Position numbers and translations under genes: made by a program
In this document: piece after piece, positions 1 to 64,000 of the stretch
Position numbering within the stretch: position 1 is the stretch's first letter
Layout: every line of letters starts with the position of its first letter
Assembly: GCA_963747025.1 (NCBI GenBank)
Contig: CAVVDJ010000007.1
Location: forward strand, 30,616-94,615
Length of the DNA stretch: 64,000 nt
Direction: 5' to 3'
Origin: an uncultured beta proteobacterium
Lineage (GTDB): Bacteria > Pseudomonadota > Gammaproteobacteria > Burkholderiales > SHXO01
The notes under the pieces: model-generated
What the model was told of the DNA's origin: nothing
The model's input: only the letters and a program-made list of their open reading frames with translations
The model's database searches: none

Positions 1-1091
1 CCCGTCGAGGGCGACTACGTCGTTCGCGACTTCGCCTTCGCGAGCGGAGAGGTCTTGCCGGAGCTCAAGCTCCACTACACGACGATCGGGTCGCCGGTGC
101 TCGACGAGACCGGCCTCGTGACCAATGCCGTGCTGATTCTTCACGGCACCGGCGGAAGAGGCGGTGTGTTTCTGACCGAGCAGTTCGCCGGCTCGCTGTT
201 CGGCCCCGGGCAGCCGCTCGACGCGCAGCGCTACTACCTGATCCTGCCCGACAGCATCGGTGCGGGAAAGTCGAGCAAGCCCAGCGACGGGCTGCGCTGC
301 GCTTTCCTCACTACACCTACGACGACATGGTCCGTGCTCAGTACCAGCTGGTGGTCGATCGACTTCGACGTCAACCACCTGCGGCTGATCCTCGGCACCT
401 CGATGGGCTGCATGCATGCCTGGATGTGGGCGGAGAACTATCCGCGATTCATGGATGCGCTGCTGCCCATGGCCTGCCAACCGGCGCCAATCTGCGGGGC
501 GCAACCGCATGCAGCGCCGGATGATCATGGACGCCATTCGCAACGATCCCGAGTGGCGCAACGGAGACTACGAAAAGCAGCCTCGCGGGTTGGTCACTGG
601 CGCTGCAGATCAACTTCATCGGCACCTCGAACGCCGAGAAGCTGCAGCGCCAGGCGCCCACCGCCGCCGCCGCCGACAAGTTGATGGACGACTGGGTGCG
701 GGAGCGACTGACGACCACCGACGCCAACGACTATCTGTATCAGTGGGACGCTTCCAGGACGTACGACCCCGGGCCAGGATTGGAAAAGATCCGCGCCGAA
801 GTCGTGGCCATCAACTCCGCCGACGACCTGGTCAACCCGCCGGAGCTGGGCGTCATGGAGCGGGAGATCGCGCGCGTGCGCAACGCCCGCTACATCCTCA
901 TCCCCGCCGGCGAGAAAACCGTCGGCCATCGCACGTTCTATGTCACCGACCTGTGGAAAGCCGTCCTCCCCGAGCTGCTGGAAGCACCGGCGAACATTGA
1001 ACGCTGCCAGAGCGAGTCGGTTTCACCCTTCCCCGCGCGCAGGGGAGGATCGTGGGATGGGGGCCCAACGGCGCTTGACACCCCCTACTGA
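1..1091 (+). CDS. alpha/beta hydrolase, homoserine O-acetyltransferase-like (5' truncated by window, frameshifted)
   Basis: Reads PVEGDYVVRDFAFASGEVLPELKLHYTTIG from base 1; LILHGTGG, nucleophile elbow GTSMG, AINSADDLVNPPE, GH motif; split over ORFs 55-684, 327-524, 416-1000 and 681-1091; true stop uncertain (about 1000-1091). Confidence 0.8.
1026..1063. repeat. REP-like GC-rich palindromic element
   Basis: cccttccccgcgcgcaggggagga...gggatggggg forms an imperfect hairpin plus G-rich tail; a similar element in opposite orientation lies at about 13810-13853. Confidence 0.4.
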
Positions 1092-1104
1092 CCCCGGCTA
1101 CAGT
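1075..1104 (+). promoter_or_regulatory. sigma70-type promoter for leu leader/leuA
   Basis: TTGACA (1075-1080), 18-nt spacer, TACAGT (1099-1104); predicted +1 falls at about the leader ATG (1111). Confidence 0.65.
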
Positions 1105-1110
1105 CGCGGC

Positions 1111-1197
1111 ATGCTCCGCTTGCCGCAGACCTGTAATACCCTTCTCCTGGCCCTTCTGGGCCTGGGTCTGCTGCTGCGCGCACCGCGCGCACACTAA
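1111..1197 (+). CDS. leucine-rich leader (attenuator) peptide of leuA
   Basis: 28 aa MLRLPQTCNTLLLALLGLGLLLRAPRAH with 11 Leu, directly upstream of 2-isopropylmalate synthase. Confidence 0.8.
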   Translation: MLRLPQTCNTLLLALLGLGLLLRAPRAH

Positions 1198-3051
<1,854 letters not shown>

Positions 3052-3089
3052 TCACGGGGTAGGCAAGACATTTCCGGACCGCGATTGTG

Positions 3090-3578
3090 CTAATTCGGAC
3101 GCGAACGCTCCTCGGGCTGCGCACCAGCTCGACGTCGAGCCGCCAAGAACCCTGCCAGCAATCCAGATACGAGGTGCGTAGGCGAAAACTCGTACCACCA
3201 CGGGAAGCTGCTGTGGAGCATGCCCTGCAGGCCTCCAACTTCCGCGAAATACACGAGCCAACCAAAGAAGCTGACACCTAGCGCAGCCAGGTAAGGACGA
3301 GAACCAGCCAGTACGGTAGCCAAGAACGACGACGCGAAGAAAAAGACGAAGGAAGCAATCTCGTCTGTTAGCAGGAAGGAAGCAGAGAGCCCGGGTCCAC
3401 CCGCAAAATACCGCGTATCGGTCACTAGACCCGCGATCCATGGCGCTATGCTCCATGCCAGCACCAGGGCAATAGCGGCAGAAAACAGGACGCTACCGAT
3501 CAGACGCAGCCACCCGGGGCCGCGTCTGGGGCTTACGTCCCTCACGATGGACCGCGGCGGATCGTATGGGTTGTCCAT
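3090..3578 (-). CDS. hypothetical membrane protein
   Basis: MDNPYDPP N-terminus then about four hydrophobic helices. Confidence 0.65.
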   Translation of the reverse strand: MDNPYDPPRSIVRDVSPRRGPGWLRLIGSVLFSAAIALVLAWSIAPWIAGLVTDTRYFAGGPGLSASFLLTDEIASFVFFFASSFLATVLAGSRPYLAALGVSFFGWLVYFAEVGGLQGMLHSSFPWWYEFSPTHLVSGLLAGFLAARRRAGAQPEERSRPN

Positions 3579-3621
3579 GTCGGCTTGGCTGTTGCGACAG
3601 CCTAGATCGATTACGGATCCG

Positions 3622-4452
3622 CTAGTTGGGAGTGCCAAGGAATGCGATTGTGTCGCCATCGACCAGCCATGCGCCGCGCCGCGTTGCCACGTACATGGGT
3701 TTGCGATGCAATCGACTCAGGAAGACGTGTGTTTCAGTGGGGGCGTCACTCAAGAGATGATTGAAGTACGCGCCAGCCGCCGTGTCCTGCGCTGGTAGGG
3801 CCAGGCAACCTTTTGAGAACGGTGTGACACTCAGAACCTTATCGCCCTTTGGTGACACATGAATACGATAGTACCCGCCCACAAGAATACGGCCCGGTTC
3901 CGCCGTTGCCGGGATCAAATACACAACCCAACCGGGGAGCTTCAGGGCATCACCCGGAAGCACGACGGTGTTGTACGCGCGGGAGCAGCGGGCCACCTCT
4001 GCGGATAGCGCCGTCTTGCGGGCCCGCCACATGGACCGCTGCTCTGATGTCGGAAGCTCTGCGGAGGCCGCAGGTTCGACAACGGGTGCGTCGGACGAGC
4101 CGTGCAGATGAACGCGATAAACGGGAAACGGCTCGTCGCCCTGCTCCCCGAAAAAGGTCACAGTCGAAGCCCCGCTGTCGCGGTCGACAAGCCAGCCACG
4201 GATAGGCGGGTCGCGACGGCCCGACGCGAACTCCTGCGCCGCGTCTGAGGCATCCGCCGTGTCGTTGTCGTAAAGGTAAAGAAGCTCTCCCACCTGACGC
4301 GCGGACTCGACGGCTTGGACAAGATCCCGCGGTATCGGCTTCGGCCGTATGGGGCCGGCCGCAGGCGCGCCTGACACGAGGACAACCTCCGCAAACAACG
4401 CGACCATCAGCCACAGGGCTATCCGCCGCGATACTGGTGCAATCCGCTGCAT
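3622..4452 (-). CDS. hypothetical exported protein
   Basis: 276 aa, signal-peptide-like N-terminus, RBS gagga upstream, two Cys, PTETHVFLS motif. Confidence 0.7.
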   Translation of the reverse strand: MQRIAPVSRRIALWLMVALFAEVVLVSGAPAAGPIRPKPIPRDLVQAVESARQVGELLYLYDNDTADASDAAQEFASGRRDPPIRGWLVDRDSGASTVTFFGEQGDEPFPVYRVHLHGSSDAPVVEPAASAELPTSEQRSMWRARKTALSAEVARCSRAYNTVVLPGDALKLPGWVVYLIPATAEPGRILVGGYYRIHVSPKGDKVLSVTPFSKGCLALPAQDTAAGAYFNHLLSDAPTETHVFLSRLHRKPMYVATRRGAWLVDGDTIAFLGTPN

Positions 4453-4646
4453 AGGCTATCCTCGTTTGCCCATCTGATCCCCCCGGTCCCCGATACCAGC
4501 ATACCGTGAGCTCGCTCACCGGTCTCACTTTTCAGGTATGGGTGTTCCCTCCTTTTCTTTGGTATTCACGTCCTCGAGCCAGACGGAAGACTTGTCCGGG
4601 CGTTGTTCACCCTTGACGATAGATACACCATTAGGCTCAGGCTGAC

Positions 4647-5198
4647 CTACTTCACCGGTTCCCAGTAGTTGACGAACCCTCCTAGAGTCGCCGTCATCTT
4701 GCTGGCTTCCGATACCTCCCCTTCCCATACGATAAATACGGGATCGATCGGATGCTGGTAGGACACGCGGCCGCCCTGCCTGGTAATCGGCATGCGTTTG
4801 GTTTCACCGCCCACGGCGTAGACCGGCGGCTTGCCGCTCCCATCGTCGAAGATCACTAGCAACGGTGTCGCAGCGACCTCGTTTTCGGACCACTCCCATT
4901 TGGTGATCGCCGATAAGGATGCGGACTTCCCCTCCGGGGTCGGCCAGAACACGATCAGCTGATTCACCCCGTTCTTGGTGCTGAAGCGCCCCTGAACCGT
5001 CGGTGGCGTTTGCACTGTGCCGTCTGGCAGCTTGCGCATCACCAACCGCCAGGTGCCATCAAGGTCGCCCGCATAGGCAAATACACCGAGCATCACGGAC
5101 AAGGTGAAGCCAGCGGCTAGGCGCTCCGACATCGCCCGAAAGAGATGCATGCGGTCCTCCGTCATGAAGGTGTGAGTTTGCAGCCAAGACCAAAGCAA
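4647..5198 (-). CDS. hypothetical exported protein (start may be downstream)
   Basis: Hydrophobic N-terminal segment ending AYA, then beta-rich body starting DLDGTWRLV (lipocalin-like GxW). Confidence 0.6.
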   Translation of the reverse strand: MLWSWLQTHTFMTEDRMHLFRAMSERLAAGFTLSVMLGVFAYAGDLDGTWRLVMRKLPDGTVQTPPTVQGRFSTKNGVNQLIVFWPTPEGKSASLSAITKWEWSENEVAATPLLVIFDDGSGKPPVYAVGGETKRMPITRQGGRVSYQHPIDPVFIVWEGEVSEASKMTATLGGFVNYWEPVK

Positions 5199-5657
5199 CT
5201 AGTGCATCACCGGTATCCGTGAGACGTGCTGATCCACGATCTGCCACCGCCCGCCGATCTTGCTCCACACCACGCTGGCGCGCAGGCTCAGCTGCGTGAC
5301 TTGCCCTTTTGGATCGGTGAGATGCAGGACGAAGTATCCGTTTTGTACGACCAAGTCGTCGCCGTACGCGCGCGCGGCGGGCTGCCGAGCGAAGAGATGG
5401 CGGCCAGGATACTGCTGGAACAGCTCGGCGAAGTAGGCCCGGATCGCCTCTTTGCCCTCGATTCGAAACGCCGACAGCGAGGACGTGAGCACGGCGCTGT
5501 CGGCAAACGCCGCCGCATAGGCCTCCGCGGTTCCTTCCTCGAACACCTTGCCTCGCGGCGCTGCGATCTGAGCAACGTCCTCGATCGGGCCCGCCCAGGA
5601 TTCGGCGGTGAACCCGAGAAAGGTCAGAGCCAAAAGTATGCGGATGGAGTCTTTCAT
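5199..5657 (-). CDS. NTF2-like (DUF4440/SgcJ-EcaC type) exported protein
   Basis: RBS ggagg, signal peptide MKDSIRILLAL..SWA, GKEAIRAYF, W..GGRWQIVDQHVS. Confidence 0.8.
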   Translation of the reverse strand: MKDSIRILLALTFLGFTAESWAGPIEDVAQIAAPRGKVFEEGTAEAYAAAFADSAVLTSSLSAFRIEGKEAIRAYFAELFQQYPGRHLFARQPAARAYGDDLVVQNGYFVLHLTDPKGQVTQLSLRASVVWSKIGGRWQIVDQHVSRIPVMH

Positions 5658-5956
5658 GGTGCCTCCCGAATTCAATACTTCGTGCCAGTGGGTAAGACTT
5701 CCGAGCCACGATCCGGCAGATGTTGTGACCCGGCTTGCAGAGGGGTACAGGACGTACCGTAAGGGTGGGCGCTGCGGCCCGATGGTGAAACGCGAATGCC
5801 AGCTTAGACGCTGGTTTCTTAGCAGTTCTTCGGTCCGCAACGGCGCAGCCAGTGCATCTTACGGTGCGCGGACTTACAGATCAATTACACGAGGGGCAAA
5901 CGTCGTGCCGAAACCGGAGAAAACCCCGTTCGGTGGTGCCCCAATTCCTGCGGTCT

Positions 5957-6730
5957 CTAGTTTATGGCTCCGCAAGCGATCAAGCCACGCTCGACGGCAG
6001 CCGAGATCGCACTGCGCCTGTCGGGCCGTTGAATGGCTTGCTCTTCCTCTCGGTTCACGATCACGCCGGCTTCCAACAAGACAGCGGGCATTGTGGCAGT
6101 TTTCAGTACGACCAGATCGTCGTAGTAGTAGACGCCGTTGTCTTGATCGGCCCACTCTCTGTTCTCGCCCTGGATGCGCTCAGCATGATGGGGCGTGGGA
6201 TGCATTCCCTGCTCTTTGAGGGCAGCTCCGATGGTACTGGCACACTGGAGGCTGGCTTCAGCATGTGGATTCTTTCGAGATACGAACAGCGAGAACCCGG
6301 AGAACTGATCCCCGTAGTCTCTTGCCACGCCTTGCCACTCCCATCGCTGGAGATATTGCGGCTGAGCCGCATCGTGGTGGATCGAGAGGAAGAACGTCGC
6401 GCCGGCGTCGGCTGCTGTGGTCGTTCGCATCCGGAGATCGACCATCGTTCCGTCGTCGCCGATCGATACTACGCGCGTGCCACGCAAAGCCAGGGTGTCC
6501 CGAATCACCTTCGCCAGAGCGGCATTGAACTCGAACTCCGGCACACCCCGCGCGCTGATCGCTCCAGGATGTTTGTGGGAATGCCCAACGTCGATAGCCA
6601 CCACGGGCAGTGGCTGGGCAAGCGACTGGGCTGATGCGGCGAACGGTATAGCGAAAAGCAACCAGGAAACTCGAAAGGCGGCGCTGGCAGCAAGCCCTCG
6701 AAAACTGAACCTCCCGCGGCAGCTTACCAA
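5957..6730 (-). CDS. N-acetylmuramoyl-L-alanine amidase (Amidase_3); start approximate
   Basis: VAIDVGH, EFEFN, FLSIHHD, PAVLLEAG Zn-ligand motifs. Confidence 0.88.
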   Translation of the reverse strand: MVSCRGRFSFRGLAASAAFRVSWLLFAIPFAASAQSLAQPLPVVAIDVGHSHKHPGAISARGVPEFEFNAALAKVIRDTLALRGTRVVSIGDDGTMVDLRMRTTTAADAGATFFLSIHHDAAQPQYLQRWEWQGVARDYGDQFSGFSLFVSRKNPHAEASLQCASTIGAALKEQGMHPTPHHAERIQGENREWADQDNGVYYYDDLVVLKTATMPAVLLEAGVIVNREEEQAIQRPDRRSAISAAVERGLIACGAIN

Positions 6731-8485
6731 CCGCCGCCCCCTCCGCCACCGCCTCCGCCGCCCGAGGAGCCGCCACCCGAGGAGCCGCCGCCTCCACTGC
6801 TGCCGGAGGAGTCGCCGGGCGGAGTGGACGCCGAGGCGATCGCGGAGTCGAACGAGCCAGCCAAGGACGACGAGAACCCGCTCACGTTGTCCAGATCCCA
6901 GCGGTCGCCGCTGTACCACACAGGCGTATAGCCGGCCGCCGCCTGCGTGCGGAACACCTCCGCAAACTTTTCCGACCAATGCTGCGATACGCCCAGCGCC
7001 AGCGCAAAGGGCAGGTAGGCTTCGAAGAGGCCCGGTGTCTTGCGCGGTGCGCCGACCAGCTTCAACTCGTCACCCTCGGCCACGTCGAGATACAGCCGAA
7101 AGCCTTCGATTTCGTCCATGCGCTTGCGGCCCTCGCGCGTCGGGGCCTTGAGCAGTTTGCCAAACGGGCCGGTGACCACCAGGCCGGTGAGCGCGACGGC
7201 AACGGTCGCCCAGCCGCCCGGCGTCACGAGGAACCACTCGATCCCATAGCCGCCATGGACCGCAGGCATGACGATGCCCAGCGGAATTACCAACAGGCCC
7301 AAGACGCTGCCCAGGAATCCCCAGCCGCCGTTGATGCGAAAAAAGGTCTTGAGGTACCTCTGCCGCAGTTCCCGCTCGTGCGCCTTTTGCGCGCGCCGCA
7401 GGAGAGCGTGATTCTGATCGTCGAGCAGGAGCGAGTCGCCATTCGCGAATACCGTGCGCAGCAGCGCGTCCTCGTCTGGCATCAGCGGCGTGGTGGAGCC
7501 TTGCGTGCGACACAAGGTATATTTGCCTTTGCGCAGCAACCCGCTGCCTTCCTGCTCGATGGAGAGATAACCCTTCACCGCGAGGCTGAGGACCGCGGCA
7601 ACGAAGCAACGGTTGTCGTACTCCATCCGCTCAAGGTATCGCATCGAGGCCGGCGATTCGCCCTCGGGCGGCCGATATTGCGGCACCACCACGACCGCGC
7701 GGTGGATCCCGGCCAACGCGTTTCCAGACCACGCAGTAGTAGCCGAGCAGGCAAAGGAAGCCGACCAGGCCGTAGGTCAGCGGCTTGTTGTCGCGCAGGA
7801 AATACTGCGCGTAGGCGAGATCGCCCGGCGCAGCTACAACGCCCTTCGGCCAGGTCACGACGATAGTCAGCCCCTGTTGCGGTGGAAGCGCCTTCGTCGT
7901 CTCGAACACGACCATGCTGTCTTCCATACGTGCAGCATAGTTCCTCCCCCTCGCGCCCATCGGACCGGTGTATCCCTCCATGTGGACTGCGTCTGCGGTA
8001 ATCCCTGCCGGCAGCCTGACGCGCGCAGTCGCTACATCGATCGGGAAGACCCAACCTACTCCCGTGACGTTCCAATACAGCTCGTCGTGGTCGGGGAAAA
8101 ACCCCAGTTGCCGATCGGTGCGGTAGCGGATCTCGTAGCGGTATTCGCCCGGCGAGAGGAAACGGTCCTTGTCACCGATATAGATGGCTACGCCGTTACT
8201 GCGTCGCTCCGCGCGATACGGCTCGCTGACCCCATCGCGCTTGATGGACAAGACGTCGAAGCCGACGGTGACGCGGCTCGCGTCGACCCTGGAATATGTG
8301 GTGGGAAACTCCCGGAAGATCCCGCGGCGGATCTGCTGACCCTCGGCTCGCACCAAAATGGTCTCGGTGACCTCGAGGCTGCTGTCGGTCCGCACCGTGA
8401 TCTGGCTGTCGTAGGAGAGGATGCGCTCGTCGGCGCCCGCGATACTGGCGTGCAGCAGCGCGACCGTGAGTATGAAGATTCGCAT
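6724..8485 (-). CDS. DUF2207 domain membrane protein (frameshift at about 7705)
   Basis: ERILSYDS..GIFREFP, DELYWNVTG, EAYLPFALALGV, Gly-rich GGGGGGGW C-terminus; start overlaps lemA stop (TGATG). Confidence 0.88.
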
Positions 8486-9030
8486 CAGGCCACCTCCGCG
8501 GGTTTTGCTTCGTCGGCGCCGTCCAGCTCGAAGTATTCGGCCGCGTGGAAACCGAACAGGCGCCCGATGAGGAGATCGGGAAATGTATCTACACGGGTGT
8601 TCAAGTTGTTGACGGCGCCGTTGTAGTAGCGCCGCGCGTACTGGATCTGATCTTCGGTATCGGAGAGGCTGTGCTGCAGGTCGAGGAAGCTTTGGCTGGC
8701 CTTGAGCTCCGGGTAGGACTCGGCAACGACGAGCAGCCTCTGCAGATCGCGCCCGATGCTGCTCTCGGGTCCGCGTTTCTCGGCCGGCGTGCCCGCGCCC
8801 AGCGCCTGCGAGCGCGCCTGGACCACCCGCTCCAAGACGCCGCGCTCGAAGCCGGCGTGTTGCTTCACCGTTTCGACCAGCTTGGGGATGAGATCGTGGC
8901 GGCGTTTGAGTTGCACCGCCACATCGCTCCAGGCCGCGGCGACACGAGCCCGGTCGCGCACGAAGAAGTTGTAGGCGACGATGGCCCAGGCGCTCAGCCC
9001 AACAGCGATCAGGGCGAGAAGGATGATCAT
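8485..9030 (-). CDS. lemA: LemA family protein
   Basis: N-terminal TM helix, QLKRRHDLIP, ESYPELKAS, ARRYYNGAV..FP. Confidence 0.93.
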   Translation of the reverse strand: MIILLALIAVGLSAWAIVAYNFFVRDRARVAAAWSDVAVQLKRRHDLIPKLVETVKQHAGFERGVLERVVQARSQALGAGTPAEKRGPESSIGRDLQRLLVVAESYPELKASQSFLDLQHSLSDTEDQIQYARRYYNGAVNNLNTRVDTFPDLLIGRLFGFHAAEYFELDGADEAKPAEVA

Positions 9031-9140
9031 GACGGCGGCGTGGCGTTTCCCCCGGCGCCAGGCATGCAGGATTTGCGCCAGAGACGGCCCACGCGGACAA
9101 GCGCAGCTGCACCTACCGCCTGCGGGAACCGAAGCGCGTG

Positions 9141-9572
9141 CTAGACCCCGCGCACCGTTTTCTTGCGAAGTGGAGCCGAGCGTCGCGCTTGCGCTTTCCG
9201 CGGTGAGCCCGAGGCGGATTCCTTGAGGATGCGCGTGCCTGGGATGTGCGCTTTACCCCATCGGACCAGTGCCAGCAGGATGTCCCCCAGGGCGGTTCCC
9301 TTCTCGCTGAGCGTGTAGGCGTACCGAACCGGACGCTCCTGGTAAGCGGAGCTCACGATGACGCCGGCCTCCTCCAGGCGCTTGAGGCGATCGGCGAGTA
9401 TGTTGGTCGGGATTCCCTCCGGTGAATCGAGCAGCTCCCCATACGTCTTCTTGCCATGGAGCATGTCCCGAATCACGAGCAATGACCACTTGTCGCCGAC
9501 CAGGTCGAGCGTGTTGGCAATAGCGCACGGGGACCGCCGAAACCCGCCCGGTTTCTTCACGTTGGTTTTCAT
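9141..9572 (-). CDS. HxlR-family winged-helix transcriptional regulator
   Basis: RSPCAIANTLDLVGDKWSLLVIRD, PVRYAYTLSEKG; N-terminal Cys typical of thiol-sensing HxlR/DUF24 proteins. Confidence 0.9.
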   Translation of the reverse strand: MKTNVKKPGGFRRSPCAIANTLDLVGDKWSLLVIRDMLHGKKTYGELLDSPEGIPTNILADRLKRLEEAGVIVSSAYQERPVRYAYTLSEKGTALGDILLALVRWGKAHIPGTRILKESASGSPRKAQARRSAPLRKKTVRGV

Positions 9573-9599
9573 CTGCCCCTGACGCCAGTTTGCGTGGTC

Positions 9600-9656
9600 A
9601 CTTGCATAATGCAAGTCATTATGCTACGGTACCTCGTCAACTTGCAAAGTGCAAGT
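9600..9656. promoter_or_regulatory. twin palindromic operators ACTTGCA-N3-TGCAAGT
   Basis: Two perfect 7-3-7 inverted repeats at 9600-9616 and 9640-9656 between the divergent HxlR and membrane-protein genes. Confidence 0.8.
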
Positions 9657-9679
9657 GACTACCGTGAAAAGGAGGTACC

Positions 9680-10332
9680 ATGTCAAACGCCACACTGTCT
9701 CAATCTAGCCAGCCAAAGTGGCTGGCCGCTTCGGGCACTACATCAGTCGTCGCCGTCGTACTTGCTGCCTGGTTCGTGCTGATTGTCCTGCTTGGCGCGA
9801 GCGGGGAGTTCGTCACCCCACCCGGGGTATTGCCGTTGCCGATCGCGATCGGGGTTACTGCCCCAGTCCTTGTGTTCCTGGGCGCGTATTGGATGTCGCG
9901 TCAGTTCCGGGAATTTGTCTTGACCGCTGATCTTCGCTTCGTCGCGGGGATACAGGCGTGGCGCGCCGCCGGATTCGGGTTTCTGGCTCTATACGCGTAC
10001 GGTGTCTTGCCCGGCGTCTTCGCGTTGCCGGCAGGGCTTGGCGATATCGCGATCGGGGTCACCGCGCCCTGGATCGTACTCGCCCTGATCCGCCGGCCCG
10101 GCTTTGCGGCGAGCAAGACCTTCGTGGGGTGGAATCTGTTCGGGCTGTTGGATCTCGTTGACGCGATTAGCACTGGGGCACTCGGCCTCGGGACTGGTTA
10201 CCGACATCGCGGGAGATCACGACGGCTCCGATGGCGCAACTGCCGCTCGTGCTCATACCGGCCTACTTCGTGCCTATCTTCATCATGTTGCACCTGACCG
10301 CGCTGTTTCAGGCGCGACGCCTCGCTTCCTAG
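9680..10332 (+). CDS. hypothetical multi-pass membrane protein (frameshift at about 10190-10220)
   Basis: RBS aaggagg; QAWR..G, PAGLGDIAIG, WNLFGLLDL; C-terminus LPLVLIPAYFVP..H lies in another frame ending 10332. Confidence 0.75.
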
Positions 10333-10528
10333 CGGAGGAGACTCCGGCGAGTTCAAGGTTCCCCGTTCGTGCTGAATGGAGCCGCTCCTCCGCAGAGCAG
10401 AGGCATGAACGGGGCAACACTCAGAGTCTGCCCGGCGCAAACGGGGGGCAGCCATGACGCGGACACCTTCTACGTGATCGAATAGCGGATTCCGCCCACG
10501 TGGTTAAGAGGTCTATCGCAAGTCCGCC

Positions 10529-11948
10529 CTACCGCTCCCCCCGCGACGACCGCGGCCGCGTCAGCGACTCCGGCCGCATGATCTCGTCGAGCTGCTCGCG
10601 GGTGAGCAGACCTTTTCTCAGTACCAGGCCGTAGATGCTTGCGCCCGTGGCCTGCGCTTCCTGCGCGATCATCGAAGCGTTCTCGTACCCGATGTACGGG
10701 TTGAGCGCCGTGACCAGTCCGATCGACTCCTCCACCATGCGCTTGAGCCGATCGCGGTTGGCAGTGATGCCGCGCACGCAACGGTCGGCTAGCGTCAGAC
10801 AAGCTTGGCGCAGGTGAGTCATGCTCTTGAACAGGCTGTGCGCGATGATCGGCTCGAACGCGTTGAGCTGGAGCTGACCGCCTTCGGCCGCGAAGGCGAC
10901 CGTGATGTCGTTACCGATGACTTCGAAGGCGACTTGGTTGACCACCTCGGGTATGACCGGGTTGACTTTGCCGGGCATGATGCTGGAGCCGGCCTGCACC
11001 GGCGGCAGGTTGATCTCGACGAATCCTGCACGCGGTCCGCTCGACAGCAGGCGCAGATCGTTGCACGTCTTCGACAACTTGACCGCCACGCGCTTGAGCA
11101 CGCCCGACAGCTGGACAAACGCGCCTGCATCCTGAGTAGCCTCCACTAGGTTGGGCGACACCACGACCGGTATCTCGGAAATGTCGGCCAGATAGCGAAC
11201 GGCCATCGCTGCGTACTCGGGCTCGGTGTTGATGCCGGTACCGATAGCGGTGGCACCCAGGTTGACCTCCTGGATCAGCACGGCCGCTTCGCGCAGGCGG
11301 TGTTCGTCTTCGTCGAGCATCACGGCGTAGGTGCTGAACTCCTGCCCCAATGTCATCGGCACTGCTTCCTGCAGCTGCGTGCGCCCCATCTTGATGACGT
11401 CTACGAACTCTTCGGACTTGCGCTCGAACTCCTTGCGCAGTGTAGCCATGGCCGTCACCAGGCGATCCAGGTAGAAGCGCAGCGCGACATGGATGGCGGT
11501 GGGATAGACGTCGTTGGTGCTCTGGCTGAGATTGACGTGGTCCATCGGGTGCAGGTGCTCGTACTCGCCTCTTTTGTGGCCGAGCAGCTCGAGCCCGCGG
11601 TTCGCGATGACTTCGTTGGCGTTCATGTTGGTGGAGGTGCCCGCGCCACCTTGGATCACGTCCACGACGAACTGATCGTGCAGCTCTCCGTTCCGGATTT
11701 CCCGGCAGGCTTGAATGATGGCACCGGCCCGCTTTTCGTCCAGCAGGCCAAGCTCGAGATTGGCGTGCGCGACCGCCTGCTTCACGCAGGCCAGCGCATC
11801 GATGAACTCGGGGTAGACGCTGATCGGAGTCCCCGGAGATGGGAAAGTTCTCCAGGGCCCGCAAGGTGTGAATGCCGTAGTAGGCATCGCGCGGGACCTG
11901 GCGCTTGCCGAGAAGATCGTGCTCGATTCGATAGGCCTGCTTGGTCAT
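10529..11948 (-). CDS. aspA: aspartate ammonia-lyase (frameshift at about 11835)
   Basis: [54 protein letters not shown] signature. Confidence 0.93.
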
Positions 11949-12027
11949 CGCGGCCCTCCATTAGCAAGCTCGCCCACCCCGCGCGCTGTGGCGAGCGCCA
12001 AGTTCGTGGGGACGGGATCTGCTGCGA

Positions 12028-12807
12028 TCAGGCCGCGGCCTTGTACTCCAGGGCTCCGGTCATGATCGCAACTGCATCCGACATCTTGATGTCTTTCGCT
12101 CTCACCAGAGCCGCGCGCCGGCCGAGGCGCTGAATGTGGATGCGGTCGGACACTTCGAATACGTGCGGCATGTTGTGGCTGATGAGGATCACAGGCAATC
12201 CTCGCTCGCGGACACGGCGGATCAGATCCAGAACCATGTTCGATTCCTTCACCCCAAGAGCGGCCGTCGGTTCGTCCATGATCACGACGTGCCGCGCGAA
12301 TGCGGCGCTGCGGGCAACCGCCACGCCTTGCCGTTGCCCGCCCGACAGGGTCTCGACGGCCTGCTTCATCGAGCGGATGCCGATCTGCAAATCCTTCATG
12401 TGCGCGCTCGCATCGGCCTGCATCTTCTTCTTGTCCAGCAGCCGAAGGAGCGATCCCAACCATCCGCCCCGAGTGACCTCGCGCCCGAGAAAGAGGTTCT
12501 CCGCGATGGTCATCGCGGGGGCCACGGCCAGGTCTTGGTAGACTGTTTCGATGCCATGCCTTCTGGCGTCGATCGGGTTGTTGAAGTGGACGAGCTGTCC
12601 GTCCACGAATATCTGGCCCGAGTCCGGGATGAGCGCGCCCGACAGCGCCTTGATGAGGGTCGACTTGCCCGCACCGTTGTCGCCGATGACAGCGAGGATC
12701 TCGCCAGGCAGCACCTCGAAGTCCGCCTCGTCCAGTGCCGTGACGTGGCCGTAGCGTTTGACCAGCTTGCGCGCTTCGATGACGGGGGTGGGAGAGGTAG
12801 CGGACAT
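12028..12807 (-). CDS. frcA: sugar ABC transporter ATP-binding protein (FrcA-like)
   Basis: GDNGAGKS, LSGGQRQ, IMDEPTAALG; single NBD. Confidence 0.85.
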   Translation of the reverse strand: MSATSPTPVIEARKLVKRYGHVTALDEADFEVLPGEILAVIGDNGAGKSTLIKALSGALIPDSGQIFVDGQLVHFNNPIDARRHGIETVYQDLAVAPAMTIAENLFLGREVTRGGWLGSLLRLLDKKKMQADASAHMKDLQIGIRSMKQAVETLSGGQRQGVAVARSAAFARHVVIMDEPTAALGVKESNMVLDLIRRVRERGLPVILISHNMPHVFEVSDRIHIQRLGRRAALVRAKDIKMSDAVAIMTGALEYKAAA

Positions 12808-12811
12808 GGTT

Positions 12812-13805
12812 TCAACCCTTGCGGCGCGACATCTGATCGGTGGCGACAGCGAGGATGACGAGGATACCGGTGATCAGGATCTGGTAGACCGAGGGAACAC
12901 CCATCAGGGTCAGGCCGTTGCGGATGACGCCGATAATGAGCGCTCCGATCAGGGTGCCGAGAATCATCCCGCGTCCACCGAACAGACTGGTGCCGCCCAG
13001 CACAACGGCGGTGATGCTCTCCAGGTTGTCCGTCTGTCCCGCCTGCGGATCGCCGACATTGGTGCGCGCAACGAGCAACAGTGCAGCGATGCCGTAGATC
13101 AGGCCGGCGATCGTATAGATACCGACGAGCATGCGGCGCGCGGGAATGCCCATCAAGCCGCGCTGCTTCCGGGTTGTTGCCGAGCGCATACACGTGCCTG
13201 CCCGGCGCCGTTTCGCGCAGCACGAACCAGGTGACCAGATACAGGACAAGCATCAGAACCGTGCCGTAGGTAACCGACGTCTCTCCGATCTTGAAGGTAT
13301 TCCCCAGGAACAACATGGCATCGGGTAACCCGGAGACGGTCTGCGACTTCGAGTAGATCTGCGTGATCGCGAAGGCGATGTTCAGCGTTCCCAGAGTCAC
13401 GATGAAAGGCGGCAGCCTGACATAGGTGACGAGCGCGCCGTTCAAGAACCCGAATGCGACGCAGACCAGAAACCCGCACAAGATCGCGAGGAAGGGATTC
13501 ATCCCGAGATCGACCGCGAACTTGGTCATGACGATCGAGCCGAGCGCCATGATCATGCCGCACGACAGATCGATCCCCGCAGTGAGGATGATCAGCGTCT
13601 GGCCGATGGCCACGACTCCCACCACCATCACCTGCTGCAGGATGAGCGAGAAGTTCTGGCCCGTCAGGAAGCGTTCCGACTGGAACGCGAAAAACGCGCA
13701 CGCTATGGCCAGCGCAATGAACGGTCCAAATGTCGCGACCGGCGGCATGTGCGCGAACCACCCACGCACACCGGGGCTGGCGGCTGTAGCGGTCTGGGTG
13801 CTCAA
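12812..13805 (-). CDS. frcC: sugar ABC transporter permease (FrcC-like; frameshift at about 13160)
   Basis: ILTAGIDLS, LPPFIVTLG, GRHVYALGNNPEAA, VLGGTSLFGGRG. Confidence 0.85.
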
Positions 13806-13871
13806 GATTCCCCTCCCTAGGGCTCAGACCCTCCCCCGCGAGCGGAGGAGGGAAAGAGACCTCGATAGCTG

Positions 13872-14835
13872 CTAGCCCCAGCAGGCGCTCAAGCCGAACT
13901 TGGTGTCCTTGCTATCAACACCCTTCATGGGCTTGTCGGTGATGAGGGTCACGCCCGTATCGGTGTAACCGGATACCTTCTTCCCGGTCTTGGCGTAGGC
14001 GACACCGGCGTCGACGCCCAGCTGCGCCATCTTCAGAGGGTATTGCTGAGACGTCGCCGCCGATCACACCCGCCTGAATGTTCCTGACGCCTTCGCATCC
14101 ACCGTCGACGGAAACGATCAGCACGCCCTTTTCCTTGCCCGCAGCCTTGAGCGCTTGATAAGCGCCAGCCGCGGCCGGCTCGTTGATGGTGTAGACGACG
14201 TTGATGTCCGGCGCTTTCTGCAAGCAGTTCTCCATGGCGGTCTGACCCTTGGCCCGGTCGCCTTGCGTGTCCTGGCTGCAGACGATCATGGCGTCGCCTT
14301 CCTTGATGCCGAAGCCTTTCAAGAACCCGTCGTGACGCAGCTGGCCGACGGTGATGCCGGGAGCCAGGTCCAGGGTCGCGATCTTGGCGGTCTTGCCCGC
14401 CATTGCGGCCTTTGCGTACTGACCGATCAAGACGCCGGCCTTGAAGTTGTCGGTGGCAAACAGCGCATCGGTCGCGTCCTGAGGATCGGTCGGCGTGTCG
14501 AGCGCGATCACCAGCACGCCAGCGGCGCGCGCCTTCTTGACGGCCGGCACGATTGCCTTGGTGTCGCTCGGCGTGATCAGGATCGCCTTGGCACCCGCGG
14601 TGACCATGTTCTCGATGGCGGTGATCTGGCCAGCGTTATCGCCGTCGAACTTGCCGGCGGCGCTCATGAGCTTGGCGCCATCGGCTTTGGCGGCCGCCTC
14701 CGCGCCCTGCTTCATCTTCACGAAGAACGGGTTGGTTTCCGTTTTCGTGATGAGGCCGACGGTGGGCTGCTGCGCATATGCGAATGCTGCGCTGCACATC
14801 AGCAGGCACAGCAACACGGATTTCTTAGCGTTCAT
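13872..14835 (-). CDS. frcB: sugar ABC transporter substrate-binding protein (FrcB-like; frameshift at about 14055)
   Basis: Signal peptide, LITKTETNPFFVKMK, FATDN, YTINEP, SVDGGC, C-terminal CWG. Confidence 0.85.
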
Positions 14836-15071
14836 GTAGGGTCCTCCCCCTTTTTCGAATGAGTGAAGCAGCACAATCCTCAGCGGAAATACCAGGGACC
14901 GCCGATGCTCGCCCGCCTGTCCAACTGCGCGGCCGAGCTTACTACTAAGTCGTCCTGCTTTGGTTTAGGCTGCGCTCGAAGCCAGGGCGATTCGCACACA
15001 TTGCTCCATGCATCCGATCCGCGTCAATAGGCGCAAGTACTTCGCGCGGCAGCGTAACCGGCCGCATCGCC

Positions 15072-16551
15072 ATGACAGCAGTCTATCTCGGCATTGATAT
15101 CAGGGACGTCCGCGGTCAAGGCACTGCTCGTCGACGATGAGCAGCGCGTCGTCGCCGAGGCAACACAGGAGCTGTCGATCTCGCGGCCACAACCGTTGTG
15201 GTCGGAACAGAATCCCGAGGACTGGTGGAGCGCCGTCGTCCGCGTGGTGATGAATCTGCGCAGGCGGCATGCCGGATCGTTTTGCCGCCATTCGCGGGGT
15301 GGGTCTCTCGGGGCAGATGCACGGCGCGGTGCTGCTCGGCCGTGATCGGGACCGTGCTGCGCCCCGCGATTCTGTGGAACGACGGGCGCTCGCACGAGCA
15401 GTGCATTGCACTGGAGCAAAAGGTGCCGCAGCTTGGAATCATCGCGGGCGTGCCCGCGATGCCCGGCTTCACCGCGCCGAAGCTGCTCTGGATCGCGCAA
15501 CACGAGCCGGAGATCTTTGCGCGCATCGGCACGGTGGTACTGCCCAAGGATTACGTGCGTTTCCGCCTCACCGGGGAGCTTGCCACCGATGTGTCCGACG
15601 CCGCGGGAACGCTGTGGCTCGACGAGGCCGCTCGCACCTGGTCGGCGGAGATCCTGGCGGCGACTGGATTATCTGCCGCGCAGATGCCGCGTCTGGTGGA
15701 GGGCTCGCAACCGTCTGCCGTCGTCACGTCCCGACATCGCGCGCGAATGGGGGATGCCGGAGAATGTGGTTGTTGCGGGAGGCGGGGGCGATGCCGCAGC
15801 GGGCGCTGTTGGTATCGGCGCGGTCTCCGCGAGCGACGCTTTCGTTTCGCTGGGCACCTCGGGCCAGTACTTCGTGACCACCGCCGCCTATCGTCCCTTT
15901 CCACAAGCCTTCGTCCACGCCTTCTGCCATGCGGTGCCCGATCGCTGGTACCAGATGGCGGCGCATGCTCAACGGCGCGAGCTGTCTCGCGTGGGCCGCA
16001 AAGCTGATTGGCAGCGACGACGTCGGGGCGCTGCTGGCGCGCGTCGAGGCAAACTACCGCGGCGCGGGCAGCTTGATCTTCCTGCCGTACTTGAGCGGGG
16101 AGCGCACACCGCACAACGATCCGTATGCCAGGGGCGTGTTCTTCGGGCTGGAAGCGGAGACCTCGACCGAGGCGCTGATCCAATCGGTCCTGGAGGGCGT
16201 CGCGCTGTCGCTGGCGGAAGCTCAGGATTGTCTGGCAGCCGCGGGAACCACCGTGGAGCGCGTCGCGGCGATCGGCGGCGGCAGCCGAAGCCGTTTGTGG
16301 ATGCGGATCCTGGCCAGCGCGCTCGATCGGCCCGTCGTCTTGTATCAGGAGGGCGCCAAGGGCCCCGCCTACGGAGCTGCGCGGCTCGCTCGGTTGGCGG
16401 CGACCGGCGAGGCGGTGGGCAACGTGTGCGCCGGTGCCGCGAGTGAGCGAGGTGATCGAGCCCGAACCAGCTCTGGTCGACGCCTATCGCTTCGTTGGGC
16501 GAGAGGTTTCGCCGTTTGTATCAAAAACTGAAACCGGAGTTCAGGGCGTAA
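15072..16551 (+). CDS. xylB: xylulokinase / FGGY carbohydrate kinase (several frameshifts)
   Basis: YLGID..GTSAVK, WSEQNP, GLSGQMHG, ILWNDGR, PGFTAPK, SLGTSG, LPYLSGERTPHND, GGGSRS. Confidence 0.88.
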
Positions 16552-16562
16552 GTGAGCGGCGC

Positions 16563-17865
16563 TCAAGCCGCTCCACCCTGCTTCAGTTCCTCTACGGCTC
16601 GGACCCGAAGCCAGCGCTTGAGCGCAGGCATGGTGATGATGGTACTCACCAGCGCCATCATCACCAGCATCGTGAACACGCTTCTCGGGATAACGCCCAG
16701 GTCGTAACCCACGTTGATCACGATGAGCTCCATGAGCGCTCGCGTGTTCATCATGATGCCGATAGCGCGCGCCTGCGTCCTGTCCATTCCCGCCCAGCGC
16801 GCTGCCCAGTAGCAGCCGCCGAACTTTCCCAACGTCGCCAGAAGCAATAGCAGCAGCGCCCAGCCCCACATCTGCCATCCGTCCAGCAGACCGATATCGG
16901 TGCGTAGCCCTGTGTAGGTAAAAAAAATCGGCACGAAGAACACGCTCACGAATTGCCCGACCCTCTCGCGCCATGCCGCCGCCAGTTCGCGCTGATCGTG
17001 CAACAAAACGCCCATCATGAAGCCGCCGAAGATCGCAAAGATCCCGATCTTGTAACGTGACCATCCCGGAGACGAAGGCGACAGCCAGAAGGATACCCAT
17101 GAGATCGAGTGGGAGCGATCTGGCGGTCGCTCCGAAGCGGCCGATCAGCTTCACCAGCAGTGGTCTGACGATCCACCAGCAGACCGCGACGTAGACAGCC
17201 AGCATGGCGACCTTGAGCGCAAACTCATCCGGTGAAAAGTGGGCAACGGCCAAGGCCGACACCACCGCGAGGAGCAACCATCCCGCCACATCATTGATGG
17301 CCGCTGCGCTGATGGCGACCACGCCAACCTGGCTTCGGTGCAAGTCGAGCTCCAGCATGATGCGCCCTAGTACCGGCAGCGCCGTGATGGAGAACGCCGT
17401 ACCGCAGAACAGGCTGTAGCCGAACGCGTTACCTTGCGGAAAGATTTGCGCCGCGGAGAACTGGCCGAATGCGAAGCCCAGCGCAAATGGGAACAGGTCT
17501 CCGACGAGGGCAATGCGCAGCACCGCTCGCCGGTTGCGCGATTCCCTCAGATGGGCGAAGTCGAACTCCATTCCGACCTGGAACAACAGCAGGATCAGAC
17601 CCACCTGGCTCAGGATTGTCATGGGCTCCGGTGGCCCGGAGCGAAACACGAACTCGAAGCCAGTGGGCCATAGCAGGCCGAACAGCGAAGGGCCCAGGAG
17701 GATGCCGGCCACGATCTCGCCCACGGCACGCGAGTTGCCAAAGCGCACCGAAAGATTTCCGCAAAAGCGCGCGGCGAGCACGATCACTGTCAGCTGCAGC
17801 AGCGTGAAGAACAGCAGGAGCTCGGCCCTGTGCACTCCAGACTGCAGTTGGGCGGCGGGTTCCAC
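16563..17865 (-). CDS. cation:proton antiporter (CPA2-like; frameshift at about 17055)
   Basis: GEIVAGILLGPS, SITALPVLGRI, AAINDV, PIFF..GL, MNTRALME. Confidence 0.87.
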
Positions 17866-17947
17866 GACGCGGACTATCGAATCGAGCGGCTGGCCTGGCC
17901 TGCCGCCCTCGGCATTTCTGTGAGTCGCTCCATCGCTAACGTTCGCC

Positions 17948-18751
17948 TCATTTCGACACCATCACGACTTCCAGATAATCCGCTGACACCATCAGCGTAT
18001 CGTCGCCAGATCGGTTGAAGCGATTCAGCGTAGCATCGAGCTCTTTCAGGTAGGCCTGGCGGCGCTCGCCTGCGAGCGTCTCGAGCGCCCTGATGATGGG
18101 ACCGAAGTAAGTGCTGAAGACTTCGATCCAGTGTTTGCTGCTCTTGTATCGGAACAACGCACTCCGCTTCGCAATCCGCATCGACGCAGTCGCGTCACCG
18201 AACAACTCTCGCAACCTCCCTTCGGTACCCCATTCAGACGGCGGACGAAGCGGCACCGGAGGCGGGAGGTAGCGCCACTGCAGAGCGAAGGTCTGTCCCC
18301 AGAACCCATCCGGAGTCCAGTTGGCCATGCCGATCTTCCCGCCCGGGCGACACACGCGGAGCAGCTCGTCTGCAGCTTTCTGCGGATCAGGCGCGAACAT
18401 CGAGCCGAATACCGACAGCACAACGTCGAAGGAATCGTCTGCGCACGGGATGGCCTCGCAATCCCCGATTTCAAACCGGGCGGGCAAACGTTCGAGCGTT
18501 GCGCGCTGGCGCGCTCTTTCGATCAAGGCGGGTACGTAGTCGATCCCCAGCGCATCACAGCCGCGCCGCGCGGCGGACAAGGCCGCATTCCCACTGCCCG
18601 TAGCAACATCCAAGACCGATTGTCCGGCCCTCACCTCTACGGCCTCGCACATCAGTTCGCCCGGAAACACCGTGTTCCAGGCGATGACAGCGAAGTCGCC
18701 TGACGCCCAGGCCCGCTGCTGCTGCTCTTTGACGGCCTTCAGATCTTGCAT
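17948..18751 (-). CDS. class I SAM-dependent methyltransferase
   Basis: VLDVATGSGN, SFDVVLSVFGSMFAP, RPGGKIGMANWTP. Confidence 0.9.
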   Translation of the reverse strand: MQDLKAVKEQQQRAWASGDFAVIAWNTVFPGELMCEAVEVRAGQSVLDVATGSGNAALSAARRGCDALGIDYVPALIERARQRATLERLPARFEIGDCEAIPCADDSFDVVLSVFGSMFAPDPQKAADELLRVCRPGGKIGMANWTPDGFWGQTFALQWRYLPPPVPLRPPSEWGTEGRLRELFGDATASMRIAKRSALFRYKSSKHWIEVFSTYFGPIIRALETLAGERRQAYLKELDATLNRFNRSGDDTLMVSADYLEVVMVSK

Positions 18752-19002
18752 TCGTCTCTCCCGTCCCGTGCAGGGCGAGATGATAACGGGTCTGCCGGAC
18801 CACGTGTCTGTAGCGGCGTTCTCGCTTGCGGTATCTGCCAGCGGAGCTGCGCGGACGAAGAGCACCGTGTTGCTCACGCCCGAAGAGGTCGACCGAGCCG
18901 TGAAGAAACAGGTGAAGTACCGGCCGCCTAGGGCCTAAGAGGTAGCGACCGGACTGCGGGCAGCAGAGTCCGCACCCTGTTCAATGTCCCTATCCACTGA
19001 GT

Positions 19003-21361
19003 TCAGACGACGTGCAGCTTGCGCTGATCTGATTTCGAGCCTCGCGCGTTGTGCTGCAGCTGCCTCGTGAGGAAGGGCGTGAGGTCGGCCGCGGAAGACG
19101 GTCGAGCGATGAGATAACCCTGGATCTCCTTGCACCCGTAACGGGCGAGTAGCGCCCGCTGCTGTTCGGTCTCGACGCCCTCCGCGATTACCTTCAGCCC
19201 CATCTTCTTGGCGAGCGCGATCACCGCCTGTGTGATCGCCGCGTCGTTCCGATCCGATGTGAGGTTGCGGATGAAGGCCTGATCGATCTTGAGCCGGTGG
19301 ACAGGAAGGCGCTTGAGGTAGGCAAGCGATGAATGCCCCGTACCGAAGTCGTCGATAGACATGCGTACGCCGATCTTCTTCAGCGCCTCGAGTGTGTCGA
19401 CGGTCTGCTCGGCGTCTGCCATGGCAACGCTTTCGGTGACTTCCAGCTCCAGATAGTCCGGATCGAGCCCGGTATCCTTCATCACGCGCTCGACCCTTTG
19501 CGCCAGGTCTCCGGCGGCGAACTGACGAGCCGAGACGTTGACGCCAATCGCAAACCCCCGCAGCCCGAAGTCCAGCCAGGTGCGTGCCTGCGTGCAGGCA
19601 GTGTGAAGCACCCATTCGCCGATCTCGACAATCAGGCCCGTGCTCTCTGCCAGTGGAATGAAGCGGTTCGGCGGGATCATGCCGTGCTCGGGGTGGTTCC
19701 AGCGCAGCAAGGCTTCGAATCCGATCAGCACGCCGCTGCGGATGTTGACCTGGGGCTGGAAGTGAAGCGCCAGCTCGCCGCGCTCCTGGGCTAGGCGCAG
19801 GTCGGTTTCGAGTTCGAGGAGCTCGGAATACTCGGCGTCCAGCTCCGTTCCGTATCGTCGGTAACCGTTGCCACCGTGCTTGCGCACGCTTTGCATCGCG
19901 CGATCCGCACCTCTGACGACGCTTTCGGCGTCCCTGCCGTCGAGCGGAAACAGGCTGCCTCCTACGCTAAAGCTCAGCAGTAGCTGCCGGTCTCGCACCC
20001 GGATCGGCTCGAGCGCCGATTCCTGCATGCGCTCAGCCAGAGCATCCAGCGTAGCGGGCGAGCGCACTCCCGGGGCGAAGACCGCAAACCGTGCGCCGTC
20101 CATGCGGAAGAGTTGGGCAGCGAGGAACTCGGACCATGAGCCCTGCAACGTCTGGTTGAGCCGAGCGGCGATGGCTTTGAGCACCTCGTCTCCGACGGTG
20201 TGGCCATAGCCGTCGACGAACAAGCGGAAGCGATCGAGATTCAGCAGCAAGATAGCGCCGCTCGCTTTTGCGTTGATCGCCTGCGAGAGCCGTTCATGGA
20301 ATTCGTGACGGTTCGGGAGATCGGTCAACGTGTCGTGATAGGCCTGATGGATGAGCTTTTGCTCGGCCTGCTTGCGCTCGGTGATGTCCGAGAGATAGAC
20401 GTGGAACAGGTCCTGATCCGGCAAGGGATGAATCTCGCAGGACAGCTGACGTCCGCAGGCTTCGTACTCGAACCGATCGATGTCGCGCCGCGAGCGGCGC
20501 AGTGCGTCCAGGCGTTCGACCAGATCGGTGGGCAGGAGACGGGCTGCATCCGCGTTGGAGGCCTCGCAGTCGGCCAGCATCTGGAGCGCGCCGCGGTTGG
20601 CATACAGCGGTTTGCCTTCGCTCGACACGCTCAGTATCGGATGCGGATTGCGCTCCGGGAACAGCGCGAGCTGCCGGCGTTTGGTCGATTCGCTGACATA
20701 GGCTCGCAAGGAGTAGCCGGTGAGGACGAGAAGGATGAGCGTCGCTACGCTGAATGCCACCACCATGCTCACGATGGTGGCCACCTCCTCCTGCACGAAT
20801 TTGCCGCGCCTCTCGACGTCCCCGCTCACGACGGCCAACATCTTGTCCACACCCGCGTTGATATCCGCCGCGTGGCGGCTGATGCTCGTGAGCAGGGCAT
20901 CGGCTTTGGCCGGGTTCAGGGACGAGCTGCCCAGCGTGTTGTCCAGATCTGCGGCTAGTCGGTTCAGCTCTCGAAAGTGACCCTCGATCCCGCCCACGAG
21001 ATCGGGGGCGACACCGCTGTGCTTGAGCTGCGCCAGGATCTTCTCGATCCTTCTGGCGTTCGCGCCGTGGCTCGAGCGGAATCGCGTTCTGTCTCCCGGT
21101 CGCGTAGTAGTCATACAGGATGGGCTCCTCGCTGACGACGGCGAGCTTGAGGTCGAACAGGACGGCGACGCTGGGCAGATCGTGATCCACGAACCCGGTC
21201 GTGGTGAGATTGACCGAGCGGCCGTGGAGAGATGTGAAGACCGACAGCAGCAGCGCGAGCGCCACGATCATCGCCGCGAATACGATGACGACCTGACTCC
21301 TGAGGCGGTCTGTCCGCGGGGCTTGTCGTTGTGCAACGACGCGAGGGTCTTCAAGCGCCAT
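19003..21361 (-). CDS. membrane-anchored PAS-like/GGDEF/EAL protein, probable c-di-GMP phosphodiesterase (frameshift at about 21097)
   Basis: Two TM helices, FPERNPHP PAS-like segment, HDTLTDLPNR, GGDEF degenerate (DGARF), intact EALLRW, EVTE, DDFGTGHSS, KIDQ, AEGVE, IQGY. Confidence 0.88.
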
Positions 21362-21708
21362 CTCTCTGCGTGGGCCAGGGTCTCGGGATCGATGCCTCAT
21401 GCGGGCACGTGGGTGCAGCCGAGGCAAGTCTCGCGCCCGCAGCGCCGAATTGCCCCGCCGGGCGGCACATCGATGTGCGGCAGCGTACTTAGGATCAATT
21501 CGGGAGCGAAAAGGCTGGGGCAACTGCAAAATTCCGGTGAACTAGCGCTGCGTTGCTCGCGCAGTCAGGGGTGCGTAAGCCAAAACGATCGTGGGCCAAG
21601 ACTATCAGCCCGCACTCGCCATCTCGGAGCGGCGTACCGTTTTCGTCACAAGCCGACCCTGGGGAAGCTCTGATCAAGTGGCGTATGCGAGATTCGATCA
21701 GAGGTTTC

Positions 21709-23814
21709 CTAGGCGACGGTGTAGGCGACCGCATCTACCGCACGGCACCCCTCGCCGGCGTTCCCCACGACCACCGGATTGATGTCGAGGTTGATCACCT
21801 TCGACTGATCATCGCTCATCATCCGGCCGACGGCGACCGCCGCAGCGCTGAAAGCATCGATGTCCATGGCCGGCTCGCCGCGCACACCCCCGAGCAGCGG
21901 TGCAATGCGCAGTCGCGACAACGCGCGGCGCACTGCCGGCGCATCGAAGGGCGGCAACAGCAGCTCGACGTCGGGCATCGCCTCCACGTACTTGCCGCCG
22001 TCTCCGACCACCACCACCGGACCGAACACGGGGTCGATGCGCGCACCGATCATCAGCTCCCGCCGCCCCGCCACCATTTTCTCCACCAGGACACCGTCAA
22101 ACCGCGAGCCGTGCTCGCGCAGGCGGCGCTCGATATCGACGAAGGCGGCGCGCATGTCCTGCTCCGTGCGCAGGTTCAAGCGCACCAGCGCCCAGCTCCG
22201 ACTTGTGGACCACGTCCGCCGAGCAGCCCTTCGCCGCCACGGGTGCACCCAAGTCCGCCAGAGCCTGCACCGCCTCATCCGAGGTACGGCACAGCCGGTG
22301 CTCGACCACGGGCACACCGAACATCGTTGAGCAGAGCCAGGCTGTCCGCCTCGTTCATCATTCGCGCGGTGCTTGCGACGCGCGTCGAGAGCATCCGACT
22401 ACCCGACCCGGGATGCACCGCGGCTCGCATCAGTTCCAGGTGTGACAGCAGCTGATTGAGCGCCGCTACCGCTTCGCTCTCGGTCGCGAAGACGGGCAGC
22501 CCGGCGTCCCTGAACTTCGCCGCGATGCTCGGCTGCGGGGCGGACACCACCAGCGGCTTACCGGTCTGGTCGGTAACGGCCGCGGAATCGCGGGCGAACG
22601 CGTCCACATCGTAGCCTTGGCCGGCAACGGGAATCCCGATCAGAAAAGCATCGGCCGCGGGATCGCGCGAGAGCACCGGCAGGATGTCGCTGAACAGCCG
22701 GCTGTTGGTGAGCAGCGCAGCGGTGACGTCGACCGGATTGGTGGTTGTGGCGAAGCTCGGAAGGATGCCCGCCAGGGCCGAACGCGTCTCGGCGCTCAAC
22801 TGCGCCATCGGCATGCCGCACGCGCTGGCGGCATCCGCGGTCATCACGCACACCGCGCCGGAGTTGCTGACGGCTACCAGGCGTCGCCCCTGCGGCTGCC
22901 ATCCCCTCAGGTACAGCTCGGCGGCATGCACCAGCTCGCCCATGTCCCGGGCGCGCCAGATGCCATGCTGCTTGAAGAACGCGTCCACGACGCGGTCCTC
23001 GTTGGCCAGCGCTCCGGTGTGCGAGCGCGCCGCTTCCTGGCCCGCCGCGGTGCGTCCTGCCTTCAGGGCGATGACCGGCAGGCCCCGCCGGTGGGCGACG
23101 CGCGCCATCTGCGCCAGCGGAGCAGCATCGCGCACGCTCTCCAGGTACAGCAGCAGCAGCTTCAGATCCGCGCTCTTCGGCCACCACCGACGCGAGCTCC
23201 GCCGCGGTCACCTCGCAGTCGTTGCCGGTGGCGTGGACGTGGCGCACGCCGATGCCGCGGCTGCGCAGCAGACCGTAGGGCACGACGCTCATACCGCCGC
23301 TCTGGCTCACGATCGCTACCGGCCCGTCCTCCGGTTCAGTCTCGAGAAACATGGTCGAGAAACTGAGCACGGCGCCGGATGCGAAGTTGGCGACGCCCTG
23401 CGAGTTGGGCCCGATCACCCGCATACCGCTGGCACGCGCAAGCTCGACGATGCGTTGCTGGTTGGCGCGAGCGGCCGGATCGCTCGTCTCGCCAAAACCG
23501 GACGCCATGACGATGGCAACCTGCACGCCGATGCGAGCGCACTCCTCCACGGCTTCCACGGCGAGCTGGCCCGGCACGACGATGACGGCGACTTCCGGCG
23601 TTTCGGGCAGCGCCGCCAGGTTGGGATAGGCCTTGTATCCCTGCGCCTCGCTGCGCTTGGGGTTGATGGGATAGACCTTGCCCTTGAAGCCGAAGCGCTG
23701 GAGATAGAGCAGCGGTCGGCCGCCGATCTTGTTGGGATTCTCGGAGGCGCCGATGACGGCAACCGATCTGGGGTCGAGGACTTTGCGCAGGCGCGCTCTG
23801 GCGGCCTGGTTCAT
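21709..23814 (-). CDS. acetate/acyl-CoA ligase (ADP-forming) family protein (two frameshifts)
   Basis: PRSVAVIGAS, GPNSQG, VSQSGG, SHTGALA phospho-His, ATP-grasp HKSELG, DPVFGP, LDINP. Confidence 0.88.
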
Positions 23815-24174
23815 ACGGGATCGAAGAAGGGGATGAGTCTGCCCCCAAAGGAGACGAAGCGGCAGCGCACACGCGCACCGATGCCAAGCTGCGGGGCGCC
23901 GTGCGCCATCAGCCGGAAGCCCTCGTCCGCGTCAACCAGCACGATCAGATAAGGGGCGTGCGCGCGCAGCGCGTTCGCTCGGGGCACGGGTCACCAGCGT
24001 GGCTGCGTGGATCGTGCCCAGGCCCGAGGCTTGCAGTTCGACGGGCGAACCGAAGCCGCAGCGGGGACAGAAATCGCGCCTGAAGTACCAGCGGTGGCTG
24101 CAGGCCGGACAGCTCTGGAACGCGATGCCTTCGCCGCCCGTCGTCCAGTCCAACACCGCCGGCGCGGGGGTCAT
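23811..24174 (-). CDS. Zn-ribbon/OB-fold (DUF35) protein (frameshift at about 23980)
   Basis: CPAC..CPRCG, ASGLGTIHAAT, then PYLIVLVD..EGFRLMA in the next frame; overlaps both neighbours. Confidence 0.85.
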
Positions 24175-25304
24175 TGCGCCTCCATCACCAGGCTGACATG
24201 AGAGGACAAGACGCCGCCATCACCGTGCAGCAGGGCCAGAGAGGCGTCCTTCACCTGGCGCGCTCCCGCGCGGCCGGTCATCTGCTGCTGCGCTTCGACC
24301 AAATGCGCCATCGCGCCACCCGCGCCGCAGTGACCGTACGACAGCAGGCCGCCGTGGGTGTTGAGCGGCAGCCTTCCATTGCGATCGAAATAGCCGGCGC
24401 GCGTCATCTTGCCGGCCTGCCCGCGCGGCGCCAGCCCGATCTCCTCGAGCAGGATCGTGAGCGTGATGGTGAAGCTGTCGTAGATCGCGGCGTAGCGCAC
24501 GTCGGAGAGCGTGATCCCTGCGCTCTCGCGGGCGCGCTCGACGCTGGCCTTCGCGCCGAACTCGGTCAGGCTGGGGGCGCCGGTCACGTACTGGTGCGTG
24601 TGCGCCTGTCCCGCGCCTCGGATGCGCACGCGGGAGCCGCTGGTCGGCTCACGGCCCACCACGAATGCAACGCCGCCGTCGGACACCGGGCAGCAGTCGA
24701 GCAGCTTGAGCGGAGACGCGATCGGCTTGGACGCGAGCACGTCCTGCACCGTGATCGGCTCGCGGAACTGTGCCCCCGGGTGAGTGACGGCATGGCGACG
24801 CATCAGCACCGCGAGCTCTGCCAAATCCGCTTCGGTCGTCCCGTGCTCGTGCATGTAGCGCGAGGCCACCAGCGCATAGTACGCAGGGATGGTCGCACCC
24901 AGCGGGACCTCGTACTCGGCATGGCCGACCTGCGCCAGCGTTTGCACGGCCGCGTCTCGGCTCTGGGCGGTGAGGCGGTTCTCGCCCGCCACCACCAGAA
25001 CGTTGCGCACGACGCCGGATTGCACCAGGGTGTGCGCCAGCATCGCCATGGCGAAACCGGTGGCGCCCCCGACCAGGATCGAATGCGCATAGGTCGGGCT
25101 GAGGCCGAAGTGCTCCACGAACGTGGTCGAGAGCATCAGATGCGGAAAGGTCGTGGAGTACGCGCAGAGCAGGCCGTCGACGTCGGCGCGCTCGAGCTGC
25201 GCATCGGCCAACGCCGCGGCCGCCGCTTCGCTCATGAGGTCGAGCGTGGTGCGCCCTGGATGCTTGCCGAACGGCGTCAGGCCGACACCGGTGACGTAAC
25301 TCAT
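24171..25304 (-). CDS. SCP2-type thiolase-fold protein lacking the nucleophilic Cys
   Basis: VTGVGLTPFGK, IASPLKLLDCCPVSDGG, YDSF, NTHGGLLSYGH; GGAT in place of the CxSG motif. Confidence 0.88.
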   Translation of the reverse strand: MSYVTGVGLTPFGKHPGRTTLDLMSEAAAAALADAQLERADVDGLLCAYSTTFPHLMLSTTFVEHFGLSPTYAHSILVGGATGFAMAMLAHTLVQSGVVRNVLVVAGENRLTAQSRDAAVQTLAQVGHAEYEVPLGATIPAYYALVASRYMHEHGTTEADLAELAVLMRRHAVTHPGAQFREPITVQDVLASKPIASPLKLLDCCPVSDGGVAFVVGREPTSGSRVRIRGAGQAHTHQYVTGAPSLTEFGAKASVERARESAGITLSDVRYAAIYDSFTITLTILLEEIGLAPRGQAGKMTRAGYFDRNGRLPLNTHGGLLSYGHCGAGGAMAHLVEAQQQMTGRAGARQVKDASLALLHGDGGVLSSHVSLVMEAQ

Positions 25305-25306
25305 GC

Positions 25307-26401
25307 TCACACGGTGGCTACAGGGGTGGCAGGCGAGCCCACGGCGCCGGGCAGGCGCAGCGGCGGCGCGGTGAGGAGAAAACGATAGCGGCCGCGGCTG
25401 CGCAACCAGTTCGCCAGCTCGGTCAAGTACCAGATCTCCCCGAGATTCACCCCCAGCTTGAACAGGCAGTGCTCGTGCAGCGGCAGCGCAGCACAACGGC
25501 CTCGATGCGACACGGCAGGATGCGTTTCCACTGCGTAGTTGTCGGCGATCAGTGCCACCAGCCCGCTGTCGGTCACCCACTGCAGCAGCTTCTGATCGCG
25601 GCCGTCCAGCGCCGCGCACGAGTTCTCGAGAGTGTGCGCGTCGGGCTGCCGGTTCATTTCCAGGAGCAGCTGCGAGAACCCGGTGTGCAGACACACCAGG
25701 TCGCCCGTTTCCACTTCGACCTTGTCCGCATCCAGTATGCGCATCAGCTGATCGTAGCCGACGGCCACCCGCTCGCGTCCCACATGCGCATGCAGGTCGA
25801 TCATCACACCGCGCCCCTGTACGCACTTCACCGCCATGTTCTCGATGCCCAGCGCACCCGCCCTGGACGTGGACTTGGCGGTTACCGTATTGATGCCACC
25901 TGCGTCCGCTACCGCAGTCGGGCCGACGATCTCGACTCCCGGCCGATAGCCGTTGTAGAACACCGGCTCGGGTGTGCCGTCGCCGTCGGCGTCGAATAGC
26001 TGACCGACATGCGCGAGGCTGTCCCACTGCGTGGAGTACTGCAGGTGCAGGATGGCCACGTCGTCGTTGATGACGTCGGTCGCATCCGGGTTGTCCTTGC
26101 GCACCTGGTAGATGAAGTTCGGCTGATCGCCACGGATCGTCGGGCGCAACACCGGTGGATAGCGGCGCGGATTGAGCACGTTGCCGCCGGGGTAGTCGAG
26201 CGGCAGGCTGAGGCAGAAGCTCAGCCCCTCCTTCACTTCGGCGACCCCCTGCTTGACCTTATCGGGGGTGAGCAGATTGAGGCGGCCGAGCTGATCGTCA
26301 GGTCCCCAATCTCCCCACGTAGAACCTTCCGGACGGCGTTTCCAACGCTTCGATGCGCTCATGGCGGGTGTCTGCGACCTGGGGAGTTGTTTTTGCGCCA
26401 T
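25307..26401 (-). CDS. cyclase family (kynurenine formamidase-like) metal-dependent hydrolase
   Basis: WGPDDQLGRLN, QYSTQWDSLAH, ADNYAVE, LGEIWYL, GAVGSPATP. Confidence 0.87.
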   Translation of the reverse strand: MAQKQLPRSQTPAMSASKRWKRRPEGSTWGDWGPDDQLGRLNLLTPDKVKQGVAEVKEGLSFCLSLPLDYPGGNVLNPRRYPPVLRPTIRGDQPNFIYQVRKDNPDATDVINDDVAILHLQYSTQWDSLAHVGQLFDADGDGTPEPVFYNGYRPGVEIVGPTAVADAGGINTVTAKSTSRAGALGIENMAVKCVQGRGVMIDLHAHVGRERVAVGYDQLMRILDADKVEVETGDLVCLHTGFSQLLLEMNRQPDAHTLENSCAALDGRDQKLLQWVTDSGLVALIADNYAVETHPAVSHRGRCAALPLHEHCLFKLGVNLGEIWYLTELANWLRSRGRYRFLLTAPPLRLPGAVGSPATPVATV

Positions 26402-26470
26402 GGTGTGGGGGCCGTCCCACCTTGTCAAGGACGCATCTTCTGTTGTGCAATACGCAACCGTCGTCCCAGT

Positions 26471-27739
26471 ATGCGAGACGACGATCGGCAAACCGCAAGG
26501 CCGTCGGATAACACAACGACGAGAAGAAAATGGACTCGAGACTTCCTCAGCCGACGTGCCCATAGCCTGGCCGACATGCGCCGACTCGCACAACGGCGCT
26601 TACCGCGCGTAGTCTTCGATTTCGTCGATGGCGGCGCGGAGGACGAACTGGCACTGCGCCGCAACGAGACGGCATTGGCGCAGACCCTGTTGCTGCCGCG
26701 TCCGCTCGAAGGTACCTCAGCGCGGGATCAATCGGTCGAGCTGTTCGGACAACGCCTGAACGGACCGGTGCTGATCGGGCCTACCGGGCTCGCTGGACTG
26801 CTCTGGCCGCGGGCCGAAGCGGCTTCCGCACGCGCCGCCGTAGCGGCTGGTACCGTCTATACGATGAGCCACGCCTCGACCGTGACGATCGAGGACCTTG
26901 CGCGCGAGGTCAGCGGCAATCTCTGGATGCAGGTGTTCATGTACCGCGATCGGGGGCTCACTCGCGCTTTCACCGAGCGCGCGCACGCCAGCGGCTACCG
27001 GGCGTTGGTCCTGACGATCGACAATCAGGTTCCGGGCTGGCGCGAACGGGACATGCGCAACGGCTTCACCGTCCCGCTGCGGCTGGGTCTGGGAAACGTC
27101 CTGGACATGGGCCTGCACGCTCCCTGGTTGCTACGCATGGCGCTGGGTCCAAGGTTCACCCTCGCCAACTACAGCCAGGAAGGCGACTCCGACATCATGT
27201 CGTTGGCCGCGAAGATGGGCAGTTTGCTCGATCCCGGCGCAAGCTGGAAGGACGTGGAATGGCTGAGGCGCTTGTGGGATCGGCCGCTGCTGCTGAAGGG
27301 TGTCCTGCATCCCGACGAGGCGCGCCGAGCCATCGCTCTGGGTGTAGACGGCATCATCGTATCGAACCACGGCGGGCGCCAGCTCGATGCCGCGCCGGCT
27401 TCGGTGGAGGCACTGCCGGGCGTGGTGGATGCGGTGGCCGGGCGCGTGCCGGTGCTGATGGACGGTGGAGTCCGGCGTGGCTCGGACGTCCTCAAAGCTC
27501 TCGCACTGGGCGCCAGGGCCTGCCTCATCGGCAGGCCGCAGCTCTGGGGGGTCGCGGTCGCCGGTGAAGCAGGGGTGGCTTGGGTGCTCGAGCTATTGCG
27601 CAGCGAGATCGATCGTGTGATGGCCATGTGTGGCTGGGATCGCCTCGCCGACGTCGATCGTTCAGCACTCTTCGGGCCGCCCGCGCACGCCGAGACGCAG
27701 CTCAAGCCTACTGCGGCGGAAACTCTACGGGTCGTGTGA
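26471..27739 (+). CDS. FMN-dependent alpha-hydroxy acid dehydrogenase (L-lactate/mandelate family); start approximate
   Basis: FDFVDGGA, LTID..GWRERD, LKG, SNHGGRQLD, DGGVRRGSD, IGRP. Confidence 0.92.
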   Translation: MRDDDRQTARPSDNTTTRRKWTRDFLSRRAHSLADMRRLAQRRLPRVVFDFVDGGAEDELALRRNETALAQTLLLPRPLEGTSARDQSVELFGQRLNGPVLIGPTGLAGLLWPRAEAASARAAVAAGTVYTMSHASTVTIEDLAREVSGNLWMQVFMYRDRGLTRAFTERAHASGYRALVLTIDNQVPGWRERDMRNGFTVPLRLGLGNVLDMGLHAPWLLRMALGPRFTLANYSQEGDSDIMSLAAKMGSLLDPGASWKDVEWLRRLWDRPLLLKGVLHPDEARRAIALGVDGIIVSNHGGRQLDAAPASVEALPGVVDAVAGRVPVLMDGGVRRGSDVLKALALGARACLIGRPQLWGVAVAGEAGVAWVLELLRSEIDRVMAMCGWDRLADVDRSALFGPPAHAETQLKPTAAETLRVV

Positions 27740-28327
27740 GTCAGAGATTGTGACGGCCAGTCTTGCGAGTTGTTGTGAGCCGGGTCAGCACCGACCCAAT
27801 TCTCAGCGCCTTGAGCGCATCGACTACCGCATTGTTGCCGCGAAATCCAAACGCGTCAGTCGGAGTGGACGACCGCCCATCTGCGCGGTTTGAGCGTGTT
27901 CGCTCCGAACTCGGGGATGACGCCGCAATGCATGAGCTTCTGGGGCGCGCTCGAAATACCTAACGGTCGTTTGAGGCGTATCAGGCCGACATCCAGCCCG
28001 TTTCCGCTTCGCGACTCGCGCAATGGAGTGGGACGGATACCACGCTAGTCTGAGGACGCGTCGGTGCGAAAGGAGAACGTCTGTCCCAGGCAACGCGCGC
28101 CCGGGGGGCGGGACCACACAGCCCAACAGGTGGAGAGGCGGGTGCGGATCGCACGGCGACGCACCCCCCGCCGCTGCAGGATGCAACGCAGCAGACCCTG
28201 ATCGGCGGCTTGGCCTCCGATCTCCCCTTCGACGCCGACAGAGGTAAATCCACGCGGGCCGGGCGTTAGCCCGCCCCGCGGGAGGCGACCGGCGGGCGTC
28301 GCGCCGGCAGCCGGGGATCAAGACGAC

Positions 28328-28723
28328 TTACTTCAGGTGCGCATTGACCAGCTTGGTCATCTCGAACATGGAGACCTGTTTCTTTCCGCCGAAGACAGCC
28401 TTCAGCTTGTCGTCGGCGTTGATCATCCGCCGGTTGATTGCGTCCTGCAGCTTGTTCTTCTTGATGTAGTCCCAGATTTTCTTCGTGACCTCGGTCCGGG
28501 GCGCTGCCTTGTCGCCGATCACTGCGGCCAGGATGGCGGTAGGGGTCATCGCCTTCATGAACGCAGCGTTTGGTTTGCGCTTCACGCTGCTCTTCTTCTT
28601 GGGCGCAGCCTTCTTGGCCGCCGGCTTTTTCGCCGGGGCTTTCTTCGCCGGCTTCTTGGCGGGTTTCTTCGCCGCCCGTTTCTTCGCCGGAGCCTTCTTC
28701 GCTGCGGTCTTCTTTGTGGCCAT
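28328..28723 (-). CDS. SWIB/MDM2 domain protein with histone H1-like (PAKK/AAKK) N-terminus
   Basis: About 45 aa of K/A/P repeats then RTEVTKKIWDYIKKNKLQD..INADDKL..VSMFEMTK; RBS ggagg. Confidence 0.92.
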   Translation of the reverse strand: MATKKTAAKKAPAKKRAAKKPAKKPAKKAPAKKPAAKKAAPKKKSSVKRKPNAAFMKAMTPTAILAAVIGDKAAPRTEVTKKIWDYIKKNKLQDAINRRMINADDKLKAVFGGKKQVSMFEMTKLVNAHLK

Positions 28724-29092
28724 GTGCTGTTACCTCCACTCGAGTCGAATTGCCGTTGTGCGTAACGCCGGAGCCGCCGCAGCATTTGGCTCTGCCGCGG
28801 CAGCGACAGAATGCCGAGGGGGGCATGCCATGTCAACAGCTAAATGGCGCGCAGACCCCGACGCGCGGGCACTGCAGCCGCGCGTCGCGACCCAGCTACA
28901 CGCGCAGTCAGTGTACTCGGCAGGAGCGCGGCCCCGCCGATCTCCGCGCCGGACGGGGCTTCCCGGCTGTCGAGCGCGCTATCCCGCGCGCATAGAAAGG
29001 CGCGAGGACAGCGACCATCAGCAGAGCTCAGGGAAATCACCCCTCGGTCACTGGTCAGGGTATCTTAGCGGCGTGAAGCCGACGTCTCGCCG

Positions 29093-29716
29093 ATGACATT
29101 GGAAGCGCTGCGGGCATTCCTGTTCGGAGTAGCGATCGCCGCGCCGGTCGGTCCTATCGCGCTGCTGCTGATCCACATCGGTCTCAATCACCGGCTGTCC
29201 GCGGCGCTGGCCGCGGCGCTGGGCGTGGCGCTGGCTGACCTCACCTACGCCGTGCTCGCGCTCACGGCGGGGTCAGGCGTGTTTGCGCTCCTGCACGCCC
29301 ATGACAGAGCCATCCGGCTCACCTCCTCGGGACTGCTGCTCTTGCTGGGGCTCTGGCTGGCCGCGCGCGCGCTGCGCAGCCGTAGCGGCATCCACCGATG
29401 CTCGCGGGAACCGAAGACTCGCGCTCCGAGCCTGATCCAGCTCTACCTGCTCACCCTGGCCAACCCCCTCACCATTCTGCTGTTCGTGGCGTTCTCGGGA
29501 CAGATGACGGCCGGGGCAGGCGTCGGCGCGGTGCTGTACGGTTCGCTTTGGCTGTTCCTGGGCAGCTTGGCCGTGCAAGCCAGCTATGCCAGCTTCGGCG
29601 CCGCGCTGCGCCGCTGGGTTGCGACTCCGAGCGCAGTGCGCAGGATCAACGCGATCAGCGGCGTTGCGATTGCCGCGTTCGGCGTGTGGGGGATCGCGTC
29701 CGCGATCGGCGGGTGA
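29093..29716 (+). CDS. LysE family translocator
   Basis: IAAPVGPI, LTLANPLTI, six hydrophobic helices. Confidence 0.88.
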   Translation: MTLEALRAFLFGVAIAAPVGPIALLLIHIGLNHRLSAALAAALGVALADLTYAVLALTAGSGVFALLHAHDRAIRLTSSGLLLLLGLWLAARALRSRSGIHRCSREPKTRAPSLIQLYLLTLANPLTILLFVAFSGQMTAGAGVGAVLYGSLWLFLGSLAVQASYASFGAALRRWVATPSAVRRINAISGVAIAAFGVWGIASAIGG

Positions 29717-29841
29717 TAATCACGGCACCTTCGCAGCGCCCGGCGAATACTCAGTCTGCCGAGCGCAGTCGCGGACTGACGACACGTCCCTTCGATGCTG
29801 CCACCCAAGGTCATAGCCGCCGACGGCGAGCGCCACACTGG

Positions 29842-30408
29842 CTAGCGCTTCAGTCGATCCAGGAAGGTCTTGCGGAACTTCGCTACCTTGGGCGCCACCA
29901 CGAACTGGCAGTACGGCTGCTGCGGATTGCGCTGGAAATATTCCTGGTGGTAGCCCTCGGCAACGTGGAATGACTCAGCGGGCGAGATTTCGGTGACGAT
30001 GGGATCGTCATACACGCGCTCTGCAGAGAGCTCCGCGATCACTTCCTCGGCGATGCGCTTCTGCTCTGGAGAATGGTAGAAGATCGCCGAGCGGTATTGC
30101 GTGCCCTCGTCGTTTCCCTGCCGGTTGAGCGTGGTCGGGTCGTGGATCACGAAGAACACGTTCAGCAAGTCCTTGTAGCTCGCGACCTTCGGGTCGAAGG
30201 TGACGCGGACCACTTCGGCGTGGCCGGTCGCGCCAGAGCACACGGCCGTATACGTCGGGTTGGCGGTGTGTCCGCCCATGTAACCCGACTCCACGCTCTC
30301 CACACCCTTCATCTGATCGTAGACCGCCTCGAGGCACCAAAAACAGCCGCCAGCCAGGGTGGCGATCTCTTTGCCGGGCGGTGGCGTAGTTCGTTCGCTA
30401 TCTGTCAT
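29842..30408 (-). CDS. msrA: peptide-methionine (S)-S-oxide reductase
   Basis: [36 protein letters not shown]. Confidence 0.96.
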
Positions 30409-30550
30409 GACGCGTACCTCAGTCAATGCTGAAGCAGTGTAGCAGGGAGCCCGCGTTGAACAGAAGCGGGCGCCGTGGCTGATTGTCATCGCCCACCCAG
30501 CGGTGCGGTTAGAATGCAGGCGTCTAGCCGGCAGGTGCTCACAACGTTCG

Positions 30551-31024
30551 ATGATCGGGCTGCTCCAGCGCGTCAGCCAGGCGCGGGTCGAGGTCGAGGG
30601 CGCGGTCGTCGGCGCCATCGGCCCCGGTCTCATGGTGCTGGTCTGCGCCGAACGCGGGGACGGGACGGCGGAGGCCGACCGCTTGTTAGAGCGGTTGCTC
30701 AACTACCGGGTCTTCTCCGACGCCGAGGGGAAGATGAATCTCTCCCTGCGCGATGTCGACGGCGGTTTGTTGCTGGTGCCTCAATTCACTCTGGCTGCCG
30801 ACACGGGTAAAGGTAACCGCCCGAGCTTCACACCCGCCGCGCCACCCGAGCAGGGTCGCGCCCTGTTCGGCTACATGTTGGCGCAAGCGGGTGGCCGTTA
30901 CCCACGAGTTGCGGGCGGCCAATTCGGCGCGCACATGCAGGTCACGCTCACCAACGACGGGCCAGTCACGATCTGGTTGCGGGTGAGCCCACGAATCAGC
31001 TCCACCAAGCTCTCAGATGACTGA
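30551..31024 (+). CDS. dtd: D-aminoacyl-tRNA deacylase
   Basis: QRVSQA, GKMNLS, PQFTL, FGAHMQV, NDGPVT. Confidence 0.95.
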
Positions 31025-31565
31025 ACTCTGGACTGTGGGCCATTCCACGCGCGCTCAAGAGCAACTCATCGAGCTGCTGCGGCGAAACGGCATCCAAGCG
31101 CTGGCCGACGTACGGCGCTATCCGGCTTCGAAGCGGTACCCGCACTTCAACCGCGAAGCGCTGGAGCGCTCGCTGCCCGTGGCCGGGATCGACTATGTCT
31201 GGATGCCGGAACTGGGAGGCAGGCGCGTGCCGCGCAAGGACTCTACCAACACCGCCTGGCGCAATGCAGGCTTTCGCGGCTATGCGGACTACATGGAGAC
31301 CGCCGCTTTCCAGGATGCCATCGACGCTCTGCTGCAACGGGCGCGGGACCGGCGCATTGCGATCATGTGCGCGGAGCAGGCCTGGCAGCAATGTCATCGC
31401 GGGCTGATCTCCGACTACCTGAAGGCACGCGGCGTCGAGGTGACACACATCGTGGACCCGGGCCGCGTCGAGCCGCATCCATGGACCGCGGCGGCGCGCA
31501 TCGCGAACGGCAAACTCTCCTACACAACCGCGGCGCAACCCGAGCAGGGGCGTCTTGAGCTCTAG
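31017..31565 (+). CDS. DUF488 family protein
   Basis: [27 protein letters not shown]. Confidence 0.9.
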
Positions 31566-31794
31566 ACAGTCTGATCAGACTTTCCCGAGGACCAGGACCG
31601 CTAGGGCGCGCCCATTTCGCCCCCGCTGCGACTCCAAGCGCCGCCGGCCCTAGAGGTATGACGACCAGGTAGACGATATCAAGAATTTAAGTCGTGCATG
31701 GCCTGGCCGATATGACTGCTCGGGACAGCCTGCCGTCGGGCTTGGGCATTGTCCGGCCACCCCTAAACCAAGCCCGGTTTTTCGAGGAGGGATC

Positions 31795-32463
31795 ATGGTG
31801 AAGACGGTTGCGAGGTTCCAACTGGCCGTGCTCATGAGCACCGCGGCCGTGTTCGCAAGCTCGGCCGAGGCCGCGGGCCCCGACGGATCGGGCGTCTATC
31901 TTGGCATAGGCGCGGGAGTCGGGCATGCCAGTATCGACGAAGGTAATATCAACGCTTCGCTGGCTTCGCTCGGGTTAACCAATCCAAGCACGACCGCGGA
32001 CCAAAGCAGCGTCGCGTACAAACTGTTTCTTGGCTACAGCTTTAACCGCTACATCGCGATCGAGGGCGGTTACTTCAATCTTGGCAAATTCAGTTTCGAC
32101 TCGACAGTTACAGGTCCCGGGACGTTGAGCGGCGAAGTGAAGACGTACGGGTTCAACTTCGATGCTGTGGCAAGCCTTCCATTGACGCAGACCTTCAGCA
32201 TATTTGGACGCGGCGGCGTGCAGAACGCCAAGTCGACGGTGAATTACACGAGCACTGGCTCGGTCACTCCAGTTTTCACCACATCACAAACCAGCGAAAC
32301 CAAGACCAGCTGGGATGCCGGCGCCGGGGCTGCCTTCGAGTTCGCCAATGGCAAGGTCGGCGTGCGCGTGGAATGGACCCTCTACCGTGTTCCCGACGGC
32401 ACGGACACCAATAACAAGTCCAACGTCAACGTGTACGGGCTCAGCGTCTACTCAAAGTTCTGA
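31795..32463 (+). CDS. outer-membrane 8-stranded beta-barrel (OmpA-like transmembrane domain)
   Basis: RBS aggaggg, signal peptide, GYSFNRYIAIEGGY, alternating beta pattern, C-terminal Phe. Confidence 0.87.
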   Translation: MVKTVARFQLAVLMSTAAVFASSAEAAGPDGSGVYLGIGAGVGHASIDEGNINASLASLGLTNPSTTADQSSVAYKLFLGYSFNRYIAIEGGYFNLGKFSFDSTVTGPGTLSGEVKTYGFNFDAVASLPLTQTFSIFGRGGVQNAKSTVNYTSTGSVTPVFTTSQTSETKTSWDAGAGAAFEFANGKVGVRVEWTLYRVPDGTDTNNKSNVNVYGLSVYSKF

Positions 32464-32520
32464 CCCCCGCCACCCCGGCGGGACGCCGCGCCCACCAGGA
32501 CATCGCGCGGCAGGGCTGGT

Positions 32521-33246
32521 TCAGCGCACCGCGCGGACCTGCGTCTGATCGAGCCTGACGAAACGGAAGCCGCGGGCAAGCAGCCGCTGCACGCCTTCGG
32601 AGAGCCCTTCGGCGGTGTCCGACGCGGGCTTGTTCATGTGCGCGATGATGATGTCGCCGCTCTTGACTTGATCCAGTCTGGCGACGATGGCTGCCCGCGG
32701 CAGCGTCGCCCCGGCATCGGCGTTCACAGAAAAGCCGGCAATCCGGTATCCCATGGCCTCGATCACCTTGATCGCCGCCGGATCGTACTCGGCTGTCGCC
32801 CCGCGATACCAGTGAGGCGCCTCGCCCGTGACCATCGCGACAGCGTTGGCCCCGCCCAGGACTTCCCGCTCCAGATGAGACAAATCCGGATTTCCGGGAA
32901 TGCCAAATACGCTGCGGCCTGCGCCGACCACCGGCGGCACGTGGTTCGCACCGTGGTCCTCGATCTCGAACAGGTCCGAGTGCTCCTTCAGCAACGCAAC
33001 ACCCGCCGCGTTGCGATCCAACCACCTTTTCGTCGCGAAGATCGTCGCAGGGACTCGATGGACAATCAGGAAATGGATGAGCTCGGCGTCGAATCTCCCG
33101 CTGCAGGCGTCGAGGGTGAGCGCGACTACGTTCTCGTCTCCGAGCGCAGCCGACGCAATGACTTGATGCACTTCGATTGGACCCAGCGCAGCCATGGCGC
33201 GCCCAGCGCAGACCAGTGCCGCGATGCAAAACAGTAAACGCCTCAT
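32521..33246 (-). CDS. polysaccharide deacetylase family protein
   Basis: Signal peptide, VALTLDAC, ATIF, EIEDHG..H, GDIIIAHMN. Confidence 0.85.
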   Translation of the reverse strand: MRRLLFCIAALVCAGRAMAALGPIEVHQVIASAALGDENVVALTLDACSGRFDAELIHFLIVHRVPATIFATKRWLDRNAAGVALLKEHSDLFEIEDHGANHVPPVVGAGRSVFGIPGNPDLSHLEREVLGGANAVAMVTGEAPHWYRGATAEYDPAAIKVIEAMGYRIAGFSVNADAGATLPRAAIVARLDQVKSGDIIIAHMNKPASDTAEGLSEGVQRLLARGFRFVRLDQTQVRAVR

Positions 33247-33367
33247 ACGTGGGATAACGCCCCAGATGAGCTGCGGTTGATCGGTCCGTCGGTGGGAACC
33301 ACGCTTCACCGACAACGTCTGACAAACATCGCGCCTGTGCCACAATGCTGTGACAAAGGAGATTCGC

Positions 33368-34383
33368 ATGACCGCGTGCCTGCGCTGCTTTCTCGCGTCC
33401 GCTGTTCTTTGCTTGCTTCCAGCCCTTGGGCACACGCAAACCGCCGCGCCAGACCTGGAGCCGCTCGGCATCGGCCTCGAAGGCTTCGTTTATCCCTATC
33501 CCGTTCAATACCTCCTGCAGCGCATGGAAGGCGAGGATGTGAAGCTGGCCTTCATGGACGTGGAACCGTCCGCGCCCGCCAACGGGAAGACGGTGGTGCT
33601 GATGCACGGACGGAATTTTTTCGGCGCCTATTGGAAGGACACCATCGGCTTGCTCAGCGCACGAGGCTACCGTGTGGTGGTGCCCGATCAAATCGGCTTT
33701 GGCAAATCGTCGAAGCCGGATGTGCCGCACAGCTTTCACGTGCACGCGTACAACACCAAGCAGCTGCTCGACTACCTCGGCGTGAAGAAAGTCACTCTGG
33801 TCGGGCATTCGCTCGGCGGCACGATGGCGATGCGATTCACTTTGATGTATCCCGACTATGTGGAGCGGCTGGTTCTGGAGGACCCGATCGGGCTCGAGGA
33901 CTACCGCATCAAGGTGCCGTTCGCAACCCGCGACGAGCTTGCGGCCGAGGCACGCGGTCAAACGCGCGAGCGCATCGAGACGTTCATGAAGGACTTCTTC
34001 GCGAACTGGAAGCCCGCGTTCCAGATGTTCGCCGACGTCCAGTACCGGTGGACGTTAGGACCGGAGTCGGATCTGATCGCGCGCACCGCCGCGCAGACCT
34101 ACACGATGGCCTACGAGCAGCCGGTGCTGTACGAGATGCCGCTGATCAAGGCGCCGACGCTGCTGATCGTGGGGGAGAAGGACCGCGCAGCCATCGGCCG
34201 GAATCGCGTTACGCCGGAGGTGCGCGCCACGCTCGGCCTATATCCGGAGCTGGCGAAAAAGGCGGCGCAAGCGATGACCGATTGCAAGCTGGTGCTGATA
34301 CCCGATGTGGGGCATGTCCCCCATCTGGAGGCGCCCGAGCGCTTCCACGAAGAGCTGCTGCGCTTCCTGGAGCACAGAAGTAG
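33368..34383 (+). CDS. exported alpha/beta hydrolase
   Basis: Signal peptide, LMHGRNF, PDQIGFGKSSKP, GHSLGG, GEKDR, GHVPHLE; the ORF runs on to 34888 antisense to prk, probably through an indel before the TAG at 34381-34383. Confidence 0.85.
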
Positions 34384-34390
34384 GTGTCTC

Positions 34391-35300
34391 TCACGCCAGA
34401 GCTGCCGTCACTGGCGCGGCCTGCCGCAGCGCCCGCCGCCTCTTGTCCACCAGCTGCAGGATCATGGGTGTGAAGATGAGCTGCATCGCGAGTTCCATCT
34501 TGCCGCCGGGGACGACGATGATGTTCGGGCGCGACATGAACGAGTCGTGCAGCATCGTCAGCAGATACGGGAAATCGATGCCCTTGGGATCGGCGAAGCG
34601 AATCACGACGAAGCTCTCGTCCGCGCTCGGGATGTAGCGCGCGATGAACGGGTTGGAGGTGTCCACCGTCGGCACGCGCTGGAAGTTGATGTGCGTGCGC
34701 GCGAATTGCGGGCAGATGTAGTTCACGTAGTCCGGCATGCGGCGCAGGATGGTGTTCATCACCGCCTCGGTGGAGTAGCCGCGCAAGGACTTGTCGCGGT
34801 GCAGCTTCTGAATCCACTCCAGGTTGATGATGGGCACCACACCCACCAGCAGGTCCACGTGCCGCGCCACGTTCGACGCTGTCCGTGACAATGCCGCCAT
34901 GCAGCCCTTCATAGAACAATAGATCGGTCGCGTCCGGAACATCCGTCCAGGGCGTGAACGTGCCCGGCTCCTGGCCAAAGCGCAACGCCTCGGGTTCGTT
35001 GTGCAGGTACTTGCGTACCCGCCCGCGCCCGCTTTCGCCGTAGCCGCGGAACAGGCCCTCCAGCTCTTCGAACAGGTTCGCCTCGGGACCGAAATGGCTG
35101 AAGTGCGCGTTTCCGTTCCGCGCCGCATCCTCCATCGCTGCCTTCATTTCGGCGCGGTTGAAGCGATGGAAAGAATCGCCCTCGACGATGGCGGCGTTGA
35201 TCTGCTCGCGTCGGAAGATGTGCTGGAAGGTCTTGGTCACCGACGTGGTTCCGGCGCCCGACGAACCCGTGATCGCGATGATCGGATGCTCTATGGACAT
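34391..35300 (-). CDS. prk: phosphoribulokinase, proteobacterial type (frameshift at about 34875)
   Basis: HPIIAITGSSGAGTTSV, EGDSFHR, FSHFGPEAN, YEGLHG, NLEWIQK, INFQRVPTVDTSNPF. Confidence 0.93.
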
Positions 35301-35484
35301 GTTCTGCTCCTGGCTATTTGTGTGTTTGCGCGCGCGTGAACAGCGAGTGCGTACTTCTACAGACGCGGCTTCCTGAATACGTGGACGAAGTAGGCGCTCA
35401 ATCCGGCATCGAATACCTTCAGCTGAGAGCGGCAGGCCGCGACGAAGCGCCGCGCGTGCCGCGGTGACTGAAACCCGAACGGTC

Positions 35485-36327
35485 TCACCAAAGCCCCAAG
35501 CAGCGGAAGGCAGGCAATTTGAGCCAGCGGGCGCAGCGCGGAAGTCGCGATCGCGGAGATGCGCCGCGCCGATTGATAGATGTGACGCGTGGCGTCCTCG
35601 ACGCGCAGCTACCTCGAAGCCGGCAGACTCGGCGGCTTCTTCGATACTGCTGCGGAGTCGTCGGTAGTGGAATCGTCCACCCGTCGAGTACGTCTTGAAT
35701 CCACTCCCGTTCGTCCGCGCCGACTGGATCGCGCAGGCTGAAGCCGTCGAACGACACGAGGGTGCGCCCCGGCCGCAGAATCCGGAACAGCTCCCGGAAC
35801 AACGCTGGTCTTTCGACGATTGGCGTGTACACCAGCGTCTCGATGGCGAATATGCCGTCGAAATGCGCACCGGGGAACGCGGTGCCGAGATAGTTACCTT
35901 GCACGAACTCGGTGTTGGTGAGCCCGCGCGCCCGAGCCATGGCCCGCCCGATGTCGAGTTGCTTGCCCACCAGCGACAGCCCGGTGACTTTGGCAAGCGG
36001 CAGCATCGCGGCAACCTGCGTGACACCGCCGCCGATGCCGCAGCCGGGCTCGAAGAGATGAGGCTGTTGACAGTCGTCCAGATCGAGCAAGGCCACTGCG
36101 CGCCGGGTGGTCTCGAGTATGGCGTCGTCCAGACTCGCGGCAGTCTCGAGGTCCCAGGCATAGTGCAGGTGCGAAGGATGCCCAGCTCTTGCCCACCCCA
36201 GCAGCAGGGCGCGTAGCACTGAGCGCGGGCTGCCCCAGAACTTGTACAAGTCCGCGCCGAGGTCGAAGTGCTCGGTGAGCGCCTCCAGCGCAGCGCTGGA
36301 ATAGACGGAATCGTAAGGGTTGGACAT
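35485..36327 (-). CDS. SAM-dependent methyltransferase (sterol/tocopherol C-methyltransferase-like; C-terminus frameshifted)
   Basis: HLHYAW, FEPGCGIGG, FDGIFAIE, LRPG, LDGWTIP. Confidence 0.8.
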   Translation of the reverse strand: MSNPYDSVYSSAALEALTEHFDLGADLYKFWGSPRSVLRALLLGWARAGHPSHLHYAWDLETAASLDDAILETTRRAVALLDLDDCQQPHLFEPGCGIGGGVTQVAAMLPLAKVTGLSLVGKQLDIGRAMARARGLTNTEFVQGNYLGTAFPGAHFDGIFAIETLVYTPIVERPALFRELFRILRPGRTLVSFDGFSLRDPVGADEREWIQDVLDGWTIPLPTTPQQYRRSRRVCRLRGSCASRTPRVTSINRRGASPRSRLPRCARWLKLPAFRCLGLW

Positions 36328-36503
36328 GCCGGGAGAGCGGGAGTCTGGGACTGCGAAATTGCGCGCCCTCTCGGGCGGATGCGAATGATCTTATCATCGT
36401 AATTGCCCCGGCTGTCGCCGCCGCGCATTTTTGTCCATAATCTCATGTCGTGGTCGAGAGCGTCGGACGCTGCGCGACAACCATTCGATCGAAGAGACCG
36501 GAG

Positions 36504-39500
36504 ATGAAACTTCTGAGCCTGTTTTCACGCCTGTCCGGGCGAACGCTGGTTCGGCGCCTTGCTCCGGCGCCCGAGGCAAGCCCGCGCGCAGCGCGGAAAG
36601 AAGCTGCTCAAGGTCGCGCCTATGGGTGGTCGGCCTGGTGGCGCTGTTCGCAGTGGTCGGATTCTTTGCCGTGCCGCCGATCGCCAAGCACTACCTGGTC
36701 AAGAGCTTGTCCGAGCTGTTGAACCGCCAGGTCGCAATCCAGGACATCAAGATCAACCCCTTCGCACTGACCGCCTCGGTGCGCGGGTTCTCGGTCAGCG
36801 AACCTGGCAGCTCCGAGGTATTCGTGTCCTTCGACGAGTTGTTCGTCGATCTCCAAGCCGAATCCGTCATCCAGCGCGGACCGATTCTGCGGGAGATCCG
36901 GCTCGAGCACCCCTTCGTTCACGTCGTCCGACGTGACGACGGTACCTACAACTTCTCCGACCTCCTTGTGAAATTCGCGAGCGGAAAGCCAGCCGCCGCT
37001 GATCAGGCGAAGCAGAAAGAGCAGCCGCGCTTTTCGCTCAACAATATCGAGGTGATCGCAGGCAAGGTGATCTTCGACGATCAGCCCAAGCAGGCAAAGC
37101 ACGCGGTGACCGATCTCGATATCGCCATTCCCTTTCTCTCCAACCTCCCGTACAGGCTGGACCAGTACGTCGTGCCGTCCTTCTCGGCCAAGGTGAACGA
37201 TACGCCGATTGCGCTGACCGGCCGCAGCAAGCCGTTCGCCACGCCTCCGGAGGCGCAGCTCGATGTGAACGTCTATTCGCTCGACATCCCCCGCTATCTC
37301 GAGTACCTCCCGGTCAAGCTCCCGTTCAAGATCCCGTCGGCCCTGCTCGAAACGCGGCTGACTGCGACCTTCATGCTCTATCCGGACAAGCCCCCGCTGC
37401 TGGTGCTCTCCGGCAAGGCGGCGCTGGACAAGTTCGCGATGACGCAGCTGGATGGACGCGCGCTGCTCAACTTCGCGCGGCTCGAGGTGCCGGTGCAATC
37501 CGCCACGGTCTTTGCACGCGACGTCAGTCTGGGCAATGTCGTATTGCAAAAGCCCGAGGTATTTGTCCGCCGCGAGCGCGACGGCAGTCTGAACTGGATG
37601 AGCGTCGTCCCCAAGAGCGCGCCTAACGGAAATGGTTCGCAGCCGAAGGAGACCGAACCAGAGCAAAGCGGGTGAGCCGCAGATGAAGCTTCACCTCGAG
37701 GAGGCCCGGATCGAGCAAGGCAAAGTCCACTTCGCCGACGAGGCCGCACCCAGGCCGTTCAAGACCGATATCGAGGGTCTGCTGGTCGTTCTGCGGAAAT
37801 TCGTGCTGCCGCAAGTCGACCCGGCCACGCTGGAGGTGGCACTCGGCACGACATTCGGAGAGAGCGTCAAGAGCGCCAGCACCCTGTTCGTCTCGCCGCT
37901 GAACGTCGACGGTAACCTCGAGGTACGCGGCGTAAAGCCGAAGAACTACTCCGCCTACTATGCGCATCTCATCCGTTTCGACGTCGAAGACGGAACGCTG
38001 AACCTGTCCACGCGGTTTCGGGCGGCGCAGGCAGGCCGGGACATCTCGGCGGTGGTGACCGGCTTGGACGCATCCCTCAGCAAACTCCGTCTACGCAAGC
38101 GAGGCGCAAAGGAGGATTTCCTCTCTGTCCCGGCGTTCGACCTGAAAGGCGTGGATGTGGATTCGGCGAAGCACACCGCTCAGGTGAGCGAGGTGTCGAG
38201 CAAGCAGGTACAGCTGCGCGCGGTTCGGGAGAAAAACGGAACGATAGACCTCACGCAGCTCATGGAGGAAGGCGCGGGCACCAAAGGAACCGCCCCTGTG
38301 CCGAATGCGGCGACGCAAAAGCCAGGCCAAGCGTGGCAATGGCTGGTGAAGAAGATCGCGCTCGACCGATACGCGGTCCGCTTCGAGGACCAGGTCCCGA
38401 CGCAGGCGGTTACGCACGTGGCGGAGCCAATCAAAGTCAACGTGGAAAATCTGTCCAACCGCGTTGGCTCGAATGCCAAGGTGGAAGTAGCTGTGGGTAT
38501 CAACAAGACGGGCAAGCTGCTCGTGTCCGGGCCGATCGGAATCAGTCCGCTGCAGGCGGATTTAAACCTCGATGTGCAGAGCGTGGACCTGGTACCGCTG
38601 CAACCCTATCTCGAGGACAAGCTCAATATCCTCGTGAGCAGCGGCGAGGCGCTGTTGCATGGCCGGTGGGAGCTCACGCCGCAGGAGCCGGGGCCGATGG
38701 CTACTCACTTCAAAGGCGAAGTCGGGATCAACAACTTCGCGTCCGTAGACAAGGCCACTTCCGAGGACTTCTTGAAGTGGAAGTCGCTCCACGTTGGCGG
38801 AATCGACGCGACGTACCGCGCTCTGGCGGCTGGGAAGTGGCTGTTTGAGAGCTCCGACGCCGATGCCGCTACACGTTCGCAGTTGTTCTCGCTACAGATC
38901 CGAGGAAGTGGCGCTTTCGGACTTCTACTCGCGTCTGATCATCTACCCGACCGGCAAGCTGAACGTGCAGAATATTTTGGCAAGCGGTGCGGATACACAA
39001 CCGACGGACGAGCCAGATACGGCTGAAGCAAAGGCTCAGGTCGGTGCGACGAACCAGACTTCACCCCCGGCAAAGCAAGACAAACCAACGAACCCGGCGC
39101 CAGCTCCCGCGGCACGAGGACTCACAGGCTGTGCCACAGCCACCGATCGCCATCGCCAAAGTCACGCTACAGGGCGGCAACGTCAACTTCAGCGACTTCT
39201 TCATCAAACCGAACTACTCGGCTAACCTGACCGAGATCGGCGGCTCGGTGACGGGATTGTCATCGCAGCTCGATACCACCGCCGACGTCGACCTGCGCGG
39301 CCGCTTCGCCAAGAGCGCGCCGGTCGAGATCAAAGGCAAGATCAATCCGCTGCTGCAGAACCCATACCTCGACATCAAAGCCAACGTGCGCGATATCGAG
39401 CTCGGACCGTTCACGCCCTACTCCACCAAGTACGTGGGCTACGCGATCGAGAAAGGCAAGATGTCTTTCGATGTCGCCTACAAGATCGAGAACCGCAAGC

Positions 39501-40336
39501 TCGCGGCCAGCAATCGGCTCACGCTCGACCAGCTGACCTTCGGCGAGAAGGTCGACAGCCCGACTGCAACCAAGCTGCCCGTGCTGTTCGCCGTAGCGCT
39601 GCTCCAGGACCGAAACGGCGTGATCGACGTCAACCTGCCCATCAGCGGCTCGGTAGATGATCCCAAATTCAGCGTCAGCGGCATCATCCTGCACATCATT
39701 TTCAACCTGATCGAGAAAGCAATCACCTCGCCTTTCGCACTGATCGGCTCGTTGGTTGGAGGCAGTGGAGAGGAGCTCTCCTACGTTTCGTTCGATCCGG
39801 GCCTGGCCGTGCTCGTCCCGGCACAGGAAGACAAGCTCACGAAACTGCAAAAAGCGCTTTCCGATCGACCCGCGCTGAAGCTTGACGCAACCGGTCACAG
39901 CGATCTGGAGAAGGATCGGGAAGGGCTGCGCCAAAATCGGTTCGAGCAGCAGCTGAAAGCGCAAAAGCTCAAGGACCTGGTCAAGAAGGGTTCGTCCGTA
40001 GCCTCGGTGGAAGAGGTCAAGATTGAGCCGCAAGAGTACGAAATGTATCTGAAGCGCGCTTACAAGGAGGCGAAGTTCCCGAAGCCGCGCAACGTGATCG
40101 GGTTCCAGAAGGACCTCCCGAAAGAAGAGATGGAGAAACTCATGCTGACCAACACCGTGGTCACGGACGACGATCTCATCCAGCTGGCCAACCGCCGCGC
40201 ACAAGCGACGAAAGACTTCATCACCCGCGGGGATCAGGTGCCCGTGGACCGGGTGTTTCTCCTCGCGCCCAAGCTGGACGCACCGAAAGGCGATGAAAAG
40301 CTCCCCGGCGCCCGCGTCGACTTTTCGCTCAAGTGA
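36504..40336 (+). CDS. DUF748 domain (AsmA-like) envelope protein, several frameshifts
   Basis: INPFALT, GTYNFSDL, FSDFFIKPNYSA, ALLQDRNGVIDVNLPISG, AITSPFAL, OmpA-like C-terminus LANRRA..RVDFSLK; pieces 36431-37675, 37632-39026, 38794-39225 and 38987-40336. Confidence 0.87.
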
Positions 40337-40347
40337 GGCGAGCCGAA

Positions 40348-40641
40348 ATGAAGCAGATTATCGCGATTCTGATCGCCGGCCTCGCGCTGACGGCACATGC
40401 GGCGGACCAGAAGAAGCCCGAGGCCGCGTCGGAGCCAGCCACAAAGGACAACTTCTTCGAGCGCGCCGCCAAAGCGATCGGCAAAGACGCCAAGGGTGCA
40501 GCGCACCAGGCGGGAAAGGCCTATAGCAAAGCCGGCAAGGACATCGGGCACGGCGCCAGCAAGACGGTCAAAGACGTCGGGCACGCAATGAAGGAGAGCG
40601 CCGACAAGACCGGCAAGCAAATCAAGGACACGGGGAAGTAG
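40348..40641 (+). CDS. small exported protein with 11-residue amphipathic repeats
   Basis: Signal peptide MKQIIAIL..AHA, five 11-mers (AAKAIGKDAKG and similar). Confidence 0.8.
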   Translation: MKQIIAILIAGLALTAHAADQKKPEAASEPATKDNFFERAAKAIGKDAKGAAHQAGKAYSKAGKDIGHGASKTVKDVGHAMKESADKTGKQIKDTGK

Positions 40642-41192
40642 GCTCGCTGGCCCCTACCCCTCGCGAGCTCCCAACTCTGCAATAGAGCTTCTAGCAGCGA
40701 GGCACGAGAGCCCTCCCGACTGGCCAGGGGGTTGCGCAGGACCTCAGAGGCCACGCGTCGTCATCCCTAGCGAGCCGCGTCTTCTCGCGGCCCGCGGTAC
40801 CCGCCTCCATCTATAACTTTCGGCAAGTTCTGATCTGCTCTCCCCCCGCATAGTCTGAGCGCATACGGCGGAATAGCTCCGGATCGCGTGGCTGGCTAAG
40901 CGCTGGATTTCGTTTCGAAAGGCAGATGCTGAATAGACTCCTCCCGTGGCAGATGATCTGGATGCCTCCAGCGTCGGGGTTGTCTGCCTATTTTATTGCT
41001 CCCGCGCCCGCATGGACGCGGTAAGACCAACATCAGCCCATAACAAGATTCTCTCCAGCTCAGGAGTTCAACATGGTCCCCTCAGGCCCTCGACCCGAAA
41101 GCGGCATCAACGCAAGGCCCGGCGGGACGCCTGGCGTCATTGAGGTGCAAGCCGAGGGACCTGCGGCCCGGGCCAGACCGCCCCAGGGAGAC

Positions 41193-42284
41193 ATGACAGC
41201 CATCAAGAATGGGCGCAAGATGACGGCGGCACTGGAGCCGCTGCCCATGAGAGTCCTATTGGCCGTCCATGGAGGTCTCTTCGCCGACGCGTTCAGCGGG
41301 GCGCTGACCAAACTCGCGCACCGAGTGCAAGTCGAGCGTTGTGACCCTGAGCGGCTCGACGACTTTGGCCCGCAGGACGGCTTCTCGCTGGTGCTGATCG
41401 ATGCGGACGCTGTATTGGCGCGCGCTGCAAGCTTGGTGCGCGGCTGTCGCGACCGTCTTCCCGGCGTGCCGGTGGTTGCACTGGCCAGCGCTCTGGACGA
41501 CGGTTTCATTGCCGGCATCATGAACGCCGGTGCCCAGGCCTACCTGCCCAAGACCTATCGCGAGACGCAGGCACTGGGCGTACTGCGGGTAGTGCTCGAT
41601 GGTGCGAGCCACCGGCCCCACGCGGACGCCGAACACAGTGCGGGCGATGCTCACGTGCCTGCCTTCGCGGCGGACGGCGGAAACGGCCGCCGGGCAGGAC
41701 CCAATCCGTATAGCCTGACCGGGCGTGAGCTCCAGGTTCTCATGCACGTCTGTGAGGGACGGTCGAACCTCAACATAGCGAAGCGCCTCAGCATCACCGA
41801 AGGCACCGTCAAAATCCATCTCAGCAACTCCTATAAGAAGCTCGGGGTAGAGAACCGCACTCAGGCGATCCGTATCGTCGAGCGCCTCGAGCAGGTGCAC
41901 AACATCTCGCTGCACGAAGCCGAGGAAGGCGTGTCGCTGCGCGATTGGCTTCTGCCGCATATGTCGGACGAATCCCATCACAAGGGAGAGATCCTGTTCC
42001 GGAAAGGAGATCCGGCGCGCGCCCTCTACTACATTCAGCAAGGCAAGGTAGCGCTGCCGGAGATCGGCAAGCAGATGGGCGAGGGTACTTTGTTCGGGGA
42101 GATCGGCATCTTCGCACCCGAGCATTCGCGCACGTGCAGTGCGCGCTGCGAAACCGACGCCCGCCTCTTCTGCTTGACCGCTGAGCGGGCCAAACGCCTG
42201 TACTTCGAGAATCCTCAATTCGCCTATCACGTAATGCAGCTGATCGCACAGCATCTGCTCGACGATCAGTCCCGTCGGCATTGA
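41193..42284 (+). CDS. transcriptional regulator: atypical REC + LuxR HTH + C-terminal cyclic-nucleotide-binding domain (alternative start 41073)
   Basis: LVLID..VVAL..GAQAYLPK receiver; LTGRELQVL..GRSNLNIA..TVKIH HTH; GEILFRKGD..GKV..FGEIGIF..RTCSA cNMP fold; one uninterrupted ORF. Confidence 0.88.
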   Translation: MTAIKNGRKMTAALEPLPMRVLLAVHGGLFADAFSGALTKLAHRVQVERCDPERLDDFGPQDGFSLVLIDADAVLARAASLVRGCRDRLPGVPVVALASALDDGFIAGIMNAGAQAYLPKTYRETQALGVLRVVLDGASHRPHADAEHSAGDAHVPAFAADGGNGRRAGPNPYSLTGRELQVLMHVCEGRSNLNIAKRLSITEGTVKIHLSNSYKKLGVENRTQAIRIVERLEQVHNISLHEAEEGVSLRDWLLPHMSDESHHKGEILFRKGDPARALYYIQQGKVALPEIGKQMGEGTLFGEIGIFAPEHSRTCSARCETDARLFCLTAERAKRLYFENPQFAYHVMQLIAQHLLDDQSRRH

Positions 42285-42328
42285 CAGGCCCCTGACCGCG
42301 CGCGGCGTAGTGCTGCACGACAGCCGCC

Positions 42329-44709
42329 ATGAACCCGCGCGCTTTTCTGGGTGTACCCTGGCTGACCTGGCGGCATGGTGTCATCGCCGGCCTGGTGCTG
42401 GCACTCCTCGGATCGGTGCTCACCGTCCTGCCGGCGCTTTGGCCGCTGCAGGAGAGCTTCGACCTTTGGCTCCTGTTCAAGCTGCGCGGCGGCAAGTCGC
42501 CACCCGACGATGTCGTGCTGGTCACGATCGACCAGCAGTCATCAGAGCGGATCACGCTGCCGAGCGATCCCGTCGCGCGAGACCGCTGCGTCGAATCTCA
42601 GGGTCGATGACGCGCCCGCCTCCCATGAGAAGCTGCCTCCGCCGCACTTCGTGATGCGCTGGCCCCGCTGCGTGCACGCCCTGGCGGTGCACGCGTTGGC
42701 GCAGGCGGGGGCACGCGCGATCGCACTCGATATTTCTTTTCGCCCATTACTGCCGAGCGGATCGGACAAGGGCCAGCGCTTCGCTGAAGAACAGGATCGG
42801 ACTCTGGCCGAAGCGATGGAATCGGCGGGAAACGTGCTGATCGCGCAATGGCTCGACCGGTCAGGCCAAGTCCGTCCGCAGAGCAGCAGACGAGCAGACC
42901 GACGGCGTGGAGCGACCGGCACAGATTAGCGCACTGATCGAATCGTCCGCACTCGGTGCGGCACCCTTACGCCTCGCCTATGGCATGGCCGGCCGTGTCA
43001 ACGGGTTCGCCGTCTTCAGCCAGGAAGACGGACCGATGTCGAGCATGCCGGCGCTGCTGCTGCACCGCTCCCACGCAGAGGTGCATTCGGACCTCGTCCG
43101 CCTGATCGCGAAGGCCAGGCCTGAGGACGCAGAACTGCTGCCGCGGACGGCCGAGGCTCTGGAACAGCGACGGCCACTCCAAGCCACTTCTCTGCTGATC
43201 CGGCATCTGGTTCGCTCGCAGCCGATTCTGGCGGACACCTTGCACGATGCTGCTGAACGAGTGAGGACAGCGCCGGATTGCCCGCGCAGCACCGCACCGC
43301 GTTGCGGGCGCTGGTCGATCTGTATGCGGGCGACCCGGTGCGGTATCTCAACTTCTACGGCCATCCGGGAACGTTCCGAAGCGTGAGCTATGCAGACGTC
43401 CTGAAACCTGGAGCTGGCAGCGCCGAGCAGCTAGCGCGTGAGGTGCGCGGCAGAACCGTGATTGTCGGCTACGTGGACTTCACCCCAGCTCAGCGCGACG
43501 ATCACTACCCGACGGTCTATACCACCACCGACGGCGTGAAGCTCAGCGGCAGCGAGATCCTGGCGACTGCACTCGCCAACCTCGCTTCGGGCAGCAGCCT
43601 GAAAGCTCTTACCGCTTCCGTGGCGAATGCTGGTGACGGCCTGCTTCGGGCTGGCACTGGCGTTGTTGCTCTTGGTCCCGCCGCCGGTGCGCGGACTTGT
43701 CGCCGGGTTCGCGCTGTGCGCCGTCTATCTCGGGCTGGCACTCCTCCTGTTCCGGGTCTCCGCCGTGTGGTTGCCGTTGCTGATTCCGCTTGCCTGGCAG
43801 GCGCCGGCCGGCATCCTGTATGCGATCGCCTATCACTACCGCGACATGCGGCGCAAGCGCGACGAGCTGCGCCGACTGTTCGGCAAGTTCGTTCCGGACC
43901 CGGTCATCGAAGGCCTGCTCGAGAACCGGGCGCGGCTGGACACCGTCAACGAGCCGGTGTACGGGGTTTGCCTTGCTACCGATGCCGAACGGTTCACCAC
44001 GCTGGCCGAGGGTATGCCCCCATCCCAGCTGGCGCGATTCCTCAACCGATACTTCGAAGCGGTCTTCCCGCCCATCACGGAGAAGCAAGGCGCCGTCGTC
44101 GACTTGATCGGCGATGCGGTCCTGGCGCTGTGGACCGGAGACGATGGCGAGAGCAGTCTGCATCTCAAAGCGTCCGGGGCTGCGCTCGAGCTGATGTCGG
44201 CAGTCGACCGGTTCAACGCGGCTTCGCCAACGCTCCGACTCCCGACCCGCATCGGGCTCTCGGGCGGCGAGGTGGCCACCAGCCCGATGGGAGCGGTCAA
44301 CCACTTCGAGTTCCGCCCAGTCGGGGATACCGTGGTCACTTCAGTTCGCCTCCAAGCGCTGAACAAGGAGTTGGGCACGCGCATCCTCGCAGCGGAGCCG
44401 GTGATCCGCGGGCTCGACGCGCTGCTGGTGCGGGACCTGGGGGTATTTCAGCTGCGCGGGAAGAACCTGCCCACACACGTCTTCGAAATCGTTGCCGAAC
44501 GCGAGAGTGCCAGCGCCTACGTCATGCAGCTCTGCCTGGAGTTCGCACTCGCCCTGGACGCTTTGCGCGGGGGCCGCCGCGAGGCCGCCCTGGAACGCTT
44601 CCGCGCCATCCAGGAGCGCTATCCCGACGACGGGCCGACGAGCTTCTACCTCCGCTGGCTGGCCGCCAACCCCTCGTGGGGCGGCGGTGCGATCCGACAG
44701 GCTGCTTGA
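42329..44709 (+). CDS. CHASE2 sensor + class III nucleotidyl cyclase (several frameshifts)
   Basis: N-terminal TM, VVLVTIDQQS, WPRCVHA, IALDISF, DRTLAEA, YLNFYG, SGSEILATALAN, three TM helices, TDAERFT, IGD, RIGL, GDTV, LRGK. Confidence 0.88.
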
Positions 44710-44895
44710 CTACCGCCTCGCAGCAGCGCCAGGTCACTCCTGTTACGGGTCACTTAGGACGAGCACCACAAGTGGCATACCTATGACCAAAGTCAGCTTG
44801 CATACAAGACTGAAAGGGTTTTACATAGAGCTTGCTTTCGGTCGTCATGCTTAGCCTTATGGAACCAGCAAGGTGCCAATGGGAGGGGGTTAAGG

Positions 44896-47800
44896 ATGTC
44901 GCGGTCGGGCGTCTCGATCTATGCACGGCTGGCGCTGGGGTGCGTCACTCCGGCGCTTTTGGCGGTGTGCGCAACGCCCACGCGCGCGACGGCTGCCGAC
45001 GTGCCTCCCGCATGCACGCCCATCGTGGCGCGGATCGTGTCTATGCAAGGCGTCGTCGAAATGCGCCGCGCGGGGCGGCAGGACTGGGCCCCGGTGACGC
45101 GCCTGGATACACCCGTGTGCCAGGGTGACGTCGTCCACGCAGGCCCACGCAGCCGTGCGGCGCTGGTCATCCTTCCCGAGAAATTTGTCCGGCTCGACCA
45201 GAATTCCACGGTCAGCATCAGCATTGAGGGCGACGAGACGGTAGTCGAGTTCTTCCAGGACGAGACCACGCCCAGGGATGCCTGCGGCGCGGGCTACTTC
45301 ATCACCCGGTTCCCGCGCAAGTTCAAGGTCCGCACCCCGTTCGTCAACGCGGCGGTGGAAGGGACCGAGTTCCTGGTCAGCATGAGCTGCAGCGCGACTT
45401 CGGTGGCAGTGTTCGAAGGCAAGGTCAGCGCCGAGACGCTGCTCGCCAACGCCGAGCGGTTTGTCTTGAGCAGCGGCGAAACGCTCTCGGCTGGCCCCGG
45501 TGAGCCGCCTGCGATCAAGGTGCTGGTCAAGCCGGTGGACGCTGTTCAGTGGGCGCTGTACTACCCACCGCTCAGCGCACCCGGGCCGGGCGTAGGACCA
45601 GACCAACAGTGCGACCAGTCCGCGCCAGACGAGAGAAGCCGCTGCCTCATGGTGCGCGCCGAGCAGCGCTTGCGGGTCGGACGGGTAGACGAAGCCCAGG
45701 CCGACATCGATGCCTCGCTCAAGCTCGCTTCCGGACAACAGCGACGCTGAAGCCCTGCTTTCAGTCATCGACGTGGCCAAGAATGACAGGCAGAAGGCCT
45801 TGGCATTGGCCCAGCACGCCACCCAGCTCGATCCAGTCAATCCGCGCGCCTGGATCGCGCTGTCCTATGCGCAGCAGGCCAGCTTCAAGCTGGAGGAGGC
45901 GCTGAGCAGCGCCGAGCGCGCGACCGAGCTAGAGCCGCGCAGTTCCATTGCATTGACACGTGTGGCTGAGCTGATGATGTCGCTAGGCAAGATCCGGTCA
46001 GCCGTGCGCGCCGCGCAAGCAGCCATCGATGCGAACCCCAATGACAGTCGTGCGCATACGATTCTCGGCTTCGTAAACCTGGCGGACATCGATATCAAGA
46101 AGGCCCGCGCAAACTTCGAAGCAAGCAATCGTCCGGGATTCAAGCGATCCGCTACCGCGCTTGGGGCTGGGGCTGACGATCATCCGCGATGGGGATCTGA
46201 AGGCAGGACGCGAGCAGATCGAGATCGCCGTCGCGCTCGATCCGACCAACTCACTCCTTCGAAGCTATGTGGGCAAAGCCTACTACGAGGAGAACACACC
46301 GGCGCGAGATAAGCTCGCCGCCATCCAGTTCGGCTTGGCTGAGCAACTGGACCCCAAGGACCCTACACCCTGGTTTTATGACGCAACCCTGAAGCAAACA
46401 CAGAACAGACCCGTCGAGGCCTTGCACGATCTGCAAGAGTCCATAAGCCTGAACGATAACCGCTCGGTGTATCGCTCAAGGCTCCTGCTCGATCAAGATC
46501 TAGCTGCGCGTAGCACTGAGCTCGCCACAACTTACAACACGCTCGGCTTTGGACAGCTCGGGTTGATCGAAGGCTCAAAGTCAGTCGATACCGATCCCAC
46601 CAACTACTCAGCCCATCGCCTATTGGCAGATTTATTCGTCGACTTCCCGCGACATGAAGTAGCGCGAGTAAGCGAGCTCTTGCAATCTCAACTGTGGGCA
46701 CCACTAACGCTTAACCCACTTCCGCCTCTACTGGCGGACGTGCACCCTTTGATACTTGCAGGTGCAGCTCCGAGCTCGGTAGGAATGAACGAATATGCAC
46801 CGCTTTTCACCAGCAATTCTGCCCTCGCTCAAGTCTATGCAGTCGCTGGCGGCCAAGGGACTTTGGGCGACCAGATCATCGTCTCTGGGCTCAGCAACAA
46901 CTTCGCCTTCAGCTTGGGACAACTGCACTATGAGACAAACTACTTTCGCGAGAACAGCAATCTCTCCAAGGATATCCTGAGCGGTCTATTTCAAACTGCT
47001 CCCAACTACGATACGAGCCTGCAACTCGAGGTTCGCGCGTCCGAGACGCAAAGCGGTGACCTCGCCTTCCGATTTGATCCTAACAACTTTTTCCCTACCC
47101 AGACTACCGTGGCGACGGAATTGGTACGCGTGGGCGGAAGATATCGGGTCGACAGTCAATCTGGCTTCATAGCGAGTCTAACTTCCCAGTCCCGCCGGGA
47201 AACAACCTCCTTCCAAGGGTTCCCATTCCTGGATGCCACAGCCCAGACCGGCAGCGGCGAGGCACAGTATGTGTACAACGCCCCCTCCTATTCCGCCATC
47301 TTGGGCGGAGGGCTGCTTGACGGTAACCTGAAAGGCGACTTCTCCTTCTTCGGTGCTCCATCCGACAACGATCTGCAAGGCCAAAACTACTACGCCTACG
47401 GGACACTGATCGACAGCAAGCTGAGGGCGCGCGTCGAACTCGGGCTCAGCTACGATCACGCCAGCGGTGTGGATATAGGGCCGTCTCAGAATGCAGTCAA
47501 TCCGAAATTTGGCTTGAGCTGGTCCCCGACGCCTGATCTCCTCTTGCGTCTGGCATGGTTCCGGGCGATGAAACGTCGATTGCTGGGTGAGCAGACACTC
47601 GAGCCGACGCAGATCGCTGGGTTCAACCAGTTTTACGACGACTTCAACGGAACGCAGGCGGAAACCAGGGGGATTGGCCTGGATTACGCACCGTCCCAAC
47701 GCGTCTTTGCAGGCGTGCAAATCTCATCGAGGCGCCTTAAGGTGCCGCAATCGTTCACGCAGTTTACCTATGATTGGTATGAGAACAGCGGTCTCGCCTA

Positions 47801-48221
47801 TCTGTATTGGGTGCTGAGCAAAGCTTTGGTGGTTACTGTCGACTACAGCTATGAGCGATTCGACCGTTCGGCCGATTTCATCGGAGTAGAGAGCTTTACC
47901 AAGGTTGTAACCCAGCGCGTTCCAATCTCCGTAAATTGGTTCCCTTTTGGACCGGGGCCGTGGACGATTAAGGTTACCTCCCAGTACGTCAACCAGCAGG
48001 GAGATTTTGTTGATGCGTCCGGAACGCCGTTCACGGGACAAAGCAACTTCTGGGTGACGGATGTCGGGATAACGTACCAGCTGCCGCAACGACACGGATC
48101 GTTGTCGCTGCAGGTCAGAAACCTATTCGATAAGAAGTTCCGGTTTCAGGAGACGAACTTTGCTACTCCGACCCTCTCGACAGGGCAACTCATATTGGCG
48201 CGCTTAGCGCTGCAGTTTTGA
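44896..48221 (+). CDS. FecR + TPR + outer-membrane beta-barrel (TonB-receptor-like, NsrA-like) protein (two frameshifts)
   Basis: Signal peptide, FecR motifs GD.V..GPRSRA..VRLDQNS and TPFVNAAVEGTEF, DAVQWALYYPP, TPRs, LNDNRSVYRSRLLLD, beta-barrel ending in Phe. Confidence 0.87.
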
Positions 48222-48316
48222 TGTTTTATGTCCCGAGCATGCGCATTCTATCGTCGTGCAAACAGCAAGACCGCATACTCGGTATCGTCGTGTTGTGCAG
48301 ACCAAGGGAGAAAGCT

Positions 48317-48875
48317 ATGAGCTTTGACACAGGAAATAGAGTAGCCAATGAAAACGGTTGGGATCGTTCCGAGCGCGCACGTCGCTTTGACTTCCGACCG
48401 GCTGGGTTGATGCGACACTTTTGCATCATCTTGTCCACACTCGCTCTCGCGGTGCCTTTGACCCTTCAAGCCGCGGGTACCGTCACAGATCAGAACGGCA
48501 GATCGTACGACGTGGAGATCGGCTACTACTACACTGCCGGAGGGAGGACTACTGTTTGCAGAGGAATATGGTTGGAGTTAAACGCACGATTCAGACAGGC
48601 TCGTGTTCGTCATGTGCCATTCCCTCGGACGTCGGCGTTCGGTCCCGAGCCGAGTTGTTTGACTACACGAGTGAGTAGACTGGGAGGCTCCGGCAAGCCG
48701 GCTGCATTCGTTGTATACGTGGCGCCCGACCCGAAGCGTGGGGTCGCACCCGTCATTACCGGAGCAGCTGGCTGCGGGCGAAACGCGCGGGGTCGACTTT
48801 GCAGCAACGGATGAATCCGCTTGCAAAGCGGGCCAACAGTGCATCCCCTGCTTTGGCGGCTGCTGTTGCAGGTGA
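48317..48875 (+). CDS. small exported protein, probably frameshifted, with a Cys-rich C-terminus
   Basis: RBS agggag before ATG 48317 (alternative 48410), signal-like FCIILSTLALAVPLTLQA; annotated frame stops at 48814, the shifted frame ends ACKAGQQCIPCFGGCCCR* at 48875. Confidence 0.5.
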
Positions 48876-49095
48876 TGCAATGCGCATGTGGTCGGCAACG
48901 CACGGGGGGAGTTCGCAAGGCCTAGGGCGACGTCCCCGGATCGCGCTCGTCTGCCCCAAGGGGTACGAGAGCTGGGATGTTCGCCCGAGACTTTAGGGCC
49001 CCGGGCCGCGCTGCCGTCCCCGCAACTCGACAAACGTGCGGGAGAGCCGCAACTCTCCCGCCGTCTCCTCACACCTAAGCTAGGAGGACAGAGAG

Positions 49096-50382
49096 ATGGA
49101 ACTTAATTTCATTGTATGGTTGGCCGCCGGCAAGTCGCTTGATGAGCTAAAGCAGGCACTCCAGGGGCGAGGCCGCGTGTTGAGGCAGCTGAGGATCTCT
49201 CCGCAAACCGTTCTGGTGCGACTGACAGAAGGGGACAATCAGACACCGAGCCAAATATTCCAGGCGGTTGGACCGATCGTTGAAAAGTTCGAGCCGGACG
49301 TTGCGAATATCCAAAATTTCCAGCAACCGATGTCGATCTCAACCAAGCCTGACTGCTTCGCTATCCAGGCAATTCCGGGGGCGTGGGACTTGCTCAGCCA
49401 GCTCGGTAAAGATCGCTTCGGCTCGCCAACACTGTGCGTTGGCGTTATCCAGAAGGACCCCATCGATCCATTGGATCCCCGCCTGGCCGGGACTCTTTCG
49501 GATGGGCAGGCGCGCTTACAGCTGGTGGTCGACTGCATCGACAGCGGCGACGTAAATGGCAGTACTGCCTACAGCGCATTTGTGCGACAACATCTGCGCG
49601 ACTTCTCACATGCTGCGGGCGTATGCGGGATCATCGCGGCGACCCCCGTGGGAAGCTCCCAGGTGCAGGGCATTGCCTCGAACACCCGGCAAGCATTCCT
49701 CCGGTACCAGCCCGGAGGCGCGGCTGCATATGCTGAGCTGCTGCTGTGGCTTTCAGGAGTCAACAACTCCCCGCCGCCAGAGTTGGGCTTGGGCCTCGGC
49801 ACGCTTCAGACACCACGCGCCGACATTATCTGCATTACCGTCGATTCGGTTCTGAGCCTTCCCATGATAGTAGCAGAGGCTGTCGAGCAGGTTACGAGAC
49901 AAGGCCGGGCGGGCAAGGGAACGATCGTTGTCTGCTCTGCTGGAAACGACGACCGGCAAGTGAATTGGTTGGCGGCTCACCCACGAGTCATTGGTGTCGC
50001 GAATTCATGCGTGACATCCGCGGGGAATGAACAACGCTGGGAAGCATCGAACTTTGGTCGCGAGATCGATCTCTGTGCGACGGGGCAAGGTGTTGAAAGC
50101 CTGTCGCTCCCCAGCATTACGGGAGATCTCTCGACGCAAACCTTTGGTGGCACTTCCGCGGCTGCGCCGATGGTCGCTGGGGCAGTTGCCTTGATGCTAT
50201 CCGCGAATCCGCAGCTTACTTGTGACGAGGTCCTCGATATTATCTGCGCCTCAGCCGACAAGATCGACTCAGGAAACCCAGCCGCACGCTGGCAGAACGA
50301 AGGGGGCACCCTGTTCAGTCCGTTGTACGGATTTGGTCGGCTGAACGTGGAAAACGCGGTTCGCAAGGCGGCGGGAGGGTGA
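49096..50382 (+). CDS. S8 family subtilisin-like serine peptidase
   Basis: RBS aggagg; SHAAGVCGIIAA, GRAGKG..SAGND, SNFG..DLCA, FGGTSAAAPMVAG, YGFGRLN; no signal peptide. Confidence 0.87.
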   Translation: MELNFIVWLAAGKSLDELKQALQGRGRVLRQLRISPQTVLVRLTEGDNQTPSQIFQAVGPIVEKFEPDVANIQNFQQPMSISTKPDCFAIQAIPGAWDLLSQLGKDRFGSPTLCVGVIQKDPIDPLDPRLAGTLSDGQARLQLVVDCIDSGDVNGSTAYSAFVRQHLRDFSHAAGVCGIIAATPVGSSQVQGIASNTRQAFLRYQPGGAAAYAELLLWLSGVNNSPPPELGLGLGTLQTPRADIICITVDSVLSLPMIVAEAVEQVTRQGRAGKGTIVVCSAGNDDRQVNWLAAHPRVIGVANSCVTSAGNEQRWEASNFGREIDLCATGQGVESLSLPSITGDLSTQTFGGTSAAAPMVAGAVALMLSANPQLTCDEVLDIICASADKIDSGNPAARWQNEGGTLFSPLYGFGRLNVENAVRKAAGG

Positions 50383-50626
50383 TCCTCTGGGTTGCATAGG
50401 ACCAGTGCTTGGGAAAGAGGGGGCGGTAGAGGCGATGCTCAAAGTAAACGCGACGCTGCCGCAGCGTTCGAGATGTGTAGCAAGAAAGTCCGCTTGAGTC
50501 GACATAAGAGTTGGTCACGGTCGTGCCGATCCAATGAAGGCGAGGGCTCCACGTCTCGCACAGGACATGCTGTTCCAAGCATGTCTCAGCAACTCTTTGG
50601 CAGGCGAAGAAGAATGAGGTATCTAG

Positions 50627-51517
50627 GTGAGCCTTGCTAAGAATGCGCGACCCGAGGGTATCCAAACGCCACTCAACTGGACCGCGGCCACGATCGCGTA
50701 TTACGAGCAGACGCTGTTCGACTATCGCACGGTCTGGCTGAATCCAAGCAACCTCGCGTTTCATTTCGGGTTCCACGACCACGAGCACCGGAGCCATACG
50801 GACGCGCTCGAGAACACCAATCGCACGCTTGCCCGAATCGGGGGGATCCGCGCCGGCGATCGCGTGCTCGACGCGGGATGCGGTCTGGGGGGAAGCAGTT
50901 TTTGGCTGGCTCAACACCTGGGCGCTCGAGTCGTAGGGATCACTTTGGCCCAAAGCCAGGTCGATCAAGCTAGCCGGATCGCGGCTCGACGTCGCTTGGC
51001 GGACAAGGTCCGCTTCGAGCGCGCCGACTTCACCTGCACACCATTTCCGACAGGCTCGTTCGACGTCGTCTGGGCGGTGGAGAGCATCTGCCATGCGGAA
51101 AAAAAAGGCCTCTTCTACCGCGAGGCCGCACGCTTGCTCCGCCCCGGGGGCCGCTTGGTGATCGCCGAATTCATCCGTACGACGCGCAGTCTGAATCAGC
51201 ACGCTGAACGGCTAATGCGAGAGTGGTTGGACGGCTGGGCAATTCCTGATCTCGACACTGAGCAGGAGCACATCGACGCCGCTGCGGCCGTCGGCTTCAG
51301 AAATATCAGCTTGCGAGACTGCACGGTCTTCACTCGCCCGTCCCTCGCAAGATTGTACCGGATGGCGGCGCTGGCTGAGCCGCTGAACGAAGTGCTGCAC
51401 CTTCTGGGGATGCGCAGTCGGACCCAACATCGCAACGTGATCGCGTCCCTTCGACAGTATCAGGCGCTCGAGACCGATTCGTGGTTCTATGGCGTTCTCT
51501 CCGCTACGAAGCAATGA
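50627..51517 (+). CDS. SAM-dependent methyltransferase (gamma-tocopherol/sterol C-methyltransferase-like)
   Basis: FHFGF, VLDAGCGLGGS, GITL, SFDVVWAVESICHA, LRPGGRL, LDGWAIP. Confidence 0.88.
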   Translation: MSLAKNARPEGIQTPLNWTAATIAYYEQTLFDYRTVWLNPSNLAFHFGFHDHEHRSHTDALENTNRTLARIGGIRAGDRVLDAGCGLGGSSFWLAQHLGARVVGITLAQSQVDQASRIAARRRLADKVRFERADFTCTPFPTGSFDVVWAVESICHAEKKGLFYREAARLLRPGGRLVIAEFIRTTRSLNQHAERLMREWLDGWAIPDLDTEQEHIDAAAAVGFRNISLRDCTVFTRPSLARLYRMAALAEPLNEVLHLLGMRSRTQHRNVIASLRQYQALETDSWFYGVLSATKQ

Positions 51518-54500
51518 CCAGTTCTCTGCAACAGTTCCTGTCCGGGCGACCTGACCCGTTTGTGCCCGGCTACCGCGTTCTAGCACGCGCGTGGGACGAT
51601 CTGCGCACGATCGTTTTCAGCGCCGAAGACCTGCGGACGGGCGCCCGCGTGCTGATCAAGGTGCCCAGGTCGCAGCATCCATCGGCACAGGACCTCGAGC
51701 AGCTGCGGCGCGACTACGAGATCGGCAAATCGATCGACTCCGAGCATGTTGTCAAACCGCTCGCCCACCTCGCGCATGAGGGCGGCCACTTCGTCATCGT
51801 CGACGACGACGGCTCACGGCCCATCGGCGAATCTTTCGATGCCGGTGGGCGGAGCCTGCTGCCGTCTCTGGAGTTCGGCGTGCGGCTCGCCGACGGCGGT
51901 CGAATCGCTGCACCGCTCCCATGTCATGCACAGGAACCTCAATCCGTACAGCATCTGGCTGCACCCGCGCGACTCGAGTATCCGGATCACGGACTTCTCG
52001 CTCGCCTCCAACGCGGCGGTTGAGGGGCCACGGCTCCAAAGCGCTTCGCGGCTGGAAGGAGATCTGCGGTACATCTCTCCGGAGCAGACGGGGCGCGTCA
52101 ACCGTGCAGTCGATTTCCGCAGCGACTTGTACTCGATCGGCGTGCTGATGTATCAGGTGTCTGCTGGGCGCGCCGCCATTCGACTCACAGGACGTGCTGG
52201 AAGTGATACACGCTCATCTCGCGCGCATTCCGCCCTCGCCGCATACGTTGAACCCGGCGATCCCCCCGCCGGTTTCCGACATTGTCATGAAGCTGCTGTC
52301 GAAGGCCGCAGAGGAACGCTATCAGAGCGCGCGGGGGTTGAAGGCGGATCTGGAGGAATGCCTGAATCAGTGGCGCGCGCGAGGCACCATCAGCGGCCTG
52401 GCAGTGGGCGCGCGCGATTCGTCGGCGTCCTTCCGGGTATCCCGCAGGCTCTACGGGAGGGGAGATCAGCTCGACTTCCTGCTGGAATCCTTTGATCGAG
52501 TGTGTCGAGGGATGACTGAAGTCGTTGTGGTGTCGGGCCCGCCCGGAGTCGGTAAGTCGCAGCTGGTCAAGGCTCTGCAAGGACAAGTCCGTGAGCGCGG
52601 CGCCTTCATCTCGTCCAAGTTCGATCAGTTCAAGAAGAACGAGCCTTACTCCTTCATCATTCAAGCGTTCACCGAGCTGGTAACGCAAATCCTCGCCGAA
52701 CACGACCAGCGCATCTCGCACTGGAAGCAAAGGCTGACCGAGGCTCTGGGGGCAAACGCGAGGGTGATCACGGAGGTGATTCCCGAGGTCGAGCTGATCA
52801 TTGGACCGCAACCGCCGATCCCCGAGCTCCCGCCCAAGGAAGCACGCAACCGGTTCAACCGCGTGCTGCGTCAATTCGTCCGGGTGTTCGCCAGAGATGA
52901 TCATCCGTGCTCCATCTTCCTCGACGACCTGCAATGGGTGGATTCGGCGTCCTTGAACCTGGTGAAGATTCTGGTGACGGACCCGGAGGTCAATCACCTC
53001 CAACTGATCGGGGCGTATCGCGACACCGAGGTTGGTGATTCCCACGACGTAATGCTTGCGCTCAATCAGTTGCGGGTCGCGAATGTCGAAGTGCGCGAGC
53101 TTCGGCTCGCTTGCCTCGACGTCGGTCAGGTTACCGATCTGCTGGTGGACACGCTTGGCTGCGAGCCTCACGATGCGCACCCCTTAGCGGAACTCGTACA
53201 CCAGAAGACGGGCGGCAACCCGTTCTTCGTCAATCAATTCCTCCTGTTCCTGCAGCAGGACGAGCTGATTCAGTTCGACTATCGCGCCGGCAAGTGGGTC
53301 TGGGATCTCCGCCGCATCTGGGCGCTGGGGATCACCGACGACGTGGTCGAGCTTATGAATCGCAAGCTCAACACCCTTCCCGCCTCTACACGTGAAGCGC
53401 TGAAGGTCGCAGCCTGTCTCGGCAACCGCTTCAATCTGGCCGATATCGCGCTGGCTCTGGAGGAGTCGGTGCACGTGGCCTTCGAGTCGGTTCTCGCAGC
53501 CATGCGCGAGGGACTTATCGTCGCCGCGGACGGGGAAGCCGGCGAGGGCATCGGCGAACGCGCTTTCGACCGGATCGTCGACGACGGATCATTGCGCGAC
53601 ACCGCGCTGCGCTTTCTGCACGACCGCGTTCAGCAAGCCGCCTACGCGCTGATCACGCCGGAGGACCGTCCGCGACTTCACTTCAAGATCGGAAGGCTGC
53701 TGCTCGCCAGCCTTTCCGCGAGTCAGCGCGAAGCGATCCCGTTCGCAATCCTCGACAACCTCAACTACGGCGCCGATCTCCTGCACAGCAGCCCGGAGCG
53801 AGAGGAGATGGCGAGGCTTAATCTGCTCGCCGGGCAGCGCGCTCGAGAGTCGACCGCCTACCAAGCCGCCCTTGCGTATTTCAGGAGCGGCATGCGGCTT
53901 CTGGACGACGCCAGCTGGAGCCAGCAGTACGAGCTCACCATGGCGCTTCATATCGAGCGCTTCGAATGCGCCTACATGACCGGGAGCTCCGAGGAAGCTA
54001 ACGATTTGTTCCGCGACGTCATCGCGAACGCCAGAACCAAGCCGGAGAAGGCAAAAGCGTACTATCTCAAGATCCTGCTCACCACCAGCCTGGACCGAAG
54101 CAGCGAAGCGCTGGCCCTGGGGTTCGAGGGGCTGCGCCTGTTCGGCCATTCCTTGCCCGCCAACCCGTCCAAGCTGCATCTGTTGCTCGAGATGTGCAAG
54201 GTCATCGCCCTGCTCAGGGGAAGGCGCGCATCCGATCTGTTGCTCCTGCCGCGCATGCGCGATCCCGACCGCCAGGCGACCATCAGCTTGTTCATGAGCA
54301 TCTGCCCCCCGGCTTATTTCCGCAACACCGACCTGATGGCGCTGTCGGCGCTGAAGATCATGTCGATGTCCGTGCGTTACGGCAACACCAGCGTGTCGCC
54401 CTATGGCTATGCGATATACGGTCTGGTGCGCGGCGGTGTGTTCGGCGACTACAAGACCGGCCACGAGTTCGGCCAGCTGGCAGCCAAGCTCGCGGGGGAA

Positions 54501-56748
54501 GACACCGATCTGGTGCAGCGGTGCAAGGTCCAGCTGCTGTTCTGGGGTTTCGTCAACTACTGGCGCCGGCCCGTCGAAGGCAGTGTCTCGATGCTGCGCG
54601 AAACCCTGAAGCTCGCACTCGATTGCGGCGAGCTCCAGTACGCGAACTATTGCATCCTGCAGATCATCTTCTTGAGCCTCGCTCGCGGCGCGAACCTGGA
54701 TGACGTCTACACGGAGTGCACCGGCTTCGAGAGCTTCGTCAAACAGACCAACGACGGGTTCACGATCGCAAGTCAGTGGATTCGCAAGCGCGGAATTCTC
54801 GCCCTCAAGGGCAGCACCCTGGCGAACGACAGCCTCAGCGATGAGGAGCACAGCGAGGACAGCCTGGTCGAAAAGTGGCGCTCGGCAGGTAACCTGACTA
54901 CGCTTTCCTACTACTACATCGTCAAGCTCCAACTGGGGTACCTGTTCGCCAACTACAGCTCGGCTTACCGCTTTGCGCAGGTCTCGGAGGCGCAGATCAA
55001 AGAGGCCCTGAGTCAGATCTGCGTCGCCGAGCACTACTTCTACTGGGGGCTGACGTCGGCCGCGTTGATCCGGCAGCAAGGCAAACGCGATCGGACACTG
55101 TGGCGCCGCGTCGCGCGCTGCCGCGCGAAGCTGCGTCATTGGGCAAGGAACTGCCCCGAGAACTTCGAGCATCAGTATCTTCTGCTCGAAGCCGAAATCG
55201 CGTCCTTGCGCGAACGGACGGTCGAGTGCGAGCGCATGTATGACCGCGCCATTGCATCTGCTCGGTCCCAGGGGTTCAGTCACGTCGAAGGCACAGCCAA
55301 CGAGTTGGCCGCTCAGCATTATCTGAGGACCCGGCGGCCTCATATCGCTCGGGTCTACTTCCAGGCGGCGAGGGGCGCGTTCTCGCGCTGGGGCGCAACG
55401 GCCAAGGTGAAGCAGCTCGACGCCGAGTTTCAGGGCCGTCTCGTCGAGGGGCCGCAGGGCTCTGCGGCGGAGCCACAGCCCAAAAGTGAGGCGACGCCGC
55501 CCGCCTTGGCGAACCTGATCGATGTTGACCTGCTGATGAAGGCGTCGGCTGAGCTGTCAGCCGAGATGGAGTCGGAACGGCTGCTGCTCAGATTGCTGCG
55601 CTTGATACTCGAGAGCGCGGGCGCTCAGTCCGGGTGCTTCGTCGTGGACGAGGAGGGTCAGCTGCGCGTCGAGATCGCGTGCCTTGGGGACGGAAACCAG
55701 ACGAGCCGTGCTGCGCGCCCTTCCGGTGGACGACGCTCATCTCTCCGGTCAAATCGTCAGATACGTCCTGCGGACGGGACAGCAGCTGGTGATCGACGAC
55801 GCTACGATGGACGTGCGATTTGCCAATTGTCCGTACATTCGCTCCGCGCGGCCGCGATCGGTCCTCTGTTCCCCGCTCAGCAAGAACGCCCAGGTGATTG
55901 GCGCCCTGTATCTGGAGAACCGATTGACTCCGGGGGCGTTCACGGCAGAGCGTCTGCCCTCGCTGCGGCTGCTGTCGCAGCAGGCCGTGCTCGCGATCGA
56001 AAATGCCACCTACTACCGCAAGCTCAAACTGAACAACGATGCGCTGCAGGCTGCGCTGCAGAAAGTGGAGATCCTGGAGCGAGTCCGCACCCACCTGACC
56101 AAGTTCGTCCCGCAATCGCTGCAGCGCCTGATCGAGGCGAACCCTGAGCAGCCCGATCTCGAGGTGCACGACGAAGATGTCTCGATCGTGTTTCTCGACA
56201 TTGCGGGCTACACCCGCATGAGCGAATCCGTCGACCCGCAACAGGTCGGCACCCTGGTGGAGACCTACTTCTCGAGTTTTCTGGATGTCATCAACAGCAA
56301 CAAGGGCGACGTCAACGAAGTCCTCGGAGATGGGTTGATGGTCATATTCCGCCACCCTGATCCAACTGAGCATCCGGTGCTGGCTGCCCGCGCGGCGCTC
56401 GGCATCCGGGACCGGACCAAGCAGCTCAACGCCGCGTTGCGCGGCACCTTGCCCCCGGTCACGATCAACATCGGGATCAACTCGGGAATCGTGAGCCTGG
56501 GCGCGAAAAAGATCCAGAGCACGTTGGGCACGCGCTGGACCTATGCCGCTAGCGGAACGGTGACGAATCTCGCCGCGCGGATCGGTGCGTCGGCGACCAA
56601 TGGAGCCATCCTGGTAAGTGAGGTTACGGCACGGCGCATGGCGGGGCGCTTCGAGCTGCTGGATCTCGGCCCGCAGCGATTCAAGGGTGTAGCCAAGCCG
56701 ATCTCGATTTCCCGCATCGTCGGCGAGCGAGCCGAGGAGCGGCTATGA
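51514..56748 (+). CDS. multidomain Ser/Thr kinase-like + AAA(STAND) ATPase + helical region + GAF + class III nucleotidyl cyclase (three frameshifts)
   Basis: YISPEQTGRVNRAVDFRSDLYS, LYGR, SGPPGVGKS, FLDDLQWVD, TGGNPFF, FLHDRVQQAAY, GAF LYLENR..GAFT, cyclase FLDIAGYT, LGDG, IGINSG, NLAAR. Confidence 0.88.
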
Positions 56749-58577
56749 CCAAGGTGGTCATTCTCGGGGGCGGAGTCGCCGGACTGTCTGCGGCGCATGA
56801 GTTAGTTGCCCGGGGATTCGAAGTGGAGGTGTACGAGAAGCTCGACGTTTTCGGCGGCAAAGCGCGCAGTATCGACAACAAAGGTTCCGGGGTGGGTGGC
56901 CGGCGTGATCTGCCCGGCGAGCACGGGTTCCGTTTCTTCCCCGGCTTCTACCGCAACCTTCCGGACACGATGAAGCGCATCCCCTACAAGTTGAACAAGC
57001 GCGGCGTGTTCGACAACCTGCTGCCGGTCCCGAGGTGCGAGCTTGCGCAGGATAGAGAAAACCCGCTGGAGATCCCGATCCAGCTGCCGCGCGCGCTGGA
57101 GGACATCCGCCGGGCGCTGCGCGCCGCTCGACACTGGAAGCGGACCGGACTCGAAACCAAAGACATGCTGTTCTTCGCCGGGAAGATGTTGCGCTTCATG
57201 GCAAGCTGCGACGACCGGCGTCAGAACGAGTACGAAGCAACCTCGTGGTGGGAATACATCGGCGCCGACAGCAGATCGGCGGCGTATCGCAAGTTCCTGG
57301 CCGAAGGACTCACGCGCTCGCTCGTGGCCATGAAGGCCAAGACCGCCAGCACGCGAACGGTCGCGTCGATTCTGACGCAGATGAGCCTGGACTTGATTCG
57401 AGTTGGGGGAACGCCTGACCGGGTACTGAACGGCCCGACCAGCGATGTCTGGATCGATCCCTGGGTCATGCACTTGCGGGGGCAGGGAGCCGAACTGCAC
57501 GCGAACTGCACAGCGACCGAGCTGAAGCTCGACGACACACGCGGCCGCATCGACGGGGTGTGGATCGTCCGCGAGCGCCGCGGCCTGCCATCGATCAGGA
57601 CACTCGTTCGCGGCGACTACTACATCGCCGCCGTACCGGTCGAGGCCATGGAGACGTTGCTCGAAAGGAGCCCCGACCTGGCGGCGCGCGAAGGCTCGCT
57701 CAAGGCCTTGCAGGATCTCCAAGTGGAATGGATGAACGGCATCCAGTTCTATCTTAAGCGCGACGTGAGCATCGTCCGTGGGCACACCGTGTATCTTGAT
57801 TCGCCCTGGGCGCTGACTTCGATCTCTCAGCGGCAATTCTGGGAAAAGAGCTACGATTTTTCGCAACTGGGGAACGGCCAGGTGCGCGGGATCTTGTCCG
57901 TCGACATCTCGGACTGGAACACGCCAGGCGACCGCAAGCACAGGAAACCCGCGAGTCAATGCAACGAGAAGGAGATCAAGGAGGAAGTCTGGGAGCAGAT
58001 CAAGGCCCACCTCCAGTGGTCCAGGGAGGATGCACTGCATGACGACGACCTGGTCGATCCCAAGAACATCGGTTTCCTGGATCCGAGCATCGTGACCCCG
58101 GAGGATGTAGACGATATCTTGCGGCTACGGAGAAGACAGACAGCAGGTGAGACGGTACGCTCGCGAGCAGCGGTGGTCCAGGAGCTGTTGCCGGACACCG
58201 AGCGATTCAAGAAGGCCGGCGCGAAGGTGTTCAACACGGAGCCGCTGCTGATCAACACCATCAACTCACTAAAGGCGCGGCCCCACGCGGTCACCGAGAT
58301 TCCAAACCTGTTCCTCGCTTCGGATTACGTCCGCACTTCGACCGACATCGCGACGATGGAGGCGGCCAACGAAGCCGCCCGGCGCGCAGTGAACGCCGTC
58401 TTAGAAGCCTGCGGCAGCCGCGAGCAGCCCTGCCAAATATTCAACCTCGATGAGCCTTTCTTCTTCGAGCCGCTGAAGCAGCTCGACAAAATGCTGCTAG
58501 AGGCTTCTGCGCAGTTCGACCGATCACGCTTTAAGCGCGATCAGCAGGGCGTCGGAGATTCGCGCAGCACCGGCTAG
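56745..58577 (+). CDS. FAD-dependent oxidoreductase, carotenoid desaturase/HpnE/CrtU-like
   Basis: GGGVAGL Rossmann motif, GGKARS, GEHGFRFFPGFY, VLNGPT, NLFLASDYV, TMEAANE. Confidence 0.87.
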   Translation: MTKVVILGGGVAGLSAAHELVARGFEVEVYEKLDVFGGKARSIDNKGSGVGGRRDLPGEHGFRFFPGFYRNLPDTMKRIPYKLNKRGVFDNLLPVPRCELAQDRENPLEIPIQLPRALEDIRRALRAARHWKRTGLETKDMLFFAGKMLRFMASCDDRRQNEYEATSWWEYIGADSRSAAYRKFLAEGLTRSLVAMKAKTASTRTVASILTQMSLDLIRVGGTPDRVLNGPTSDVWIDPWVMHLRGQGAELHANCTATELKLDDTRGRIDGVWIVRERRGLPSIRTLVRGDYYIAAVPVEAMETLLERSPDLAAREGSLKALQDLQVEWMNGIQFYLKRDVSIVRGHTVYLDSPWALTSISQRQFWEKSYDFSQLGNGQVRGILSVDISDWNTPGDRKHRKPASQCNEKEIKEEVWEQIKAHLQWSREDALHDDDLVDPKNIGFLDPSIVTPEDVDDILRLRRRQTAGETVRSRAAVVQELLPDTERFKKAGAKVFNTEPLLINTINSLKARPHAVTEIPNLFLASDYVRTSTDIATMEAANEAARRAVNAVLEACGSREQPCQIFNLDEPFFFEPLKQLDKMLLEASAQFDRSRFKRDQQGVGDSRSTG

Positions 58578-58664
58578 GGCCGCTCTCTGGAGTCCCTTCC
58601 GAACGCGAGGACGCTTCCGATCATCGGCGCCGGGTAGCGCCAACTCCCGATAGCCACCCTGGTT

Positions 58665-59911
58665 CTACGCGCGACGCGCGACAAGCACTGCGTTGGACCC
58701 GCCAAACGCGAAGGAGTTGGAAAGCGCGTACTCGACGTCAGGCGCCGGCCTGCCCTTGCACGGCACGCAATCGAGGTCGCACTCCGGGTCCGGCATGGTT
58801 AAGTTCGCCGTTGGAGGAATACGTTGCTTCTTGAGCGCCATGAGGGTAATCGCGAATTCGAGCGCTCCCGCCGCGCCGACCAGATGCCCGTGCATGGATT
58901 TCGTCGCGCTCACCGCAAGACGGCGTGCGTGCTCGCCGAACGCCTCCTTGAGCGCATCGATCTCGATCTTGTCCCCTGCGGGCGTCGCCGTCGCGTGCGC
59001 GTTGACGTAGCCGATCGCCTCCCGCTCGAGCCCGGCGTCTGCAAGCGCCGCGCGCATCGCACGCACTTGGCCACCAACAGCGGGCTGCGTGAGATTGTGC
59101 CCGTCGCTCGACGCACCGAAGCCGACGATCTCGGCAATGGGCTGACCTCCGCGGGCGCGCACCGCATCCGCCGTTTCGAGCACCAAAGTGGCGGAACCCT
59201 CTCCTAATACGAAGCCGGTACGGTCTTTCGCGAACGGACGGCTCGACGCCGCCGGCCCGTCTGGATGCTCTTTCGCGAGCACGCCCAGTGCCTCCCAGGC
59301 CACAATCGTTCCGTCGTTCACCATCGACTCGGCGCCACCCGCCAGCGCGCAATCCAGGTAGCCATCGCGGATCGCACGAAAGGCTTCGCCGATGGCAACG
59401 GCGGATGACGAGCAGGCGATCGAGTAGGTGAGGGAAGGGCCGAGCATCCCAAAGCGCATCGAGATATGGCTGGCCGGCGCGTTCGCCATGATGAGAGGAA
59501 CGGAGGTCGGCTTGACCTTGCGGCTATGGCGCTGATAGTAGATACGGTAAGCGTCCTGGATCGCGTTTGCGCCTCCCAGTCCACAGCCCATGTAGATGCC
59601 GGCAGTGGCGGGACCTCGGTCCTCCGCGAGCAGATTCGCCGCCGACAGCGCACGCTGGGCAGCTATCACGGCTATCTGGGCGACCCTGTCCATGACGAAC
59701 AGTTGCCCTTTCGGAATCACTCCAGAAGGATCGAACTCGACCGGCGCAAGAAGTACGTCGACGCTGGATTCCTCGGACCCACTGCGAACTTTGCGGATCG
59801 CCGACTCCCCCGCGTATAGCCGCTCAAACACGTGATCGGCGTCGCCGCCATGCGGCGAAACCAATCCGATGCCGGTGACGAAAACGCGACGTCGGCCAGC
59901 AGCGGTCGTAT
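58665..59911 (-). CDS. beta-ketoacyl-ACP synthase (FabF/FabB family); start codon probably lost to an indel
   Basis: RRVFVTGIG upstream of the called start, ACSSS, NAHATAT, KSMHGH, SNSFAFGG: complete Cys-His-His triad. Confidence 0.92.
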
Positions 59912-60150
59912 CAAGCTCCTTTGGCCTGGACCAGCTCGTCGACGAGTGCAGCCCCCTCCCCCAGCGTCGTAAAGTTCGCTCGCTCGTCGGGGATGTCGAT
60001 GCCGTACTTGTCCGCCACGTCGAACATCAGCTCGGCGATCGAGAGCGAATCAAGCCCGAGCTCTGCGAGCTTCGCGTCGGGGCTGATTACCTCCGGCTTC
60101 ACGTCGTGCTTGTCGACGAGCAGTTGCTTGATGTAGTCGTACGAACTCAT
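59911..60150 (-). CDS. acyl carrier protein
   Basis: 79 aa, acidic, LGLDSL phosphopantetheine site. Confidence 0.9.
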   Translation of the reverse strand: MSSYDYIKQLLVDKHDVKPEVISPDAKLAELGLDSLSIAELMFDVADKYGIDIPDERANFTTLGEGAALVDELVQAKGA

Positions 60151-60345
60151 GGTGCGGACCCGTTGGTGGCTTGCAGCTAGGAAGGTGCAAATATACCATG
60201 GCAGTCGTGTGACGGCGGCTTGTGCCTGGCCCGAGTAGCGGTGCCTGGCTGGCCCAAGGTTGCCGGCACCTTCAGACCAGACTTGCCGTTCATACACCTG
60301 GGCGGCCGGCAGCTCCCAACGCTTGCACTCCATCCGGCGCGTTCG

Positions 60346-61200
60346 ATGCATCTACTGTTCCGAATGATCGCTGCTCTTCCGTTGCGCATTGTGCAGGCGC
60401 TGGGCGTAACGCTAGCGCGCGTGGCCTTCGCCCTGTCGACACGCGAGCGGAACAGGCTGGATCAGAACCTGCGGCATGCAGGCTACGACGATCCGGGGCT
60501 CCGGGGCGCCGCAATTGCCGAGGCAGGCAAGACACTCCTGGAAATGCCTTGGCTCTGGACGCGGCCCCAGACGGAGGTCGTCAACCTCGTGCAGGACCTG
60601 GTGGCGGACGCCTCCGTCTGCGAGGCGATAGCACAAGGCAAGGGCATCATCTACCTCACGCCGCATCTGGGCTCCTTCGAAGTCGCCGCCCAATATGCCG
60701 CTTCTCTCGGGCCGATCACGGCGATGTACCGTCCGCCAAGGCAAAGTGGACTGGAGCCCTTCATCCGAGCGGGGCGCGCGCGGGGCGATGTCCGGCTGGC
60801 GACGGCGGACATGCAGGGCGTGTTCACCTTGCTGCGCGCGCTTCGCAACGGCGAAACGGTCGGCATCCTTCCAGACCAGGTTCCGAGCAAGGGCGAAGGA
60901 GAGTGGACCGAGTTCTTTGGTCGTCCCGCCTACACCATGACACTGACGCACCGGCTGCAGAAAAGCACTGACGCCACTGTGGTTCTTGTGTTCTGTGAGC
61001 GCTTGCCCCGGGGGACTGGCTACAAGATTCATCTGGCATCGCTGCCGCCGCCGGTTCCGGGGGAATCCCCAACGCGCCAGCTCAACCGCGGACTCGAGGA
61101 GCTGATTCGGAGATGCCCCGCACAATACCTGTGGTCGTACAACCGCTACAAAGTCCCCGCAGGTGTTGCGCCCGCGGAACCCGTCCCAGGAACGGAATAG
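60346..61200 (+). CDS. lipid A biosynthesis-type (LpxL/HtrB family) acyltransferase
   Basis: TPHLGSFE, ILPDQ, FFGRPA, PAQYLWSYNRYK. Confidence 0.9.
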   Translation: MHLLFRMIAALPLRIVQALGVTLARVAFALSTRERNRLDQNLRHAGYDDPGLRGAAIAEAGKTLLEMPWLWTRPQTEVVNLVQDLVADASVCEAIAQGKGIIYLTPHLGSFEVAAQYAASLGPITAMYRPPRQSGLEPFIRAGRARGDVRLATADMQGVFTLLRALRNGETVGILPDQVPSKGEGEWTEFFGRPAYTMTLTHRLQKSTDATVVLVFCERLPRGTGYKIHLASLPPPVPGESPTRQLNRGLEELIRRCPAQYLWSYNRYKVPAGVAPAEPVPGTE

Positions 61201-61268
61201 GCACTCTCGCCAGTCCCGGTGTTAGATTTCGGCTTCGCAGGATCGACACACACGATAGGGGGTGAAGA

Positions 61269-62727
61269 ATGCCGGATCAGGACTCTTTTCAGTCAGCCAA
61301 GACGCTGGCTGCAGCGCATCCGCAAAGGTAAGATTACCAGCCAACGGCTGCTCGAGCTCTACGTTGCACGGATGGAGAAGTACAACCCGCGACTAAATGC
61401 CATCGTCGTTACCGATCTGGATAGCGCACGCAAACGCGCGCGCGCGGCGGACAGAGCGCTGGCCAAAGGTGAGGTATGGGGTCCTTTGCACGGATTGCCC
61501 ATGACCATCAAGGAGTCCTTCGACGTGGTTGGCATGCCGACGACATGGGGACTCCCCGACTTGAAGGACAACTTCCCGACGCGCAACGCTCTCGCAGTCG
61601 ATCGGCTGCTCAGCGCCGGTGCCGTTCTGTTCGGAAAGACCAACGTGCCCACGATGCTCGCGGATTGGCAGACATTCAACGATGTGTACGGGACGACCAA
61701 CAACCCGTGGGATCCGAGCAGAGTGCCTGGCGGCTCATCCGGAGGTGCGGCGGCAGCCGTCGCAGCGGGACTGACGGGACTAGAAATCGGAAGCGACATC
61801 GGTGCGTCGATTCGCGACCCCGCTCACTATTGCGGGCTGTACGGTCACAAGCCCAGCTTTGGAGTCTGCGCCACCAATGGGCAAGCGCTCCCGGGACGCG
61901 TCGCCGCACAGGACATCACCGTCATTGGGCCGCTTGCGCGTAGCGCGGCCGACCTGGAAATCGCGCTCAAAGTTATCGGCGGTCCGGACGAGATCGATGC
62001 GCGCGGCTGGCAGCTTGCGTTGCCTGCTGCAAAGAAGAAATCGCTGCGTGAGTTCAAGGTCGCGGTCATGCTGAGCGCCGAGACGGCGGAAGTCGATCAC
62101 AGCGTGCAGGATCGCATTCAGGCGATCGCCGAATTTCTCGCGAGACACAAAGTTAAGGTTAGCGATATCGCCAGGCCGGACATCGACACTGCCGAAGCGC
62201 ACTATGTCTTCATTCAGCTCGTGCGCGCAGCGACTAGCCGTGGACAAACCGACGAAGTGTTCGCCCGAAATCTAGCGGCGACCGGCAATCTCTCTGCGGA
62301 CGATCAGAGCTACCGCGCCTGGATGCTGAAGGGCAACACGATGTTCCATCGCGACTGGCTGCAATGGAACGAGCTGCGTCATCGCATGCGGCTCAAATGG
62401 GATGCGTTTTTCCAGCAATATGATCTGCTACTGTGCCCGGCCGGCGCGACAGCGGCATTTCCGCACAATCAGAAAGGGGAGCGTTGGGAACGCATGGTCA
62501 CGGTCAACGGGAAGCCGCAACCTTCGACGACGCAGATGTTCTGGGCGGGATTCTCGGGGATGGCCTATCTGCCTTCGACAGTTGCGCCGGCCGGACTTAC
62601 ATCAGAACAACTGCCGGTGGGTGTGCAGATCGTGGGGCCGCAATACAGCGATTTAACCTGCATCCGCTTCGCGCAATTGCTCGAACGGGAGTATCAGGGG
62701 TTTGTGGCACCGCCGGGATATGAGTGA
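61269..62727 (+). CDS. amidase (amidase signature family); N-terminal indel
   Basis: LHGLPMTIKE, GKTNVP, GGSSGG, GSDIGASIR, PVGVQIVG. Confidence 0.92.
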
Positions 62728-62822
62728 TGTGCGCAGTGAACGGTGGTGCCGCTACCTAATCTCAAGGACCGCGCAACGCGCGTGAGGACGCATGTAGACA
62801 GTTCTTCCTCCGGCCTACATTC

Positions 62823-62843
62823 GTCCTGACGATGACCTACTTT
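62823..62843 (-). repeat. 21-bp direct-repeat copy of the 5S rRNA 3' end
   Basis: gtcctgacgatgacctacttt is identical at 62823-62843 and 63024-63044. Confidence 0.85.
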
Positions 62844-62973
62844 GGCTGCGGCCGGACTGCGTCCTTAACTTGGCCGAGGCCAAGTTAGCCTGCGCCTCAG
62901 CCGGCTTTCATGCTGCGCATGCGCGCACGGCTGCACGCTGTGTTCCGCGTGAAACGGTCGTCGTCGGCACTCT

Positions 62974-63013
62974 ACAAAGCAAAACGCCCCGAGCTTTTGG
63001 CCTAGGGCGTTTT
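62974..63013 (-). terminator. intrinsic terminator of the rRNA operon
   Basis: aaaacgccc...gggcgtttt stem immediately downstream of 5S, followed by ttttgcttt on the minus strand. Confidence 0.7.
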
Positions 63014-63024
63014 CCTTTGTAGGG

Positions 63025-63140
63025 TCCTGACGATGACCTACTTTCACGCGGTATACCCCGCACTATCATCGGCGCGACTGCGTTTCACGGTCCTGTTCGG
63101 GATGGGAAGGCGTGGGCCCACAGCGCTATGTTCGTCAGGA
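63025..63140 (-). rRNA. rrf: 5S rRNA
   Basis: Reverse complement of 5S (cctgacgatgacctactttcac..actatcatcggc..tttcacggtcctgttcgggatgggaagg..gtcagg), about 115 nt, paired ends. Confidence 0.97.
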
Positions 63141-63141
63141 A

Positions 63142-63292
63142 TTCAGAAGACAGAAGTCAGAGGACAGAGGACAGCAACGGCCACCTCGCCTATGACCCGA
63201 TTCGGAAGAAGTAATTTGGGTTCGACGATTTACCAAGCCGTCAGGCTCTAGAGGCTTTTCTGACTTCTGTCCTCTGTCCTCTGACTTCTGAA
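63142..63292. repeat. inverted repeat built from heptamer tandem repeats in the 23S-5S spacer
   Basis: cagaagtcagaggacagaggacag (63151-63174) is the exact reverse complement of 63267-63290; units CAGA(A/G)G(A/T). Confidence 0.85.
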
Positions 63293-63311
63293 CCTTGGGC
63301 GCAACGCCCAA

Positions 63312-64000
<689 letters not shown>

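What the first reader, a model, noticed from the sequence alone, without database searches (positions are those of the whole stretch)
41073..58577. Candidate self-contained non-cAMP (cGMP-like) trans-envelope signalling system with two cyclases and a dedicated cNMP-LuxR effector
Seen: eight co-oriented genes encoding a REC/LuxR/cNMP regulator, CHASE2 cyclase, FecR-TPR-barrel receptor, small exported Cys-rich protein, S8 peptidase, methyltransferase, pseudokinase-AAA-GAF-cyclase and FAD desaturase-like enzyme. Parts (about 46.3-50.6 kb) look less GC-rich than the flanks by eye. Established: an OM barrel receptor plus CHASE2 cyclase plus cNMP-responsive regulator is the layout of the Sinorhizobium meliloti NsrA-CyaK-Clr pathway, which uses a CRP-family effector. 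Inference: here the effector is a LuxR-cNMP fusion, both cyclases have an acidic residue where adenylate cyclases have Lys, and a possible ligand plus protease and a lipid-modifying module are attached. That would give an extracellular and a cytoplasmic input converging on one messenger. I do not recall this combination being described, but cannot check.
Basis: partly seen in the sequence, partly recalled or inferred. Interest (0 to 1): 0.85.

Follow-up and report, generated by a model that had tools for sequence, protein, structure and literature searches.

The report
Cell-surface sensor wired to cyclic nucleotide

Summary
All eight co-oriented genes exist with the stated domains, the GC dip is real, and both cyclases carry an acidic residue at the adenylate-cyclase Lys position (Asp in the CHASE2 cyclase, Glu in the GAF cyclase). 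Only part of the region is a conserved unit. Regulator (receiver-like, LuxR HTH, cNMP-binding), CHASE2 cyclase and a FecR-TPR-barrel protein with the architecture of S. meliloti NsrA recur together: 20 of 22 regulator loci have the cyclase next door, and 14 of 14 long-enough contigs have the barrel gene. A small Cys-ended protein follows the barrel in 22 of 22 loci. The cyclase belongs to a large uncharacterised clade with an Asp/Arg substrate pair. The barrel is a plug-less 22-strand barrel like those of TonB-dependent transporters. Barrel and small protein are hypervariable (12-42% identity where the rest is 65-98%). Window 48.8-58.6 kb (S8 peptidase, methyltransferase, pseudokinase-STAND-GAF-cyclase, FAD enzyme) is missing at this site in three relatives and in all 31 other regulator loci. 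Peptidases or peroxidases do recur after the small gene (7 of 22). The frameshifts are private to this assembly. Verdict: a new variant of the NsrA/CyaK kind, not an eight-gene two-cyclase system.

The parts
40948..40998 (+). Hairpin followed by a T-run, terminator-like. It probably ends the upstream unit, so the module would start its own transcript after it.
   Evidence: Conserved in 4 of 5 aligned relatives. A single exact match in the window. RNA fold -29.5 kcal/mol, z -1.8. The generic terminator scan did not list it.
41193..41223 (+). Conserved DNA motif CATGACAG-N-AAGAATGGGCGCAAGAT, 25-55 nt before the likely regulator start. Candidate operator or promoter element; function unknown.
   Evidence: Columns invariant in all 6 aligned loci, although the flanks diverge or are absent. 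One exact copy in the window.
41247..42284 (+). Regulator with a receiver-like domain, LuxR/GerE HTH and C-terminal cNMP-binding domain. The ORF is open from 41073; conservation and a GGAG-like site favour a start at 41247.
   Evidence: Pfam. Alignment A1. AF2 model: (beta-alpha)5 fold at residues 1-117, HTH at 159-211, beta-roll at 240-311. PDB sequence hits to ChrA, VraR and NarL, and to cNMP domains.
42311..44709 (+). CHASE2 / TM / class III cyclase with an Asp/Arg substrate pair and Val at the transition-state Asn position. Broken into 5 frames near 42591, 42857-63, 43252-59 and 43605.
   Evidence: Pfam. Intact single ORF in G002 and G006. Indel map. Residues. Contigs of relatives lack the indels.
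44896..48221 (+). NsrA-like outer-membrane protein: signal peptide, FecR, TPR and a 22-strand barrel. Frameshifts near 45728 and about 46120. The barrel part (from about 46.4 kb) is hypervariable and low in GC.
   Evidence: Pfam. BLASTP against NsrA. AF2 model with pLDDT 79. Foldseek best hits are TonB-dependent transporters, E 1e-17. Identity profiles.
48317..48814 (+). Small protein with a signal-peptide-like stretch (from Met at 48411), a Gly-Gly hairpin motif (EIGYYYTAGGRTTVC) and a Cys-ended C-terminus. It sits where a small gene follows the barrel in every locus. Its tail may be affected by an assembly indel.
49096..50382 (+). S8 (subtilase) peptidase, an orphan: the best database relative is 40% identical. 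Probable variable accessory of the module.
   Evidence: Pfam. Motifs. Searches. A second case of an S8 after barrel plus small gene in G009.
50627..51517 (+). Class I SAM methyltransferase, first gene of a three-gene operon.
   Evidence: Pfam and NCBIfam, all below the equivalog cut-offs. Its stop overlaps the next start as ATGA.
51514..56748 (+). Pseudokinase - AAA_16 STAND ATPase - GAF - class III cyclase with a Glu/Ala pair (the signature of the guanylate cyclase Cya2). Broken into at least 3 frames.
   Evidence: Intact 1753-aa orthologue L073:524-5782.
56745..58577 (+). FAD-dependent amine-oxidase / phytoene-desaturase-like enzyme. Its start overlaps the cyclase stop.
   Evidence: A homologue in G023 sits beside a polyprenyl synthetase.

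Best explanation
**Conserved unit.** Window 41.2-48.8 kb holds a conserved trans-envelope cyclic-nucleotide signalling unit of the NsrA/CyaK kind. It has four parts.
1. An outer-membrane protein whose periplasmic FecR and TPR parts are conserved. Its plug-less 22-strand barrel is hypervariable.
2. A small, equally variable Cys-ended protein encoded directly behind it.
3. An inner-membrane CHASE2 class III cyclase.
4. A cytoplasmic regulator whose C-terminal cNMP-binding domain controls a LuxR-type HTH. Its receiver-like domain lacks the acidic pair, so it is probably not phosphorylated.

**Inferred flow.** A surface or periplasmic event at the barrel and small protein passes through FecR/TPR to the CHASE2 domain. 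Cyclase output changes, the nucleotide binds the regulator, and transcription changes.

**Messenger.** The cyclase's Asp/Arg substrate pair argues against plain adenylate specificity. cGMP is the leading guess, but it is unproven.

**Rest of the region.** Window 48.8-58.6 kb is variable cargo between the unit and a fabF-like gene. It holds an S8 peptidase, one of several enzyme types that recur at this position. It also holds a separate methyltransferase / pseudokinase-STAND-GAF-cyclase / FAD-enzyme operon, shared only with the sister species.

**Frameshifts.** They are most likely consensus errors of this assembly.
For: **Gene linkage**
- A CHASE2 cyclase lies directly downstream of the regulator in 20 of 22 full-length regulator loci.
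- The FecR-TPR-barrel gene follows in 14 of 14 contigs that continue past the cyclase.
- The same trio occurs in 8 genus loci and in a Nitrospira MAG (L048).

**Likeness to NsrA**
- NsrA on pSymB has the same FecR+TPR+barrel architecture and abuts cyaK.
- BLASTP is weak but collinear: FecR 7e-6, TPR 3e-9.
- Passages of PMC7529298 and PMC13001267 state that NsrA and CHASE2 cyclases transduce a proteinaceous signal to cAMP and Clr.

**Small gene**
- A small ORF follows the barrel in 22 of 22 loci.
- In one search, 19 of 21 such ORFs have a Cys in the last 7 residues. Two further ones also do, by my reading, giving 21 of 23. The control value for long ORFs of the genome is 13%.

**Variability**
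- The barrel is 12-42% identical where FecR/TPR, cyclase and regulator are 65-98% identical.

**Cyclase residues**
- Both metal Asp and the Arg are kept. The Lys position is Asp and the -7 position is Arg in every regulator-linked cyclase.
- Among the 150 best of 789 representatives with E<=1e-30, Asp occurs in 125, Arg in 129, and Lys in none.

**Regulator**
- Its three-domain fold is modelled.

**Cargo**

**Frameshifts**
- Contigs of relatives (about 90% identical) from 4 runs lack the window's indels at 42591, 42862, 43253, 43260-64, 43601-05 and 45726.
- G006 and G002 have intact ORFs.
Against: - No step of the signal flow was measured.
- In the window's own subclade the cyclase has Val at the transition-state Asn position. 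Only 3 of the 150 representatives share this. From recalled mutagenesis of mammalian cyclases, this should lower activity, so this cyclase may be slow or only regulatory.
- Four small proteins of the closest loci (L026, L027, L031, L079) show no signal peptide by eye, which does not fit an exported partner.
- The laid contigs come from relatives, not the same strain, so real pseudogenisation is not excluded.
- The regulator of G027 sits beside a cyclase-STAND protein instead of a CHASE2 cyclase.
- G006 shares the methyltransferase-STAND-FAD block at the same place.
Confidence: 0.65

Rival explanations
1. First reader's reading. All eight genes form one self-contained system. An extracellular input (barrel, small ligand, S8 protease, CHASE2 cyclase) and a cytoplasmic input (pseudokinase-STAND-GAF-cyclase, with the methyltransferase and FAD enzyme) make the same non-cAMP messenger for the one LuxR-cNMP regulator.
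For: - All eight genes are co-oriented.
- Both cyclases lack Lys: Asp in one, Glu in the other.
- The sister species G006 keeps the methyltransferase-STAND-cyclase-FAD block next to the same fabF-like gene, 89-92% nucleotide identity over window 51011-63418.
- In G027 a regulator of this family lies beside a cyclase-STAND protein.
Against: - The second half gave no match in any of the 31 other regulator loci.
- It is missing at this junction in G002, G013 and G041.
- S8 has no orthologue in 27 genus genomes. Only 1 of 400 genomes of the order gave even a weak match.
- The STAND-cyclase was found at high identity only in G006, of 27 other genus genomes.
- The FAD homologues of G023, G005 and G001 show no cyclase nearby; G020 has one about 5 kb away.
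- The methyltransferase-cyclase-FAD genes are a separate coupled operon.
- The genome has about 13 cyclase loci and at least 13 cNMP-binding loci.
- The substrate pairs differ (Asp/Arg against Glu/Ala), so a shared product is not implied.
Confidence: 0.1
2. The barrel is mainly a transport or surface-exposed protein, and the small protein is a structural partner such as a plug. Barrel and small protein vary because phages, bacteriocins or predators use them as receptors. The cyclase and regulator only report envelope state.
For: - Foldseek puts the barrel with the 22-strand TonB-dependent transporters: FpvA, FptA, PfeA, BtuB, FecA, E about 1e-17, TMq about 0.5.
- The model shows no plug domain.
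- The whole barrel is replaced between close relatives, not only its loops.
- Complex prediction gave weak support for contact between a TPR+barrel piece and its own small protein. Runs scored 0.01, 0.42 and 0.77 (median 0.42) and the best control scored 0.00. Partner pLDDT was at least 39, and the runs agree in at least 1% of contacts. The mark was reached by 58 of 80 solved complexes and 2 of 110 mismatches. At 0.60 or under it was reached by only 7 of the 80 and by both mismatches.
Against: - No Plug, TonB-box or TonB_dep_Rec family match.
- No TonB/ExbBD genes were seen in the loci (not searched genome-wide).
- The tight linkage to a cyclase and a cNMP regulator, and the S. meliloti precedent, fit a receptor role.
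- Weak complex support is more often wrong than right.
Confidence: 0.15
3. The locus is decaying. The frameshifts are real, and the cyclase, barrel and STAND-cyclase genes are pseudogenes in this strain.
For: - About 8 frame-breaking indels lie in 41-57 kb, and they are not in obvious homopolymers.
- No public run holds this exact sequence (best share of words 0.08), so the consensus could not be checked against its own reads.
Against: - Sequence between the indels stays 88% identical to G006 and open in the shifted frames.
- The neighbouring DUF748 gene is split as well.
- The genome scores 77.5% complete with only 16 contigs. From my general knowledge, this combination is usual for indel-rich long-read consensus.
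- All laid contigs of relatives lack these indels.
Confidence: 0.07

Closest known systems
Sinorhizobium meliloti NsrA - CyaK (and CyaD1/D2) - Clr pathway
   Same: An outer-membrane FecR+TPR+barrel protein is encoded next to a CHASE2 class III cyclase, with a cNMP-binding transcription factor as the effector.
   Different: - Gene order is cyclase then barrel, not nsrA then cyaK.
- CyaK has the canonical Lys and Ser/Thr pair, whereas this cyclase has Asp/Arg.
- The effector here is receiver-LuxR-cNMP and is encoded in the unit. Clr is a CRP-family protein encoded elsewhere.
- Here a small Cys-ended gene always follows the barrel gene; none is annotated at nsrA-cyaK.
- Sequence identity to NsrA is only 22-26% in patches.
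CHASE2 adenylate cyclase clusters of Campylobacterota (PMC9239204, passages)
   Same: [quoted passage not shown]
   Different: Those clusters carry a phosphodiesterase and separate FecR and TPR proteins. No LuxR-cNMP regulator, small Cys protein or Asp/Arg pair is mentioned in the passages I read.
Synechocystis Cya2, a CHASE2-regulated guanylate cyclase (PMC5995499, passages; chains 2w01 and 6fht)
   Same: Precedent for a CHASE2 cyclase that is not an adenylate cyclase. Glu at the Lys position sets GTP use, and E488K switches it to ATP. The window's GAF cyclase aligns best to it and shares the Glu.
   Different: The window's CHASE2 cyclase has Asp plus Arg, not Glu plus Gly. The Glu-type cyclase here is the cytoplasmic STAND-GAF one.
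FecA-FecR-FecI cell-surface signalling
   Same: A TonB-dependent-transporter-type barrel works with a FecR domain to carry a surface signal inward (FecR role: passages; barrel fold).
   Different: Here FecR is fused N-terminally to the barrel. There is no plug, TonB box or ECF sigma factor, and the output is a cyclase.
CRP/FNR-family cNMP receptors (CAP, Clr, CgrA)
   Same: A cNMP-binding beta-roll with the FGE...R[TS] phosphate cassette. Most members here have RT, as in the cGMP receptor CgrA.
   Different: The domain is C-terminal, and the DNA-binding domain is LuxR/GerE preceded by a receiver fold. In G103 the same cyclase-barrel-small unit carries an ordinary Crp-type regulator instead.
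Sphingobium herbicidovorans pMSHV cluster: Crp/Fnr - CHAT protease - CHASE2 cyclase - hypothetical - ShlB-type barrel
   Same: A cNMP regulator, protease, CHASE2 cyclase and outer-membrane barrel lie in one co-oriented cluster of a cultured bacterium.
   Different: The cyclase has the canonical Lys/Thr pair. The barrel is annotated as ShlB/FhaC type and the protease as CHAT.

Membership tests
NsrA/CyaK-type trans-envelope cNMP pathway | Outer-membrane protein with FecR, TPR and a C-terminal beta-barrel | tested here: met
   Pfam gives the same architecture for NsrA and for the G002 orthologue. BLASTP is collinear. AF2 barrel model.
NsrA/CyaK-type trans-envelope cNMP pathway | CHASE2 class III cyclase encoded next to the barrel gene | tested here: met
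   14 of 14 contigs that continue past the cyclase. Also adjacent on pSymB.
NsrA/CyaK-type trans-envelope cNMP pathway | Cyclase is an adenylate cyclase (Lys plus Asp/Thr/Ser pair) | tested here: not met
   Asp and Arg here, Lys and Ser in CyaK.
NsrA/CyaK-type trans-envelope cNMP pathway | CRP-family effector (Clr) | tested here: not met
   The effector has GerE plus cNMP_binding, with the cNMP domain C-terminal.
NsrA/CyaK-type trans-envelope cNMP pathway | Barrel protein needed for signal-dependent cyclase activity | not testable with these tools
   Needs genetics. Known for S. meliloti only from passages; the primary paper PMC5952392 is not held.
Class III nucleotidyl cyclase, catalytically competent | Two metal-binding Asp | tested here: met
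   Present in both cyclases and in 150 of 150 representatives.
Class III nucleotidyl cyclase, catalytically competent | Transition-state Asn and Arg | tested here: inconclusive
   The GAF cyclase has both. The CHASE2 cyclase has Arg but Val for Asn; 145 of 150 representatives keep Asn.
Guanylate cyclase of the Cya2 type | Glu at the Lys position and a small residue at the Asp position | tested here: met
   Met for the GAF cyclase only: Glu/Ala, against Glu/Gly in 2w01. The CHASE2 cyclase has Asp/Arg, so it does not meet this test. Products were not measured.
NarL/FixJ-type response regulator | Receiver fold with the phospho-acceptor Asp, acidic pair, Thr/Ser and Lys | tested here: inconclusive
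   The fold is met. By my reading of alignment A1, the Asp at the end of beta3 and the Lys after beta5 are kept. The acidic pair after beta1 and the Thr after beta4 are absent. No histidine kinase gene was seen in the loci.
NarL/FixJ-type response regulator | LuxR/GerE HTH output domain | tested here: met
   GerE 9.6e-18. PDB hits to NarL, VraR and ChrA.
TonB-dependent transporter | 22-strand barrel | tested here: met
   About 22 long strands in the model. The top Foldseek hits are all TonB-dependent transporters.
TonB-dependent transporter | N-terminal plug domain and TonB box | tested here: not met
   No Plug or TonB_dep_Rec match. The model has TPR helices before the barrel and no plug.
S8 subtilase | Asp-His-Ser triad with the oxyanion Asn | tested here: met
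   Peptidase_S8 3e-22. The motifs IDSG, SHAAG, SAGND and GGTSAAAP were read by eye.

The most novel reading that the evidence does not exclude
The unit is a polymorphic, pherotype-like self-signalling system of Gram-negative bacteria. The small Cys-ended protein is a secreted cue. In some loci it would be matured by the adjacent peptidase or peroxidase. Only the matching variant of the plug-less barrel would recognise it. The conserved FecR-TPR / CHASE2 cyclase / LuxR-cNMP chassis would then turn recognition into a non-cAMP nucleotide signal.

The pattern of a hypervariable signal, receptor part and modifying enzyme inside a conserved transduction chassis is, from recall, what ComQXPA and Agr loci show in Gram-positives.
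Probability: 0.15. Interest if true: 0.85.

Novelty: new variant of a known kind. Interest (0 to 1): 0.62.

Why it matters
CHASE2 cyclases coupled to FecR-type outer-membrane proteins are known from one genetic system (S. meliloti) and from one comparative note. The ligand logic and the reach of the family remain open.

This locus adds four testable points.
1. A large clade of CHASE2 cyclases carries an Asp/Arg substrate pair: 789 representatives at E<=1e-30, and none of the 150 best has Lys. My two CHASE2-centred literature searches turned up no measured product for such a cyclase.
2. It shows a transcription factor type that reads a cyclic nucleotide through a LuxR HTH rather than a CRP fold.
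3. The receptor barrel has the fold of TonB-dependent transporters but lacks the plug.
4. The barrel, an obligatory small Cys-ended protein and often an extracytoplasmic enzyme form a hypervariable cassette inside a conserved chassis.

Together these make the question of what such receptors sense approachable. Natural variant pairs could be swapped and the nucleotide output read.

Tried and rejected
- tblastn of the G002 NsrA-like protein against all plasmids gave no match. NsrA was instead reached through CyaK, and the likeness was then shown by Pfam and BLASTP.
- The promoter and terminator consensus scan found nothing above shuffles: 0 promoters against 3.2 expected, 12 terminators against 12.7.
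- Rfam found no family in the region.
- The conserved 14-mer upstream of the regulator has no second good copy in the window, so no regulon could be read from it.
- The ESM Atlas search with a small protein gave only sub-threshold hits, best 0.82.
- No family matched the small proteins.
- The look-up of sequencing runs found no run holding more than 0.08 of the words, so the assembly could not be checked against its own reads. I draw no habitat or abundance conclusion from it.
- The literature search was badly targeted and gave nothing usable.
- Searches for a described LuxR-cNMP regulator and for CHASE2 with cGMP found no paper on such a fusion or on an Asp/Arg CHASE2 cyclase. Subscription journals are largely missing from the library, and supplements were closed.
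- I considered that the GC dip marks a recently acquired island. I reject that for 46-48.8 kb, because the same GC fall along the barrel and small gene is seen in all 5 other loci checked. For S8, foreign origin stays likely.
- I considered that the FAD enzyme and methyltransferase are a furan or cyclopropane fatty-acid module (recalled UfaM/UfaD). NCBIfam gave only sub-cut-off generic matches, and an FAD homologue sits beside a polyprenyl synthetase, so this is left open.
- The scan of metagenome contigs and the third homologous-protein search were not used.

Full report
**What is in the sequence**

The ORF list and Pfam scans show eight + strand genes between 41073 and 58577.
- A regulator with GerE (9.6e-18) and cNMP_binding (1e-14).
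- A CHASE2 protein in several frames that ends in a class III cyclase.
- A FecR piece, a TPR piece and a 686-aa piece with a weak outer-membrane-barrel match.
- A 198-aa ORF without a family.
- A Peptidase_S8 gene.
- A class I methyltransferase.
- Pkinase, AAA_16 and GAF-Guanylate_cyc pieces.
- An amine-oxidase-type FAD enzyme.

GC is 0.54-0.60 from about 46.0 to 50.5 kb, against 0.63-0.66 to the left. The window is contig 7 of a 3.5-Mb, 16-contig genome scored 77.5% complete. Titles of relatives name uncultured Burkholderiales / Betaproteobacteria MAGs.

**The broken frames**

Aligned with the sister species G006 (88% nucleotide identity), the window has frame-breaking indels near 42591, 42857-63, 43252-59, 43605 and 45728. 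A further one lies near 46120, by my arithmetic from the frame pieces. The STAND-cyclase is broken in the same way.

In G002 and G006 the CHASE2 cyclase and the FecR-TPR-barrel protein are single ORFs. In G006 the kinase-STAND-GAF-cyclase is one ORF of 1753 aa.

No public run holds the window itself; the best share of words is 0.08. Contigs of relatives about 90% identical, from four runs, lack exactly these extra or missing bases. The neighbouring DUF748 gene is split too. I read the frameshifts as consensus errors. Real decay is not excluded.

**What is conserved**

With the regulator as query, 40 of 41 related genomes gave a match at E<=0.001. Only some of these are full-length, and several genomes hold several full-length copies. 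In eight genus loci the regulator, CHASE2 cyclase and FecR-TPR-barrel genes are collinear with the window.

A scan of one genome per species found 31 loci, 22 of them with a full-length regulator.
- 20 of the 22 have a CHASE2 cyclase starting directly downstream.
- The exceptions are L036, which has another cyclase fused to a STAND ATPase, and L040.
- In all 14 whose contig runs past the cyclase, the FecR-TPR-barrel gene follows.
- A Nitrospira MAG has a shorter LuxR-cNMP gene divergent from the same cyclase-barrel pair (L048).

In the 5.8-billion-protein collection the GerE+cNMP architecture forms about 110 clusters. All come from metagenomes or MAGs and carry only automatic names.

**Relation to NsrA/CyaK**

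On S. meliloti pSymB, a 1190-aa "FecR domain-containing protein" ends where cyaK starts. This position and size fit NsrA as described in PMC7529298, which places its barrel at residues 600-1200.

Pfam gives this protein FecR, TPRs and a weak C-terminal barrel match. The G002 orthologue of the window's protein has the same layout. BLASTP is weak but collinear. Passages of PMC13001267 and PMC7529298 state that NsrA and the CHASE2 cyclases pass a proteinaceous signal to cAMP and Clr. PMC9239204 notes CHASE2 cyclase / FecR outer-membrane protein / TPR clusters in Campylobacterota. I could not read the primary NsrA paper.

**The cyclases**

CyaK has the canonical Lys, a Ser at the Asp/Thr position, and the Asn and Arg. 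Every regulator-linked CHASE2 cyclase, the Nitrospira one included, has Asp at the Lys position and Arg at the Asp/Thr position.

A full HMMER scan found 789 cluster representatives at E<=1e-30. Among the best 150:
- the Lys position is Asp in 125, Asn in 14, Glu in 5, Gln in 5 and Val in 1, and never Lys;
- the second position is Arg in 129;
- Asn is kept in 145.

The window's subclade has Val at the Asn position, which may lower activity. That expectation rests on recalled mutagenesis of mammalian cyclases.

The GAF cyclase has both metal Asp, the Asn and the Arg, with a Glu/Ala pair. It aligns best to the guanylate cyclase Cya2 (2w01) and its Lys-variant fusion (6fht). Cya2 is CHASE2-regulated, and E488K turns it into an adenylate cyclase (PMC5995499, passages).

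Hence neither enzyme looks like a plain adenylate cyclase, and the two signatures differ from each other. That an Asp/Arg pair would suit guanine, or a pyrimidine, is my inference from hydrogen-bond logic, not a result.

**The regulator**

The AF2 model (pLDDT 70) has four parts:
- a (beta-alpha)5 receiver fold at residues 1-117;
- a disordered linker;
- the HTH at 159-211;
- a beta-roll at 240-311 with C-terminal helices.

In alignment A1, the Asp at the end of beta3 and the Lys after beta5 are invariant or nearly so. The acidic pair after beta1 is absent (my reading). No kinase gene accompanies it, so it is probably a phosphorylation-independent receiver.

The phosphate cassette reads FGEIGIF...R[TS]. 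RT is the form noted for the cGMP receptor CgrA (PMC10187061, passages). This is a weak hint only, since two members have RS.

In G103 the same cyclase-barrel-small unit carries an ordinary Crp-type regulator. The LuxR-cNMP protein is therefore a lineage-specific effector swap.

**The barrel and the small protein**

The AF2 model of the window's 686-aa piece (pLDDT 79, pTM 0.78) has TPR helices followed by about 22 long strands. Foldseek's best matches are all TonB-dependent transporters, at E about 1e-17 and TMq about 0.5. There is no plug domain in the model and no Plug family match.

Between close relatives (L026/L027 and L039/L042), identity differs sharply by region:

| Region | Identity |
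|---|---|
| First ~540 residues of the barrel protein | 77-95% |
| Last ~500 residues (barrel) | 12-42% |
| Regulator and cyclase | 65-98% throughout |

GC falls along the barrel and the next gene in all five loci checked.

Directly after the barrel gene, 22 of 22 loci with enough sequence have a small ORF of 88-246 aa.
- In one search, 19 of 21 have a Cys in the last 7 residues. The two from G046 and G103 also do, by my reading, giving 21 of 23. The control for long ORFs of this genome is 13%.
- Many show a Cys-bracketed hairpin-like motif around Gly-Gly.
- Only chains of weak similarity link them.
- By eye, most have a signal peptide or lipobox. Four from the loci nearest the window do not.

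A complex prediction for one natural pair (G021) gave weak support.
- Runs scored 0.01, 0.42 and 0.77 (median 0.42). The best control scored 0.00.
- Partner pLDDT was at least 39, and the runs agree in at least 1% of contacts.
- The mark is reached by 58 of 80 solved complexes and 2 of 110 mismatches. At 0.60 or under it is reached by only 7 of the 80 and by both mismatches.

This is a lead, not evidence of binding.

**The rest of the region**

In G013, G002 and G041 the fabF-like gene (window 58665-59864) follows the barrel within 0.5-2.3 kb. That gap holds only the small ORF, or the small ORF plus a DyP-type or haem-type peroxidase. The window instead has 10.4 kb there.

*S8 peptidase*
- No orthologue in 27 genus genomes, and one weak match in 400 genomes of the order.
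- The best relative is 40% identical among 5.8 billion proteins.
- Even so, a distant S8 follows barrel plus small gene in G009.
- An M12B-like peptidase does so in G017, a weak C39-like one in G001, and peroxidases in G041, G012 and G002.
- In total 7 of 22 loci carry such an enzyme.
- A cultured Sphingobium plasmid has Crp - CHAT protease - CHASE2 cyclase - ShlB-type barrel.
- An extracytoplasmic enzyme is thus a recurrent but interchangeable accessory.

*Methyltransferase, STAND-cyclase and FAD enzyme*
- The three genes overlap by ATGA and form their own operon.
- The block is collinear, together with the fabF-like and LpxL-like genes, only in the sister species G006.
- G006's paralogous kinase-STAND-GAF proteins gave no cyclase-domain match.
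- An FAD homologue in G023 sits beside a polyprenyl synthetase.
- The genome has about 13 class III cyclase loci and at least 13 cNMP-binding loci.
- I therefore treat the second cyclase as a neighbour, not a limb of the same circuit.

**Verdict**

- The conserved object is a four-gene unit of the NsrA/CyaK kind with three departures from it: an Asp/Arg cyclase clade, a LuxR-type cNMP effector, and a hypervariable barrel plus small-protein cassette that is often followed by a peptidase or peroxidase.
- It is a new variant of a known kind.
- The boldest reading that the data allow is a pherotype-like self-signalling system.
- Not shown here: nucleotide identity, ligand, and any physical contact.
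- Supplements of the papers were closed, and the primary NsrA paper was unavailable. Both could bear on how far the NsrA-cyclase association has already been surveyed.

Noticed in passing
window 37632-40336: A DUF748 gene is split into two overlapping ORFs (464 and 449 aa, matching profile positions 395-614 and 654-1037). This is another frameshift of the assembly. The gene is syntenic upstream of the regulator in most genus loci.
   Followed up: partly
window 40333-40641, and relatives in alignment A4: A small ORF (102 aa in the window) with a signal-peptide-like start. In the relatives it encodes a Lys/Gly/Ala-rich repeat-like sequence. No family match. Conserved between DUF748 and the regulator.
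   Followed up: no
window 41193-41223: A stretch upstream of the regulator with columns invariant in six loci, including positions that would be synonymous if it were coding. Candidate operator or leader element of unknown function.
   Followed up: partly
window 58665-61200: A fabF-like beta-ketoacyl-ACP synthase II (- strand) and an LpxL-family / lysophospholipid acyltransferase (+ strand) flank the variable zone. They are syntenic in G002, G006, G013 and G041.
   Followed up: partly
window 63025-64000: A 5S rRNA and the 3' part of a 23S rRNA on the - strand. The window ends inside an rRNA operon.
   Followed up: no
L079 (G012), L081 (G010), L035: Two regulator paralogues in tandem (about 40% identical to the window's) lie upstream of a single CHASE2 cyclase and barrel gene.
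   Followed up: no
L040-L046: A further class III cyclase gene (Asn at the Lys position, Thr at the second position) lies about 3 kb upstream of the regulator in several distant loci.
   Followed up: no
L032/L019 (G004), L046, L084 (G009), L088 (G046): Two NsrA-like genes in tandem, each with its own small gene where the sequence allows. The variable cassette can be duplicated behind one cyclase.
   Followed up: partly
L088 (G046): In a complete 3.7-Mb genome of 45% GC, the CHASE2 cyclase has Glu at the Lys position, Arg at the second position and Ser for the Asn. This is a third variant of the substrate residues within the same gene arrangement.
   Followed up: no
L080 (G001) 8436-9644: A DDE transposase (ISAZ013 type) lies directly upstream of an NsrA-like gene. 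In that locus the order is barrel, small gene, C39-like gene, cyclase.
   Followed up: no
G000:C3:106823-108136: Elsewhere in the same genome, a cNMP-binding ORF and a class III cyclase lie side by side. The cyclase match contains an in-frame TGA.
   Followed up: no

Follow-up and report, generated by a model that had tools for sequence, protein, structure and literature searches.

The 64,000-nucleotide stretch of DNA analyzed here (the window; G000:C7:30616-94615) carries a regulator gene whose product, judged from the ORF list, Pfam matches and a structural model, consists in order of an N-terminal extension, a pseudo-receiver, a linker, a LuxR/GerE-type helix-turn-helix (HTH) and a cyclic-nucleotide-binding domain (CNBD) (Table 1). 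The initial annotation described this gene as a single uninterrupted ORF from 41193 to 42284. The frame is indeed unbroken, but these coordinates cover only an in-frame 3' part of it. We place the start at 41073 because the ATG there, which gives an extension of 58-60 amino acids and is preceded by AGGAG, is present in seven of nine orthologous loci, while an ATG equivalent to 41193 is absent in one of them (L005). Indels in the extension among orthologous loci are all multiples of three, and the conserved core of the protein runs from 41247 onward. The stop codon occupies 42282-42284 and the next ATG lies at 42329, so that the reported 44-nt distance to the downstream cyclase gene is correct. 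Folding revealed no terminator-like structure within this spacer.

Table 1. Features of the regulator locus, in window coordinates.
Feature	Position	Strand	Basis or remarks
DUF748/AsmA-like large envelope protein, 1290 aa in orthologues	36620..40336	+	four frame pieces; upstream neighbor, conserved within the window's clade
Hairpin (40948-40988) plus U-rich run	40948..40998	+	likely intrinsic terminator of upstream unit
Regulator gene, 403 aa	41073..42284	+	one unbroken ORF; Pfam, NCBIfam, AF2, Foldseek
N-terminal extension, 58 aa	41073..41246	+	Pro/Ala/Gly-rich; little conserved except M-[VLA]-P-S and NGRK motif
Pseudo-receiver (REC fold)	41247..41606	+	AF2 model, Foldseek, alignment with canonical NarL-type regulators
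Disordered linker, receiver to HTH	41613..41699	+	pLDDT <50, core residues 123-151; alignment variable
LuxR/GerE-type HTH	41712..41876	+	Pfam PF00196, residues 214-268, E 9.6e-18
Cyclic-nucleotide-binding beta-barrel	41973..42209	+	Pfam PF00027, residues 301-379, E 1e-14; C-terminal helices on to 42281
Phosphate-binding cassette FGEIGIFAPEHSRTCSA	42093..42143	+	aligns with cassettes of HCN2 and GlxR
CHASE2 plus class III nucleotide cyclase, 792 aa in intact orthologues	42329..44709	+	five frame pieces; Pfam CHASE2, Guanylate_cyc
FecR-domain, TPR, outer-membrane beta-barrel protein, 1121 aa in orthologues	44896..48221	+	three frame pieces

The genes around the regulator are interrupted in this assembly. 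Indels of 1-2 nt split the cyclase gene, nine frame changes fall within three neighboring genes, and rpoB is distributed over three frames; these frameshifts are assembly indel errors. By tblastn, the cyclase is recovered as pieces at 42329-42595, 42594-42857, 42883-43257, 43266-43610 and 43603-44703, which are 80-84% identical to the intact protein of the related contig L002. On that contig, Pfam assigns the intact genes to a CHASE2 class III cyclase and an adjoining FecR/TPR/outer-membrane barrel component. We considered whether the split cyclase might be a pseudogene and rejected this, since rpoB is split as well and the pieces keep their identity without internal stops. The division of the cyclase into five pieces had been missed in the initial annotation.

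Frequent indels of this kind, in three neighboring genes and in rpoB, could also have joined a LuxR regulator gene and an independent cNMP-binding gene into one frame. The chance that the regulator is such an artifact is negligible, however, and the idea is refuted by the occurrence of the same fusion in independent assemblies. The unbroken gene is found in MAG contigs L001-L006 (MEGAHIT-style), in metagenome contigs and in 21 other species genomes, and the window regulator aligns with that of L002 from end to end without gaps (84% identity over 345 aa). These assemblies are the basis on which the fusion is judged. Among the 24 sequencing runs listed, none covers more than 0.08 of the sampled words and none is an RNA run.

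The REC-LuxR-cNMP architecture proposed at the outset is thus real, being present in one ORF here and shared by at least 109 full-length cluster representatives (39-94% identity), MEGAHIT-style (k141) MAG contigs among them. In total, 194 proteins match the regulator at E<=1e-3. Both PF00196 and PF00027 are found in 116 of the best 120 matches and in 100% of the 130 members of one ESM Atlas cluster, and, of the best 150 representatives at 50% clustering, 51 match the profile over its entire length. Relatives that lack the receiver also exist and have an intact cassette; these REC-less forms indicate that the HTH and CNBD together are the functional core. The initial picture of a NarL-like protein rewired from phosphorylation implies a direction of evolution that is hypothetical. 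No published description of a GerE/LuxR HTH joined to a cNMP-binding domain came up in the literature searches. PMC10469919 was examined as a candidate report and set aside, as both Pfam names occur there in different proteins. The same is probably true of PMC1858693.

The receiver is degenerate throughout this family. In the window protein the phospho-site Asp (D110) and the Lys (K160) are kept, the acidic pair is replaced by V65 and H66, and the Thr/Ser position is A138, so that a full NarL/FixJ phospho-acceptor pocket is not present. The motifs initially pointed out (VLLAVH for the missing acidic pocket, LID and YLPK for the retained residues) are all there, and the pattern extends to the 109 family sequences. 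At the first position of the acidic pair Asp never occurs (0/109); at the second, Asp is found twice and Glu nine times; and the Thr/Ser position is Ala or Gly in 98 sequences. The fold itself is well predicted. The AF2 model has five beta-alpha units over core residues 1-120 (block pLDDT 83-96), and its Foldseek matches include LiaR, VraR, ChrA, VpsT (3klo, 3kln) and RcsB, with LiaR, VraR, ChrA and RcsB matching over REC plus HTH. Pfam Response_reg gives no match in the regulator at E<=0.01, and the NCBIfam ErdR model aligns residues 66-275 to its positions 9-211 of 213 with a score under the model cut-off.

The residue pattern suggests that the receiver is no longer phosphorylated. At the same time, D110 is conserved in 107 of 109 sequences, the Asp two residues on (D112) in 102 and K160 in 100, a degree of conservation that a receiver with a structural role alone would not be expected to show; some phosphorylation or metal binding is possible. 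The regulator might accordingly be imagined as an integrator of two inputs, with D110 still phosphorylated by an orphan kinase or a small phospho-donor and the result combined with cNMP binding. The confident REC prediction and the 31 HATPase_c matches elsewhere in the genome are compatible with this arrangement. We regard it as improbable, for the family as a whole has lost the Thr/Ser switch residue and the two acidic residues that bind Mg2+, and REC-less forms exist. There is also no kinase close by: as the initial annotation stated, the window has no HATPase_c (histidine kinase) match, and none turned up at the related places in tblastn and Pfam looks that amount to a nonsystematic kinase screen.

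VpsT of Vibrio cholerae and CsgD offer precedents for a NarL/FixJ-type layout in which the receiver is not used as a phospho-switch. VpsT is controlled instead by c-di-GMP, which binds on the receiver itself, and no extra domain is involved. The regulator has a similarly atypical REC-LuxR layout but differs from both in carrying a separate CNBD after the HTH.

The HTH has PDB sequence matches that include ChrA, VraR and NarL, and an NCBIfam match to CsgD. Unlike the HTH in the NarL/FixJ layout it is not C-terminal, since 135 further residues follow it. The domain in this segment scores 54.7 bits against the PF00027 model (cut-off 27.5), is predicted by AF2 as a barrel at core residues 240-311, and has PDB matches that include HCN2, GlxR and CRP; Foldseek adds MtbCRP and CNG channels and again finds CRP. 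The structure prediction called for originally therefore yields both a REC fold and a C-terminal barrel, with matches to NarL-type regulators and to CRP. CRP, GlxR, MtbCRP and Vfr resemble the regulator in their CNBD fold, in their phosphate-binding cassette and in control by a cNMP, which is a prediction in the present case. The arrangement of the domains is reversed, however. CRP/FNR proteins have an N-terminal CNBD, a long dimerizing C-helix and a C-terminal winged HTH, whereas here a tetrahelical LuxR/GerE HTH precedes the CNBD and a pseudo-receiver is added. Consistent with this difference, the NCBIfam CRP model matches only residues 290-398, with 36.5 bits against a cut-off of 266.

The two cassette motifs noted originally (FGEIGIF and RTCSA, after the HTH) are present, and G342, E343, R353 and A357 are invariant in all 109 sequences; T354 is found in 101 and is Ser in the remaining eight. 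This invariance argues for a nucleotide ligand, and the CNBD would be expected to bind a cyclic nucleotide. The further suggestion that Arg-Thr favors cGMP did not hold: the same Arg-Thr aligns with cAMP-bound GlxR and with HCN2, and we rejected it as a cGMP indicator. Many CRP/FNR-fold domains bind ligands other than cNMPs, which raises the possibility that the CNBD-like domain binds no 3',5'-cNMP at all, but another ligand (FNR, CooA or Clp-type) or serves in dimerization only. The specificity residues of the linked cyclase, which are noncanonical, and the Val that replaces the transition-state Asn in the window's clade would fit such a domain. We nevertheless consider it very improbable, because the positions that hold the cyclic phosphate in place in solved cNMP complexes are conserved throughout (G, E, R and A in 109/109, and T or S in 109/109), the cassette aligns with those of cAMP-bound GlxR and HCN2, and genetic linkage ties the domain to a nucleotide cyclase.

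The linked cyclases share a noncanonical substrate pair. The pair of substrate-specifying residues is Asp/Arg in all 21 of them, which is neither of the canonical pairs, Lys/Asp(Thr) for ATP and Glu/Cys-Ser-Thr-His-Ala-Gly for GTP (PMC4215837). The metal-binding Asp residues and the transition-state Arg are likewise present in 21 of 21. The transition-state Asn is found in 13 and replaced by Val in eight, including the window's clade, where the substitution could lower or abolish activity. Among solved structures, the linked cyclase domain scores best against two forms of Cya2 of Synechocystis (PDB 2W01 and the engineered E488K form, 6FHT). Cya2 is also CHASE2-regulated (PMC5995499); its specificity pair is Glu/Gly and its product cGMP, and the E488K change gives it adenylate cyclase activity (PMC5995499, PMC4215837). 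The linked cyclase differs from it in having Asp at the Glu/Lys position and Arg at the second position. A class III cyclase that is genetically linked to its own CNBD receptor, as is proposed here, is known from Xanthomonas, in the guanylate cyclase XC_0250 and XC_0249 (PMC3770947). XC_0250 is active although its transition-state Asn and Arg are both replaced (PMC3770947). In the available text of that report, XC_0249 is a GGDEF enzyme and not a transcription factor, and XC_0250 is without CHASE2.

The proposal that the regulator reads the adjoining cyclase was examined at 32 related places, counting only those with at least 1.5 kb of downstream DNA. The order regulator, CHASE2 cyclase, FecR-TPR-outer-membrane protein is found at 20 of them (6/6 genome_contigs, 4/9 metagenome, 10/17 species genomes), down to about 35% regulator identity. 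At the other 12 the regulator is not followed by a CHASE2 cyclase, and its neighbors include an M20 peptidase, a GGDEF protein and an enolase-type enzyme. The genome itself has 15 cyclase-domain (Guanylate_cyc) and 14 cNMP-domain matches. The linkage thus bears out the proposal in part, while the 12 exceptions and the number of other cyclases count against it. They would suit a general reader of cNMP, for which a cell-wide pool or the product of another cyclase is the input and the adjoining CHASE2 cyclase is a frequent but nondedicated partner; with so many cyclase and cNMP domains in one genome, pairing need not be exclusive. We think that this is rather unlikely. Linkage persists at 20/32 places across regulator identities of 35-93%, one complete genome (G034) has two separate, independent cassettes, tandem duplicates of the regulator stay upstream of the cyclase, and the 44-nt spacer is free of a terminator.

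Our best reading of the residue and domain pattern is that the regulator represents an uncharacterized type of bacterial gene switch, in which a decayed phosphorylation site is combined with a terminal cyclic-nucleotide sensor. It is probably a cNMP-gated LuxR-type transcription factor that ends an envelope-to-cyclase relay. In such a relay, the outer-membrane FecR-TPR-barrel protein and the inner-membrane CHASE2 cyclase, whose genes lie directly downstream of the regulator and are probably cotranscribed with it, would convert a cue from the envelope or from outside the cell into a 3',5'-cyclic nucleotide. The intact Gly-Glu...Arg-Thr cassette would let this nucleotide bind to the C-terminal CNBD. 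Flanking the barrel are helices that begin immediately behind the last helix of the HTH; these might then move and alter dimerization or exposure of the LuxR HTH, and hence DNA binding at the putative target genes. This allosteric route is conjecture, because the AF2 model (pTM 0.41) does not give confident packing between domains. A homodimer prediction scored 0.01 against a mark of 0.42 and is counted neither way. The receiver, presumably no longer a phospho-switch, could act as a structural, dimerization or autoinhibitory module, as in VpsT or CsgD.

A stricter version of this relay would make it a private channel. Here the Asp/Arg cyclase would produce cGMP or a pyrimidine cNMP rather than cAMP, the LuxR-CNBD protein would be its dedicated receptor, and the envelope signal would be insulated from the more than ten other cyclase/CNBD pairs. 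We consider this unlikely; if true, it would define a new class of cNMP-dependent transcription factor together with a new substrate-specificity class of class III cyclases.

The proposed relay is best read as a variant of the NsrA-CyaK-Clr logic of Sinorhizobium with a new receptor architecture. The NsrA-CyaK/CyaD1/CyaD2-Clr system of Sinorhizobium meliloti has the parts that are also seen or predicted here: a beta-barrel receptor in the outer membrane (about 1100-1200 aa), a CHASE2 class III cyclase in the inner membrane and a transcription factor that binds cNMP. According to the available text of the reports on it (PMC7529298, PMC5498481, PMC10127613), the NsrA-Cya-Clr circuit also includes proteins with FecR domains and TPRs. 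The receptor Clr is a classical CRP, in contrast to the pseudo-REC, LuxR HTH and C-terminal CNBD of the regulator, and the Asp/Arg residues at the substrate-specifying positions also set the cyclase apart from the S. meliloti relay. The counterpart of NsrA here would be the 1121-aa FecR-TPR-barrel protein; a tblastn search with it against 72,556 plasmid records returned no match at E<=1e-5. A further likeness exists to a cluster in Campylobacterota, where a CHASE2 cyclase is grouped with FecR-domain outer-membrane protein and TPR functions that have been proposed to form one pathway (PMC9239204). As described in the available text, that cluster includes a phosphodiesterase, which was not seen in the present cassette, and a LuxR-CNBD regulator is missing from it; in the present genes a single protein combines FecR, TPR and barrel.

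In the available text of the cited reviews, the bacterial cNMP-dependent transcription factors covered are all members of the CRP/FNR family. A LuxR-type factor that carries its CNBD at the C-terminus would mean that cNMP-dependent transcription has been built twice, independently. It would also show a second messenger capturing a two-component response regulator scaffold by domain accretion, as opposed to the receiver-surface binding in VpsT. The signal sensed by CHASE2 is still poorly understood, and with its built-in partners, the FecR-TPR-barrel protein and the CHASE2 cyclase, the regulator might allow a whole CHASE2 path from input to output to be reconstituted from four genes. As for nucleotide specificity, the Asp/Arg pair that never varies in the linked cyclases offers a lead that can be tested. 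Genes of this family are annotated as 'NarL' or 'LuxR C-terminal-related' regulators, names that conceal the link to cNMPs.

The N-terminal extension contains a conserved nucleotide block, GACAG...AATGGGCGCAAGAT, which was considered as a possible operator or sigma-54 site; its spacing does not fit sigma-54, and the latter assignment was dropped. A scan for sigma-70 promoters between 40300 and 48600 found 0 sites where 1.5 are expected. The hairpin at 40948-40988 has a folding energy of -28 kcal/mol (z -2.5) and is followed by UAUUUUAUU. It is absent from the output of a simple terminator scan. The inverted repeat is conserved in the window, L001, L004 and L049, and the hairpin is likely an intrinsic terminator of the upstream unit, which suggests that the regulator gene opens a new transcription unit.

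The fusion of a receiver-like domain, a LuxR/GerE HTH, and a cNMP-binding domain (CNBD) in this regulator is real and defines a conserved, uncharacterised family. Searched against 5.8 billion clustered proteins, it has 194 matches at E ≤ 1e-3, and PF00196 and PF00027 occur together in 116 of the 120 best matches listed, with identities of 39-100%. Six MAG contigs whose names are of MEGAHIT style (L001-L006) carry intact orthologues that align end to end; the regulator is 84% identical over 345 aa to the L002 protein. One ESM Atlas cluster of 130 'hypothetical proteins' has both domains in 100% of its members. At E ≤ 1e-30, 568 of 1.84 billion representatives match a profile, and 51 of the best 150 span profile positions ≤35 to ≥355 in one stretch. 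Another 32 of these 150 are shorter, at 200-305 aa, and align only through the HTH and CNBD part; all 11 short forms fetched begin with Met and carry a short non-receiver leader. With scoring confined to the top five candidates of each genome, matches at E ≤ 1e-30 were present in 22 of 401 sampled genomes of the same order (7 of 167 genera), a count that takes in the window's own genome and G026, a genome marked as unpublished, and matches at E ≤ 1e-25 were present in none of 400 other genomes sampled across the phylum. The gene is single copy in the window's genome. In the literature searched, with most subscription journals outside its scope, no description of a LuxR/GerE HTH fused to a CNBD was found.

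Features of the regulator and its surroundings, with residue counts over 109 family members no shorter than 330 aa (from 120 listed)
Feature	Position	Details
Small ORF	window 40333-40641 (+)	102 aa; no Pfam match
Hairpin, then U-run	window 40948-40988	-28 kcal/mol, z -2.5; ~75 nt upstream of regulator
Regulator ORF	window 41073-42284 (+)	403 aa, uninterrupted in ORF listing
GACAG...AATGGGCGCAAGAT block	window 41193-41235	alignment A2 columns 715-745
Conserved core	window 41247 onward	family alignment
ErdR-like region (NarL/FixJ-type)	residues 66-275	NCBIfam, model positions 9-211 of 213; score far under cut-off
GerE/LuxR HTH	residues 214-268	Pfam, E 9.6e-18
CRP-like region	residues 290-398	NCBIfam
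cNMP_binding domain	residues 301-379	Pfam, E 1e-14
First acidic position		Asp 0
Second acidic position		Asp 2, Glu 9
Beta3 Asp	D110	107
Thr/Ser position		Ala 61, Gly 37, Ser 6
Beta5 Lys	K160	100
Disordered linker	core residues 123-151	AF2 model
Frame changes in cassette genes	window 36431-48221	9, all 1-2-nt indels
Cyclase region compared	window 43846-44550
Kinase, ATPase, and cyclase ORF pieces	window 51746-56748 (+)

The initial annotation described a single unbroken ORF at 41193-42284, which proves to be the in-frame 3' part of the regulator ORF and is likewise without interruption; every motif it quoted is found there. We place the start at 41073 because an ATG yielding an extension of 58-60 aa exists in seven of nine orthologous loci, the ATG at 41193 has no equivalent in L005, and gap lengths across this region in the DNA alignment are divisible by three. 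A GGAG-type site precedes the upstream ATG. The extension is Pro/Ala/Gly-rich and weakly conserved. Within it, the GACAG...AATGGGCGCAAGAT block, which codes for an NGRK motif, is near-invariant across seven loci even at wobble positions. The constraint may act on the peptide, the mRNA, or a DNA site. The hairpin upstream of the regulator looks like the terminator of the preceding unit, and RNA folding finds no terminator-like fold of this kind in the 44-nt spacer between the regulator stop and the next ATG, that of the cyclase, a distance that agrees with the one first reported. Located after the DUF748 gene and ahead of this terminator, the small ORF encodes a product that begins like a signal peptide and has a body rich in Lys and Ala.

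The receiver appears to have lost its phosphorylation chemistry. The Pfam Response_reg model has no match in the regulator at E ≤ 0.01. An AF2 model built from the 109-row alignment (mean pLDDT 79.6, pTM 0.41) contains a receiver fold of five beta-alpha units (block pLDDT 83-96), followed by a disordered linker and the HTH; two connecting helices then lead to the CNBD barrel, after which come helices at the C-terminus. Foldseek matches the receiver and HTH to LiaR, VraR, ChrA, VpsT, RcsB, and EvgA, and the barrel to CRP, MtbCRP, GlxR, and CNG/HCN. An alignment to eight canonical NarL-type regulators, drawn from retrieved loci, shows (V/A/T/S)(H/Q/P) in the family at the Asp-Asp sites and Ala or Gly in place of the canonical Ser, with the beta3 Asp and beta5 Lys retained. 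The 13 members with a PF00072 match also lack the acidic pair. No HATPase_c match occurs in the window, which bears out the earlier remark that it encodes no histidine kinase.

Residues G342, E343, R353, and A357 of the CNBD are invariant (109/109), and residue 354 is Thr in 101 sequences and Ser in eight. The phosphate-binding cassette aligns to those of HCN2 and cAMP-bound GlxR. The Arg-Thr pair had been noted as favouring cGMP in PKG and CNG channels, though not as diagnostic in bacteria; the GlxR cassette is also Arg-Thr, and this hint therefore carries no weight.

In intact orthologues, the gene order is DUF748/AsmA-like (1290 aa), regulator, CHASE2 and class III cyclase (792 aa), and FecR-TPR-outer-membrane protein (OMP; 1121 aa). 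The last two lie downstream at 20 of the 32 places, excluding the window, where a regulator of this family is followed by 1.5 kb or more of DNA (genome_contigs 6/6, metagenome 4/9, species-genome places 10/17); the neighbours at the other 12 are unrelated. Two loci with less downstream DNA, L006 and L048, show the beginning of the cyclase. One single-contig genome, G034, has two separate regulator-cyclase cassettes, and tandem regulator duplicates precede one cyclase in G045 (L135, G045:C22) and G189 (L136, G189:C149). Tandem duplicates also lie upstream of one cyclase at L059 and L061. The second copy in such duplicates matches only from about residue 47-60 on, and its receiver N-terminus is therefore divergent or shortened.

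With the intact proteins of L002 as reference, the DUF748 gene is broken into four frame pieces in the window, the cyclase gene into five, and that for FecR-TPR-OMP into three (all pieces at 43-87% identity). We rejected pseudogenes in favour of assembly indel errors because rpoB is also spread over three frames (G000:C11:21044-25099) and frame changes in L007, a close MAG relative, are at different positions. The regulator ORF was spared. For the 3.52-Mb genome, a completeness of 77.5% across 16 contigs is consistent with a long-read MAG that was left unpolished, and 'pseudogene' or 'split gene' calls in it should first be checked against relatives.

The two best-scoring solved matches to the linked cyclase are the Synechocystis Cya2 cyclase domain (6FHT, an engineered fusion, and 2W01). 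Cya2 is described in the available part of one source as a CHASE2-regulated guanylate cyclase whose E488K variant produces cAMP (PMC5995499). Three alignments place Asp at this Glu/Lys site of the linked cyclase and Arg at the second substrate position. This Asp/Arg pair is present in all 21 cassette cyclases compared (the window, L001-L005, L007, L049, L056, L058, L063, L128-L137, and L140). It is neither the Lys/Asp of adenylate cyclases nor the Glu with Cys, Ser, Thr, His, Ala, or Gly of guanylate cyclases, as listed in an excerpt of PMC4215837. Also kept in 21/21 are the two metal Asp residues and the Arg of the transition state. Thirteen retain the transition-state Asn, and Val replaces it in eight, the window's clade (the window, L001-L005, L007, and L049). 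According to PMC3770947, a guanylate cyclase of Xanthomonas that has neither this Asn nor the Arg is still active, and Val is thus no proof of inactivity.

A characterised analogue of the cassette is the S. meliloti relay from outer-membrane NsrA through the CHASE2 cyclases CyaK, CyaD1, and CyaD2 to the CRP-type receptor Clr (PMC7529298 and PMC5498481; see also PMC10127613 and PMC13001267). Campylobacterota have a cluster of a CHASE2 cyclase, a FecR-domain protein of the outer membrane, and a TPR protein (PMC9239204, in part). Our best reading, which we consider reasonably likely, is that the regulator works as a LuxR-type transcription factor gated by a cNMP, that its receiver is incapable of phosphorylation, and that it sits at the output end of a relay formed by FecR-TPR-OMP and the CHASE2 cyclase.

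In the window's genome, Guanylate_cyc has 15 matches and cNMP_binding 14. At L079, a CNBD protein (4017-4676, minus strand) matches only the C-terminal part of the regulator, and ~3 kb away there is a class III cyclase whose pair is Glu/Gly, as in the guanylate cyclase Cya2. Farther along the window, consecutive ORF pieces encode a Ser/Thr protein kinase domain, a 1317-aa AAA_16 (STAND-type) ATPase, and a GAF domain with a class III cyclase; indel errors of the same kind may have broken up what is a single large multidomain signalling gene, or two.
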